From assembly GCA_003971905.1 (NCBI GenBank), contig RSEE01000072.1:248001-312000 (forward strand): 64,000 bases of DNA, written 5' to 3'. Shown here one piece after another: positions 1 through 64,000 of the stretch. A model generated the notes under the pieces. The model had not been told where the DNA came from. It saw only the letters and a program-made list of their open reading frames with translations, and did not search any database. Positions within the stretch are counted from its first letter, which is position 1, and each line of letters starts with the position of its first letter. The position numbers and the translations under genes were made by a program. The DNA is from Moniliella sp. 'wahieum'. Lineage: Eukaryota.

Positions 1-341
1 GGAATACGAAGGGGAGGAACGGCGCATAGCAGAGGTACAAACGTTGCATTGGAACAGAGAGGAATCGAGGACGCTCCAAAGGCCACAGGGCTCCATGGTA
101 CACGGTCGGTCCAGTATCAAAGAGGTAAATGTCTAAGCGCAAGGGCCAGCATCGGCCATGGTGGTAAAGCCATCGGAATGGCGGAAAGAGGAACAGAAAA
201 CGGGCCAAGAGACAAGGTGCAAAACAGGCCAAATCCCACCTTGTCGCTTCCACGTGGTGGCGGCAAGGAAATGGTACGCGGGGTGGGAGGAGGGGGGAGT
301 GGGTCGGCTGCGAAGAAAGAAATAGAACGGGGTAGGATCTC

Positions 342-2490
342 CTACGCAGAGGAAGGGTTGTGTTGGAGCTCCTTGGCCCGTTGTTTGGCCTGGAGCGTGT
401 CCTCAATCCAGGCCGCCATATTGACATCGTCGTCGCTCGCTGCCCGCGCGCGATCGGCGAGAAGAAAAGGGTGTTCCAGTAAGGCAGCGTACGAAGCGCG
501 TTGGTGCGGGTTCTTCACTAAGCAACTACGAACAAAGTCGTGAGCGTCGCTACTGTACCCACCTGTGCCATCGGCCTGGGCGGAAGGCAAAGTAGGCGGA
601 TCGCCCCAGACAATGGCTTGGAGTTGAGCAAAGACGTCCGAATACGTCTCGGGGGGGTAAGGGTATCCTCCCTTGGCAATCTCGACCAGGCTGAGCCCGA
701 GTGACCAAACGTCAGCGGCGACCGTGTAGGCCCCCGCGGGTTCCGCACCAGTCGCGGCCGTTTGCTGCTGCGGGTTGATCCGCTCCGGCGCCATGTAGGA
801 CTGACAGCCAATGTTGGTTTTGGCCAGCGACTTTTCCAGCTCGCCCGAGACACCGAAGTCACACAGCTTGACTTGCCCCTTGGTATTGACCAGCACATTG
901 GTCGGCTTCACGTCGCGGTGAATAATGTTGAGGCTGTCTTTGAGGAAGCGGAGGCCCGAGACCATGGACCAGGCAATCCGTGCCAGTACGGGTTCGGGGA
1001 CATAACGGCCTGGAAGGCAGAGTTTGTCCAGGCTGCCAGCATCCATGTACTCCATGCAATAGTAGACACATCCCTCCACAAAAAACGCGCCGTAAAACTC
1101 GACGATTTGGGGGGCCACCGCGCGATGAAGAATGTCCAGCTCCATAATGATGGCCTTGAGCTTAGGATCGTCCAGCTCCAATCGGATCTCCTTCATGGCC
1201 ATCAAGACATTGGTCTTGATATGCCGCACCTTGCGCACCGTACCATAGTTCCCCCGCCCCAGCTCGTCCAGCAACTCAAAGTCCTCCAGTTGCATGTGGA
1301 AGTGGGTGCCATTCCCAAACTCTACCCCGTGCGCATCAAGAATAGCCTTGTCGGCAAACTTGAGCCGTCCATCCGTATCGACAATGTTGCTGTACTCATC
1401 AAACGCAGTTGCCAATTTGCCCGCTTCCAACCCACCTGCGCCGAGCCGAGCCGGAGCGGGCCCGGACCCAGACCCGACCCAGCTTTCTGCGTTCCACCGT
1501 CCACCAAATTATCAAGAGACGAAGCGGTATGCCCCGCCGGCCCGCCAGACCACGGCCGGGTGTCGCGTTGCCCATCGGACGCAGTGCGCCACCAGGTCGA
1601 CCACCTGGCACGAATCCAGCACGCGTCGCCGCCCCACCGACGGTAGCCACAGGTAAGCCGGCCGGTCCGCCCGGTCGAGGCGGAGGAGCGCGGGTGGACC
1701 GGAGTGGAGTCGCATCGACCGTGCCCGTGCCTGCATTGGCGCGACTGGAGCGCACCTGGTCCAATTTAGAACGAAGCGAGGGGGGGATCGCCGTACCTCC
1801 TACCATACGCACCCGGTCCGACCCAGGCACACCCCCGCGAGCAGAGAGACCACCGGGACGTACACCCCCAACGGTCGAGTGCACCCCAGGTAACGTCTTG
1901 CCTGGCGCTGCGCCTGGTGGAAGCCGGATGCCCGCGGGAGTCAACGCGTGCGGGTGGGGGTGCGTGTGCGGGTGCGGGTGCGGGCCTGGGTTGGGTCCGA
2001 GTCCGGGGGCAGAGCGGAGCAAACTCGGATGGATGACACTGGGGTTGAGACCAGGCCCTGAGCTCGCAGTAGAGAGGGACGCGGAAGATGTGTCCGAGTC
2101 GTGGGGCCCAGATGTACCCGCCTCCACTGATGGGGGTGAGGAGTAAGGGTGTGGTGGGGTGTGGGAGGAGGTGGAGGCGGAAGAGGAAAGGGTGGAGGTG
2201 GTCGTGGAAGAAGTGGAAGAGGAAGGAGGAGGCCATGGTGGTTGAGGATGCTCAAGCGTCGGTGTTGTCGCTTCCGATGGATCAGAAGTGGGAGATGTGG
2301 AGGAAGCGTTCTCCTTGTCCTGCTGGACGACTGTGGCGGCCACAGCAGGGTCGGCCGGAGGGGGTGGCTGGAGGGTTAGATGCTGTACGGAAGAGGCCAG
2401 GGCGGCAGGGGTGAGGGTGGTGGCTTGGGCGACAGACGCAGTGTCTGGCGTAGCTTCGGCAGCATCGGGGTCGAGCATGGCGACGGCCAT
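342..2490 (-). CDS. PBS2: MAP kinase kinase, Pbs2/Wis1 (HOG pathway) type; about two frameshifts near 1430-1515
   Basis: Kinase motifs ELGRGNYGTV, MAMKEIRLELD, IIHRDVKPTNVLVN, CDFGVSGELEKSLAKTNIGCQSYMAPERI in ORF 342..1430; P/S-rich N-terminus with a GLAGRRG docking-like motif in ORF 1399..2490, bridged through ORF 1322..1507. Confidence 0.93.
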
Positions 2491-2564
2491 AGGAGGAAGT
2501 GGGGGCGATGGGCGAGGGGGAGGAGGGATGGCGAGGAGGATGGCGATGGCGGGTGGTGGTGGGG

Positions 2565-2595
<31 letters not shown>

Positions 2596-3650
2596 GGTGG
2601 TGCTGGCATCATGGATAGGAGCGCCTGCGAGGTGCGAGATGATGCAATGATGTGTGAGATTGATAACCAGTGAGGCTTGCGGCTGAGGCGCTGGGGCCGC
2701 TGAGGCTGAACGTAAAAACGTTCATATTTTGCGCATTAATCGAATTAATCATTGCGCTCATTAACTGGGGAATTTGATCGTGTTGATTCACCGAGTCAAC
2801 GTACCACAGTGGCGTATTAGCGCTTTGATTAGATGTGGTCCTCTTTGTCCTCCACCGTACCATCTTGTAACATGCAACAACCCCCACCCCTCCCTACCCA
2901 ACCACGAACCCATGGTAGCACTGCCGCCACTGTATTTACCCCACTTAACCCCTTCAATGTGTACGCACTGGCAGCTCTCTCCTCTTGACAGTCTCGCCGG
3001 GTTTTTGCGTTGTCGCGTTCAATGGAAATAACAGAGAAGAGCAGGCTAACCCCTCAGACCCCTTACCGTTTAGGCCTTATCAAACCCACCAGTCCTCCAC
3101 CAATAAGGCGAGGGAAAGCGATTCCACTGAGAGATGCGCGTGTTGAGCAATCGGGTGTCTCGTGATGCCTTGGCCAATGTGTCCCTTCAGCTCCTCTCAG
3201 GCCTGGGAGTTCCGTTGTTTTCTCTCTCCTGTTTTCCTTGTTCCGCAACTTAGCCCTGGTGGCGACTCCCTGCATGATGTTCCTCTGTAGGCGTTGATGG
3301 TTGGCTTAGACTACCACCACCACCAGTGCGATTGCATCACCTTCGAGGACCATCTGGACTCTAGGTCTCATCAGTGCATCAGCGCCCAACGAGAGCCTCT
3401 ATGTAACGAAAACATATTTGATTTTTACAGATATGCTCTCTCTCTTTCACAGTATGCAGGACGTAGCTCCCTTGAGCGAGGCGATCGACGATCCCGCTCG
3501 TCTCTTTCCATCTCTATCTCGCCCGGCTGATTTGTATGCGTTCATCCATCTGAAGTTGTTCTTGCCCACTGATGGTTGACATAGAGATGTCCCGCACAAC
3601 TTTTTTCCGCCGCAACCGAAACAGATATGCATGCCAGGAAGAGGTCTCTG

Positions 3651-3780
3651 TGAGATCTGAGATCTTATCCGGCTCAATAACTGAGGCCTGAGGCCAGTCA
3701 AGTCAACCTTGTGGGCCTCAGGCCTCAGGCCCCAGTGTCCTTACGTTCAGGGGGGCCGGTAAACGTTAAACGTTAAACGT
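3651..3780. repeat. Palindromic heptamer tracts (AGATCT-G)2, (AGGCCT-G/C)n, (AACGTT-A)3
   Basis: Read directly: agatctgagatct 3653-3665; ctgaggcctgaggcc 3681-3695; ggcctcaggcctcag 3714-3728; aacgttaaacgttaaacgt 3762-3780. Confidence 0.85.
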
Positions 3781-5207
3781 ACCCAGAGACCACACATAAT
3801 AATAGCCTTATTTCCCACAGCGCTGAGGCTCAGGAAAACGTATGTACTTAATGGATCATCGTCCTCATCGATCCTCGATCATCGGTCCTCAGGCCTCACA
3901 TCAGCGCATCGGCATTGTACGAGTCGATCGATGGTTGATGGAGAGAGCGAGATGTCCATAGCCGAACTTAGTTGGTGTGGTATGTATACTCCCAGCAAGG
4001 TACGATGCTGTCGGCATCCACGATTCACGTGGTGGAGCATTTGCCGAGAAGCTTGGCGATCCACACCTTGCCCACCACCACAGGATAGAAGGGGAAGAAG
4101 CGAAAGCACAGCCGTCGTGCATCGCCTGGACGTCGTCTCTAACCATGTATCTTTCATGCAACGACATCACGTGTCACTTGCATCACATGCAACAGAGATT
4201 TTGTTACACTGCGGTAGGTTCCAGTTATGATACTTTTCAAGCCTGAGACTTGTGAATGTGAGGCCTGATGGTCTAAGATCTAATGCCTGGTGCCTTATAG
4301 CCTGGAGAGCCAGACTGCTATGCTACTTAGTAGCCTAGACTCCTACCAACTTTTTATCTTTTCTCTCTTCCCTTCCAAAAGGCTTCCAGAGCTGTGAACT
4401 GCATGTGAGCGTGTGAGCGACTGAGCGTCCGCTGCGCGAGCACGAACGATTTTGTTGCACAACATGTATCATCAGCAGGGGATCTGGATGACCATCCTGC
4501 ATCCCCCACACGGTCGAGGATAGGCTGATCTATATGCAGACAGAGGCTGAGCCGCTGTGGGGCTCCGAAGGGCTGACCGGTGAGCTCACTGGTGAGCGGC
4601 TGCTGCGCTCTGGTGGCGGGGGCCCACTTGGGGTGCGGCACTGGCGCTGTGCTGCGGCGTGGGTGGTCCCTCCCGAGCAGTGTGCTGGCGCGGCAGACAC
4701 GCGGGAGAGGCGCTGGGCCCCACGGGGCCAGCACTGCGCCAGCGGCATTATCGTAAGAGCCACTCGACCACCTTCTAAGTCCCAGTTCAGGCGTCAAGTT
4801 CACGCCGCCCACGCTCTCAGGTGCCGCCACACTGCCCAGGATGCAGGCCCGCGCTTGCGACACGCTCGGACACACCCGGACGCAGTGTGCTTTCTGGGCC
4901 CATCACCCATCCCCATCCCCAACCTGCATCTGCACCACAGCCACACACACTCTCTTCCCTCCCCCTACCCGCCGTCTGCTTCTTATATCCGCTGCTCTTC
5001 ACCTCGCTCCTCACGCCCCGTCCTTTTTGCTTCCAACCACCACCATCCGCGTCACCGGGTTCTCACGCTCATCACCTCCTTGCCTCCCAACCTTCCACCT
5101 TGTCAAGCTTCTCAAATCTCCCTCTATCTCACACGGCTCTCCACGGTTGCTGAGAACGTGTTATATAACCACACTTACCGCATCCTACCCCCATCTACTA
5201 GCCCATC

Positions 5208-7112
5208 ATGTACGTCACACGCCACGCACCCATCTCCCTCTCTCTCCTTTCCCTGATTTAGCTGCTTTCATGTTGACATGTCATCTCCCCGTTTGCTTTT
5301 TGGTTGACTTCTCTGTCAGGCATTTGTGTACGTGTGTGCCCTCTACTGCATCGACAATGCCTTCAGGTCTTCCGTTCTCCCTTTCAAACTTCTGACCCTG
5401 TCTCTGCCAAACAGACGGTGCAATCGTTTTCAACCAGGACCCCAATACGCGGCGCGTGCCGCTTCTGGCTGTGTGGGACCTTAACCCAATTAGCTGGGTT
5501 CGCCGTCAGGGTTTGCAGGCCCACATGATGGCCGAAGCCAAGGTACGCATTTTTCTTCCCCCATTTTTGCTACATCCTGTTGGCAGTTGGCTGTGTATGG
5601 CTAACGTGCCCCTTGCACCATAGGTACTGGCTGAGGAGACCAGCTACAACGACCAAGCACAAGTAGAGCAAGCCGACTACGTTGCCATTTCTTCCGGTCG
5701 ATCGAAGGAGGACGCACTGTGTGGGGTGGTTGTGACGGACTACGATTACCCACCTGAAGTGGCGATTGCGGTGCTCAACAAGATTCTGGAAGAAATGACG
5801 GTGAGTGTTCCCAAGGAGCGCTACCAGTCTCGGATCCTCGACTTGGCCGCCCACCACCCTGCCCTATTTCCCCGGTTCGGCTCAGTCAAGAAAGCAAAGT
5901 TCCGTCCTTTGATTCTGCTCAGGGGCCCCGAAAGGCCAGATCGGCATCGATGAGCCTATACTTGTGGCTGCGCTCGAGTTGCCTTCGTCCGTAGAATACC
6001 TGAGTCGGTACCAAGACGTACGTCAGGCTCAGCGTATGGCCGATGCCCAGTCCGGGAGCCGTGGAAAGGGGGGGAAGGCCTTCGGTATTCCAATGGATAA
6101 CTCTCCCAACAAAAAGCATACTTTCTTGGGATTGCGCCGCCAAAAGCGTGCCCAACCTCCAGTTTTTCACCCGATGGACCGGTCTGCTACGCTCAACATC
6201 CGCACTCTTCCACCTACGGAAAGCCGGACCATCTCGCCCGACTCCGCCGGCATCACAAAGATCCCTCCCGCTAAGGAGGACGCATTTTCCGTTCTTTCCC
6301 CAGGTATGCTCCGCGGCCACCCCGGTGCCTCAGTTGATACATCAACGGCGGAGGCGGAGCACACCATCACCCGCAAAAGCACGGTTGAGACGTTGCGGAA
6401 CTTTGACGAGACCTCGGCGACCGACGGACGTGCGACGCCAACGACTCTATCGACCCCACGGCGCAGCACTCTCCCCGCATCAGCTCTTGCGCCCAAGGGC
6501 GCCGAGCCAAGTCTCTCCCTCTCGGTTGATGCAACTGCTCCACCGCGCATCCGCAGCGCGACGGTTACTATGGGCAGCCGAGTACCAGCCCGTCCTGTTG
6601 GCTCGGACCTACAAACTCGCACTCGTCGTGAATCTACTGCGAGTCAGTCTCGTCGTCCTGCATCGCTCGCCGAGATGGATGGTGACGACGAAGTGCGTCA
6701 TGCATCTGTGCAGGCCAGTCTGAATGCAGTACGCGGCCTTAGTCGGAGCACAGTGTCCGTCAATTCCGACGAGGACGAAGAAACCGATATGGAAACCGAC
6801 ATTTCGTTCGGCGCCCGCACGCCCAGTCCCATGGCCAGCTTTGGTGCGGTCCGCGCCGCGCTTGCCCTCTCTCCCACCGTCGATCCCAAGCGCGCAAACA
6901 AGATCCGTGAGAGGAGCACTTGGAATCCCAACCCTGAAGTGATTGCACCTATGATTGTGGAAAAGCGGGTTGACTTTTTGCCCGAGGTGGCAGCGGAAGA
7001 TGAGGTGGAACCTTCTTCGGGTTCGGACAAGCTGCCGCATGAACTCTCCTTTCAAAGTACCGTCACGCTTGCACCTCAAGGGCCGTCGACACCACACCGT
7101 TCAACCTCATAA
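5208..7112 (+). CDS. Ykt6-like longin-domain protein with a long S/T/P-rich tail, no SNARE coil or CAAX
   Basis: Exons 5208-5209, 5320-5327, 5415-5542 and 5624 onward (donors gtacgt, gtacgt, gtacgc) splice to MHLYGAIVFNQDPNTRRVPLLAVWDLNPISWVRRQGLQAHMMAEAKVLAEETSYNDQAQVEQADYVA...CGVVVTDYDYPPEVAIAVLNKILEEM; after an indel near 5920 it continues EYLSRYQDVRQAQRM. Compare Ykt6 CGVLITDKEYP...LLNKILDE and YQDPxQAD. Confidence 0.72.
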
Positions 7113-8345
7113 GCCCTCCCCGCCTCCTGCTGCAGCAGAGGGACAGAAAATCGCTCCTTCTGAAGCCTTACTGTCGCCTCCGCGCGATGCGGCTTTGCAT
7201 CTGGCCCCACGCACTTCACTTGGCCAGTACGAGGGCCGATATGATGATCTACCCAAAGCAGTTCTGCCCTGGCCCTTCCTGATACTTCTCCCGCCGTTAT
7301 GTCTAACTTGGGGATCCGACCCAAACTCCATGTGTCCCATTCGGCTGGTACCGCTGGCGGGATGCGTTTGCTCCCTGGCCGTCGGCGCGCTTTGACCAGT
7401 ACCGGGTCGGAGGAAGAAGAGGGATGCGTTGTGATGTGATTAGCAATTCTTGCCGCTTGCCGCTTGTTACCTTTTGCTCTCAGTACCTGGCTTGGCCCAC
7501 AAATACCTTACCTTTTTTTACAAAGCTTTTGCACGTTTCTACACACTCTCGCTAGCTGTTGCCCCCATTCCCACCCTACGTGCTCCCTATTTCCCCCATC
7601 CCGTATTCAAAATTTGCGCCTCAATTTCTTTTACGACTGCACCCTCCCTCCCTCTTTTCGGTCTGGTACCCTCTCTGTGTTTGCGCGTTTGCCCAAAGCT
7701 CAATTCCCCCTAGATCTCTCCCTTCCTACTCTGTGGCCCTTGGATTTACCTATACCTACTTCCGCACTGGATCATGTGTGGACCCTTCCCGTCTACACAC
7801 GGAAAAAAAACCCTGTGAACTTTGCTATCTTCATAGGAATCAATTTGCCTCCATGCTTTGGTACCTTTGTTCTGAAATGAGTTGGATGCATGCTCATGCA
7901 GTGAGAGGTGTCCAAGCACTAAACGAGATATTCTGGGATCCACTGCTAGTAAATAGGGACCGCACGCGCGTACCATCAACGTCATCAACGTCCACAATAT
8001 CCACTGAATACCCACATGTGTGTTCTAAAGCGTTTTCTTCACAACTGCAGTGTGGTGGGCATTTACGGCCGACTCAAAGAGGGAGCAGTACCTTCTTGAT
8101 ATGATTGAAGAATTCACGCCTGCACAGGCTGGTGGCACTCTCTCGACTCGCTCCTCCTTCCTCTTGTTCAGAAGGGCTCCCGTTCCCGTGAGTCGTCGAC
8201 GTCGCTAGTAGCTGTGCGTGTTATCTGCTTTGACCTTTGTCTTCTTCCCCGAGGACAGTGCACATAGCAGCCACTAGCCCATATATAAGAGGGATGCGGC
8301 CATGGGGCCACGATGGGGGAAGCCATCTAGCCATAGTTACGAGTG

Positions 8346-10956
<2,611 letters not shown>

Positions 10957-11188
10957 ACCAGCGCTACCAACGACGACGCAATCATACTGCTAAGGAGGTG
11001 GAGTCATAGTAAATGTGCTCATGAACATAGCCAGATCTATTCGCCGGGGCTGCTTGGCGGGCAGGAATTAGCCGGCCCAACGGTGGCTCTGGTCTAGATG
11101 CCACTGGGCTATCTGTGCCCGCACCCGCGCCTGCTCGGCCGCAGGGATGCGCAACGCCCCAATTTCCTGTGGACTGGTTGAGGCGGGA

Positions 11189-12445
11189 TCAAGGGTGCGG
11201 CCATTCGAGAGGGAGATGGTCCGTGACGGTGCAGTTGGGGCGCGAAGGGGAACCGGAGACGCTCATCGAAGGAGCAACGACGCGCCTCGTATTGGTACCA
11301 ACCCTTCGATCCAACGCAGCTGCCGCAGCTGCTACCCTGCCTACCCTCGGGGGGGCAGGCGAGGAGGGAAGCTGAATCGAGCTCGAGGAACCAAGGGCCT
11401 GGCGGGCAGAAGCCAGGCGTTGAGCAATGCCCCCCTGCGCCTCATCTCGACGGGATGCATCTGCTGGGGCTGGGGTGCCAGGCGAGAGGGGTTGTAAAGG
11501 GCGTACAGTTCCATCGGGGAGGACTAATCCCTGGAGCGGTGTGCCGTTGGAACTGGTAAACAGCACCTTCTCCCCCACTCGGGCGGGGCGAGAGGCAGCG
11601 GGACGGGTGGGGGAGGAGGAAGGGGTGCGGGCAGAAATGGGGAAACAGTTGGGTGGTTTGCGGGGGGATTTTGTTGGCGAACCTGCTCTCTTCAAACCTG
11701 CAGCACGCACCTGGGCCTTAAATGCAGCCCATTCCTCCCTCTCCTCGGGCGCACTTACACCAGCGATGAGACCGGGCATAGCTGTGTCAGAGTCCGAGCG
11801 GGCAAGGCAGACGAGACACCAGTCCTTCCAGGAACAGAAGGATCGGAAGCCAGTGCAGGGGCAGACGAGGTGCTTGCCAGCGATTCCCAACGCAGACACA
11901 GCCGTGAGAATATCGCCGTCGTAGTCCAGCAAGAAGGACTCAAGCGATAGCTGCCGCACCTGGCGTGGAACCCGCTGAATCGCAGTGGCCACGGCGGCCG
12001 GGACTCGTGCTGCCTGGCTGCAAGCGCGTTCTGGTATCTTGTCACTCGCACATGGGCTGTTGGCCCGCCAGTGTCAGCACTCGACGTGTTCGTCTGGTAA
12101 GGAGGGAAGAGGGCGAAGGCAGCGTACTTTCCAGGTCAAAATTTTGTAGCAGTGTCCTGATCTGCTCCTCAGGCAGATCCGTTTGTGCAGGGCTGGGTCC
12201 ATGTGGTCACAAGTGCGCCACCGGCTGCCCAGCTGGGCACGTCGGCTGGATCGGTAGGGCGGGTGTTGGAGACGACGCGCAGGGCAGAGAGCTGGGTGTT
12301 GAGCTTGCCCATCGTGTCGTCGGGGGGATCTGTTTTCCTGCGCAGGCGCGGCCGCATGGGTGGTGGCGGAGGGTTTCTTGGCAGTGTCCCTGGCGCGGCG
12401 TCCCCGGGCCGAGGCCTTGTGTAAGGTGGCGGAGCGCGGGGCCAT
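11189..12445 (-). CDS. Nbl1/borealin N-terminal-domain protein (chromosomal passenger complex candidate)
   Basis: Splicing intron 12057-12127 gives EQIRTLLQNFDLETHVRVTRYQNAL, then after an indel IQRVPRQVRQLSLESFLLDYDGDI, resembling the Nbl1_Borealin_N pattern; downstream SSNGTPL motif. Confidence 0.6.
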
Positions 12446-14502
12446 GGAGCGGGCGGTGGTGGTGGTGAGGCGGTGGTGGTGGTGCGGCCGTGGTGGTGGT
12501 GAGGCCAGCGCACCCGCCGTGCCCAGCCCCTCGGCCGGCGTGCCACAGGCCACCAGCAGTGGCGGGCTTGAACATTTCACTGTGTTGGAGCAACCCCTAC
12601 CAGCGCCCCGGCGCGCCTGCAAGTCACGTGCACGTGCACGGCCGTTCCGCTCCTCCCTCCACCCGCAGAAGAAAAAATCGCCCCGACGGTTCCGCCCCGA
12701 CGCGCAGGCTATATAAGCGCCTGGTTCGGCCGCCGCTCTTCTGCTTTTCCCCACGTGCGGCAAAGTAGCACAGGCCCGTGTTGCTCCTGGCGTCCTTTCC
12801 CGTGGACCTGGTGAGCGTCAGCCTCGTTGCTCAGAACAAGCGTTGGGATATGCCATCCCCCCCTTGTGGGCGCCTGGACGTCTCAGCACCCTTGGGCCTG
12901 CTCGGTCCTCCCCTCTCCTCGGGAGTCGGGCGGAGCAGGCCCGGGTCGGTGGTCCAGACAGATATTTGCGTGGGGTGCCTCACCTCATCTCGGCTTGCTC
13001 CAGCATGGCGTGGCGCTTCCTTGGCGTCACGACTATCCGCTGGAGGTGGTGCTGGCTAGGGGCACTACTGTGGTTGAGCATGAGCCCGTGGTCGACCATC
13101 GGCAGCGACCAACTTGAATGCGATGTGCTCTTCCCTGTCGATAAACTGTTCTGTACTGCTTAGTCTGCTCTGTATTGTTTAGTCTGCTCGTTATGACTCG
13201 TACGTGGCATAGGCATGATAGCTATTAGGCCTCAGTGCTACAGCCATCAACATCCCTTGCGATGTCTATAGCCACTGCGGCGGGGGTCACCGGTCAATGG
13301 CCAACAACCCCCCACAGGGACTTGCTTGGCCCAGCAAGACGCTGCGTCCTTTCACCTTCATGCAACGGCGCATGGGCAGATGGGATCCGCCAATTATCCC
13401 AACGAGGAGACGTGCTTGGGACCGCACCATTCGTTGAACCCGTCCACCTGCGCTGCTGCTGTTGGAGGCACAGGGTAGTCTCGGATAGCCCCAGTAGTCC
13501 TTGGTTGGCGGCCGTGCTTCGTGCTGCCTCTCCAACTGACCTTCCTACTACCACCGCCGACCTCTACCGTAAACCTGGGACTGCGTCCACGCGTGCCTCT
13601 CATCCCCCTTTCCCCGCCACCTGGGCCCTGCGCCCTCACCCACCACGGCGTCAGGCCTCAACCGAGACAGGCTCTTGTCCCCTCTTTGCCTCTGGGGGAG
13701 TGCACCACAACGTTCCCGCTATCCGTTCTAGGTACTTAAAAGGTCTATGTGTGTACTGGTTGCGTTCTGTCTCGCCTTCTGAAAGAGGGTACCTGGGGTC
13801 GCCGAAGTATCATATGTGACAGCAAGAGACCTATGCCACCGATTCGCGGACCGCGTACCCGGTTAGGATTGGGAAATGGTGGTACACAAGATAGCACTCG
13901 AGGCAAGGTGATTGGGGGTGCGTGGGGGGGGTTCCCAGAGGGCCAGCTCAGGGGATGCAGCTCAACGCTCAAAGCTCAAACGATAGTCAGACGTGCATGG
14001 AGAAAGGCCTCAGGAGGGCGAAAAAAAAGCCATGGGCAGGACGGCAGCAGTGACCCAAGTGACAAAGCTTAATGTGGCTAAGAGGGCAAATGGACAAGTG
14101 GGTGGGCACACCTTGGCCCAAAGACAGAAAAAGAAGCACACAAGACCCGCGGGATGCATACCATATGGACTGATGACTGGGGTTCCTCCTTGGAATATGG
14201 CCAGCGGTCGGAGCAAAAAGAATGAAAGCGCGACTGGACCACACCAGAAGGATAAGGAAAGGAAAGGGGAAATGATGATTAGCTCTGAGGACGATCAGAG
14301 AGGAGACTGTTCGATCCTTGAGTAAAAGCACCGAGGGGTTTACGCTCTCTAATAAGAGAGAGGTATTATTTGCGACTCGATCCGGCGCTCGCTTGGAACA
14401 CAGTGAAAAAAGGCTCAGTAGTCCCAGGATAGTATGGGAGATGCAGACAAAGGGTGAAGGAAGAGAGATAGGACAGTGCCTAGGAAAGCCCAACCTGCCA
14501 CA

Positions 14503-16341
14503 TCAAGTCGCCATTTGATTGGCGTTCTTCACGCTAAGGGAAGGTTTGGCCTTGGCCCTGGTCTTGGTCTTGGTCTGGTTCTGGTTCTTGGCCTTTGTGT
14601 CTTTACGGCGGCAGCCGTGCCTTGGGCTGAGCGCGCGAGGGTTTGTTGGCAGGACGAGTGGAACGAGAGAGCCGAGCACGTTTGGGCGGCGAGGGTCCAT
14701 CGGCAGTATCAGTGGCCGACGTACCCGTCGGGATGGGGGGACGGATACCAGGAGGGAAAAGAGGGCGCCATCCACCCAATTTCTTGGGATTCAGACTGAA
14801 CACGCCCCAGGGAGAATCTTCGGCTCCCGGGGGGGCAGGAGCGTAGACAAGGACCCCCGCGGCTGACGAGGTTGAACCGGTGCGCCTCAAATGCGTGGCG
14901 GTGGAATGGACCAAGCCGCAGAGCGCGCCTTGCATAGGCGCGGTAGGATGCAGGGCCGCGGCCTCGCGACGAGGGTAGGGTCGCACCTTGTCCTCCGGTA
15001 AGGCTGATTGGACCGCTTCAAACGACCGCGACAGACTCGATTCGGTAGTTGGCATCGGAAGTGGATACATGGGGCTGGAGGGGGAGGGCGCGGTCTCAAC
15101 CGAAGGTGAAGGCAGCGAGTACTTCCTACCGAGCTGCGCGGAGAAAGGCTGGTCAGTCAGATGAACCCGGTCCAGGACAGGGGTCAGTCCATTGGACCGA
15201 GTGACGGGACTGACAGGCTGGGCATAGGCAACCCCATCCCACGGTGGGGGGAGTATTTAGATCGGAAGGCGCCGTGGTAACGGGCACATTTGGGAAACGG
15301 TCCTCACCCGTAGGAGAGGCGTCACGCTTCCCCATTCGCGTTTCAGCGGGGGGCAGACCACTGAGGGGGAGAGTGATCAAAGGAAATGCCGAGTCCCGTT
15401 AGGCCAGCGATACGTGGGTACGGTGAGGCGGATTCGCCAGAGTCCATTTTGCCACCCACAGTGTAATGGGCGGTGAGGCAAAAGAGTAAGAGAAGAAGGA
15501 TACATCTGAGGCTGAATCGGTTCGTCGGGTTGGTCATCGAAAGGATAAACATCCCGGACACTTTCAAAGCGTCCTTGATTCGACACACCAATCTTGGGGG
15601 CTGCCAGCTGAGCTGGCGAAGGGTACGAATGGGCCCGACGCTGGTAGTCTCTTTGTACTGCACTTGATCCAGCCAAGTCGGACGAAGGGGGGCGTCCTCG
15701 CAGCATGCTACTCGAGCGGCCAACATGAGGTACATAGGGGGCGTGAACGAGGCTGGTGTTGATCCTGCGCGTTTTGGTGCTCTCGTTCAACAAGGCACCG
15801 AGACCAGGAAGCGGGTAGGCGTGGTGTCGCTGCGGGGCAAGTCGGTCTGGGGCGGACGGAGAGAGAAGCGGAGTGGGGGCGAGCCGGGGGCGGAGAAGGG
15901 TGAGAGAGGGAGAGGGATGAGCAGCGAGGCGGAATGAGCTAGGGGAGCGGGCGCGAGGAACGCTGGGGGAGCGCGAGCGGGAGGCAGCCGCAGTGCCGGC
16001 ACTGGCGCAGATCCTGCCGAGGCGGAGAGGTGCATCTCGGGTGCAAAAGAAGGTGAAGTAAGCATACGGCCCAGGTCCAGGCCAGGCGAGAGGCCCGCGC
16101 CAGACGGCCGAAGGAGATCCGGCGCGGCCGAGAGCTGGGAGGCGTCAAAGGAAGGTGAGCGTGTTTGCCATGGACTGGTCGGACGGGGGTGCGCAGGGAC
16201 GCGGATGGCGGCAAGGAGGCCGGGGCGGGTGCGAGCAGGTCGTCGAGGTCTGCGGGGGCGGGAGGCGCACGGGCGTGGCGTGGGACGCGTCGGGGTGGGG
16301 GCGGAGGGCGGGGATTGGATGCGGGGGGGCGAGGCCGGCAT
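14503..16341 (-). CDS. Hypothetical P/S-rich protein, fragmented by indels and introns
   Basis: Chain of overlapping minus-strand ORFs (C-terminal part of 15787..17100, 15343..15735, 14603..15070) with an ATG at 16341; no domain recognised. Confidence 0.4.
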
Positions 16342-17116
16342 GGGCGGTGGTGGAGAGGCGGGGCGGAGATAAAGAACGTGGGGGCGCAGGGAGAGAGGGG
16401 CTGGGGAGGGGGGGTGGGGTGGAGGGGGGGCGTGGACGGAGGTGGGGTGGTGGTCGGGTGCGCTGGCGGTGCGAAGAGACACTGAGTCCGCCGACTGAGA
16501 AGTGGCGGGTGAGCGCGACGCGTGACCCCCCAAAGAGGCAAGCGCAGCCCAGCAAGTAATAGTACTAGTAGCGCACAACCGCAAGCAAGCCAAGGCAGCC
16601 GCGCACACTGCTCTTGCTGCGCCGCCGTCGCTGCCACCATGGCGGTGGTGCACGGTGGTGGCGATCATGCCGCACGGCGCCAGTGTGACCAGCGCACCGC
16701 TTTGGCGCCAGCGGGATGGGCGTGCCATGTGACAGGTGACGTGTGAGTGGTGGCGCGTGATGCGACAGCGCAGGGGGCATGGCAGCAGTGTGCCGTCTTG
16801 TGGAGCTGCCGGCGCAGGCGGCGCGCCGGCCCACGCCCACGGTCCCGCACTGCGCCCGTATGCACCCTGGCCTCGCTGGTACGAGCAGGGCAGGGGGCCA
16901 CTAGCATGTGTCCTGCTGGCATGGTACTGCCCCCGTGCCCGGCCACGGGGGGTGGCCTCCAGTGGTGGTTGATTCGGATTCCATGCTGTGGGGGGTCCAC
17001 TATCCTCTGAGAGCACCACACAGTCGATGCCCATCAAAACAAAGGATGCGGATATGCAGACAGGATAAATATCGAGCGAGTGGTGCTCAAAAGGCACCAC
17101 GGTATAATCCCTCCTT

Positions 17117-19556
17117 TCAGTCTCCCACGCTTCGCTGGATGCAGCACGACGCGTTGGCTTCCTTTTCCCCCCGCCTCATCAATATCTCCTGCCGCCTTGG
17201 CCTGGTACGACAAGCTGAATTCGTACTCAATGCCTTTTCATGGCCCGTGCGCCACGCCAACCGGCGGTTGATGCTCCGCTCCAGCATGTCGGCCGGCCAA
17301 GGGTATAGCACGTGTAGATCGGGTGTGGGACTATCACACCCTTGAGTGGCCGGGGGGGAATGAAAGTATTGAACCAAACGGGCACCGGTTCCGCTGTGCG
17401 TGCCCAGGCCGTGCCATGAACGCGTCTTCCTCCTGCTCTTCTTTTCTGAGCCCCCGGATAGAACAAAAGGAGGCCAGCGAAAAGAGTGAGAGGTGAGAAT
17501 GCAGGACCACCGTAGTGGGCCACGCTCGCAATGAACGCTCTTTTTTGCCTCGTTCTCGATCGTGTTCATGGCGCGCAGCAGCTTATGAGACAAGCGCACA
17601 TTGGCCCCACCGAGCCGCGTCGCGGGGTCCGTGTACCCAGCGGGTACCCAACACATCCGAATCCCATTGCCATACGCTCCATAACAGGTCAAAAATGGGC
17701 ATAGTAGGGAGATCAGATCGGCTTGCTTGTTGCGTCCGCTGTGGTGCTCAGATCCATTTCGCTCGGCGGGGGTCGGATCAACGGAACGACGGACCGCATT
17801 CAACAAGGGACGCCACCACCGGCTCTCGGAATCGGATGAGTTGGCCACCACCCCTGCTTGGCCCGGTACAGCCCCAAATCCAACGATTGATCAGGCGCAT
17901 ACGCTTCCATCGACGCGAGAATGCGATGGTAGTTGTCTGTCGACCGACCGTCCATCTCCATGTTCCACACATCCTTTACTGCTCTTGGTCCAACGCCCAT
18001 TTCTGTAATGGCTGGTAACAGTTGCGGTACGAGTACATCAGGTCCGACTGCATTGGCATATATGGATCCCACCCGCCCGTACCTCTGCACCGGGGTCGAA
18101 GCGTCCTGAATCCAGTGGATGCAAAGCCGTCGGGGTGTACAAAAGGTGCACATTATGGGCACGCTCCATAAATCGACCAACCCCCAAAACTCGATGGGCA
18201 CCGTCCGACGCAGAAGCTCGAACTGTGCCATCTGCCACAACCAGACGCTCGTACTGTGGGGTCAGGTAGTTCGAGCAACAAACGTGCATCCTTCCGAATG
18301 CATGACACAGCCTCATCCCCTTTTCCTTGGCCGAAAGCGGGTCATAAGCCAGGCCTCCTTCTGCAATTAAAAGGAGTGCATGCATTGGGAATGACGTCTT
18401 CGCGTTAAACCATAGAAGGAGGGAGATTGATACGATATTGGCCCACTCCATCGCCGCAGCCTGCCATCGTATACGTGCCCAACCAAACCCCTCATATACT
18501 CGCAACACGACCGCAACCCGCTCAACTGGAGACCGACGCGAGGGCATAGGCCCAGCCCCGGACCCTGCACTCTCAACGTGATTAAGATAGGACACCAGAG
18601 TCGGCGAAGGTACGCGAGCTTTGACAAACTCTTCGCATTCGGTCAGTACCTTGGCCCAGTCGGGATACGGGAAGGGGCCACACTGTTCGTCCCGCCGGTT
18701 TTGCCGATACAAACGCTGAATCAAGATTTGTTCTCAGACCGCCTCCTCCATCTCCTGTTGTGGCGGGCGACGGAGATCGTGCACAGGACCGTGCCCATAC
18801 TTGTGTTTCAACTGTGCAGCGGATCTAGCACCATCGCCTGCACGAGGGTAGCGGTACTGGATGTCGACCTGTTGATCGGTAAATGCGGCATAACGCACCT
18901 CATACGTGATGTACTGGCCCTCCAACCCCAAAGCAGAATACTTGTCAATCGCAACAGGTAGGTGGGAGGAAGGGTGGCCCAACCTGCCAAGGGGGTCGGG
19001 GGAAAAGGCGTGCCTGACGGTCCGGGACATGACGCGAGCCAGTCAGGCAGGTGATGCTCTGAATTGCTCCCACCCTCTCCACTGCTCGTGCCAGTGGGAA
19101 AAGAGAAGCTGGCATCTGCTACCAAAGTCGAGGTAGGATCAATGCACGTCCACATAAGCTGACGATACCATGTAAAAAGCTTCCCCTTATAGCCCAGCAC
19201 GCACAACCATCTGCCCAACACACCCAGCAGTAGCAAGGGCAGGAAACAGCCAAGTAAGCGAACGTGTCGCGTGGCTACATGTTGCTGAACGGTATTAATT
19301 ATGGCGCTCCACGTCCCACCTGGTTCAGCAGTCGGTGTCCCAGGAAGCGCTGGCCACCACCGAGAGGGCAGTAGGGACGCAGGTGAGCGCGTCAGTGGGC
19401 AGGTATGAAAATGGGGGAGGGGAGGATATCAAAGGAACGAGGACCTCCCCTCTCCTCTTCTTCCCCAATCCCGTATATTTTGTCCCACCTCTTCGGAGTG
19501 CGGGGTTGTAAACCGGGAGATGGGGGGTCGGTAGTCATTGGATCCTCCAAGTCCAT
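17117..19556 (-). CDS. Hypothetical protein of roughly 700-800 aa, fragmented by indels
   Basis: Near-contiguous minus-strand ORFs 19392..19556, 18734..19030, 18038..18724, 17800..18240, 17117..17851 with globular-looking composition; no family recognised. Confidence 0.45.
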
Positions 19557-19958
19557 GTCACTGTGGCCGCTGTCGAACGTTGAAGAACACGGATCGGAGT
19601 GTGGGGTTGGATGACGGAGGCCGGGAGCTGCTGATGCTGGGAGACGGTTGGCTGGGCAGTTCGCGGTGGAGCGGATGGGGGACGGGGCGGGGGCGGAGGG
19701 ATGGCTGATCGTCTGCGGACGTGGAGACGGAAAGAAGGTGGGCACGACAGACCGGGCGGGAGGTGCAATCGATATCCATATCCAACGCGGGAGCGAGTGT
19801 GGGAGCAGCCTAAGAGAGCCGCTCCAAAAATATACGCGTGCCGAACGTACGCAACCGTCAGCGTCACGCGTCAACTGGCCCACCCATTTACCCCCGAGCA
19901 GCCACGACTCCCGCTCGCCGGAACAGCACACTCTCTACTCTCGAGTCTCTGCGTCACT

Positions 19959-20065
19959 CTAGTCGCTAGTCGCTAGTCACTAGTCACTAGTCACTAGTCA
20001 CTAGTTACTGGCACTTGTTACACGATGCACGATGGATGACACGTGCGCGTGACATGTGACATGCC
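19959..20065. repeat. Heptamer tract (CTAGTCR)7 followed by ACATGT-G-ACATG
   Basis: ctagtcgctagtcgctagtcactagtcactagtcactagtcactagt 19959-20005; gtgacatgtgacatg near 20049-20063. Confidence 0.9.
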
Positions 20066-20959
20066 AGGCTGTTCGCATGTTCCACTCGTCACGCGTCACA
20101 GTCATGCACCATGCGTCGGCGCGTCTGCGTTCAACACGTTCAACGCGCCAACGTTGAACCACACACTATGCTGTAGACGAGTAGGTGACAGCGGCGCATG
20201 ATTACAGTACCTCAACATGTGTGCTGCAACAGGCTGCGGCGTCTCCTCACAATTCAAACCAATGGAAACCCCTCTTGACTATAGTGATTGCACGCACGTT
20301 GGTCCGCGCATATCAGTCGTCGCGCATATAGCGTCGCGCATATAGCTTCCCAACAGAATCTTCTGCGCAAACAATATGGGAGAACGCCAATAAGCGGAAG
20401 TTGAACGACTGCGGTTCGGATCCGAGTTCGCCCTGGACAGCGCAAACCACCAGCCCCATCACTAGTCCTCACATCCATGCGACAATAGTCGCCTCTTGTC
20501 CAATGAGTCGGTAGCCACCGCGTGTGGCCTCCCACTTCAGAGTATCCTCTTCCTTGCGACGATAGCTGCCCCATTCACGTCTACCACATTCCGTTCTAGG
20601 TTGCCCGTGCGGCAACTGCCCCCGCTGTTCTCCCCTGTCCCCCTTTCTTCCTCTATCGAGTTTTCTTCTTAGTTCCTGTCTGTAAGCAAAAGTTCGCAGG
20701 TTTCCCCCACATAGACAAAGGGGAAACATGGTCTAGAACAATTCAGAAGGTCCAGCCAACCTGTTGGTGACTGTATGTGACCACGTGGGTCTGATCCCGG
20801 CACTGTTATTGTTCCGTTGCATTTCTCTCTTCTTCTCCCGAATGGATACGAATCTCTTTTGCGCTCTCGCGGTCCTGTTCACACCGCCGTTTTCTCTCGA
20901 CAGTACGGCATGCTCATTGGAGGCCGAGGCGTTAAACATGCAGTATTGGAGAAAGCATA

Positions 20960-21042
20960 GGACGGCTGGCGCAATGGTAGCGCGTCTGACTACGATTTAT
21001 TGTGTAATCAGGAGGTTGCAGGTTCGACCCCTGCGTCGTTCG
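20960..21042 (+). tRNA. tRNA-Arg(ACG) with 11-nt intron 20996-21006
   Basis: Acceptor stem GGACGGC/GTCGTTC, A-box TGGCGCAATGG, anticodon arm TCTGA-CT-ACG-A[intron]A-TCAGG, T arm GCAGG-TTCGACC-CCTGC, T5 terminator at 21062. Confidence 0.93.
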
Positions 21043-21633
21043 ACCCGACAGGGCGTCCTTCTTTTTGAACGAGTAACGATTGTATTTCTCGAGTTCTCCG
21101 GCTTATATGTAAGTCCGGCATACGTTAGATGGCGAAGAAACACTCTGTCATAGGTTGGCTGATCTCACTCACCCCATTTCTAGTTTCTTCGTCTCGAGCG
21201 TCTCGCTCCTTCCCAGTTTCTCCCACTCCGCGCCATATCCTCTGCTCTCGCTTCTTCCCCCGAGCGAATGCTACACCCCTTGGTCTAGTCCCGATTCTGG
21301 TCTCCCTCTCGCCTTAGCCCCGACTGTGACACACTCTGCCTTCGGGGTTCACATTATACTCTCTTCACTTGCGTTGTTATGTTCCCTTCTGTTCCATGTT
21401 GGCTAGGGTGATGCTAATATGGTGCTCACAGCAGGGTGAGCGGAAGTAGGATTCCGTAAAAGGTGCTTAAGAGTGCCTTGAGGGGGCTGGTGCATAGGCC
21501 GAAGCACAGGAGACGAGGAACAAAAAAATCTAATGTCCAAAAACGGGTGCATGCACACCGTGGCAGCGAGGTGGGAGGGGGAACAAAAAGACAAAGGAAA
21601 ACGTCAGGACGCAGGGAGGAGATTATCCATCGA

Positions 21634-23212
21634 TTAGAGCAGGGTCGCCGTCGTCGCGAGGGAGACGAGCGCCAGGACGGGAAGGAAAATAGTAGTAGCA
21701 AGAGAGGCGACGCCACTGTGTTGAGCCGAGCTACCCTGGCCAGCTGCAGAGCTGCCCGAGGAGGGGGAGGCCGAGTGCGTGTGCGAGTGCGAGCCTGAAG
21801 CCGAGGCCGAGCTCGAGCTCGAGCCGGGGCTGGATCCGGTAGGTACAGGGATGGTGTTGTTCAAGCCGTCGGAGAAGAGGCGGACAAGGGAAGGGATGGC
21901 AGCAAGCATGCGCTCATCTTGGTGACTCGTGTTAGGCATAAAGTCCCAGTCCACGCTGGGTTCGCAGCTTGCGGGAGACCACCCAAGGCCTTCTGCAAGT
22001 TCTGCGCACGCTGCAAGTGGGTACTGCCCTCGGTTTGAGCCGAGCAGGAGGTATCACCGGGGCCATTGTCGAGCAGGCCCGCGTTGTAATGGATGGTACG
22101 GTTAAGGTAGGTGGTGAGGGTAGCATTGTGGTCAAAAGTCTTGTTGGCATAGGCCGGGACTCCCGCAGATAGACCGTAGGGCCAGTTGTCGAAGCTTGAC
22201 GAGCAGGTGGCTGCGGCCGGAACAGGGTGGGAGGAGGAAGGCCAAACATAAGCACCGCAGTTGCCGGTCCAGTACGACAAATAGGGGTCCTCCGACGCGT
22301 TGTTCTTGCGCAGCATGGCATACCGTTGAGTAAACGACCCACCCAGCGAGTGACCCGCCACGATCACGCTGCCCAGCTGAGGGTAGGTGGTCTTGTCAAA
22401 GAAGAGCTGATCAGGTCGTCCATCGCCTTGAACGAGCTGACGGTCGTCGTGCCAGGTCCAAGCACGTACGCCCTCGGACCACGCCCCGCCCGAGGGGAAG
22501 TAGAGATCGTTCGCCAGCGCTGCACCGGCAGTTTTGTCGTCCGCATTCAACCATGCCGGCCCCACCACCAACACGTCTTGCAGTGACACACCCATTGACG
22601 AGTTGCTTGCCGCACACACCAGTGCGTTGCGGACCAAGTTGGTGTATTTCCAGCTGTCCCGCGGCTGGCCAGGCTGAATGACAATCTATGCACACAGGCG
22701 ATACCAGAGTTGGTTAGCAAGCTGGACGCAATGCCACAGTATGGAAAAGAGAAGAGGGGAAGAGAAGAGAGAGCGGACATACCACGCGCTTACCTTGGTG
22801 TAGTCCTTGCGCTCGGCATAGTAGGGCAGGACAGCGTTGGTACCCGGTCAACGACCACATCGCGCTTAAGGTCAAAGTTGACCAAGTTGGGCAACGAGGT
22901 CCAGCCGGACTGGAATGAGCCACCGACATTGGCGTCGCCAATAAAGATCGTCGGGCACCAGCTCACCTGGGAGTTGTCGTCGGCGCCATCCTGGCTGGGG
23001 TTGACCACCACATATTGGCCCGAGGCGTCGGTGGACCAGGTGCCGGGGGCAACGGAGCCGTTGGTGTAGCCCGTGGCGAGGTAGGACTGGACGTCGAGGA
23101 TGTTGTCGGTATTGTTGGTGGCGCCTGCGGCGGGGGCCTGGCGCGGAAGCGCTGCGGCCTCAGCGCCAGGGCGGCCAGGAGAAGGAGGGACAGTCTGGGC
23201 CAGCATGGTCAT
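21634..23212 (-). CDS. Putative secreted, GPI-anchored alpha/beta-hydrolase-like protein; intron 22686-22793
   Basis: Nucleophile elbow VIVAGHSLGGSFTQRY; WPYGL motif; S-rich linker and hydrophobic C-terminus SGVASLATTIFLPVLALVSLATTATLL; signal-like LLLLAALAL in an alternative frame near 23160-23190. Confidence 0.7.
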
Positions 23213-24970
23213 ACGGCGGCCGGAGGCTGCAGGGCAGAGGGGGCGGAAGCAACGAGAGTGGGGGTGGTGGTAGAGAAGGGGGGGGCGCAAGGCCGGAAGG
23301 GCAGCTGCCAAGGGCGACTGCTTTTGAGCGTGGGAGCGCGCGAGCGGGGACGATGCGCAGGCTGCTGGGATGCGTGGACGGGCGGAGGCATCTGGGCGTT
23401 CTGGCCTCTGGGCAGGTGCCGGGCTGGGCCGGGCGAGCTGCAGGCTGGGGGCGCGTGGCAGGGGGGCAGTGTGTGTGCCTGCTGAGGCGTTGATCTACCG
23501 GCTGCATCTGCGTCGTGCTGGCCAAGGCTGGCGCCATGCCCCCCCGGGTGGCGCCCCATGCCAGCCACCGGCCAGCGTGCGCCAGCGTGCGTCATGCGCC
23601 TGCCCTCCCCTCGCGCCTGCGCAGTTGGCTGCCGGCCTGCCGTCTGCGGCGAGCCAGCGAAGCCCGAGCAGGCGAAGGTAGCGAGCAGCTCTTGCGCACC
23701 ACTGCCCCCCTGCCCTGCTCTGGCTGCAGTCGCGCTCGGTCACCGGTGGCCACCCGCATGCAAGTGACCAGTGGCTAGTGACGAACTAGTGGCTTCTGAT
23801 GCAAGTGACGCGTGACAGACACGTGACAGCCTCCTGCAATGCAGTCCCATCCGGTGTGAGTGATATACGCTACATCACATGTGACGTGTGACGACGGGGC
23901 CATTGAAGTCGGGGGGTGGCTGGTGGCTGGCGCTGCAGCGAGTAGCCACGTAGTCTGGCTGCCGTTGCTGCGCTGCGCTGCCACCCACTGGAGAGACCCG
24001 AGTTGTGTGCCTAGGTGTGCTTGTGGTAGATGTTTCCTCTGCCGACCCCAACCCTCCTCCCCTCAACGTCTCAACACCAACACGCAGAAAAGACTCTAAA
24101 AATCCGTGTTGCAGCACTTCCCTTTGCAACCGCACCCGGGGCTCGCCTCACCTGTTCCCTAATGCCTCCCTCAACGGCGTCCTCGTTGGTTCAGCGCTCC
24201 GATGAGGTGTTTGCCCCCGACCATATGTTCGTCCCAAAGTCTGGTACAAGGATGAACCTTCTCCTCATTGCGGGGGCTGGATATACGACATTAAAGTGCG
24301 CCGTCTCCGTTGACCAGCGACCCAACAGGGAGCGCTCAAAACCGCGCAACTCCCTAATGTAAGGGCAACCCATTTCCTGGTGCCGGTCGACCTCTGGCGC
24401 CTCCATAGTCCCACCAGTGAGGAGGAGATGGTTGTTTACCTTGGCCGCGTCTTCCAGTGACGCATGACGAGCACCTCGACTTCGCTCTAAAAGAGAATGC
24501 CTCCGGGAACGGTCTATGACTGCCATCAGAAGTGCAACCGCAGCTACACCCATTGTGAACAACAGTCCCTATCCATACTGTGGCTGCTGGGCCAGCTACT
24601 CATGGCAAGTATGACACCCGAGGGTTCAACCTGTCCAAGAGAGCAATGCGATACTGATGGAATCCTAGGGCAAGAATTCATCTGACGAAAAGAGGAAAGT
24701 ATACAGTGGAGGAGAAGGCACTTGGACAGAAAAGGAGGTAGGGAGGGTCATGCGTCGTGCGGTGGCCGGGGCCGGCGCGCCTTTTGGGGAAGGCAGAACA
24801 TGCCTTCCACGTGAGTCACGCCAAGGACGCGCATCAAAGGAAACGGAAAAGACAGCCGCTCTTCAAAGAAGAGGTCCTGAGCGAACACGGCCTGACCGCT
24901 GGGCCTCAACAGATGTTCCCTGTCTCTGGGTGTAGGGCGATGGAGGCGGATGCACTGAGGTGAGACCAAC

Positions 24971-25418
24971 TTAGAGGTCATCCAGGTCCTCATCATCATC
25001 TTCCTCCTCATCCTCATCGGATACTTCGCCGAACTCAATGTCAGAGCCACCGCCCACCTCCTCGCCCTCGTTCTCGTTGATCTTGGCCGTCTCGGGAAGC
25101 TGACCGTACTTCTTCAGTTCCCGCGCCTCGTCTGGGGTGTACTTCTGTAGCACGTCGCACTTCGAATCTTGGAAGTCGCGGAGCGAGACAAGGAGAATGT
25201 CCTGGAGCACAATGAACACGCGTCGACGCAGCTTGCCACGAATCAGCGCCAACCGCTTCTCGCCGTCAAAGCATTGCACTTCGAGGCGGCCGTTGCCCAA
25301 AATTTGTTTACCTGAGCGTACTCTTGGCCCTCTTCTTTGAAAACAAGTTCACGCTTCATGTTGCTTGGCCTTTCCCGCGGCGGCGGTTCTTGCCACCTTT
25401 TCCTTTTGCTTTGGGCAT
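24971..25418 (-). CDS. TIF11: Translation initiation factor eIF1A (divergent); indels near 25300-25370
   Basis: [63 protein letters not shown], acidic tail. Confidence 0.93.
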
Positions 25419-25689
25419 GGTGCTGGTGGTTGGTGGAGGAGAGCGGGGGCGGAAATGCGCCGATGACGCGGACGACGATGGACGGAAATTTTTTCAAGCG
25501 GAAGCGCTGGACCAGGAGGTCGGGCGGAATTGTAGTCTCCAAATAGAGCGGATTGGTGGGCTGCCCACGTCATCAAGCTATCACCGGTCAGTGGTCACAC
25601 AAACTTACAAAGGAGGACATGACACCGGCAAAATTCCGCTCTATACACGCGTACACCTCCATCTGACTCATCCGTTCGTTAGCATGCTT

Positions 25690-27070
25690 CCTCAGCGCCT
25701 CAGCGTCCCTTGAGCTTCAAGCTCGGCCTGACCGGCTGATCTTGAAGTTAAGCTTGAAGTCAAGCTTGCCCTCAGGGCCTTAGGTCCTAGGTCCTAGGCC
25801 TCAACCAGTCAGCGAGCTAAGGTTGAAGCTTGAAGCTGAAGCTGCAAGCTCTTCAAGGTTCCGCTGAACGTTCAAGTTCCAAATTTCAAACTTCAACCTA
25901 GCTTTAAGAGCTAGCTCCAAGCTCAAGCTTCCAGCTTCCAGTGACAAGTGGGGGAGTGGCAGTGATTGTGTGGCTCTGTGTGGCACCTGAAAGCGTGAGT
26001 AGGGCAGAGTGAGCGTGTGCGGCTGGGCCTCACGCTGAACTACGGAAGGCTAGAACCGGGGGAGTCATTAATCATTGGGCCAGGCGCCTGTCTCATACTT
26101 GCCTCCCTGCGGCAGGCGAGTGTTGGATGTGTTGAACTCGCGCACAGATCGAAAAAAGAAAGCAGTCCCCCAAAGTGACGCGTGACCGGCGTGACCCGTG
26201 CAGCTTAAGCTGGGCGCTGGCTCGAGTTGCTGGTTACCCTTAGGCCTTTTATTCCTGCCGTCCTTGTATGGCAGGGACACAGGCCACGGGGCTGGGCGAT
26301 GGAGGACATCCAGGCTCATGGGGAGCTAGTTGCCGCCCGACTGGGAATATCCCCAGCCGGCCTGGGCCTGGATCTGGGCCTGCGCGAGCGCTGAGTACTG
26401 ATTAATTATTGAGGAACTCCGGCGCCTGAGGGTCTGGGCCATTTTACTCGAATGAAATTCTGAAGTCGAACTCCCAAACTCTTGCATCGGCCATTGTGCA
26501 TTGCTCGATTGCCCCCGGTCTGACCGTGAACACGGAGTCAAGCTTCAAGCTTCAATCAAGCTTCAAGTCAAGTGAAGCGTCTCCTCAACAGTTGTCAGGT
26601 AATCGCGTGACGCGTGACGCGTGACGCCCCTATTGTCACATGTCAGTGCTCCACCTGCATGAGCAGTTTTCCTCCCGGGCCCAAATGAAACGTTTTGTCG
26701 CCCTCTAGCAGCTAGTGGCGCCCGAGTCGAGTCCTAGTCAAGCTTCAAGCTTCAAGCTTCAAGCAAGTACCCAATGAGGCCTCAGCGCCAGCGTAAGGCT
26801 CAGGGACGCGATGTGCATGTGATGTGTCGGCCATCACATATCACCACAGTATGGTGTTGAAGATTGCGAAAGATCGGAGAGATCGGTGCGTGGAGACCAA
26901 AGAGAGCTTGAAGCTTCAATTCCACTTGAAGCTTGAAGCTAGCTTGAAGCTTGACTAGTGACTGTCGCTTGTCTTGGTGACTTTTAAGCTTCAAAGCTAG
27001 TCGTTTCGCCTCAGATTCAGATTCCACCGACTGACTGAACTTTAGCTGAGCGCGCTGATCGAGCTGATCA
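25690..27070. repeat. Intergenic island dense in (AAGCTT-C/G)n, (ACGCGT-G)n and CCTAGG-T heptamer tracts
   Basis: ttgaagcttgaagct near 25823; tcaagcttcaagcttcaa 26538; cgcgtgacgcgtgacgcgtgacgc 26604-26627; tcaagcttcaagcttcaagcttcaagc 26738; cttgaagcttgaagctagcttgaagcttgactag 26925-26958. Confidence 0.88.
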
Positions 27071-27483
27071 AGCAGAATTGAGTTGCTTCCGCTTGCCTCA
27101 GCAGCTTGCCATTCCTCCCTCAGCCCATCTCTCCCGCCTGGCCAGACCTTCTGTTGAAGCGTAGTCGCTGTTGCTGCAACCCGATCGGGCCGGCGCCCTT
27201 ACACCCCCCCCTCACCCCATCCCCATCCCCGTCTCCATCTCCATCCCCATCCCTGCCCTCGGGATCGTGCACACATTCGCATTCGCATACCTTCAGCTGT
27301 CAGTCTGCCCTGCCGTGCCTCCAACGACTCCTCGTCCCCCCTCGCGCACTGCTGACCCTGGCCCGCTGTGGATCTTGGGTGATCACGGTAGTTGGCCTCA
27401 AGTGCGGAGCCTGCAACACACCGTGACCGGTGTGCCGTCTGCTGCGCCTTGCTAGGTGCTTACTTCTCCTGCCCTCCCGACCC

Positions 27484-29052
27484 ATGTCTTTCACTGCCCC
27501 TGCCTCCCCCACCGAGCCGCATGGCGGGAGCCCGAAAGTGGGGAGTCGATTGCCTCCTTACCGCCTACCTTGTTCGACCCCATCTCGACCCCGGCCTCGG
27601 TTTCTCATCTGTCCAAGCAAACTCTGCCTGGCAACTTAGCGTCCGGACCTGGAGTCACCTCAGCTGCCTTAGCTGCTGCTGCGGCCGATGCCATCCGTGC
27701 AGCAACTAAATCGAGCCTGCTCTTTCCCTCGGATGTGATGCTCCCGCCAGCATCAGGCGAGGCTGACACATATGGGCCCTCATTTCTCGACACCCCTTCC
27801 AAAATGAGCCTTGTTCGAGGTTCATCTGCCCTCCAACTTGACCTGGACGGCGCATCTGCTCTCACTTCCCAAGAGGTGGATTGGCTACAGCCCATGGAGT
27901 GTCCCGCCCCTGCCTGTACCACCCTCCTCGCCAACTACGCTGAGGCCGAAAAACATATCCAGCTCCACGCTGTGACTGACTGGGGCCAGCCTGCTTTGTC
28001 TGGCATCTTGCCAGCTCAGTTCCGCCCACCGATGCCAAAGAAGAGCAGGGCACGAACGCTGCGGCAGAAAGCACTCCCGAGCCAGGATCGCACATTTCCG
28101 ACCAACTCTTAGCCCAAGTTCAACAGCAAGCTGCCCAAGCCGTTTATGCCACGCAAGGTACCCAGTCGTTTCCAGTGTCGATGCAGTGGCCAAACCAAAC
28201 ACCATCCCAGACGCAGTCGAGTCCAGTGGCAGGAACGGGGGGCTGCTCGCTGCTCCCTTTGGGTCGCAACTACCGTATTTTTACGACAATCAAACCTACC
28301 TCGCTGCCATGGGGTCCCTGTATGGAATGGGCACACTGGGCCAGGGCCAGGTGGGGTCGCCAGATCGAATTACGTTACTGTCTACCGCTCCCAGTTCTGC
28401 TGGGTCTCCTGGAGATCAATTGGCTATGAGTGGAGGTGTCAATACAGGTGGGTTGAGCACTCAGCCGAACCGGCAATCTGGTACGGCAAGTCGCCGTGGC
28501 CGCCGTTCCGCGGGGTCGACGGTTAGTGCGGCCAGCGGCGCACCCGGAAGCACACGCGTCCGGGCCCGCGCGCACGTTCCCCTGCCACTTTTGCGAGATC
28601 AGTGTAAGTCGGATGGACAGCCTGACGCGGCATGTCAAGCGCAAGCACCCCTTGAAGTTCAAGCCGCTGGCGGTAACATTGGCACTGGGCCGCTCGGTAT
28701 TCCTTCTTTCCAGCACCGCGCTAGCTTCAGCCCTTCCACCTCCAACTCTACCGCCACAGGTTCTACGTCTGGCTCCGTTTCTGTCTCGTCTCCGCTGGCG
28801 AATGCAGGTGGGGAAAAGAAGTTTACTTGTTCGCTCTGTGGTGTGACCAAGTCGCGGCTGGACAGCTTGGCCCGTCACCTCAAAAGCAGCATAACCAGAG
28901 ACCGAATAGGCTCTCTATGCCCCTTTACCCTTTCACTGTATGGGTCTATGCGTTCTAGCTTTGCCGCCTGTTGCGCCCGCACCCACGTTTTCGGGACCAC
29001 ACACGACTACCCCCTTCCTACATGCTCGCAGGCTTCTTCCTCTCTGATCTGA
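27484..29052 (+). CDS. C2H2 zinc-finger transcription factor with three dispersed fingers; indels present, true stop uncertain (28910-29052)
   Basis: CPAPACTTLLANYAEAEKHIQLH; FPCHFCEISVSRMDSLTRHVKRKH; FTCSLCGVTKSRLDSLARHLKS. Confidence 0.8.
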
Positions 29053-29430
29053 CCGCTCTTACATCCGCGTCCGCGTTGGCAGACATATACACATGTACTC
29101 ACCATCCCCCTCCACCTTCCGCCCCTTTCCCCGCTTCCATTCCCCCCACCTGTCTTGGTACACGAGCCACGTCTGGTCCCTTCGGGCTCTCCGCTCTACT
29201 TGCATATAATCAACAGAATAGAGGACAATCAATCGCACGACATACAGAAGACCGGTGCAGTGGAAATGGCAGCTAATCCTTTATCTTCCCGCAAGAGATT
29301 TGGTCAGAATGTGCCGATCCCCATTATTAAAGCGTCAGGCATGTGGGTTTTGCTGAAAGGAAACGTGGCGCAGGTTTCGTGGGCCCCCTTCTCTGCTCCC
29401 ATAGTGACGAAGCAGCCCTTGATCGTCATT

Positions 29431-29695
29431 CAGTACTCAGTACTCAGTCAGGATCAACATGTAGTTAACTTTGTCTCTCCTTCGTTTTGAAGAGCGGACG
29501 CTGTCGACGTTGTCAACGTCGAGTTCAACGTGTTCAACACTTGAACTAGTCAAGCTCAGGCCCTGAGCCTCAGGCGCCAGGTCAATCGAGTGACTCTGCT
29601 GACCGGTGACTGATGACTGATGATCGATGATCGATGATCGATGGTCAATGATTGTCATCGATCATCGATCATCGACCACACATCATCGATCATCT
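29431..29695. repeat. Heptamer tracts (AGTACT-C)2 and (ATCGAT-G)3/(ATCGAT-C)n upstream of UTP7
   Basis: cagtactcagtactcagt 29431-29448; gatcgatgatcgatgatcgatg 29622-29643; catcgatcatcgatcatcg 29656-29674. Confidence 0.9.
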
Positions 29696-29848
29696 GTGAC
29701 AGCGTGGAGCCGCAAACGAGACATGGAGTGGCGGAACGCCTGCATTCCGCCCGCGTCCACCCCTCAAAACTTTTTTTGGCCCCAGCCGAGAGGACCGCGT
29801 TTTCTGCTGCATCATCTTTCACCCAGCGTTTTCTGTCGCTCCATCACC

Positions 29849-31710
29849 ATGAGTGCGCCACCCGACCAAACCCAAAAGCGCAAGGGCAAGAAGAACAAGG
29901 GCAAACGTCCCTTGTCCAGCACGATGAGAGGCGCTTCAACGCCAAGAGAGTTTGGCAACGGCCACCCAACTCCCGCGTGACCTTCGCCTTGCCGAGACGG
30001 ACAGCATGAAGGACATCCAGCTTCCCGAATCCATCCTCCGCACCCGCGACCACCGGCTCAAAGCGCGGCTCACCAAGGAGTACCTCGCGTCCAAGCGTGC
30101 CTCGCAACATGCCGCCTTGGCCAATGAGTTCATCAATGTCTCTGCCCCCGGCGAGGAGGCCGGCCTGATCGAGGTCGAAGACGAGATGGAGCGGACGGCA
30201 CGAGTGCGCCAGGCCGACATTCGTGACTCGGTCGGGGTTGAGACGGCGCGCAAGTCCTTTACCCTTCAGCTCGACGGAGCAAGGGGGGTGCTTCGCTGGG
30301 CCCGTACCGATGCGACTACACACGCAACGGTCGTCACTTGGTCCTTGCGGGCCGGAAGGGACATTTGGCAGCATTTGATTGGCAAGCGGGCACCTTGGCG
30401 TTTGAAATCAACGTCAAAGATACTATACGCGATGTCAAGTGGCTGCACAACCAAGACTTTGTCGCCACGGCCCAAAAGAAGTTCACGTACATCTACGACG
30501 GGCACAGTGGTGCGGAAGTCCACCAGCTTCGTCAGCACACTGATGTCAATCGCCTTCAGTTCCTTCCGTACCACTTCTTGCTCGCGTCAATTGGTCGTGC
30601 GGGTGTGCTACGGTACCAAGACGTTTCGACAGGCCAGGCGGTAGCCAGCCTACGCACCGGCATGGGCAACTGTAACGTCTTGGAACAAAATCCGCTCAGT
30701 GCCGTCTTGTATGCTGGCCACCACAATGGGGTGGTGAGCCTCTGGACCCCCAACTCGCCCAATGCCGCACTCAAATTCCTCGCCAACCTCGGGCCTGTGT
30801 CGGGCGTGGGCATCAATCCACGCGAAGGAGGAAGACAGATGGCCACGGCCGGCATGGATGGGAGTGTCAAGCTCTGGGATGCTCGTATGTTGGGCCGGGG
30901 CGCTGTCAAGGAATGGACCCACTACCGAGCTGCCTCGGATGTCAAATTCTCCCAACGAGGGTTGCTCGGTATCTCGTGGGCGCAGCACGTTTCCGTCTAC
31001 GATCCAGCCAAGGTGCTCGCTTCGACCGCCAAACGTGTGCCGGGGCCGTACCTGACCAACAATTTCCCCGTTGCGAGCCGGTCCAAATCGCCTTTTGTCC
31101 CTTTGAGGACGTGCTGGGCGCCGCACATGCCAAGGGCTTCGACTCGCTCATCATTCCTGGCGGGGTGAACCGAACTTTGACTCGACGGAAGCCAATCCGT
31201 TCGAGACCAAGCGGGCCAAGCGCGAGAGGGAGGTGCACTCTGCTGGACAAGATTCAACCCGACATGATCACGCTTGACCCCGATTTGGTCGGATCGATCC
31301 GCGAGTTGGCCGACGCACCCGAGGCGGTCGAGGGGGCCGCCATCCCAACCGCGGCAGATGGTCGGTCCTACGCCAGCCTGACGCGAGCCGAGCGACTCCA
31401 ATTGGACCGCAAGGCGGACCAAGCGCCCGAGGGGAGGAAGGGGACAATCCGTTTGTCTACCAAGGCACGGTGGCTATGCCCAACGACGACCCTTCCAATA
31501 CCCAAGCGAAGCGACAGAAGCTAACCAAGGAACGCCTCAAGCAAGCCATGCGCGATCGCCAAAAGAATTATCGATCGGCAAACGCTACTGGAGCGCGAGA
31601 AGAGTGAACGCGCTCGATCGACCTCGGCCCCCCAGCCGACCAAGCCAACGTCGGCCCTAGACGTGTTTACCGCGCCTCGCAAGAAACGCTCTCGAGCTCC
31701 CATTCTGTAA
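29849..31710 (+). CDS. UTP7: U3 snoRNP WD40 protein Utp7/WDR46 (BING4CT domain); several indels
   Basis: LAGRKGHLAAFDW, IRDVKWLHNQDFVATAQKKFTYIYD, LQFLPYHFLLAS, FCPFEDVLG, LLDKIQPDMITLDP. Confidence 0.93.
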
Positions 31711-32373
31711 CCCTTGTACGATATCATTTCTCACCTTGCCCCCCCTTCCCCTTGGACCACGCAGTAGGTGCGGTAGGATTGGTACATGTAGACCTACCAT
31801 TCACCGGAAGATGAATTGCAAAAACGGGGTATGAGGTCCGACAAAGGAGCGGAGCACTGCCGATATGCCAACTGCGATAGTTTAGTGCTCCTCCTCAGCA
31901 ACCTCACCAACCAAAAACGACGGCCTCCTCTCTGGCACGGTTACCCCCGGGGGGTGACATGTGAAGGATGGCGGTCGCAACCAAACGGCGCGGGCCGGGC
32001 AGAGGGCACCCCGTTTGGGACGCTAGCCCAGCCGGTCTGCAGACTACGCTTACGTGAGGGTGACCCAGCGGTGGGGACACTGCACTAGGGTTGGGACACA
32101 CTGCTGTGGTGCGGGGCCCGGGCGAGGGACAGGCGTGTGACACATGGCATGTGACATGTGACAAGCGAGGACAGGTGCTGGGGCAGGCGCACGGGCAGTG
32201 TGGATGGGCAGCGCAGCCGCGTGATGGATGATCACCGATCACTGGCGGAGAGGCGAGGGTCGATGGATGGTCGTCTGATTGGTTGAGGCAGCGCGTGACC
32301 GCAGCCCCACCCCTTGGCGTCGCGAGGGCCGTTCGCTGTCCGTGTCCCCACCACCTTCTCGCCTCTGCCCGCC

Positions 32374-33251
32374 ATGTCTACACGCCCCGTGAGGACAATG
32401 TCTACCTTGCCAAGCTCGCTGAGCAAGCCGAGCGCTATGACGGTACGTGTTCTTTCCGTGTACTGTGCCCCCCTTCTCGCGACCTGTTCCCACCCTCTTC
32501 CCTTGCTAACCCGCCTGCGACAGAGATGGTCGAGCACATGAAAGTGGTTGCGTCCGCCGACCAGGAGTTGACGGTCGAGGAGCGCAACCTGCTCTCGGTT
32601 GCGTACAGAATGTGATTGGAGCCCGCCGTGCCTCGTGGCGCATCGTCTCCTCCATCGAACAGAAGGAGAGAGCAAGGGCAACACGAGCCAAGTCGGCATG
32701 ATCAAGACCTACCGCGAAAAGATCGAGGCTGAGCTGGCCAAGATTTGCGAGGACATTCTTGCTGTGCTGGACAAGCACCTGTTGCCCTCGGCGTCGGGTG
32801 AGAGCAAGGTGTTCTACTACAAGATGAAGGGCGACTACCACCGCTACCTTGCCGAGTTTGCCACGGGCGCCACTCGCAGGACAGTGCGGACAAGTCGCTC
32901 GAGGCGTACAAGGCCGCGTCCGACGTGGCTGCGACCGAACTGGCGCCCACCCACCCCATCCGCCTCGGTCTGGCACTCAACTTCTCTGTGTTCTACTATG
33001 AGATCCTCAACTCGCCCGACCGCGCGTGTCACCTGGCCAAGCAGGCGTTTGACGATGCGATTGCCGAGCTGGACACTCTGTCGGAAGAGTCGTACAAGGA
33101 CTCGACGCTGATCATGCAGCTGTTGCGGGATAACCTGACGCTCTGGACATCGGACATGCAGGAGGCCGAGGCTGAGCCCAAGCCGGAGCCCGCTGCGGAA
33201 CCTACCGCTGCCCCGGCGGCCGAACCGGCTGCCGAGGAGCAGCCTGAGTAG
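32374..33251 (+). CDS. BMH1: 14-3-3 protein; intron 32443-32523; indels
   Basis: [100 protein letters not shown]. Confidence 0.97.
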
Positions 33252-33753
33252 AATGCCCCCCCCCCCCTTCCACCCCGTTTTCCCTTTACTACCTACTACT
33301 CACTGCTTTTTCTCTCTCTCCTCCATTCCAGTCCCCGTGGCTCCCTCCCGCACAGACCTGATCAGTGCTTGTTGTTACTCATCCTATCCGTTTCCTCAGC
33401 CCCTTGTAGACTTGCTCGCTTGCCGATAGAAAAGGACATCCGTACCCAGTAGCCACCCACCCTCTTCCCCTTGCTCTCCAACGGGATAACATGAGCCTCT
33501 GTGGGTAACCCGTCCATTTCATGAAAATATGTATGTACGTGAGTGGCGGGTGGGGCACCTTGTTGTACTCAGGAATCAGAAGGGAGGTAACCGGTACTTG
33601 GCGCTCGGCAGCTACCTACCGTTATCGACAAAGAAAAAACAAAACCAAGCTAAACACAACTAGAGATGCAGGGCTGGCACGCGGTCCAGAACGGCGGGAA
33701 TGCTCCGAGGCAGTCGCGTGCCAACTCCATCCACCTCGCGCTACTCCCCCAAC

Positions 33754-36026
33754 CTACGCTGAGGAGCCTCGTGCCGAGATGACGCCGTGCCGATCCGAGG
33801 CGGGCGTGTCAGCCGATCGTCGTCGGAAGACTGGACGAAGCACGTCGTTTCGTCCCACCCGACCCCGACCCCGAACCCGTCCCCATCCACACCCATCCGA
33901 CATGAGGTTCAGGCTCAGGTTCAGGTTCAGGTTCAGGGTTTGGTTCAAGGTCGTGCTCGGCCTGTGGATATCGGCCGGCTAAGCCGGGTCTGACCGTCGG
34001 TCTGCTCCGGGGCTCAGGATCAGGAGGTTGCCAGCCTGGCCTGGTACGTGGATTGGCCGACAAGGACATGGCCCATCGCTCTGCGACCGATACTATCGAC
34101 CTTTGCTTCCCTGCGGGCGGACCAAGGCCGTTCGAGGGGGTTGTAGAGCGCCTGGTGAAGCTGGGCACCTCGACGGCACGAGCGTGCAGTGTCGTCCTCT
34201 GCCCATAGTGCACCGGCGGAAGACATATGGCACGAGATGGCTCGCCGGCGAAGTTGGGCTGCTGAGATGAAGAGGACCCAAGGCGGTTGTCAGGTAGTTT
34301 CGCGGTGTTCCATGGGCAAGGCGTGGAGGGTGGCAAGGGAGATGCTCGGAACAGGCGGCGCGTCATGTAGCGCTGCAGGGCAGCGATGCCGCGGCCACAA
34401 ACACGCAAAAGTTGGCGCGTTGGGTGACAGTCAGTGCAGGTGAGCACGGACGACAAAATTGCTGCACGTCGGTCCGTCGGAAAGCCGGGATGGCAGTGAG
34501 GGACAGATGGGTCAAGTGCGGGAGAGAGATGAGGAGGTTAAAAACGGACGGGAGGCTGACCTGCTCACAATACGATAGGTGAATGCGCTCGAGCGAGGGA
34601 CAATCGCCAGCGCATACACCCCCATCGCACTCACCCACGGCATCTTGACCAACCCAATCCGTCTGAGCTTCGGCAGCTGGGACATCTGGCTTACCGACCG
34701 GTGGTCAGGCGGGTACAGTAGCCCACGCCAATGTACCGCAACCGGGTGCAGTGGTGCGTCAATTGCTCAATCGCCGTATCGTCACTTGTTCCAGTCGGGA
34801 CAGGTGAACGAGATGCAAGCAGGGCCCAGCGCACACAGCGCCTCAATCGCCGTATCGGTGAAACGGGGACACTTGGACAAGGTTACGCTTCGCAAATGGG
34901 GAGCAGCTGCGACCAGGCCTTGAATCGCGACATCAGTGAGTTGTTCGCAAGCCGTCACATCAATCAGACGCAAGTGGGCGCCCATTACGACACGTTGGGA
35001 GGTCCGGGTATGTTCGAGACAATGCGAGTGGGAACGGTCATCCCTCGTGCTTAGTCCTACATTGTGCACAACCGCAGCCGGCTCATTGGGCGGGTACACA
35101 ATGGGCTGCTCCCACGAGCTAGCGTCGAGCGGCAGTGGCATGAGCAAGGGGCTTGTGTCAGGAGCGGGAAGATCACCGGTACGCGGATCAGGGAACGCCG
35201 AAGAGGTCAGGTTGGTACAATAGGAGATGCGTAGTTCCTGCAACTTCTCTGCGTGGAGCCAGAGGGCGCGCACGGCGTGGTCGGTCAAGTAAGGTACGTC
35301 GGTCAGGTCCAGGTTGACGAGGTGAGGGCAGTTTTGCGCCAGAGCAAGAATACCCTCGTCGGTTACCCTCCAGGCTTGGTCCAAAACCACGCGCCTCAAC
35401 AGCGCGCATCCACGCGCCAGTCGGGCAACCATGGCACCTGTAATGTGCCGGCACCGGCCGAGCGCGACGGATTGCAGCTGACGGGCACAGGATAAGGCGT
35501 ATACCGTGTAGGCGCCGACTGCGTTGTTGTCAGACAGGTCGATCGAGACGAGTTGGGACAAGCGGAAATCACAGTGGCGATCTGCACATCAGTAAGTTGC
35601 GGCAGCCAGTAAGAACTAGGCTTTCAAGGTGCACACAGAGCCGGATCGCGTCCAGGTGGCCGCCGTTGACTTCGCGCCCAATGGAGCGAGGTTGAGGTGG
35701 CGCACCAAGGTGGGGTAAGGGTAGTAGGTGTCATGGGCATGTGCCCTTGCCAAGACGCGGGCGAGGCGGGCAAGGGTAGCAGTGTTGTGATGGTGAGCCT
35801 CCCCCAGAGATGGACGACGGCTGCGTCGCTCCATGCGCGACAGACGCGAAGGCAGGGAAGCAGGTCGGCGCCGACGAGGCCAGCGGAGCGCATGATCTGG
35901 AGCAGAACCTCATGGGGGAGGCAGGCCCACTGCCAGTGCCAGGTGGTGGGGTGGCGGGAAGAGGGGGGCGTGTGGGGGCGCGGAGGCGGAGGAAGCCAGG
36001 CGGGCGGGAGGGTGTGGGTTCGACAT
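33754..36026 (-). CDS. GRR1: F-box/leucine-rich-repeat SCF subunit, Grr1-like; indels
   Basis: F-box LPHEVLLQI...CLRVCRAWSDAAVVHLW; YPYPTLVRHLNL; cysteine-containing LRRs (ACEQLTDVAIQGLVAAAPHLRSVTLSKCPRFTD); LERIHLSYC...LTHLSLTAIPAFRR. Confidence 0.85.
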
Positions 36027-36400
36027 GGACGTGCTGGGGGCGATGGGCATGGAGGAGCGGAGGGTGGCAGAGGTGGGCGGCGGCAGAGACGCGCTGCTGG
36101 GCAGCAGGAGCGCCAAGGGCCCAGCGGCACGCACGGTGTATTCGCATGGGGTGCGTCGAGCGCAGCGTGAGGGGTTTTGGTTAGCACTGGCTGCGGCCCA
36201 GCGCGGTGTGGGGCATGTGTGATGGGCTGTCACCTCCACATGCGAATGTGATGTGGCAGGACACTGGCAGGATGCCGCAGGCGGTGGCGCTGTGGCGCAG
36301 GCGGCACGTGACGCGTGCTGGGCACTGGCGCCGCGCATGGGCCCAGGAAACACATGCATGCCTTCAGCCCATCCCCTCTCCCCCCACCGCCCACGCACGC

Positions 36401-37776
36401 ATGCCCACCTCCTCCTCGGTGTCCGCCACGCCGGGTGCGGTGGGCCGCCTCGCCTCCTCCCCGCCGCCTCCCGCACACGACCTCTTCTCCCTGGCCGACG
36501 CCTCCGCCACCCTGCGCGCCGCCGCCGACGACGCCTACGACTACGACCCCTGCGACCCCACCCCCTCCTGGGCCCCCTCGCCCCCCCCCCTCCCGCTCTG
36601 GCCCCCGCCCACGCGCCCCTCTGCTCGCGCCCACGCGCCCACTCCTTCGACCCCTCCGCCCGCGCATACCCCCCCATACCCCGCCCGCATCCCCACCCCC
36701 GCCCTCCCCGCCCCCGCCCACCGCAGACCTCGCCCCCCTCATTACCCAACTCTCTCTCGCCGCCTCGCCGCTGCGCCCCCCCCGGCTGCAACGATCCTGC
36801 CTCCCCCGCCCCCGCCCCTGGCAAGCAACACCTCCCACAGTCCCTCCCACCACCCCCCTTTGTCCAGCCCAACTTGCTCTCGCCCCCCACCGGCCACCCC
36901 TCCTTGGCTCGGCCCCAGCCGCCCTACTCTCACCCTCCTCGTCCCTGCCTTCGGTGCCCCTCCCGCCCCCGCGCAGCAGCCGCCAAGACCCCAGCGAGGA
37001 AATCACGACCATATTTTCGCCGGCTTCCCCGAAGACATTAGCAAGCGCGAGTTTACCAACTACTTTGTCTTTGCCCGTGGCTTCGAAGCTGCCTCGCTTA
37101 CCTTCCCTCCGCCTTCCTGTCTGCCGAAGATCCCCTGTCACCCACTGTTCTACTCCCCTGCTTGGTGGTCTGCCCCGCAGCCGCCCGATCAAATCATTGG
37201 CTTTGCCAAGTTCCACACGCCTCGACGCTGGCCGCCCGCGACTATCTCAACGGTCGGGTTGTCGATGCCGACCGGGGCGCCGTGCTCAAGACCGAGATGG
37301 CCAAGAAAAACCTCCACATCAAATCCAACACCCGCTCTCTTTCCCCCCCGGCCATGCCCCGCGCCGCCGTGGCGAGCGAACGTTACTATCCCGCTGCTGA
37401 GCCGGCACGCTCTCACCGGCCCTCGCTAGCTGCCACCTCAACGTTTTCCAGCCCCCCTCTCGCGCCCCAGCAAACTTGTTACCGCGCAATAGCCTGGGCG
37501 AGGCCAGCGCGCTGACTGTCGGGCCGCTTTTGCGTTCGGGAACCTTCGTCGCCCCACCCACCCAGGACGGTGAGTCCAATGGGCCCCCTGTCTCCTACGA
37601 GCTCCCGCGCACCCTCTCCTGGCTTCCCATGGCGCTGGGACGGGGTGGCGAGCCCGCCCATCTTCAGCCCGCCGTTGTTTAGCCCCAAGGTGGATGTCCC
37701 CGATCCGTTGACCGAACTCATGGTTTCCCCCCGGACAACGGCCCCCTCCTTCTCCGATCAGCCACGACCCTTTTGA
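36401..37776 (+). CDS. RRM RNA-binding protein, Scw1/Whi3-like, one RRM visible; indels
   Basis: TTIF-AGFPEDISKREFTNYFVFARGFEAASL, QIIGFAKF, ARDYLNGRVVDADRGAVLKTEMAKKNLH. Confidence 0.78.
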
Positions 37777-38070
37777 TCCGAGCGCGGTACCTGGACCTGG
37801 GCTGCTGGACCCCATCGGTCGTTGATCCTCATCCTCAACCGTCCCATTTTCCCTTGTATGGCTGCCCCTTTCTCGCCCCATATCCGCTCTGTCCGGACCT
37901 CTCTTCTCCCATTTTCGATGCATCGAGGAAGTGTCGATTGAACGGCCTTGGATTGCGCGCATTTTTCCCCCCCTTTCCCATTTCCCATCTCCTCACTCTC
38001 TCCTTTTTGCCCTTACCCAACCCACCATCCTGCCTACTGGCGTCATCGCTACATCCTATCCTTGTGGATC

Positions 38071-38104
38071 CTGCACCCTGCACCCTGCACCCTGCACCCT
38101 GCAC
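38071..38104. repeat. Heptamer microsatellite (CTGCACC)n, about 5 copies
   Basis: ctgcaccctgcaccctgcaccctgcaccctgcac. Confidence 0.9.
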
Positions 38105-39296
38105 TTACTTGACGTACTTTTTGCTCATCCCCCTTGTTCTTTATCTCATTGTCTTTGCCCGTTCTTTCTCCCCCGCCCGCACCCACGCCCGCACCGATCT
38201 GCCGCGTGTTACGTGCTCTGAGCTGCAGCGGCACAGACCGTACCCGAGAGGACCTAGTTTCCCGCTCCAAGGCCCCGCTGTTCCTTTTCCCTCTCGCATT
38301 CCTGTGGTTCTTGGTCTGCAAATGATTCCAGTGTTGAAACGTTGGACGAACGAATAGGCTTTGCCCTGCTCTCCTTTTCTTTCCTAGCTGTCGAGGGGTT
38401 CAACGTTCACATCGTCACGGCTCTCGCCAGACGCTGGACCCCCCAAGGGAAAGGACCTCGGGCCAGATCGCATGCTACGTGCCACTGGGAGGACAGGGTA
38501 GCACGCCTCGGGTGTGGGAGACCCTTTATCTTATATCTTTTCACCCCTGCAGAGTAGGTACGGTGCGATAGACAGGCGGATGTTCAGGAGAGGGTGGTAG
38601 AGGGCAATTAGTAGGAGGGAGAGACGTGGCTGGCGCCTACAGTTACTACTACCCAGTGTTGACATCCGTCCTAGGACCGCGCGGACCCTGAGTCACGTGA
38701 GTCAGTTTTCATTCCTTCCGAGCTCGCACCAGTCTTCTGGACAAGTCAGTCGCAGAAGCTTCTTAGTGCAATACGACGTTCAGTGCTCACATTCTGTGGT
38801 AGTAGCGTGGCCGACACCCAGCTGGTGCGCCTCCGACAGCGGCCAGACACCTGTCACGCGTCACGATACAGTTCAAATGGCCCACAGAGATCCAAGTGGG
38901 GCACAAAAGGCATCATTCAGTAGGGGAGGTACTAAGGTCATTAATCATTGGTGCCCCGTCTTTGGTTAAGCTGGCCCGGCTGGAAGAACAACCAGAACGG
39001 GAAGGGCACTCTCACGTGCTCGTCACGGCCGCATTGCCCTGACGGTGCTACCCTCAGGCCTAAGGCCTTTGGTCCATCCTGTCATGTGCTCAAAGTAGCG
39101 GGGGGAGCAACGTTTACAACTACGCTACTATTCTCCAACAGCTGTTTTGCTGTCTGTAGACCTACATGCGACCTATTTGCCTGGCGCGGAAACCTACCAA
39201 CCAGTACGCGCACTTCACCAGCTTGAACCGGCAAGCCAACATCCGATACATGTACATACACTCTCGACCATGCCTCCTCTGATCCCAGATCCCCAC

Positions 39297-40924
39297 TCAC
39301 AGCCCCGAAAATCCCACGGGGCTCTTGCCCGCCTTACGACGGACCATGAGCAACTTCTTGGCCTGCAGTCCGTACACGGCTCGCGTAGCCAACGACTCGC
39401 CCGAGTGGTCCAGTTCCCGCTGCACCTCCTCGGGGGCAAGTGGGCATCGAGGAGGCGCTGCAGCTGTGCGCGTCCGTCCACCTCCCACCAATTGCCAGCC
39501 GAGATCTTGAGATGATCAAATTCGACCGTGTGCGGTTCGGGCGCACGCAGAAGACTGGTCAAGACGAAGGCTGAGACGAGCTCGTTGGCTCTGATCGGCA
39601 TCGCATCCGATCCCAACCGCGCTCCGGTCTCCGACTCCGCTCGCCGACCCAACAACACTTCCAGCCCTTGCAACGTCTCATGAAAGTCGCCCGTCGTGCG
39701 CCCGGGCCAGACGTAGGCCAACACCGTGCCCCACACACCCAAATCTTCTCCGATACCCGTTCCAGCTCGGCCGTCGGCGCAGGCAAGGACAGTTCCTCCT
39801 CCCCCACTGGCTCGGGTTCAGGTTCAGGCTCGGGCTCGGGCTGTGCGTCCGCCTCGGGCGCCGGGTCGGCCGCAGCGGCAGCACTGGGTCAGCCTCAGGC
39901 CCAGACGCCGCATCGGGACCAGAAGGTGGTTCGGCCGCGTGTCCGCTCGGAGCACTGGCAAATGGGAACGACTCTTCGAGCAAGTCGGACGTATCGGACT
40001 CGAGCGGGGCCGGGGGTGAGGCCACGGAACGAGGTTGCGCCGCAGGCCGAGAGGGCTTGGCGGGCGAAGAAAGTTTGCGCTGGGGAATAGCAAGGCAAGG
40101 GGGTGAAAGGGGGGGGGAAGAGAAGAGGTCAGGAGGTCAGCATTGATGCAAATAACTTTGGATGGAAACCAATAGACGGGTAGGGTAATGTAGGGTAGAG
40201 TAGCGCGCCACGTACTTGGTCGAGCAAATCGCGTTTGAGCTGTTCAATGGCAAACAGTTCCAGTTCCTCATGCTTGAGTTCCTGCTTGAGAGCGGCAATC
40301 TCGTCGTGGCGGGACTGTTCCTGGGGGAGATGGTCGGGGAGGCAGCAGAAGTGTGCTGGTTTTCCTTGTTGGTCGAACTACCCTGACGGCGGTGCTCGTC
40401 CAATGCCGCTTGCATCTTGGTCGCATGCGCCTGGAACCGGCGCCTGGCCGTGTCGATCTCAGAACTCTTGGATTTAAGCGAAGCAATCGTGTTCTTGACT
40501 CGAACCAGGCCGTCTTGCCCCTCGGCCAGAGCCGAGGCGGCCTGAAGAAGCGCCAAACTGGAGTAGGTCACGTTCTTGGCCTGTGGCCGGAGCGGGGTGG
40601 GGGGCGGCGGCGGCGGCCGGCGCGCAGGGGCGCGGTGGATACGCTCAGCCGCCGTCGCGGCGGCAGGCTCGGCAGAGGACGGGGCAAAGAGACTGACCTC
40701 GAGCTCGTCGGCGTCGCGGACAAACTCGAGGATGTCCTTGTGCTGCGGGTTGAGCACGGCGTGGGTAAAGGGGCGGTGGACGTAGCCGATGGCGGGCAGC
40801 GACGGGGCAGGGTCGACGAGCGCAGCGCTGCCGTAGATGGCGCGGCGGCCGTAGTGGACTGGGCGTGGGCGGAGCGGATGCGCGTCACCGAGCCGGCGAT
40901 GCGCGAGAGAACGTCGTCGTCCAT
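39297..40924 (-). CDS. DASH/Dam1 complex Spc34-like protein with C-terminal extension; intron 40080-40215; indels
   Basis: PFTHAVLNPQHKDILEFVRDADELEVSLF resembles the Spc34 FTNALL...IRD motif; coiled coil follows; C-terminus ATRAVYGLQAKKLLMVRRKAGKSPVGF. Confidence 0.62.
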
Positions 40925-41380
40925 GGCGTGGCAGCGCAAGGTGGTGGCAGCCGACGCTGCCGCGTCGCGCGTCCTGCTGCGGCGTGCGCATGCGAAAGAA
41001 AGAACAACACCCAACGCGGCGGCGGCCGCACGTGACCGCCTGGCCCTGCACGCGTGCGCGGGCACAGCGGGCACACGCTCCGCTGGCATCACGTGACGTG
41101 GCTGCGTGTGGGATGGCTGAACATTGCAAATGCGGCTGCCGTGTGGGATCAGCATGACGTGGTGCAATCACGTAAGCACATAGGCGACACTGCGCTGGTG
41201 CTGGCGCTGCCGGCGGCGCAGGCGCAGCAGCTGCCAGTGTGCCTGCACGCGCGTCGGCCCAGGCGAGAGCCAGCGCTGCCACCATCCGCGCTGCCCCGGC
41301 CTGCCCCTCGACGCCACCCTGCCTCTTCTCCCCCTCCCATCGCCCTTCCCTTGCCCTCGCCGCCGCGACCGTAGCCCAGC

Positions 41381-43489
41381 ATGAGCATGGACCAGTCCCT
41401 GATCCGTACGTGCACCCTCCCCTGCTCCCTGCCCGCGGCGCGCCCTAACCTCCCCCCCCCCCCGCCCCCTAGAGCTTGTCAACAACTCCAGATGCCTTTA
41501 CCAGCGTCGGCATCCAAAACCCCATTGACCTGCCCCAGATCACCGTCCTCGGCAGCCAGTCGTCGGGCAGTCAAGTGTCCTCGAGAACATTGTTGGCCGT
41601 GACTTTCTCCCGCGTGGCACGGGCATTGTTACCCCCGCCGCCCGCTCGTGCTCCAGCTTATCAACCAGCCCGCCACGGGCAAGACCAGGGAAGAGGTCTT
41701 TGGCGCCGACGCCGATCCCGACTTGAGCCCGGACGAGTGGGGAGTTTCTCGACTTGCGCGGCGAGAAGTTTTACGACTTTAACAAGATTCGCCAAGAGAT
41801 CGTCCGCCAGACCGAACTCGAGACAGGCAAGGGCGTCGCCATCTCGCCCCGTCCTATCAACCTGCGCATCTACTCTCCCAATGTTCTCACTTTGACCCTC
41901 GTCGACCTGCCCGGTCTGACCAAGGTACCAGTCGGGGACCAGCCCAAGGACATTGAGCGTCTCATTCGTGACATGGTATACAAGTACAATCTCCCGTCCC
42001 AACGCTGTCATCCTCGCTGTCACGGCTGCCAACACGGACTTGGCCAACTCGGATGGTCTCAAGCTCGCCCGCGAGGTGGACCCCGAAGGGCTGCGGACGA
42101 TTGGCGTGCTGACCAAAGTCGATTTAATGGACGCTGGTACCGATGTGGTCGATATTTTGGCCGGCAAGGTCATCCACCTCCGTCTCGGCTACGTGCCTGT
42201 GGTCAACCGCGGCCAGCGCGACATTGACTCGCGCAAGAAGGTCAAAGCTGCCCTCGAGGCTGAGAAAGAGTTCTTCATGTCTCACCCTTCGTACCGGCCC
42301 AAGGCCAAATATTGCGGAACTCCCTATCTTGCCCGTCGCCTGACAACGATCCTCATGCATCACATCCGGTCTACCTTGCCCGACATCAAGACCAAGATTG
42401 GTCAGCATGGCCAAGTTCCAAGCCGAACTGCAGACGTTGGGTGGTGCGCTGGGCGAGCAGAACCCGTCGAATGTAATCCTGACCATCATTACCGAGTTTA
42501 CCAACGAATTCCGCACTGTATTGACGGCAACTCGAACGACTTGTCCGTTACCGAGCTGGCGGGTGGTGCGCGTATCTCGTTTGTCTTCCACGAACTGTTC
42601 AACAACGGAGTCAAGTCGGTCGATCCGTTTGACACGGTCAAGGATACCGACATTCGCACCATCCTGTACAACTCGGCCGGTTCCACCCCTTCTCTTTTCG
42701 TGGGCACGCGGCGTTTGAGGTGATTGTGAAGCAGCAGATCAAGCGGTTGGAAGACCCGAGTTTGAAGTGCGCGCAATTGGTGTACGAGGAGTTGGTTCGG
42801 ATCCTGTCGCAGCTACTGGCCAAAAACCAGGCGTTCCGACGCTTCCCGCAGCTGCGCGAGCGGTTCAACAATGTAGTGATTGCCTTCTTTAAGAAGTGCA
42901 TGCGCCCACGACCAAGCTGGTCAGCGACCTGATCGCTGCCGAAGCAGCTACCTCAACGTGGCCCACCCCGACTTTATCAGTGGGCAGCAAGCGTTGGCAA
43001 TTGTAATGAGCGCTACAACCACCCCCCGCGCCCCCGCCAACAGCAAAGAAGCCAAAGCGGCCGCGCAGCACCCGCATGCGCAAGAGTACGAGAAGGAACA
43101 AAACCAGGGCTTCTTTGGCTCTTTTCACCCGGTCCCAGACGGCCAAGCAAAAGGCCGCTTCGCTCGACGCGCCGCCACCAAGCCTCAAGGCGTCCGGCAC
43201 GCTGACCAGCCGGGACAGATTGAGCTCGAGACGGTCAAGCTGCTGGTCATGTCGTACTTTAAGGTGGTGCAGAAGACGGTGGCGGACATGGTGCCCAAGC
43301 GATCGTCCTCGAGCTGGTCAACAATGCCAAGACCAACATGCAGGCAGTGCTGCTGCAAGAGCTGTATGCGTCGGGGCGATGGAGGAGCTGCTGAAGGAGT
43401 CGGACCAAGTCAAGCTGCGGCGCCAAGAGGTGCTGAAGATGATCGCGGCGCTGGAGCAGGCGTCGGAGGTGGTGGCGTCCGTGTCCTAA
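41381..43489 (+). CDS. VPS1: Dynamin-related GTPase Vps1; intron near 41406-41472; indels
   Basis: [87 protein letters not shown] domain at the C-terminus. Confidence 0.96.
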
Positions 43490-44236
43490 GCGGCCGCACG
43501 AGTGGCTAGGCTGAACTGGTCTGGTCTGGTGTGCGCTGCTGTGATGTTGCCTGCGGTGGGTGTTGCGGCAAGGGCGTACTAGCCGCGGCGGGCGCAAGGG
43601 ATGCTCGATGGTTGCCAACGTGATACGTTACACCTGTTGTCCTGCGCTATAGCCCAGAGTCGGAAGAAAAGAGGGGCGCTGGACACGGATAGGCCTCGTT
43701 GCGGGAGCAGTCAGATCTCAGAGCACAGCAGAGCAGATGCGATGGGGCGGGCGGAAGAGGAACGGAGGCCATGCACGTGACCGGTGTGGCCGGTGTACGG
43801 TGCAGGTGGCCCCAGATAACCGACCAGCGGCGGGGCGACTAATAGAAACACAGCCGGGGTGTGTGGGGTCGGGGGGGCACGGGCGACACTGGCGCGTGCA
43901 GGGGTGGCAAGTGTGGGGTGAATAGTAGTTGTAGGCGTGCGACGGCAGCGCGGCTACCTCCGGCGGGACGGGCCGAGGCGAGGGCGGGCTGCGGGGGGCT
44001 ACCGGGCATGGGCAGCAGCTCCCCAACCCGACGGAGCGTCGTGCGCTTCTCCCCCGAAAAGCGCTGGCTGCACCCATGCAGTGCGCACGCCGGCCCCCGG
44101 CGCTGCTTTGCGCCACGGGGCCGATGCGGAGCAGCAGCAACACGTGTTTCTGCAGTCAATAATCCAGTAGCCCCTCCCACCTGGCTGTGCTTTATAACCG
44201 CCGTCGTCTCCCTCGCTCCCGCCATCCCTCCGCGCC

Positions 44237-46230
44237 ATGGCCCACCTTGTCCCTCGCGCCCTCGCCCTTGCCCGGCCCTGCGTCTCGGCTGCGTCCCGCC
44301 TCGCGCCGACGCCGGGGGGCTCGGTGCGCCGCCTGTCGTCCTTCTACAACGCCTCGGTCGCTGGCCTCACTGCTGACCAGGCCGAACTGCGTGAAGCAGT
44401 CTTTCCTTTGCCCGGGCCGAGCTCGAGCCGCGGGCGCAGGAAATTGACCAGACCAATACCAGCCCAATGGACTTGTGGCCACGGATGGGCGAGCTGGGCT
44501 TGCTGGGATCACGGTGCCTGAAGAACAGGGCGGTACGGGACGAAGCTACTTTGATCACCTGCTCATCATGGAAGAGTACGATCCTGATCCTGATCCTGAC
44601 TCTGCTCCTGACCAGGAAGATGACGATATATAAGAGTGTCTGACCATCTCGTGCCACAGAGCTCTCCCGGGCCTCGGGATCGCTCGCGCTGAGCTATGGC
44701 GCCCACTCGAACTTGTGTCAACCAGATCAACCGCCACGGCACCCCCGAGCAAAAGGCCAAGTACCTTCCCGACCTCATCTCCGGTGTCAAGGTGGGTGCC
44801 TTGGCCATGTCCGAACCGGGAGCCGGCAGCGACGTGGTCAGCATGAAAACAACCGCCATCAAAAAGGGAGACCGATACATTAATGGCAACAAGTTCGGTA
44901 CGTTTGCGCCGGTTCCCCCCCCCCCCCCCGTTGCCTTTTCGCTGCTTCTATAGAATGTGGTTCGTCTGTACTGATCCATCTCCGTTTGCATTTCGTTCTT
45001 GAAGGATCACGAATGGCCCCGTTGCCTCCACTTTTGTCATTGTGCGTATCCTGTCCAGCTGCGAGGAAAGATGGAGGTTGCAAAGCACGCAAAAAGACTG
45101 GTTCTCTTGCTGGCCTTTTCTCTGCGCAGTACGCCAAAACATCGCCCACCAAAGGCTCCAAGGGCATCACGGCGTTCATTGTCGAGCGCAGCTGGAAGGG
45201 CTTTTCCACCCACCAGAAACTCGACAAGGTCGGCATGCGTGGTTCCGACACGTGCGAACTGGTCTTTGACAATGTCGAGATCCCCGAGGAGAATGTGCTG
45301 GTCAAGTGGACCGCGGCGCGGCAGTGCTCATGTCGGGCTTGGACTTGGAGCGCCTCGTTCTCTCGGGCGGTCCATTGGGGTAGGTCTCCCGTCTTCCGCT
45401 TCGTTTCCCCCCTCGTATTCAGAGCCGGTCGCTAATGCCTTTTTCTAGTCTCATGCAGGCAGCTTTCGATTACGCAGTGGACTATGTTCACCAGCGCGAA
45501 CAGTTTGGCCAACGCATCGGCGAGTTTCAGCTGATGCAGGGCAAGGTTGCTGGTAGGTATTCTTTCCTCTCCTCTCCTCTCCTCTCCTCTCCTCTCCTCT
45601 CCTCTCCTCTCCTCTCCTCTCCTCTCCTCTCCTCTCCTCTCCTCTCCTCTCCTCTCCTCTCCTCTCCCCTCTCCTCTCCTCCTCCTCTCCTCTCCCTCCC
45701 TCCTCTCCTCTCCTCTCCTCTCCTCTCCTCTCCTCTCCTCTCCTCCATATGCTGTGCCCGTTTCGCGAAGCTGACCTGAACAACGACAGACATGTACACC
45801 AAGCTCGGGGCCGCTCGTTCGTACGTGTACGCTGTTGCGAGGGCCTGTGATGCTGGCCAGATCAGTCGTCGTGTATGTATTGTCTCTCCAACCTGTCCAA
45901 CCGATCACCTCTTGACTGACCAATTGGGACGATGGCAGGACTGTGCGGGGGCCATTCTCTATTCCTCGGATCGGGCCGTGGAGGTGACGATGGATGCAAT
46001 GCAGTGCCTGGGTGGCAACGGATACATTAATGGTATGTGGATTTGCGCTATCCTGTCGTACCCCACCAGAAAAGAGATCCGTCAGACTGACCTTCTCGAT
46101 CGCTCTGTGGCATGCAGAGTATCCAACCGGTCGTTTCTTGCGCGACGCTCGCCTGTACACCGTCGGGGCTGGGACCCAGGAAATCCGGCGCATGCTGATC
46201 GGCCGTGAGTTCAACCAAGACTTTGCTTGA
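44237..46230 (+). CDS. IVD: Mitochondrial isovaleryl-CoA dehydrogenase; multi-exon
   Basis: [100 protein letters not shown]. Confidence 0.93.
45565..45746. repeat. (TCTCC)n pentanucleotide microsatellite of about 180 bp inside IVD intron 45553-45789
   Basis: Pure pyrimidine run read directly; donor gtaggt at 45553, acceptor cag at 45789. Confidence 0.97.
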
Positions 46231-46540
46231 GAGCATGGTGTTACAGCTTAGGGACTCTACGAGCAACATGCCCTTCACATTATGCCCTCCTGTGTTGGCC
46301 GAAAGAAGGCAAGTATGGCCGCCTTTCAATCCGCCCGTTCGTAGCCACAGCCCGCTCTTTGTGCCGAAATGAACAGCGCGAAGACAATCAAAAAGCGATG
46401 GAAACGAGAGCACTCCGCCACGCAGGTATGCAGATCCAAAAGACAGGACGAGGAAAGTAGGAAGGAAGGGCAGGGGGGGGGGGGCATCAACTGTGACATT
46501 GACGAATCATCCCATACGACGGTTTGCCGACAAAAGAGAA

Positions 46541-46636
46541 CGACAACGACAGGACTCGAACCTGTGCAGGCAAAGCCTAATTGATGGTGCAAACAAGCGT
46601 TCGAATCAATCCCCTTAACCACTCGGGCACGTTGCC
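46541..46636 (-). tRNA. tRNA-Ser(CGA) with 14-nt intron 46586-46599
   Basis: Reverse complement: GGCAACG/CGTTGTC acceptor, CCCGAGTGGTTAAGGGG D arm, ATTGA-TT-CGA-A[intron]A-TCAAT, long variable arm AGGC-TTT-GCCT, ACAGG-TTCGAGT-CCTGT. Confidence 0.94.
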
Positions 46637-46967
46637 TCTGGAGCGGGCGGGCGAGAGATGCGCTAAGAGGGACGACGGGACTGATCTGCAGCACCCAAGT
46701 TGGTATCTGGGGACCCAAGGGGGGTGCGGAAGACGGGCGGGAGGGTGGGCAGGAATGAGCGGGTATGGCTGGATGTGGCTGGGGCAGGCGCGGGGCAGGG
46801 CGGGGCGGTGGTGCAATGGAGGGGCAGGCTGGCGCGGTGGCGCTATCGGATATCCATGCGCTGACGCAACCCTATCTGGGAGGGGGGTGGCCTGTGCTGG
46901 CTGGCGGTGCCGGCTGGCTGCCACCATCACCGTTGAGAGCAACTCGACGTGCTTACCGACCCAGCCG

Positions 46968-48255
46968 ATGCGCGTGCTAATCACTGGCGACGATGGCCCG
47001 CCTGGGCCCACATCGCCCTACGTGCTGGGCCTGTGGAAGGCGCTGGTGGCCAAGGGATGGGACGTGGCGGTGGTGCTGCCCTCGGCGCAAAAGTCCTGGG
47101 GCGGCATGCACTTCCATGCCCACAGCCCCGTCGGCGTGTGGTACTACTACCCGCGGCAGCTGGGCACGCCTGCGCCGCTCTGGGACGCCGGTACGGGCAG
47201 CTGGTCGCCCACCCGCCGGCCCATCGACCGTGCCGCTGGCGAACTGGGCGAGTGGGTGTTGCTCGATGCATCGCCCGCGTCGTGCGCCAATGCGGGCGTG
47301 TACAACCACGCCACACTCCTGCCTCCCGATGCCGAAGCTGATGCTGATGCTGATGCTGATGCTGACGCGCCGCCTCCCGCGCCCTTTGACCTGGTCGTTA
47401 CCGGGCCCAACTTTGGCCGCAACACAGGTACATCCTTTGCCTTGGGAAGCGGTACGGTCGGCGCGGCGCTGGCAGCAGCTTTGACGGGCACCAAGGCCAT
47501 CGCCTTATCCTTTGCCCATTTCCAGTCTCTGCCCACCACCCGCCTCACCTGCAAAACGCCCACGACCGCCTTGCGCCCCAGCCGGCCGATCCGGCCGATA
47601 GCACCGACCCCCCAGCGGCCCACCGACCTGCCCCAGGCGCAGCACGCGGTCATCCACGCCGCGCTCAACGTCTCGGTCGACGTGGTGGACCACCTGTACC
47701 GCACGTGGGAACCCAACGTGCGCGCGTACTCGGTCAATGTACCAGTGGCATGGGCTGTGTTGGAACCCAAGGTGGTCTGGACCCGCATGTGGGTCGGACA
47801 ACATGCGCGTCTGTACCTCGACCCGGGCGCGCCCCAGCCTCCTGCCCAGGTCCAGGCGCAGGCGCAGGCGCAGGCACAAGGACAAGGACAAGGACACGGC
47901 AGTGGATTTTCCGACTTGGCTGCCTCGGATCCTACTCCCCCCCAAGCGGCGCCGTACCAGCCCTCGGACGCGCCGCCACCGGCACGACGATTGCTCTTCC
48001 GCCCCGATATGAAGGGCATGCTTGCCCCGCCTGACTTGGAGCCTGGCACAGACATCTGTTCGTCCCCTTTCTCCTATCCTTTGCTTTGCTGTGCTTTGCT
48101 TTTGCGCGGTGTGCGTGCTGGGTGGCCCGACTGACGTTGTGACGCTTGCGCCTTGCACAGGGGCGCTGATGCATGGCTGGGTCTCGGTCTCGCGGCTGGA
48201 ACCGGCGTTTGTCGAGCCCACCACGCCCGATCTGGGCCACCAAGTTCATATTTGA
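46968..48255 (+). CDS. SurE-like 5'/3'-nucleotidase/phosphatase, stand-alone; intron 48058-48160
   Basis: MRVLITGDDGPP...SPYV, VVLPSAQKSW, ASPASCANAG, DLVVTGPNFGRNTG...GSGTVGAA; spliced GTDIWALMHGWVSVS. Confidence 0.85.
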
Positions 48256-48582
48256 TCCGGTTCGGTTGATCGCCTGGCCCTACCTGGTACCTATACTACT
48301 GCTTCAGCGGCGCGCACCGCGAACGCGCCAACTAATGCATTCATGCTCCTCAATGCATATTGCTCCTTGCCATGCTGCGCGTCTGCCATCATTACATTAT
48401 CAAGCCCATGGGGCGCGGAAGGCTACACCCTAGGCTCGTGTGCCACCATCGCTTCGCGGCAGCATATGCAGCGTGCTATTGCACCCGTAGCACCCCTCGA
48501 GGTGGGATGAGCGATGATCGATGAAGCGAGTTGGGGAGGCGAGGCGGGGGGGGGCAGAACACTTGGTTCGATCCCAGCTGTA

Positions 48583-48611
48583 GACGTGAGACGTGAGACG
48601 TGAGACGTGAG
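48583..48611. repeat. Heptamer microsatellite (ACGTGAG)4
   Basis: agacgtgagacgtgagacgtgagacgtgag. Confidence 0.9.
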
Positions 48612-49421
48612 GAAAGGCCAACTCAGGCGTAACGAATTGAAGCCAAAAACCTGGTCGAGATCCCAATCTGGGCTCGACTTGGTCGATCGCCGCACTGGAT
48701 CGTGGGTGGGGGCCAAGTCCGGCGCTTGGTCCGTGGCGTGGGGAGGGGGAGGAGGGTAGGTTCGAGCCAAGTTAGCACGTTGGTGGGGGCCAGTCCACCT
48801 TGCGCGCCGCTTGGAAAAGGTGTGCACCAGCTGTACAAGGTGGGTACAGTGCAGGTGGCGCAGGCGAGGCTCCCGAGTACAACTTGCACAGTTGCAGGGG
48901 TCAGTACTCAGAACGTTCACGTCGGCGCTCAGTCTGAGGAAGCACCAACCAGGAATCATTCTAGCGCATGGCGAAGAACCCCTGTCTCAGTGCCAATGGA
49001 AAGCAACCGCCCTCGACTAGCTTGACCTCACTGACCATTGTCTCCCACCTATCTCTATCGTCAATGGAGTGGCTGTCATCGGTGCCACACCCTGGCTGCG
49101 GTATGGCCAGTGTGCCTTACGCCAAGCCCCCCTCTGGTGGGCCGGGTGCGGGACCTGCGTTGGGCATGCTACTTGGCCTCGATTTCCCACCGATGCTGTG
49201 TACGCACAGAGAAAAGGGGAATAGAACGCATACAGTGGCTCGCCAGGGGGCGTTTTGCAGATTAGAAAGAAAGATATGCAGCCAGAGGTGAGGCAAGGTA
49301 GGATGTGATCAGAGGGGGGAAGGGGGGGCGAAAGAGGAGGAAGAGGGAGGAGGGAGGAGGGAGGAGGGAGGAAGGAGGAGGTCTTGGCATCGCGGCAACA
49401 AACAGAAGTGCGAGCGACCCA

Positions 49422-49475
49422 GAGACAGGGTTCGAGACGGGGTTCGAGACGGGGTTGAAGACGGGGTTGAAGACG
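49422..49475. repeat. 12-bp minisatellite, about 4.5 copies
   Basis: gagacagggttc gagacggggttc gagacggggttg aagacggggttg aagacg. Confidence 0.85.
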
Positions 49476-49964
49476 AGAACGGCCGGGTCACGACCCTGGC
49501 CCCTGGCCCTCGTCCTTCCTTCAGAATTCTGCTCCCCGTCTCGCCACAAGGGGGCGGCACAAGTCAACGGCGCAACTGTAGATGACTTTGGCCCCCAGAG
49601 AGAGTCGGGACGCAGGTGTGCCCAGTTGGGCAACCATAGGACCACACCAGGATGGTAGCGCAGGGGGGAGGGGGAGGGGCAGGCCAGTGGGGTCTAGGCA
49701 CACCCCCGAAACGACCACCACTATCGCACGTGCGCGGGGGGAGAGGTGGCGGGCGGCAGCTTCAACGAAGGCGAAAGGGGCATGGCCCAGGATAGGGAGT
49801 GGCGAATTATGGGAGACATCGCCCCAGGAAAATGAGAGTAGCGGTTCGTTAGGTGTGTGGAGGGTTGGGAAGGCGGGGCGGCAGGGAGGGGGGTATGAGG
49901 AGAAAGGGAGGCTAGGGGGGAAGCGAAGCGAAGCATGCGGACCAAGACGAGGCAGTGGGTCCGA

Positions 49965-50708
49965 TCACTTTTTGCGGTGAAACCGGTGCCCCAAAAAGCT
50001 GAGCGGGGACGAGTCTTTACTAGCCTTGTGGCTGCTGCTGAGGGAGAAGGAGGAGACAGAAGGCATGCGGTGCGGCTGCGAAGGCGGCGGTTGTGCGGCG
50101 GCGGGCAAAGGCACAGCGCGGAGTCTGGGTCGGCGGACCAAGTGGGTTGCGGGAAAGGATGGGCGCAGAGGACAGCGGAGGGGAGGACTGAGGCACAGGG
50201 GAGGCGGAGCCAACGCCATCAGATCTTCCGTCCGAGGCACGGGAGGCGGTTTGGGTTTGCCCGTCAGGCCCTGCGCCAGGGAGAACTTGGCAGCCGACGC
50301 ACCAGCCGGCGTCGCGGGCGTGGGATTGGGACTGGCATTGCCCTCGGCAAAGATGGCACCGGCGCGACCGGCAATGGGGGCGGCGGGAGGCAGCGCAGGC
50401 GCCTGCGGATCGCAACATAGTCCTCGGGCACGCGGCCAATGCGGAACTCTTCGAGGAGGAGGTAGGCAGAGTTGGAGTGGACGTGGTGCACGGGGTCGTC
50501 CATGACATGGCCCACGTCCTGGCCGGCGTACTGGAGAATGAGGTCTTCGCCACCGGGGTGGTCGAGAAGAAAGTCGGTGAGGTCGTAGACGTACGCTGGT
50601 AGATGACCCAGCAGTCGCCGACGCGGGCATGGCGGGCGACGTCGGCGGGGGGGATGATGGGCAGGGCGCCGTTGACGGGGCGTCGACGTGCTCGAACCAG
50701 CGGCCCAT
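49965..50708 (-). CDS. Cytochrome b5-domain protein (Scs7-type heme domain) with low-complexity tail; indels
   Basis: DVARHARVGDCWVIY, VYDLTDFLLDHPGGEDLILQYAGQDV, DPVHHVHSNSAYLLLEEFRIG. Confidence 0.8.
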   Translation of the reverse strand: MGRWFEHVDAPSTAPCPSSPPPTSPAMPASATAGSSTSVRLRPHRLSSRPPRWRRPHSPVRRPGRGPCHGRPRAPRPLQLCLPPPRRVPHWPRARGLCCDPQAPALPPAAPIAGRAGAIFAEGNASPNPTPATPAGASAAKFSLAQGLTGKPKPPPVPRTEDLMALAPPPLCLSPPLRCPLRPSFPATHLVRRPRLRAVPLPAAAQPPPSQPHRMPSVSSFSLSSSHKASKDSSPLSFLGHRFHRKK

Positions 50709-51185
50709 GGCGCAGGAGAGTGGTGGGAGCGCAAAACGCAAGGCGAAGCAGTTCAGAAGGGCGGGTGCGAGGCGAGGTGGCTTGGGGCAGCGGCGGAGTG
50801 GAGCGGGGCGCTCTGGCGCTCACTGTGAAGCGTGAGGGGCTGCGGGCGGCGTTGGACGTGACGCTTCAAGCGGCGCTCCGGAAGAGGAGATCGGAGACGA
50901 GGTGACCAGCCTCGCGAGGGAAGTGAACGTTCAACGTTCAACCCGAGGGGCGACCGGTGAGCGCAGCGACAGGTGAGGTGTGGAGGTGACGTGTGACTGA
51001 CGCCGCAGGGAGCAGGGCACGGGCGGGCACGGCGGCAGCCTGGGCCACAACAAATGGGAGACATGCTGGCGCGGCCGGGGGGAAGCGAAGGCTGAGCGCT
51101 GGCTGCGGCCTCGCGTGGGTTCTGTGGGCCGCATCCGCAGGGTTGGCCTTCATTCGCCGAGGGCCGAGGGCCGAGGTAAGCGGCG

Positions 51186-51243
51186 ACTAGTAACTAGCAA
51201 CCAGCAACCAGCAACCAGCAACCAGCAACCAGCAACCACTAGC
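51186..51243. repeat. Heptamer tract ACTAGT-A grading into (ACCAGCA)n
   Basis: gactagtaactagcaaccagcaaccagcaaccagcaaccagcaaccagcaaccactagc. Confidence 0.88.
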
Positions 51244-51642
51244 TCGTGGCTGCCGCCTGCTGCCGCTGCCGCAATTTGAAATGGCAAGCGGGTGCGCCAC
51301 GTCTCAACCGCAGCGCTCGCACCGATCGCACTCGGGTGCTTCATTTCCTTGGCAGCCACATGGCTTGTGGTCAGTTGCATGTTACACTCAGTACTCAGTA
51401 CCCTCCGTTGCGTACTCACTTACTCATCCCCTCCCGCCCCGTCCCACCTGCCGAAACACGCCGCCCCCCGCCCCACCAAACACCCGTGTCACATGTCGCT
51501 ATCACGTTGTCCAGGCCTGGCTCACAACTTCATATTATAAGCCTCTGCAACACCAAAACAAAAGGAACAGGTGCGTTTTGTTTTCTGGGCTGCCACCTTC
51601 TTTCACTGCCAATGCACCACGTCTCCCGGCCCCCGCAAAAAG

Positions 51643-51737
51643 TGCTTCAAAGGGGAATCGAACCCCTGTCACATCGATACGTCCTGGACTCTACCGTCCT
51701 ATGGCAACGATGTAGTATACCACTAACCCATTGAAGC
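51643..51737 (-). tRNA. tRNA-Gly(GCC) with 24-nt intron 51678-51701
   Basis: Reverse complement: GCTTCAA/TTGAAGC acceptor, CATCG-TT-GCC-A[intron]T-CGATG, AGGGG-TTCGATT-CCCCT, T5 terminator immediately 3'. Confidence 0.92.
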
Positions 51738-54700
51738 CGACGTTCCGTCTCCCTGGGACACCTACTCCACTAGGCCCAATGGAAGTTGCCCCTTCTCTGT
51801 AAAAAGACCGAGGAAGAACCGTAAGGCCAAGTGAGATGAGTGATGGAGCCCACAGGCCACATGAGTTTGCAAACGAATCAGCGCAACTTGCATTCGTAAT
51901 TGGTGTGGCGCCAACAAAAGCAGCACACAGCCGGATGAGCAAAAGCCTCTGTTTAGTAGTTCTTGTGTCCAATCCTTTTAAATGAAGCTTTGGGAATGGT
52001 ATGTCGGATGCAGCAATTCATTGCGTAGTGGGCGGTTTGGGCCATCACAATTGGATCTAAGAACAGGCAGGTTTTATAGACGAGAAGGGGAACAAAGGCA
52101 ACGCCAACAAGTCTACAGAAAAAAGGGGAAACGAGTCAGGGGAAGAAGTGAGGACCAAGCACCGAGATTCACACGGGGTGAGAAACGAGGCGAGGGTGAA
52201 GGACAAAACGGACCCGAGACGAGAAACGAGGCGAGAAACCGAGTCGAAACCATATTTGGACTTTAGACGAGCGCGAGCGGAGAAGAGACGATTGTTGTGG
52301 GTTTTGTACATATAGGCCGAGGATCCGAGTCATGATAACGAGAGATAGCGAAAGAAGAGAACTTGAGTAGCGATATAGGGAGAGAGCTGAGAAGCGAGAG
52401 TGACGATAGACTTTATCATCACCGCGTGAAAATAAGCAGCTCTGATGACGAGGGAGAGATCCGTACTCCCTATGGGCTGATGCCACACACAAGAACATTC
52501 ATTGCCCTTAACTTCCGTTCGGTGTATACCAACAAAAGTGTGTTTTCTATACCTCCCTGTCTTTTCATCCCGCTGTCAAAGCTCCATAGCGGCCTGCACG
52601 CTCTGCTGGCTGTGTGCGCAGTTACCATTCATATAATGGAAAGCCGCTGAAGACAGTCGTACAGAGGATTCCTTTTTTGCCCTAGACTCTATGCTGCTGG
52701 GGAGTTTTGGCCGGCCTCATGGTCCGTTTCCGAGATACTATCACCGTCACTTCTCATAGCGAGTTAGAATGAAGAAGATATCAAAAGGGCACGGTCTCTG
52801 CTGCTCAGATTCTGCAGCGATTGTGCTTGCCACAACTGCATCGATGGCAGTAGATGGAATACTATCACTGGCTGATTTTAGCACCAGCCTTCTTACCCCC
52901 CCTTTCCTATACCACCACGGCCATCGGGGCTTATAAATGTTGGTACTACGGGCACGTTTTTCGCTACCTCGCCCCAACGAGCTGATTGATCCACGTCAAG
53001 TGTCCCATTATATGTCCGTCGACGCACCTGAACAACTACATTGCTTGCATCCTGTACGAACGCGGCATCCCCTTCACCCATCTCGTCGCCCATTCGCCAC
53101 CGTGAGCCCCAGTTCCACCATGGCTGTGGCTGAGCGAAACTATACGGATAGTCTGGCCACCCTCCGTCTACGAGCACTGGATGGTACGAGTGTGGTTGCC
53201 GCCCCTGGTGAACAATTCCATGGCTATAGCTCTCTCTCTCGTCATCGGCGCGGCACAGCTTTGATATGTGGACGAGATGAAAGCCACGGTTCCAGGTTTT
53301 TTAAGCGCGCCCAGGCGGGCCTATGAGCAGGGCAAGGCAGTGCAGCCGATCCGATGGGGCAACGAGGAACGAACGCCTCATATATGGCGACAAGACCATC
53401 ATCCATCTGAATATGGTTTCAAGTGTAGGGAGATCGCTACAGATCGATCGGCTTCTACGCAGATATGTCGCTACTACCAAGTCTGTTCTTTAGTCCAACT
53501 GTCATATGGGAAGAATTGCGAGTTAGAAAAATAGTCCAATACGTATGCAAAAGGCGATGTCGAACAAATATAGTGTCGGTAAACAAGATGGGCAGCCGGG
53601 AAACAGGTGAGCATGCATCGGATGTGATGCCGCATGCGTTCCAGGTGTTGGTGAGCCGAGTAAAAGAGATGTACAGAGGAACAGGGAAAGAGGATCTTGG
53701 CGTCATTGATGCTCTGAAAAAGTTGGTCATGTGGGGGATAGTTTTTAGGGAGGGGGAAGAAAAGGTCTCTGAGGAGTACATCAACCGACATCCTGTTCGC
53801 CACGATGGCAAGCCGATGCCTATATCCATCACGTGCGATAGGGATAGTAAGTTCTGAAGAGGAGAAACTGGAGCCCTTCTCATGGGGAACAACGTTGAAG
53901 CATAGGTCCACCATCAAGATTGGTACAGTAAGATGCTGGACTAGAGTGGAAAACCCTATACCGAGGGTAAAACTTGAGTACGAGTCATGATACAACGCGG
54001 AGAGGAGCAAACAGTAAGAGATTCAGAGTGATGGGTGCAGCCACACGACCATCTTTTCTGTTGCAGTCGCTGCTATCTGCGCCATCGACACACCGCGCCA
54101 AGATGAGCAGGATTAAAAGCCAAAGGCGAGCCAGAGCAAGACGCAGTGCCAAGGAGGCGGCGGTAGAGAAAGGAAATGGGCTGGACACCAGCCATGACGT
54201 GGTGAACACAGAGGCGGGCGGGTGGTGGTGATGGTGGTGAGAGGGAATGAGGCTGGTGTGTATGTACCAGAGAGGGTCCGCGCTTCCCTTGGGAGATATT
54301 GAGAGTAGGTTTCGTGTGCGCGCGAACGGATGGGGAGCAAAAGAGAGGGGGAGGGAGTAACCCACATTTTGCCACAGATAAAGGTGATGAACTGCAATGG
54401 TAGTTCCCACAGGGCGGCACCACGCCCATACTAAAGGAGCTGGCATGAATGCACTGATCACGGACAAACAAGCAAAAATGTGCGGATGCTGCTCTCTCAG
54501 CCTTACTGTTTGATGCTCCGATTGGCCACACTCCATACCACCATTAGCGGTGATGCAGATGGCGTGGGGCAGGGTATATGTGTCCACTATGTGCCCATTT
54601 TTGGAGGCGAAGAGGCACAGATGGCAATGCTATCTGAGAATAGAGTTGAACGTTGCTGAGGGACCGGCCGAGGAGTGCCTTTACACAGCAGCAAAAATAT

Positions 54701-55151
54701 AGTCGTGTTGTACATTCACGTCATTAATTGTCTCGGCACCACACCACACCGCGGGGCGCAAGATGGCCTGTATCTGGCCAAAGTGATGTTGCCTCGTGGC
54801 AGCGTCTGCATTGATACATGAACAGATTGTGCCACAAACCCGGTATCGTAGAAAATTATGTTATTTCTGGGCTTCTCCCTGTGTGGTGCCAAACGGAACA
54901 GCAACACACAACAGTCTGTCTTGTGGCAGCAGTGGCGGAGAGAGACGGATGAGAGATGCGAGTGATGGATGAGTGCCGTAAGCGTACGTGTTCCCGTCAA
55001 AGCATGGCAGGTGGCGGCAAACATGAAAGTTTCCGCAGCGGAATGCTGTTGTTTACTTTTTTTCTCTTCGCCAGCTCTTACAGCTTTAAGCTTTAACCCT
55101 TTTCACCGTCTCTCCTCCTCTCTCCCCCTCGACAACTGTTCCAGCTTTACG

Positions 55152-55838
55152 ATGGGCGGCAAAAAGGTACGTGTCCTTTCGCCCTTGTACTTCTGCTCGG
55201 TCTGACACTGCGAGTCATCTTCACAGTTGACTGCCAAGACGATCAAGCGCAAGGACACGGCCACCCATCCCAACTCGCGCCGGGCTGCTCAACTGGCGCG
55301 GGTTGCGCATCGGGAAGCCCTTTGGCACAGAGGGCTGTGGGACGATCAAAATCAACGCAGAAACGGGCGGAGCGGATCCTGACGATTGTTGGTCTTTTGG
55401 ATCCCGAGATGGAATGCCTCGATCTCCCTGGCTTGCACGCACTGATCGCAGACGATTACTGTCGATCAACCGATCGTTGTTGGCACAGGAACGCAAGGCT
55501 CGTCGTGCTGGTCGCCCGCCCTCGGCCAAGGAGGTTGCTCTGCAAGAGGTGTGACGAGGAAAGAGGAGGAGGAGTACGAGACTGGGATGGATGTGCCCGA
55601 CCTGCGCAACCCTGTGAACGTTGCGCTGTTGCGCGAGTGGAACGGGGATTCGCAAATGCTGCCCCTGTACGACTTTATCCGTGTCTCGCGCAAAACACCG
55701 CATCTTGCCAAGTCGGTCCAGGTGGGAAACCACAAGGCTTTGGTGCTCCAGCGGAAGCAGGCCGAGCCCAGTCAGCCCGCGGATTCTGCGGGCGAAGTCG
55801 AGATGGGTGACGATGCCGCCGCCCCCTCGCTGGCTTGA
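55152..55838 (+). CDS. TMA16: Translation machinery-associated protein 16; intron 55167-55226; indels
   Basis: MGGKK/LTAKTIKRKDTAHPNSRRAAQLARVAHR, RRAGRPPSAKE, EEEEYETGMDVPDL...LREWNGD. Confidence 0.85.
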
Positions 55839-56247
55839 AAAAGAGGCCTGAGCCTGGGGCCTCGCCAAGCGTACAAGCACAAGTTCCTCGGCTCACCGGC
55901 CTTCTTATTCCATGTACTCTAGTATCCTCACCCGCTCTTGCCACGCTCTTGCTGGTAGTCACTGCCAGCGCTCACCAGGATCCACGCGGCCATGGGAGGA
56001 CAGCGACAGGGGGCGGGCACGATATACCGGTAACCCGCATATCACTGCCCTGCCGCAAGTTGGTAGAAAAATAGGCGTGGACAGGCAAATTCCGCTGGTG
56101 GCTGCGTGCCATGTGCCAGCCGTGCGGGCAGTTCCGCCCCGGTTTCTTGGGCGGCTGGAGGACAGTCCGGCCGAGGCTGGCTGGCGACGCGACGTGTTTG
56201 GCAGCCGCCTCTCCCCCCCTCGCTCCCTCGCCGCCTTCGGTTTCGTC

Positions 56248-57349
56248 ATGTCAGGTCGCTGGGGTCGCCATGCGCCCTCTGCAGAAGCCGAACTCAACCG
56301 CCTCGCCAAGGAGCCCGTGCGGTGCGTCGTCCCCCTCCCCCCCTCCCGCCACCGAGTCGCTCTGCTGCTGGGGTACTGACCTCGGACCAGGGTATGGCGA
56401 CAAGAATGGGTCCCTGCCGCTCCAGGGGCGGCGATGCGCGTGCTGCGGTGGATCAGCACCGAAAAAACCCTGACGTTTGAATTGGGGACCGAGGAGGTTC
56501 CGGACGGCGACCTTCCGGCCTCGGGTCCTACCTTGGCCGTTGCCGAGGGGACCGACGCCTTGTCCCGCCCTACAGCTGTGCCCACCCAAGCTACTTCAAC
56601 CGATCTCAATACCTCCACCACTACACCCGCCACGGCTGCCGTCACCCCGGCCTTGGTTCTGGACACTCCCGAGGAAGGTACCCCAGTTCCAGCCCTGGCT
56701 CAAGCTCAGGCATCCGGCTCCGCTGCCGAGGCCGACGCCATGGACGTTGACCCTCTCAATGGCCCTTCCTCTGGACCGGAAGAACCTAAGGTGGAAGAAC
56801 CCACGGTGGACCCTAGTGGTAGCCAGGATGTTGAAATGGCCGATGCGCCACCGGGTTCCACCGCGCCGGATGCCGATGTCGATGCGAGCAGCAGTACCCC
56901 CGCGCCAAGTACGCCCAAATCCAGTTTGCCCGTGCCAGGTAGTTCCGATCCCGAGCCATCGAAGCTTGATGCGCCTGAGGCTGGTGCCACCCAAGCCACT
57001 ACAACGGAAGACGGTGCGCCGGCGTCTGGTGCAACGCCGCCCCGATGCCGAGCCTAGTTCGCCCAAGCGTAGCGCGTCACAGTCCGAAGCGCCGCAAGTG
57101 GCTCACCAAGATCCCTCGGTTCCGGCGGCACCCGATGCGGAGGCTTCGGCGCCCCCCGGTGCAACTGGGACGGAAGCCAGCCCCAACGACGCGGCAGTGG
57201 ATCCAGCGGTGCCCTCTTCCGCCCCCGATGCCAAGGGGGTTGAGCAGCACACGCCAGCGGCGGGCGACGACGTGCCTGCCGCCACGGAAGACGCTACTGC
57301 GACTGCGGCAGGTGCTGCTGCCTCTACGACCGAGACGTCAATGGCCTAA
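56248..57349 (+). CDS. BCL7/BDH-like N-terminal-domain protein with an acidic disordered tail; intron 56322-56390
   Basis: Spliced MSGRWGRHAPSAEAELNRLAKEPVRVWRQEWVPAAPGAAMRVLRWIST; compare BCL7 MSGR...EKVRKWEKKWV...SLRIYKWV. Confidence 0.62.
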
Positions 57350-57914
57350 GTCTGGCCAAGCACCCACTGGGCGCAATTCGGAGGGTGTGTGTAACGTAGT
57401 AGCTCTCGAATCGGATCTATGTACCATCTCGGTTTCCTCGTTGGGTGGGGGCAAATGTGCACGAGCAGGATGGGCATGGTGAGAAGGGCAGCATGGCTCT
57501 TTTTCGTCTTGGCGTTTGGGCCTGAGACGTGGTGGCAGACGGGAGGCACGTCAACCAAGTGACAGGAGCACGAGGATGCTATTTGGGAGTATGGGGGGTG
57601 GTGGGCTGGCGGGCGGCAGCAGGCTACCAGGCCAGAGCGCAGGCCAGGCAGCCGGGCGGAACGGGCGGGGGCGGCGGAATGGGCTGGGCTGGGGACAAGG
57701 CCCGGCCGGGGCGGCAGGGGGGCAGTGGCCCTCCTCGGGCCCTTTCGGCCGGAAAGCTGGCCGCCGCCAGGGGAGCAGTGTCCCCGAAACGAAAAAAGAC
57801 GCGGCGGCTTAATTGGATTTGGAGGCGGTGGCTGTCGGTGGCCCTGGGCGGCTCGATCGCACCGTCGCCTTCTCGCTCCCCATCGCCATCTCCATCTTCC
57901 CCCCCCCCCCCCCC

Positions 57915-60313
57915 ATGGCCAGCATGCTCAAGGGCTTCTGGCCCTCCGGCCCCAGCGACCAGATGACGCCGCGTGCCTCCGCCATCAACGAGCAGCGCAA
58001 CCCCTTCGACGCATCCGCCGCCGCCGCCACCCCGTCCGCCAGCGCCGCCGCTGCTGCTGTCGCCGCTGCCGCCACCGGCCAGAGCCCCTCGCCCAGCTCC
58101 TCCCGCCACAGCAGCGGCGCCGCCACCCCCCATGTCCACCCCCCCTCTGCCGCCTCCTCCCGTCCCTCCAGCACCCTCTCGACCCGCATCGTGCCCAACG
58201 GCCTCATGCCCTCGGGCCTCCGCACCCCCGGCGGTGTCGCAACCCAGGCCACCGTGCCCACCACTCCCTCAGCACTGCCCCGCCCGAATTCGACATCCTC
58301 ATGCCCCAGCGCTCCAAGGAGGCTGACCTGGCTCCCTCGGGCCCCCCCCCCTCCCACCCCCCTCGGCCACGGGCCCCTCGCTTTGTCTGCTCCTACCGCT
58401 TCCCCCACCCCCCCGTCTCCAGCAGGCGTCCCCCCAGCGGTCGACGTCGGTGTCGGTGTCGGTGTCGGCGTTGGCGTTGGCGTTGCTCCCCCTGCTGCGT
58501 CGGGCAAGACACGGAGCACGTCTGCACCCAAGGGCCAATTGACGGTGACCATCCTCGGCGCACGCAACTTGCCGGGCACTGGCCCCGACAGTCGTCCCTA
58601 TGCAGTGGTGAGCTTTGACAAGAATGAGTTTGTTGGAAGGGAGCCAATCAATGCTCCTGGCCATGCACCTCTTGCTCCACCCTCGTGGGCAGGCGAGGAG
58701 CGAATGGTGCTGGACCAGACCGACCAGGGCTTTGACCCCGTGTGGGAGGACAAGGTGACGTTTGATGTGACCTACGAAGGCCCCAAAGTGTTCATCTCGG
58801 TCTATGATCGCCAAGCTGAGGACGAGGGCTTTTTGGGCATGCGCGACATTACGCCTGTTCTCCGCGAACATTCCCCGAGCGAGCAATGGTACCCGCTGAT
58901 CGGCCGTGAATTTTCCCCTGCTGGGGCCTCGATCCCTGTTGAAGGTCCCAGCACCACGCGAGGGGAGATTCTTGTCAAGCTTTGGTACGAGCGTCGTCCC
59001 CAGCGCAAACTCACCCCGCGTGATTTCGAGTACATGAAGCTCATTGGGCGTGGCACGTTTGGGCGCGTGTTCCAAGTGCGCAAGAAGGACACGCGTCGTA
59101 TCTACGCGATGAAGGTGCTCAACAAGCGTGAGATTGCCCTGAAGAAGGAGGTAGTGCACACGATGGGCGAACGCAAGATTCTTGAAAAGTCGCTCGACTG
59201 TCCTTTCCTCGTCGGACTCAAGTTCTCGTTCCAGTCGGAGACGGAACTGTTTTTTGTGACGGACTACAAGTCGGGAGGGGAGCTGTTCTGGCACCTGCAA
59301 CGCGAGGGCCGCTTTACGGAAGAACGGGCCAAGTTCTACATTGCTGAGCTGGTGCTCGCCCTCGAACATTTGCACAAGTTTAACATTGTTTACCGCGACC
59401 TGAAGCCCGAGAATATTCTTCTCGACGCCATGGGACACGTTGCGCTTTGCGACTTTGGGCTGTCCAAGCCCGACCTGGGCAATGGCCAGCTCACTTCCAC
59501 CTTCTGCGGCACAACGGAGTACCTTGCGCCGGAGGTACTGCTCGACGAGTCGGGCTACTCCAAGCTGGTCGACTTTTGGAGTCTGGGCGTGTAAGTCAAC
59601 CTATCTATCTATTTTTTGGATGAGAGAATGATGGACGGGAACTGACTTTGATTGGGTTGATAAGACTTCTGTTTGAAATGTGCTGCGGCTGGTCTCCCTT
59701 CTATGCCGAAGACACGCAGCAAATGTACCGCAACATTTGCTTTGGCAAAATCAAGTTCCCACGGGGCGCGATTGGGGACGATGGCAAGCAGTTTGTCAAG
59801 GGCCTGCTCAACCGTAACCCCAAGCACCGTCTTGGAGCCTCGCACGACGCGCAAGACCTCAAGGAACATCCTTTCTTCAAGACGATCGACTGGGATTTGT
59901 TGGCGAGCAAAAAGATCCCGCCTCCGTTCAAGCCGTTGGTCGAGTCGGAAGAGTCGGTGGCCAACTTTGACCCCGAGTTTACCGAGACGGACCTGCGGAG
60001 CGTCGTGCGGGGCGAGAAGAATGGCGGGGTGGGCTTGGCGGACGATGCGCAGCTGGGCGGCCACGCACCGCAAGAGGAAGACGACGAGGTTCTCTCCTCC
60101 TCGATCCAGCACCAGTTCTCTGGTTTCTCCTACTCGGGACGCGGCGACGACTGGATGGGCGCCTCGCTCAGCGCACGCTCCCGCCGCGGCTCCAACGGCC
60201 TCGCCTCGTCCATCGCCTCCCGCAGCGGCGGCAGCCTGTCCATGTCACGCGTCGACCACGATGGACTGGCACGGGGCGAGCGGGACATGAGTCTCGATCC
60301 GCCGGATGCGTGA
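57915..60313 (+). CDS. SCH9: AGC kinase Sch9 with C2 domain; intron 59591-59664
   Basis: C2 region (KGQLTVTILGARNL...PYAVVSFDKNEF), LIGRGTFGRVFQVRKKDTRRIYAMKVL, GELFWHLQREGRF, TSTFCGTTEYLAPEVLLDE, FEMCCGWSPFYAED, hydrophobic motif FSGFSY. Confidence 0.96.
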
Positions 60314-60403
60314 GCGGGAGCGTCAGCGGCAGCGTCAGCGGCAGCGGCAGCGCGAGCGGCGCGAGACGCCCATGCTCGCTTGGATTGCGCGTCGCGCGGA
60401 TCT

Positions 60404-60742
60404 TGAGTACTGAGTATTGAGTACTGAGTGTTGAATCTTGCTATTGCCATTGATCCTGAGTGGCCTGAGCACTCAGCTGAGTTGACTTGAGCACTCGGAC
60501 TGAGTTGTGATGCCGCCCCCCCCCCCCATCCACATGGACTCTGTTGTATCTCATTCTCATGTCGAATGTGCCAGCGTCCCGCGTTGCTTGCTTCCCGCGC
60601 TGCCTGCTGTGTGCTGGGCGCGGTCATTGCTACGGGTTTTGTTTCCACATGATCTGATCCGCGCTGCTCGGCACGGCTGTGCCGAGTGCTGAGTTGGGCT
60701 GAGCTGGGCTGAGCTGGGCTGAGCTGCGTGCTGAGGCTGAGT
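60404..60742. repeat. TGAG-rich tracts: (AGTACT-G)-type heptamers and a (GCTGAGCTGG) decamer repeat
   Basis: tgagtactgagtattgagtactgagtgttga 60404-60434; gctgagttgggctgagctgggctgagctgggctgagctg 60688-60726. Confidence 0.8.
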
Positions 60743-61076
60743 TGCTGCGCTGGGCAGGCGTGTGTGCGTCATGGGTGGGGAGCCAGCGTGTAGGGGCTAC
60801 ATGTTACACGTGTGCATACGCTGGTTGTACAGTGCGTGCGTGTGCGTAGTACATAGTCCGAGCGAGGTGCTCGCAGTGGTTGCTCGTCGGCACAGCCACG
60901 GCTGGTGAAATTGTGAAAGGCGGTGGATGTGGTCAGCCGAAAATGAACATTTCAGCCCACAGCCCCCAGCCGCCCCGAGCCGCTGCGCTGACGTAACCCC
61001 CGCCCTCCTCGCGGCTCCAGATGGCGGCGATGCGCCTGGGCCCGGCGCGCTCCTCCTTCTCTACCGCCTGGGAAGC

Positions 61077-64000
61077 ATGGATGGCGTCCTCGTGCCCCGG
61101 TCTCCGGCCCTCGACGACGCGCAGGCCGCCGTCGAGGCCGCCGCGCGCGACTTTGCCAACCCCGACCCCCTGATCCGTGCGCGCGGCGAGCGCGTCTTTC
61201 TCGCCGTGCGCCAGGCCGAGCACGCCGTCGACTATGCATGCTTCTTCCTCGCCCACTCGCACGACGCCTTTGTCCTCTTCCAGTCGCTCGGCATGCTCCT
61301 CGCCGTCCTGCCCACCATCTCGCCCGCGCACGCCTACCCCGTCTCGGCCCACGTCCCCTCTCGTGGTCCTGCGCGACTTTGTCACCCACGTCACGCTCCG
61401 TCGCTCGTCTGCGTCGTCTGCGTCTGCGTCTGCATCTGCATCTGCGTCTGCGTCTCCTCTCCCACCCGCCACGTCGTTGCCCTCGTCTGACGCCTCGTCC
61501 GCGCCTTGGCCCGCATACGTCCAGCGCCGCGCCTTCCAGGCCATTGCCGCCATTGGCAAAAAGGCGCTTGCTGTCGACCTGGCCTTGGCCAGCCAACAGT
61601 CCCCTCCGGCATCCCTGACCAGCGTCGCCCAGCAGCATGCCGACCAACTCAACAGTCTCTTCTCTTCGCTGCTGCAGCCCAGCACTCTTTCCGTCTCGCC
61701 CTCCGATCTGCCTGGCCTGGGCCTGGGCCTGGTCCATGCGACCATAGACGAATATTCCCTCGCCAGTGCCGCCACCGCCGATCCTGATACGTCCGCGGCC
61801 CGTGGGGGTGAAGAAAAGGGCAAAGCGCGCGCGGTGGAAAAGGGGCCCCGTAGGACTCACTGCATCTGTCCACCTATTGTGCAAGGCCGCGTTCCAGGTA
61901 TGTGACTTCTCCTTGTCTTCTTGCGCAAAGACATGAGTGATGAGGATTGGTGGAGGACTGGGACTGACCTGCATGCCCTGGATCCAGAGCTATTCCTACG
62001 CCATGTGCTCCCTCTGGTTCTCAATCAAGTCAAGGATCACATCTCTTCCTTTACATCTCAGTCAGAGGCGGTCGTGCTCAGCGCATTGGTTGCGTTGGAA
62101 GATTTGCTGGGCTGGGCATTCTTGCAAGACGATGTGCTGCGGATCGCTGAAGAACGACTGCAGTCTTCTCCTTCGGACGGGACGAATGATTTGGGTTCGT
62201 TGACTTTGGACGACCATCTTCTTGCTTCCGGGCTGGCCAAACAGACTGCCTCCACGTCAGACACCTTCGTTCCCGAGGCTTCGGAGGTCCCCGTTGTGCT
62301 TGCTCATCTCGATTCGGGCCTGTCGGAAGAGGTGGGCATTACCAACATTGGCCCGCGCATTCTCTTTTCGCCTGACCTGCTTTCGCTTTTATCCGAGACG
62401 TATCTCGTCGCCCTCCGCTTGGCTTCTGCAGGGCAGGGGGGTCTTTGATTGAGCCCCTGGTCCATCGGAGCAAGACATGTATCTTGCTCGCGCAGGCGTT
62501 CGTGCCCGTTGCTCTCGATGCTCACACTGCCACGTCGTCCCCCATGGATACACTCTCCCTCCGCCAGCGCTTAGAGAGTCAACTCTTTCTATGGGGGAAT
62601 CAGGTCAAGCCGGTCGATCCCGAGGGCTTGGCTGTGCCCGCCGTGCCCGGTTTGGCAGTGGCCAACGACGCGAACAGTACGGTGCCCACCTGCTTTTCTT
62701 GGCTCGGACCGCGTTGGTGGCAGTGCAACTGTCGCCCGCGTGGCTGCTGAGCGCCACCTTGGCCCCGGCTTCCGGGGAGACGTCACAATTGTGTGCGCTG
62801 CTCGAATCCCTTGCCCATCTAAGCCGAGCTACGTTTGCCTATGCATTTGGCTCCACTTCCATCACGCTTACTGCTCAGGGCGATCGGGAGCAGGCGGATG
62901 CTCAGCGGGAGGAAGTGGTGAATCAGCTGGTTGCAACTTGGATCGCTCTCAACCAAACCTTGACCAGCGAGACTTCCAAGCTCGTAGCCGCTGAGGACCC
63001 CGACGACCCGTTTCATTTGCCTGCGGTCGCTTCCACAGGAAGCGTGAGCGCATCGGCAAGCACGCTCATGACCGCAGTCAGCATGATGCACACGGTAGTG
63101 CAGAGTGAAGTGGTTCAACCCTACGTTCGAGGAAGACTTACTTCGGCTGCCCTGCTCGTCTCGCTAGAGGCGCAAGATGGCATGTCGGAGCAAGGAGAGA
63201 GCGACGAATGACCTTGAGCTGTACGCAGACCAACTGACCAGTTGGGTCTTCTGGCGCGCACCGACGCGCTCTCCTCCCTCTCTCTGTTGGCCGAGTACCT
63301 TCAAGGCTGCTTTGCTGCTCTGGAGGCAGCTCAAGCGGGGCAAGACCTTGACTCGACGTGGGAACAACTCAATTGGCTCTTGCTCATTGCCGGCCACGTT
63401 CTTGCCGACGCATCCCAAGGCGAGACCCCTTCCCCTCCCATTGAGATTGCAGAAAAGCTCACCCCACACGGAGGCGGAGAGGGAAGCCGCTGCAGCGGGG
63501 CAGGCTGCCCTTGGCGTGCTCTTGGCTGACGTGGGCACTTCTCGTCTCTTGGCTCTGACCCAGCGGTCCGAGGGAGGTGAGCCCCTTGGTACTGCAAACC
63601 TGGCTTTGGTTTACCGGTCGATGGGCAACTGCCTACTTGTTCTCCTCTGTTGCCGGGGGCGCGCTGACCGCGGATGCGGGCGCGTCAACATTACGTTCGT
63701 TGATTCAAGCGATCAGTCTCGCCATTCAAACTTGGTCCTCGGATGCCGACGTGGTGGGCGAGGCGGCCGCGTGCGTCAAGTCGTTCCAATTGTCCGAAGC
63801 GTTGCCGGGCAAGTTTTTGACGGACGAGTCGTCGACCAATCTTCTGTTTTCGGCCATTCTCCAATCGCTTCCTGTTCTGCCGGCCGGTACACACGGTAAG
63901 CTCATTGCCGCGGCTGTGGGCTTGATCTTTTCTGGCCCCCGCTCGGCCGCGCCTCAGGCTGAGCTGGCCTTCCTTCGTCTGACGGGTTACATCTCGACTC
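61077..64000 (+). CDS. XPO4: Exportin-4-like karyopherin-beta (HEAT repeats); runs off the window end; indels
   Basis: N-terminal IRARGERVFLAVRQ...FVLFQS; YVQRRAFQAIAAIGKK; DLELYADQLTS-GLLAR; EQLNWLLLIAGHVLADASQGETPSPP, resembling XPO4 HWLIL..G..LADD.QGETPLIP. Confidence 0.72.

Follow-up and report, generated by a model that had tools for sequence, protein, structure and literature searches.

Introduction

Hairpins on the flanking DNA are formed by hAT, MULE and Transib transposons and by RAG (PMC5499845). For Ac/Ds, P-nucleotide footprints have been found in the fungi Saccharomyces cerevisiae and Candida albicans as well as in plants, and their accepted cause is the off-centre opening of flank hairpins, followed by end joining; in 128 revertants from one Ds donor site, 28 footprint types were found, of which two predominated (PMC5873905). 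Pso2, a fungal relative of Artemis, is cited within the same source as a candidate hairpin opener. Artemis:DNA-PKcs opens hairpins mainly at the +2 position, giving dominant 4-nt palindromic 3' overhangs (PMC2175297). Target duplications of 7 bp are reported for the hAT7 families of basidiomycete rusts, and of 2-5 bp for the CACTA/Transib (CMCT) clade (PMC12730594).

Here we describe a family of heptamer units in a window of 64,000 nt, the whole stretch of fungal DNA that was analysed. In the canonical Tc1/mariner footprint, two copies of TA enclose a few bases left from each terminus of the element. The units described here have the same layout of duplication, short palindrome and duplication, but the Tc1/mariner palindrome is fixed by the element termini, whereas here it is of 12 kinds and follows the flank. 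With Ac/Ds footprints they share a retained target duplication and a short palindromic insert templated by the break-side flank. Ac/Ds, however, makes an 8-bp duplication and many footprints per site, whereas here a +7 product with a 2-nt inverted copy dominates, the putative scars recur in tandem as arrays, and no element is visible. The overhang left by Artemis:DNA-PKcs at V(D)J coding ends has the exact size and symmetry of the filler observed here (PMC2175297), although that enzyme pair is a vertebrate one, its substrates are programmed RAG breaks, and P nucleotides are lost from most coding joints. The hAT7 families match in their basidiomycete host, in their 7-bp duplication (putative here) and in belonging to a superfamily known to form flank hairpins, but the passages on hAT7 in that source describe neither a TNA-centred target nor footprints (PMC12730594). 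Like ordinary microsatellites, the units form tandem arrays of 2-5 copies in non-coding DNA; unlike them, they obey one rule for the choice of unit, mostly consist of a single extra unit and end in fixed registers.

Results

One design rule for the heptamer units

Among perfect tandem runs of at least two copies, which numbered 84 for period 6, 41 for period 7, 7 for period 8 and 6 for period 9, the 7-bp period is prominent. A 6-bp palindrome plus one base makes up 23 of the 41 period-7 runs, against a baseline of 10.4% of all primitive heptamers, and 22 of these 23 are of the form A-N4-T, the exception being CCTAGG-T at 25781. A sequence-only reading had proposed that unrelated loci carry different palindromic cores in one common frame; this observation is confirmed, and every array it listed is present, at or a few bases from where it was placed. 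Its frame (A-N4-T plus a spacer base) and the frame used here (TNA plus a 4-nt palindrome) describe the same arrays, the latter more naturally.

In the TNA frame the rule is that two identical TNAs enclose a 4-nt palindrome. Such like-N links occur 63 times, against 1.57 ± 1.41 in 40 shuffles. With any middle bases, TNA-palindrome-TNA occurs 77 times, against 6.15 ± 2.43 (maximum 14) in 100 dinucleotide-preserving shuffles, which bears out the expected enrichment over such a control; in the same shuffles, TNA-N4-TNA with a non-palindromic filler is not in excess (101 versus 91.6 ± 10). The two TNAs have like middle bases in 63 of the 77 links and unlike ones in 14. By spacer base, the like-N links divide into C 33, G 25, A 3 and T 2. 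Twelve distinct palindromes serve as filler, leaving the TNA as the sole constant part; GCGC is absent, where 5.9 would be expected from the flank dinucleotides.

These counts demonstrate the sequence rule, and its geometry is equally strict. Between identical TNAs, palindromic fillers of 0 nt (24 versus 29.6) and 2 nt (3 versus 6.8) show no excess, and those of 6 nt number 3 versus 0.38 (40 shuffles each). Units of palindrome plus one base with other periods stay at chance (period 5, 6 versus 5.6; period 9, 0 versus 0; 100 shuffles). The share of palindromic fillers is 43% for the outer pair T.A and 0.8-7%, with no excess, for the other 15 pairs. The links form 60 chains (loci) with 120 ends, and 46 of the 60 chains are single links, each equivalent to one +7 event. 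Plain 7-bp duplications without inversion are rare (6 versus 0.17 in shuffles), and TNA-P4-P4-TNA, the product predicted if both overhangs were kept, occurs once (0.15 in shuffles).

The loci are distributed along the window as follows.

3651-3780: four arrays in one spacer, TGA-GATC twice (3651-3667; AGATCT-G, 3651-3665), TGA-GGCC twice (3682-3695; AGGCCT, 3681-3695), GGCC-TCA twice (3714-3731) and TAA-ACGT three times (3760-3780)
3889-4283: single +7 links TCA-GGCC-TCA (3889), TGA-GGCC-TGA (4259) and TAA-GATC-TAA (4274)
8348-8471: CCGG cluster directly upstream of a Myb/Cef1 ORF, with TCA-CCGG-TGA, a mixed chain, TGA-CCGG-TGA and TCA-CCGG twice (ACCGGT, 8382-8471)
19959-20108: CTAG-TCG in 2.8 copies running into four TCA-CTAG and a TTA (ACTAGT-C, 19973-20005); TGA-CATG twice (20049-20063); TCA-CGCG-TCA (20089)
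25573-27062: densest region, 22 links, 12 of them AGCT, in ORF-free DNA from the eIF1A ORF (minus strand) to the next plus-strand ORF
25717-25843, 26538-26567, 26738-26764, 26905-26961 and 26984: TCA-AGCT and TGA-AGCT arrays of the densest region
26392, 26604-26627 and 26934: further members of the densest region, respectively TGA-GTAC-TGA-TTAA-TTA, TGA-CGCG three times, and the sole TNA-P4-P4-TNA
29430-29448: TCA-GTAC in 2.7 copies, ending exactly after TCA and GT
29600-29700: three TGA-TCGA head-to-head with three TCA-TCGA, plus one more link (ATCGAT, 29619-29675)
31955-32163: two TGA-CATG-TGA loci upstream of 14-3-3 ORFs (ACATGT-G, 32148-32163)
38400-39067: single links TCA-ACGT-TCA, TCA-CGCG-TCA, TCA-TTAA-TCA and TCA-GGCC-TAA-GGCC (AGGCCT, 39054-39067)
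50924-50942: TGA-ACGT-TCA-ACGT-TCA-AC (AACGTT, 50926-50942)
51386-51401: TCA-GTAC twice
55082-55096: TTA-AGCT twice, among the few arrays with A or T as middle base
60404-60427: TGA-GTAC-TGA-GTAt-TGA-GTAC-TGA-GT, a decaying array downstream of C2/kinase ORFs

The single links at 3889-4283 have GGCC and GATC in common with the arrays 200-600 bp away. The mixed chain of the CCGG cluster reads TGA-CTAG-TGA-CCGG-TGA-CCGG, and both of its outer flanks template their palindrome. The head-to-head pair at 29600-29700 forms a near-palindrome of 101 nt, for which single-strand DNA folding gives −30.6 kcal/mol (z −3.5).

The filler copies the neighbouring bases

In 51 of the 63 like-N links, the filler consists of the two bases beside a TNA together with their complement. 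The templating bases lie in the right flank for 37 links and in the left flank for 32, whereas shuffles give about 0.1 of either kind, and mixed-palindrome chains (n = 3) behave as a hairpin origin would predict, with five of six outer flanks templating the adjacent palindrome. At the 120 chain ends, the sequence extends the unit by 0, 1, 2, 3, 4, 5 or 6 nt in 45, 25, 26, 6, 16, 1 and 1 cases, respectively; the third base beyond a 2-nt extension matches in just 3 of 17 cases, and arrays end in three registers only (0, 2 and 4). These data demonstrate templating by the flank as well as a direct duplication of the TNA.

The product can also be read as a 5-nt direct repeat, TNAxy, with two inverted nucleotides, which occurs 69 times versus 0.28 in shuffles. 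Among the possible lengths of the inverted copy only two (P2, 69) is strongly enriched, with P1 at 8 versus 1.1, P0 at 8 versus 3.6 and no P3 to P5. Read in this way, the two inverted bases are copied from the xy side in 69 cases; the TN side is their source in a single case, at the chance level of 0.45. This fits a symmetric 7-bp target. Two hallmarks of the excision footprints of hairpin-forming transposons are present, namely a direct target duplication (63 of 77 links) and flank-templated palindromic nucleotides (51 of 63); their usual footprint spectrum of variable P length and small deletions was not found, a single P2 outcome being dominant. An extended Hermes scheme of double inversion, in which the flank would be nicked 2 nt inward, was rejected, its product occurring once (0.12 in shuffles).

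Thirteen like-N chains lack a flank match at either end, which a decay of about 10% per site could explain; GGCC and CCGG are the most frequent palindromes among unflanked chains.

Distribution relative to genes and local clustering

Only five of the 60 loci lie in ORFs of at least 200 aa, although such ORFs occupy 57% of the window; the loci thus avoid ORFs. On a rough reading, the loci are mostly found in ORF-free DNA adjoining the 5' ends of ORFs; placement at promoters versus terminators is equally rough, because the gene maps based on GC3 and on codon usage are too weak.

Identical palindromes cluster. At distances of 100-1500 bp, 43 of 174 pairs share their palindrome, against 16.2 ± 3.9, a value reached by none of 2000 permutations. 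Each intergenic region thus prefers its own palindrome, and the hairpin-scar model does not yet account for this, since clustering of identical palindromes within a spacer is not predicted by flank templating alone. Unflanked chains in the window share the local palindrome in 10 of 20 cases (8.6 expected), which gives no signal.

Search for an element and for relatives

No transposase was detected by Pfam among 150 of the 270 ORFs of at least 110 aa, namely those starting in 1-37,042, which yielded host genes only, as did the 16 long ORFs analysed in the same way. A search of the window for terminal inverted repeat pairs with a flanking 7-bp duplication gave none that was convincing, the three weak candidates each having four mismatches in 16. 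The CTCACTG motif, a candidate element end, occurs 6 + 5 times in the window, without an inverted-repeat partner, and no paralogous segments able to capture an event were found there.

The best named match of one window protein is from Tilletiaria anomala (46% identity), and the fungus analysed here is only distantly related to Ustilago maydis. ATTCACG/ATTCGTG heptamer tracts, which the sequence-only reading attributed to U. maydis intergenic DNA, were not found described in a full-text literature search, nor did such a search return a published description of the TNA-palindrome-TNA pattern.

Discussion

The results of the shuffle, outer-pair and geometry tests support a single generating mechanism, rather than a single binding motif or repeat family. 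Three such mechanisms had been suggested beforehand, and an excision footprint composed of a target duplication, a palindromic 4-nt filler and the second duplication fits best, to which we add that the flank supplies the template for 51 of 63 fillers. The heptamer units are probably, if by no means certainly, scars from the excision of a cut-and-paste DNA transposon, or from a nuclease with the same chemistry, located outside the window. Several observations count against this reading: neither a transposase (ORFs starting in 1-37,042) nor a terminal inverted repeat pair with a 7-bp duplication was detected in the window, one outcome dominates where known hairpin footprints are heterogeneous, 13 like-N chains lack a flank match, identical palindromes cluster within a spacer, and GCGC is missing.

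We infer a course of events comprising transposition, hairpin formation, opening at +2 and joining in register. The element would enter a symmetric 7-bp target, NN-TNA-NN, in which the middle base is preferably C or G, and the target would be duplicated. Upon excision, both flanks would be closed by hairpins precisely where the element had ended, and a host nuclease would open these hairpins 2 nt 3' of the tip. An opened flank would then be duplex up to ...TNA, and its last two bases, followed by their complement, would form a self-complementary 4-nt 3' overhang. Joining of the two ends in register, with one of the two overhangs outliving replication or repair, would give ab-TNA-cd.d'c'-TNA-cd or ab-TNA-b'a'.ab-TNA-cd, exactly +7 bp in either case. 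The TNA of such a scar would have perfectly symmetric surroundings, and excision there would yield two identical overhangs able to anneal to each other. Arrays could thus grow by identical units through renewed visits and, later, through slippage. The choice of a palindrome specific to each spacer would need a further step, for example donor-flank bases carried along by a locally hopping element. That a hairpin-forming transposase or a derived nuclease is still active, repeatedly cutting NN-TNA-NN in promoter DNA so that the scars reinforce themselves, is an extension of the model that we regard as doubtful.

Other readings share part of this evidence. An element with a 5-bp duplication TNANN (Transib-, RAG- or hAT5-like), leaving the same type of scar with two P nucleotides from one hairpinned flank only, is unlikely, even though the product has the form of a 5-nt direct repeat with two inverted nucleotides (69 versus 0.28) and Transib and RAG do form flank hairpins (PMC5499845). 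Two equivalent hairpinned flanks should both donate P nucleotides, and the 69 to 1 bias to the xy end does not agree with this. An asymmetric target is also unusual for a symmetric transposase dimer. In footprints of Tc1/mariner style, a 3-bp TNA duplication would surround two terminal bases from each inverted element end. The palindrome would then arise automatically, element variants would supply different palindromes and local hopping would repeat one of them per spacer, which accounts for identical palindromes lying close together and for the 13 like-N chains without a flank match; the predominance of GGCC and CCGG in unflanked chains also speaks for it. We nevertheless give this origin little chance: at least 12 terminal-dinucleotide variants would be needed for the 12 palindromes, one-sided 2-nt fillers are not in excess (3 versus 6.8), and neither the predictability of 51 of 63 fillers from neighbouring bases nor the sharp stop of arrays after TNA plus two bases is expected of a filler borne by an element.

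A mobile element might be dispensed with altogether, if quasi-palindromic heptamers expand preferentially as hairpin-prone microsatellites or through fold-back template switching in replication. The arrays are indeed foldable (−5.3 and −5.6 kcal/mol for arrays of 33 and 27 nt, −30.6 kcal/mol for the head-to-head pair), growth beyond two copies may be due to slippage, and three copies of TCAAGCT are found in at least 121 metagenome contigs (28-63% GC), which means that arrays of this kind can form widely. These contigs, many and unrelated, contain ordinary arrays; several different palindromes occur in only two of them, and there is no enrichment of other palindromes (41 palindromic versus 539 non-palindromic fillers, 7.1%). 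Their arrays end in all seven registers, in a set biased by the search pattern, whereas those in the window end in three; the free unit sequence and arbitrary end register of slippage-born microsatellites are not seen in the window arrays. Hairpin stability, moreover, needs no T..A, yet only T.A is enriched, and at 46 of the 60 loci there is just one +7 event. If the unit were copied by fold-back, the middle base of the TNA would be inverted; with 63 like and 14 unlike pairs the copy is direct rather than inverted, which disfavours pure fold-back template switching, another of the earlier suggestions. An origin without an element is improbable. A host nuclease, transposon-independent or domesticated, might cut NN-TNA-NN in open promoter DNA so that the ends become hairpins, and the scars would be by-products of this activity. 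Such an origin would draw on the same sequence evidence as transposon excision, and the presence of 60 loci in 64 kb, yet no element there (among ORFs from 1-37,042 and in the search for terminal inverted repeats), favours it. We know of no such fungal enzyme, and consider this origin hardly probable. The third suggestion, tandem cis-regulatory sites selected for proteins that read TSA-N4-TSA spacing, is in keeping with the roughly mapped position of the loci, mostly ORF-free and next to ORF 5' ends, and some units, such as ACGCGT, resemble known fungal promoter motifs. It is very improbable, as a spacing-reading protein gives no account of a palindromic filler of any sequence that copies the neighbouring bases: the 12 cores have no conserved part in common, most fillers (51 of 63) follow the flank, and TNA-N4-TNA with a non-palindromic N4 is at background (101 versus 91.6).

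If the heptamer units are excision scars as proposed, the genome would be a natural record of many hairpin-mediated excisions that underwent one stereotyped repair, from which the target preference, the hairpin-opening position and the joining rule of a fungal end-joining pathway could be read without experiment. It would also provide a concrete route from transposon traffic to heptamer microsatellites and to new gene-adjacent sequence, and the flank-templated TNA-palindrome-TNA signature could reveal past element activity in other genomes after the element has been lost. Should the activity be ongoing and self-reinforcing, it would represent a new, enzyme-driven birth of tandem repeats, with 7-bp arrays being written into promoters.

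Sequence rule of the heptamer arrays

All of the heptamer arrays listed in the sequence-only reading, which described them as A-NNNN-T palindromes followed by one spacer base, were found in the window. Counting perfect tandem runs with two or more copies gives 84 for period 6, 41 for period 7, 7 for period 8 and 6 for period 9. Of the period-7 runs, 23 are made up of a 6-bp palindrome and one further base, a form taken by 10.4% of all primitive heptamers; 22 of these 23 have the proposed A-NNNN-T frame, with ten different cores. The same arrays are more naturally framed as TNA plus a 4-nt palindrome (P4, the filler). Here, a TNA-P4-TNA unit is termed a link, a like-N link if both triplets have the same middle base, and a locus of one or more consecutive links is a chain.

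The window contains 77 links, compared with 6.15 ± 2.43 in 100 dinucleotide-preserving shuffles; TNA pairs around a non-palindromic filler are not in excess in the same shuffles (101 versus 91.6 ± 10), and palindrome-plus-one repeats at other periods are flat (period 5, 6 versus 5.6; period 9, 0 versus 0). T..A is alone among the 16 outer pairs in being special, its fillers being palindromic in 43% of cases, versus 0.8–7% for the other pairs. The middle base is equal in both triplets in 63 of the 77 links (CC 33, GG 25, AA 3, TT 2). C and G are over-represented at this position, with 49 chains pure C/G, 4 pure A/T and 7 mixed; as a baseline, TCA or TGA make up 72% of the TNA triplets found outside the arrays in DNA free of ORFs. 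As P4, the window uses twelve of the 16 possible palindromes; GCGC is unused, with 5.9 uses expected from flanking dinucleotides. The intergenic location previously noted holds for most loci: ORFs of at least 200 aa span 57% of the window and contain 5 of the 60 loci. The pattern is real, highly non-random and rule-governed; a full-text literature search found no description of it in print.

Structure of links and chains

Identical-TNA pairs around palindromic fillers of different length were compared with 40 shuffles. Fillers of 4 nt are strongly enriched (63 versus 1.57 ± 1.41) and those of 6 nt occur three times (0.38 expected), with no excess for 0 nt (24 versus 29.6) or 2 nt (3 versus 6.8). 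Single links make up 46 of the 60 chains into which the 77 links fall; 12 chains have two links, one has three and one has four. A typical locus thus carries one extra 7-base unit rather than a long array.

Flank templating, in which P4 consists of the two bases beside a TNA followed by their complement, applies to 51 of the 63 like-N links. The right flank serves in 37 links and the left in 32 (about 0.1 each in shuffles); a flank match is absent in thirteen like-N chains. Inverted copies of 1 nt are also found (8 versus 1.1 expected), while copies longer than 2 nt are absent. In the three mixed-palindrome chains, five of the six outer flanks template the adjacent palindrome. Beyond the 120 chain ends, the repeat continues for 0, 1, 2, 3, 4, 5 or 6 bases in 45, 25, 26, 6, 16, 1 and 1 cases, respectively, so that arrays terminate after TNA, TNA+2 or TNA+P4; after a two-base extension, a match at the next base is no commoner than chance (3 of 17 cases). 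If the units are instead read as a 5-nt duplication with two inverted bases, the non-TNA end supplies these in 69 cases and the TNA end in one (chance 0.45). Near-miss fillers are in excess (51 versus 29), compatible with an estimated decay of about 10% per site, which may account for the chains lacking a flank match.

Identical palindromes cluster within spacers. Among 174 chain pairs 100–1500 bp apart, 43 have the same P4. Label permutation gives 16.2 ± 3.9, and none of 2000 permutations reaches 43; with the AGCT region left out, 14 of 53 pairs match where 4.8 are expected (1 of 2000).

Spacers with same-palindrome clusters
3.07–4.26 kb, GGCC
8.35–8.46 kb, CCGG
25.7–27.0 kb, AGCT
29.6 kb, TCGA

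Such clustering is not expected from flank templating by itself; one element hopping locally, a seed motif in local excess or old arrays breaking up could each produce it.

Genomic context and individual loci

The window is eukaryotic, with a GC content of about 60% and long exons. Its Pfam domains include protein kinases, a Myb/Cef1 splicing factor, eIF1A, 14-3-3, dynamin, SurE, WD40/BING4 and F-box/LRR. For the SurE-like ORF, the closest named match is Tilletiaria anomala (46% identity; one contig matches at 70%), which, as judged from this protein, places the source fungus in the smut lineage (Ustilaginomycotina). Rfam identifies three tRNA genes, long enough to hold introns; heptamer arrays lie about 850 bp from the first and about 240 bp from the third.

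tRNA genes
20960–21042, 83 nt
46541–46636, 96 nt
51643–51737, 95 nt

The largest simple repeat of the window, a (TCCTC)x36 pentanucleotide microsatellite at 45565–45745 (95% matches), falls outside the heptamer rule. A 1.7-kb ORF-free block at 51732–53457, with the lowest GC content of the window (about 50%), has no links; spacers of comparable size do carry them. Some perfect heptamer arrays depart from the TNA+P4 form.

Heptamer arrays outside the TNA+P4 form
38070–38104, (CCTGCAC)x5, TGCA beside a non-TNA triplet
48582–48611, (AGACGTG)x4.3, ACGT beside a non-TNA triplet
51156–51176, (GCCGAGG)x3, GGCC beside a non-TNA triplet
51196–51238, (AACCAGC)x6.7

A 4-nt palindrome is present in 10 of the 18 period-7 runs that are not palindrome-plus-one, compared with roughly 36% expected.

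Seven links with complementary middle bases, such as TGA-CATG-TCA, are perfect 10-bp palindromes (at 5274, 8348, 23875, 25865, 26775 and others; an estimated 1.5 or so expected). They may be junctions of opposite-sense events or reflect a longer inverted copy. At 29600–29700, head-to-head TGA-TCGA and TCA-TCGA arrays make up a 101-nt near-palindrome about 230 bp upstream of the WD40/BING4 ORFs; with a predicted folding energy of −30.6 kcal/mol (z −3.5), it could form a cruciform. At 19959–20005, a (CTAG-TCG) array adjoins a (CTAG-TCA) array. The one-base TNA variant is itself copied 2.8 times, suggesting that slippage or copying also works on existing units. The TGA-CGCG array at 26604–26627 makes three ACGCGT hexamers spaced 7 bp apart; we take ACGCGT to be the MluI cell-cycle box of yeasts, and a scar array may therefore have made a promoter motif here.

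Proposed mechanism

The reading that explains the heptamer units best is that they are, probably although far from certainly, stereotyped scars of transposon excision from which the arrays were seeded. The direct TNA duplication, together with the short inverted copy of the two adjacent bases, points to break ends passing through hairpins, of which this pairing is a hallmark, and the 69-to-1 asymmetry of the inverted bases favours a symmetric 7-bp target. From the observed rule and templating we infer an element, hairpins, their opening at +2 and joining. The insertion target would be a symmetric 7-bp site, ab-TNA-cd, duplicated upon insertion. At excision, a hairpin would seal each flank at the element boundary; opening 2 nt 3' of the tip would leave duplex ends at TNA, each bearing a 4-nt self-complementary 3' overhang, cd.d'c' for one flank and b'a'.ab for the other. 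In-register joining, with one of the two overhang sequences surviving, would produce ab-TNA-cdd'c'-TNA-cd or ab-TNA-b'a'ab-TNA-cd, always +7 bp. Such a scheme would entail a palindrome of constant 4-nt length, a middle base that does not change, nearly equal templating by the two flanks, the one-sidedness in the 5-bp reading and the TNA+2 ends. Each scar would also give one TNA completely symmetric surroundings, in which both overhangs would have the same sequence and be cohesive; further events would then add identical units.

Flanking DNA is described as being hairpinned by hAT, MULE, Transib and RAG (PMC5499845). In Candida albicans and budding yeast, the footprints of Ac/Ds contain P nucleotides, and Pso2, a relative of Artemis, has been implicated there (PMC5873905), and Artemis:DNA-PKcs is reported to open hairpins mainly at +2, giving predominantly 4-nt palindromic 3' overhangs (PMC2175297). 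Rust fungi have hAT families with 7-bp duplications (PMC12730594). Hairpin footprints in print vary widely, one Ds donor site having given 28 kinds (PMC5873905), which counts against the excision reading, since a single outcome dominates in the window.

Pfam searches of 150 of the 270 ORFs of at least 110 aa, those starting at or before 37,042, revealed no transposase. The window contains neither a terminal inverted repeat pair with a 7-bp duplication nor a paralogous segment, hence no ancestral state is visible, and the candidate element-end motif CTCACTG was negative in it.

Alternative explanations

Slippage or fold-back copying, the latter raised as template switching in the sequence-only reading, would make arrays without any element, but is improbable because only T..A is enriched, most loci are single events, chain ends fall in fixed registers and the middle base stays the same. 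As single strands, the arrays also fold weakly (−5.3 and −5.6 kcal/mol), with the head-to-head TCGA arrays as a strongly folding exception. Real DNA selected for (TCAAGCT)x3 (at least 121 metagenome contigs, 28–63% GC, 457.6 kb) served as a control. It is not enriched in other palindromes, like-N fillers being palindromic in 41 cases versus 539 non-palindromic (7.1%), and it has 5.7 palindromic links per 64 kb versus 63 in the window; array ends fall in all seven registers in this set, which is biased by the search pattern.

Footprints of the Tc1/mariner type, with a filler derived from the element's termini, would account for the unflanked class and the palindrome clustering; we consider them no likelier than slippage, as they fail on the 12 different fillers, the templating and the TNA+2 ends. 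Least probable of all is maintenance by binding-site selection, including the suggested protein reading TSA-N4-TSA spacing, which leaves unexplained why a palindrome of arbitrary sequence is copied from the flank. The excision footprint, also among the earlier suggestions as a target-site duplication on either side of a palindromic 4-nt filler, fits best through the direct TNA duplication and flank templating, and is the reading towards which we lean.

Two unrelated contigs of the metagenome scan carry several different TNA-P4-TNA palindromes. One, L063 (37.6 kb, GC 53%), has ORFs fragmented in a eukaryote-like manner, with AAA_11 helicase domains; the other, L067, is 1.37 kb long (GC 49%). 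One of them holds TAA-CCGG x2, TGA-GATC and TGA-AGCT arrays and the other TTA-CGCG x2, TAA-CGCG and TTA-GGCC; both may therefore derive from organisms in which the process also operates.
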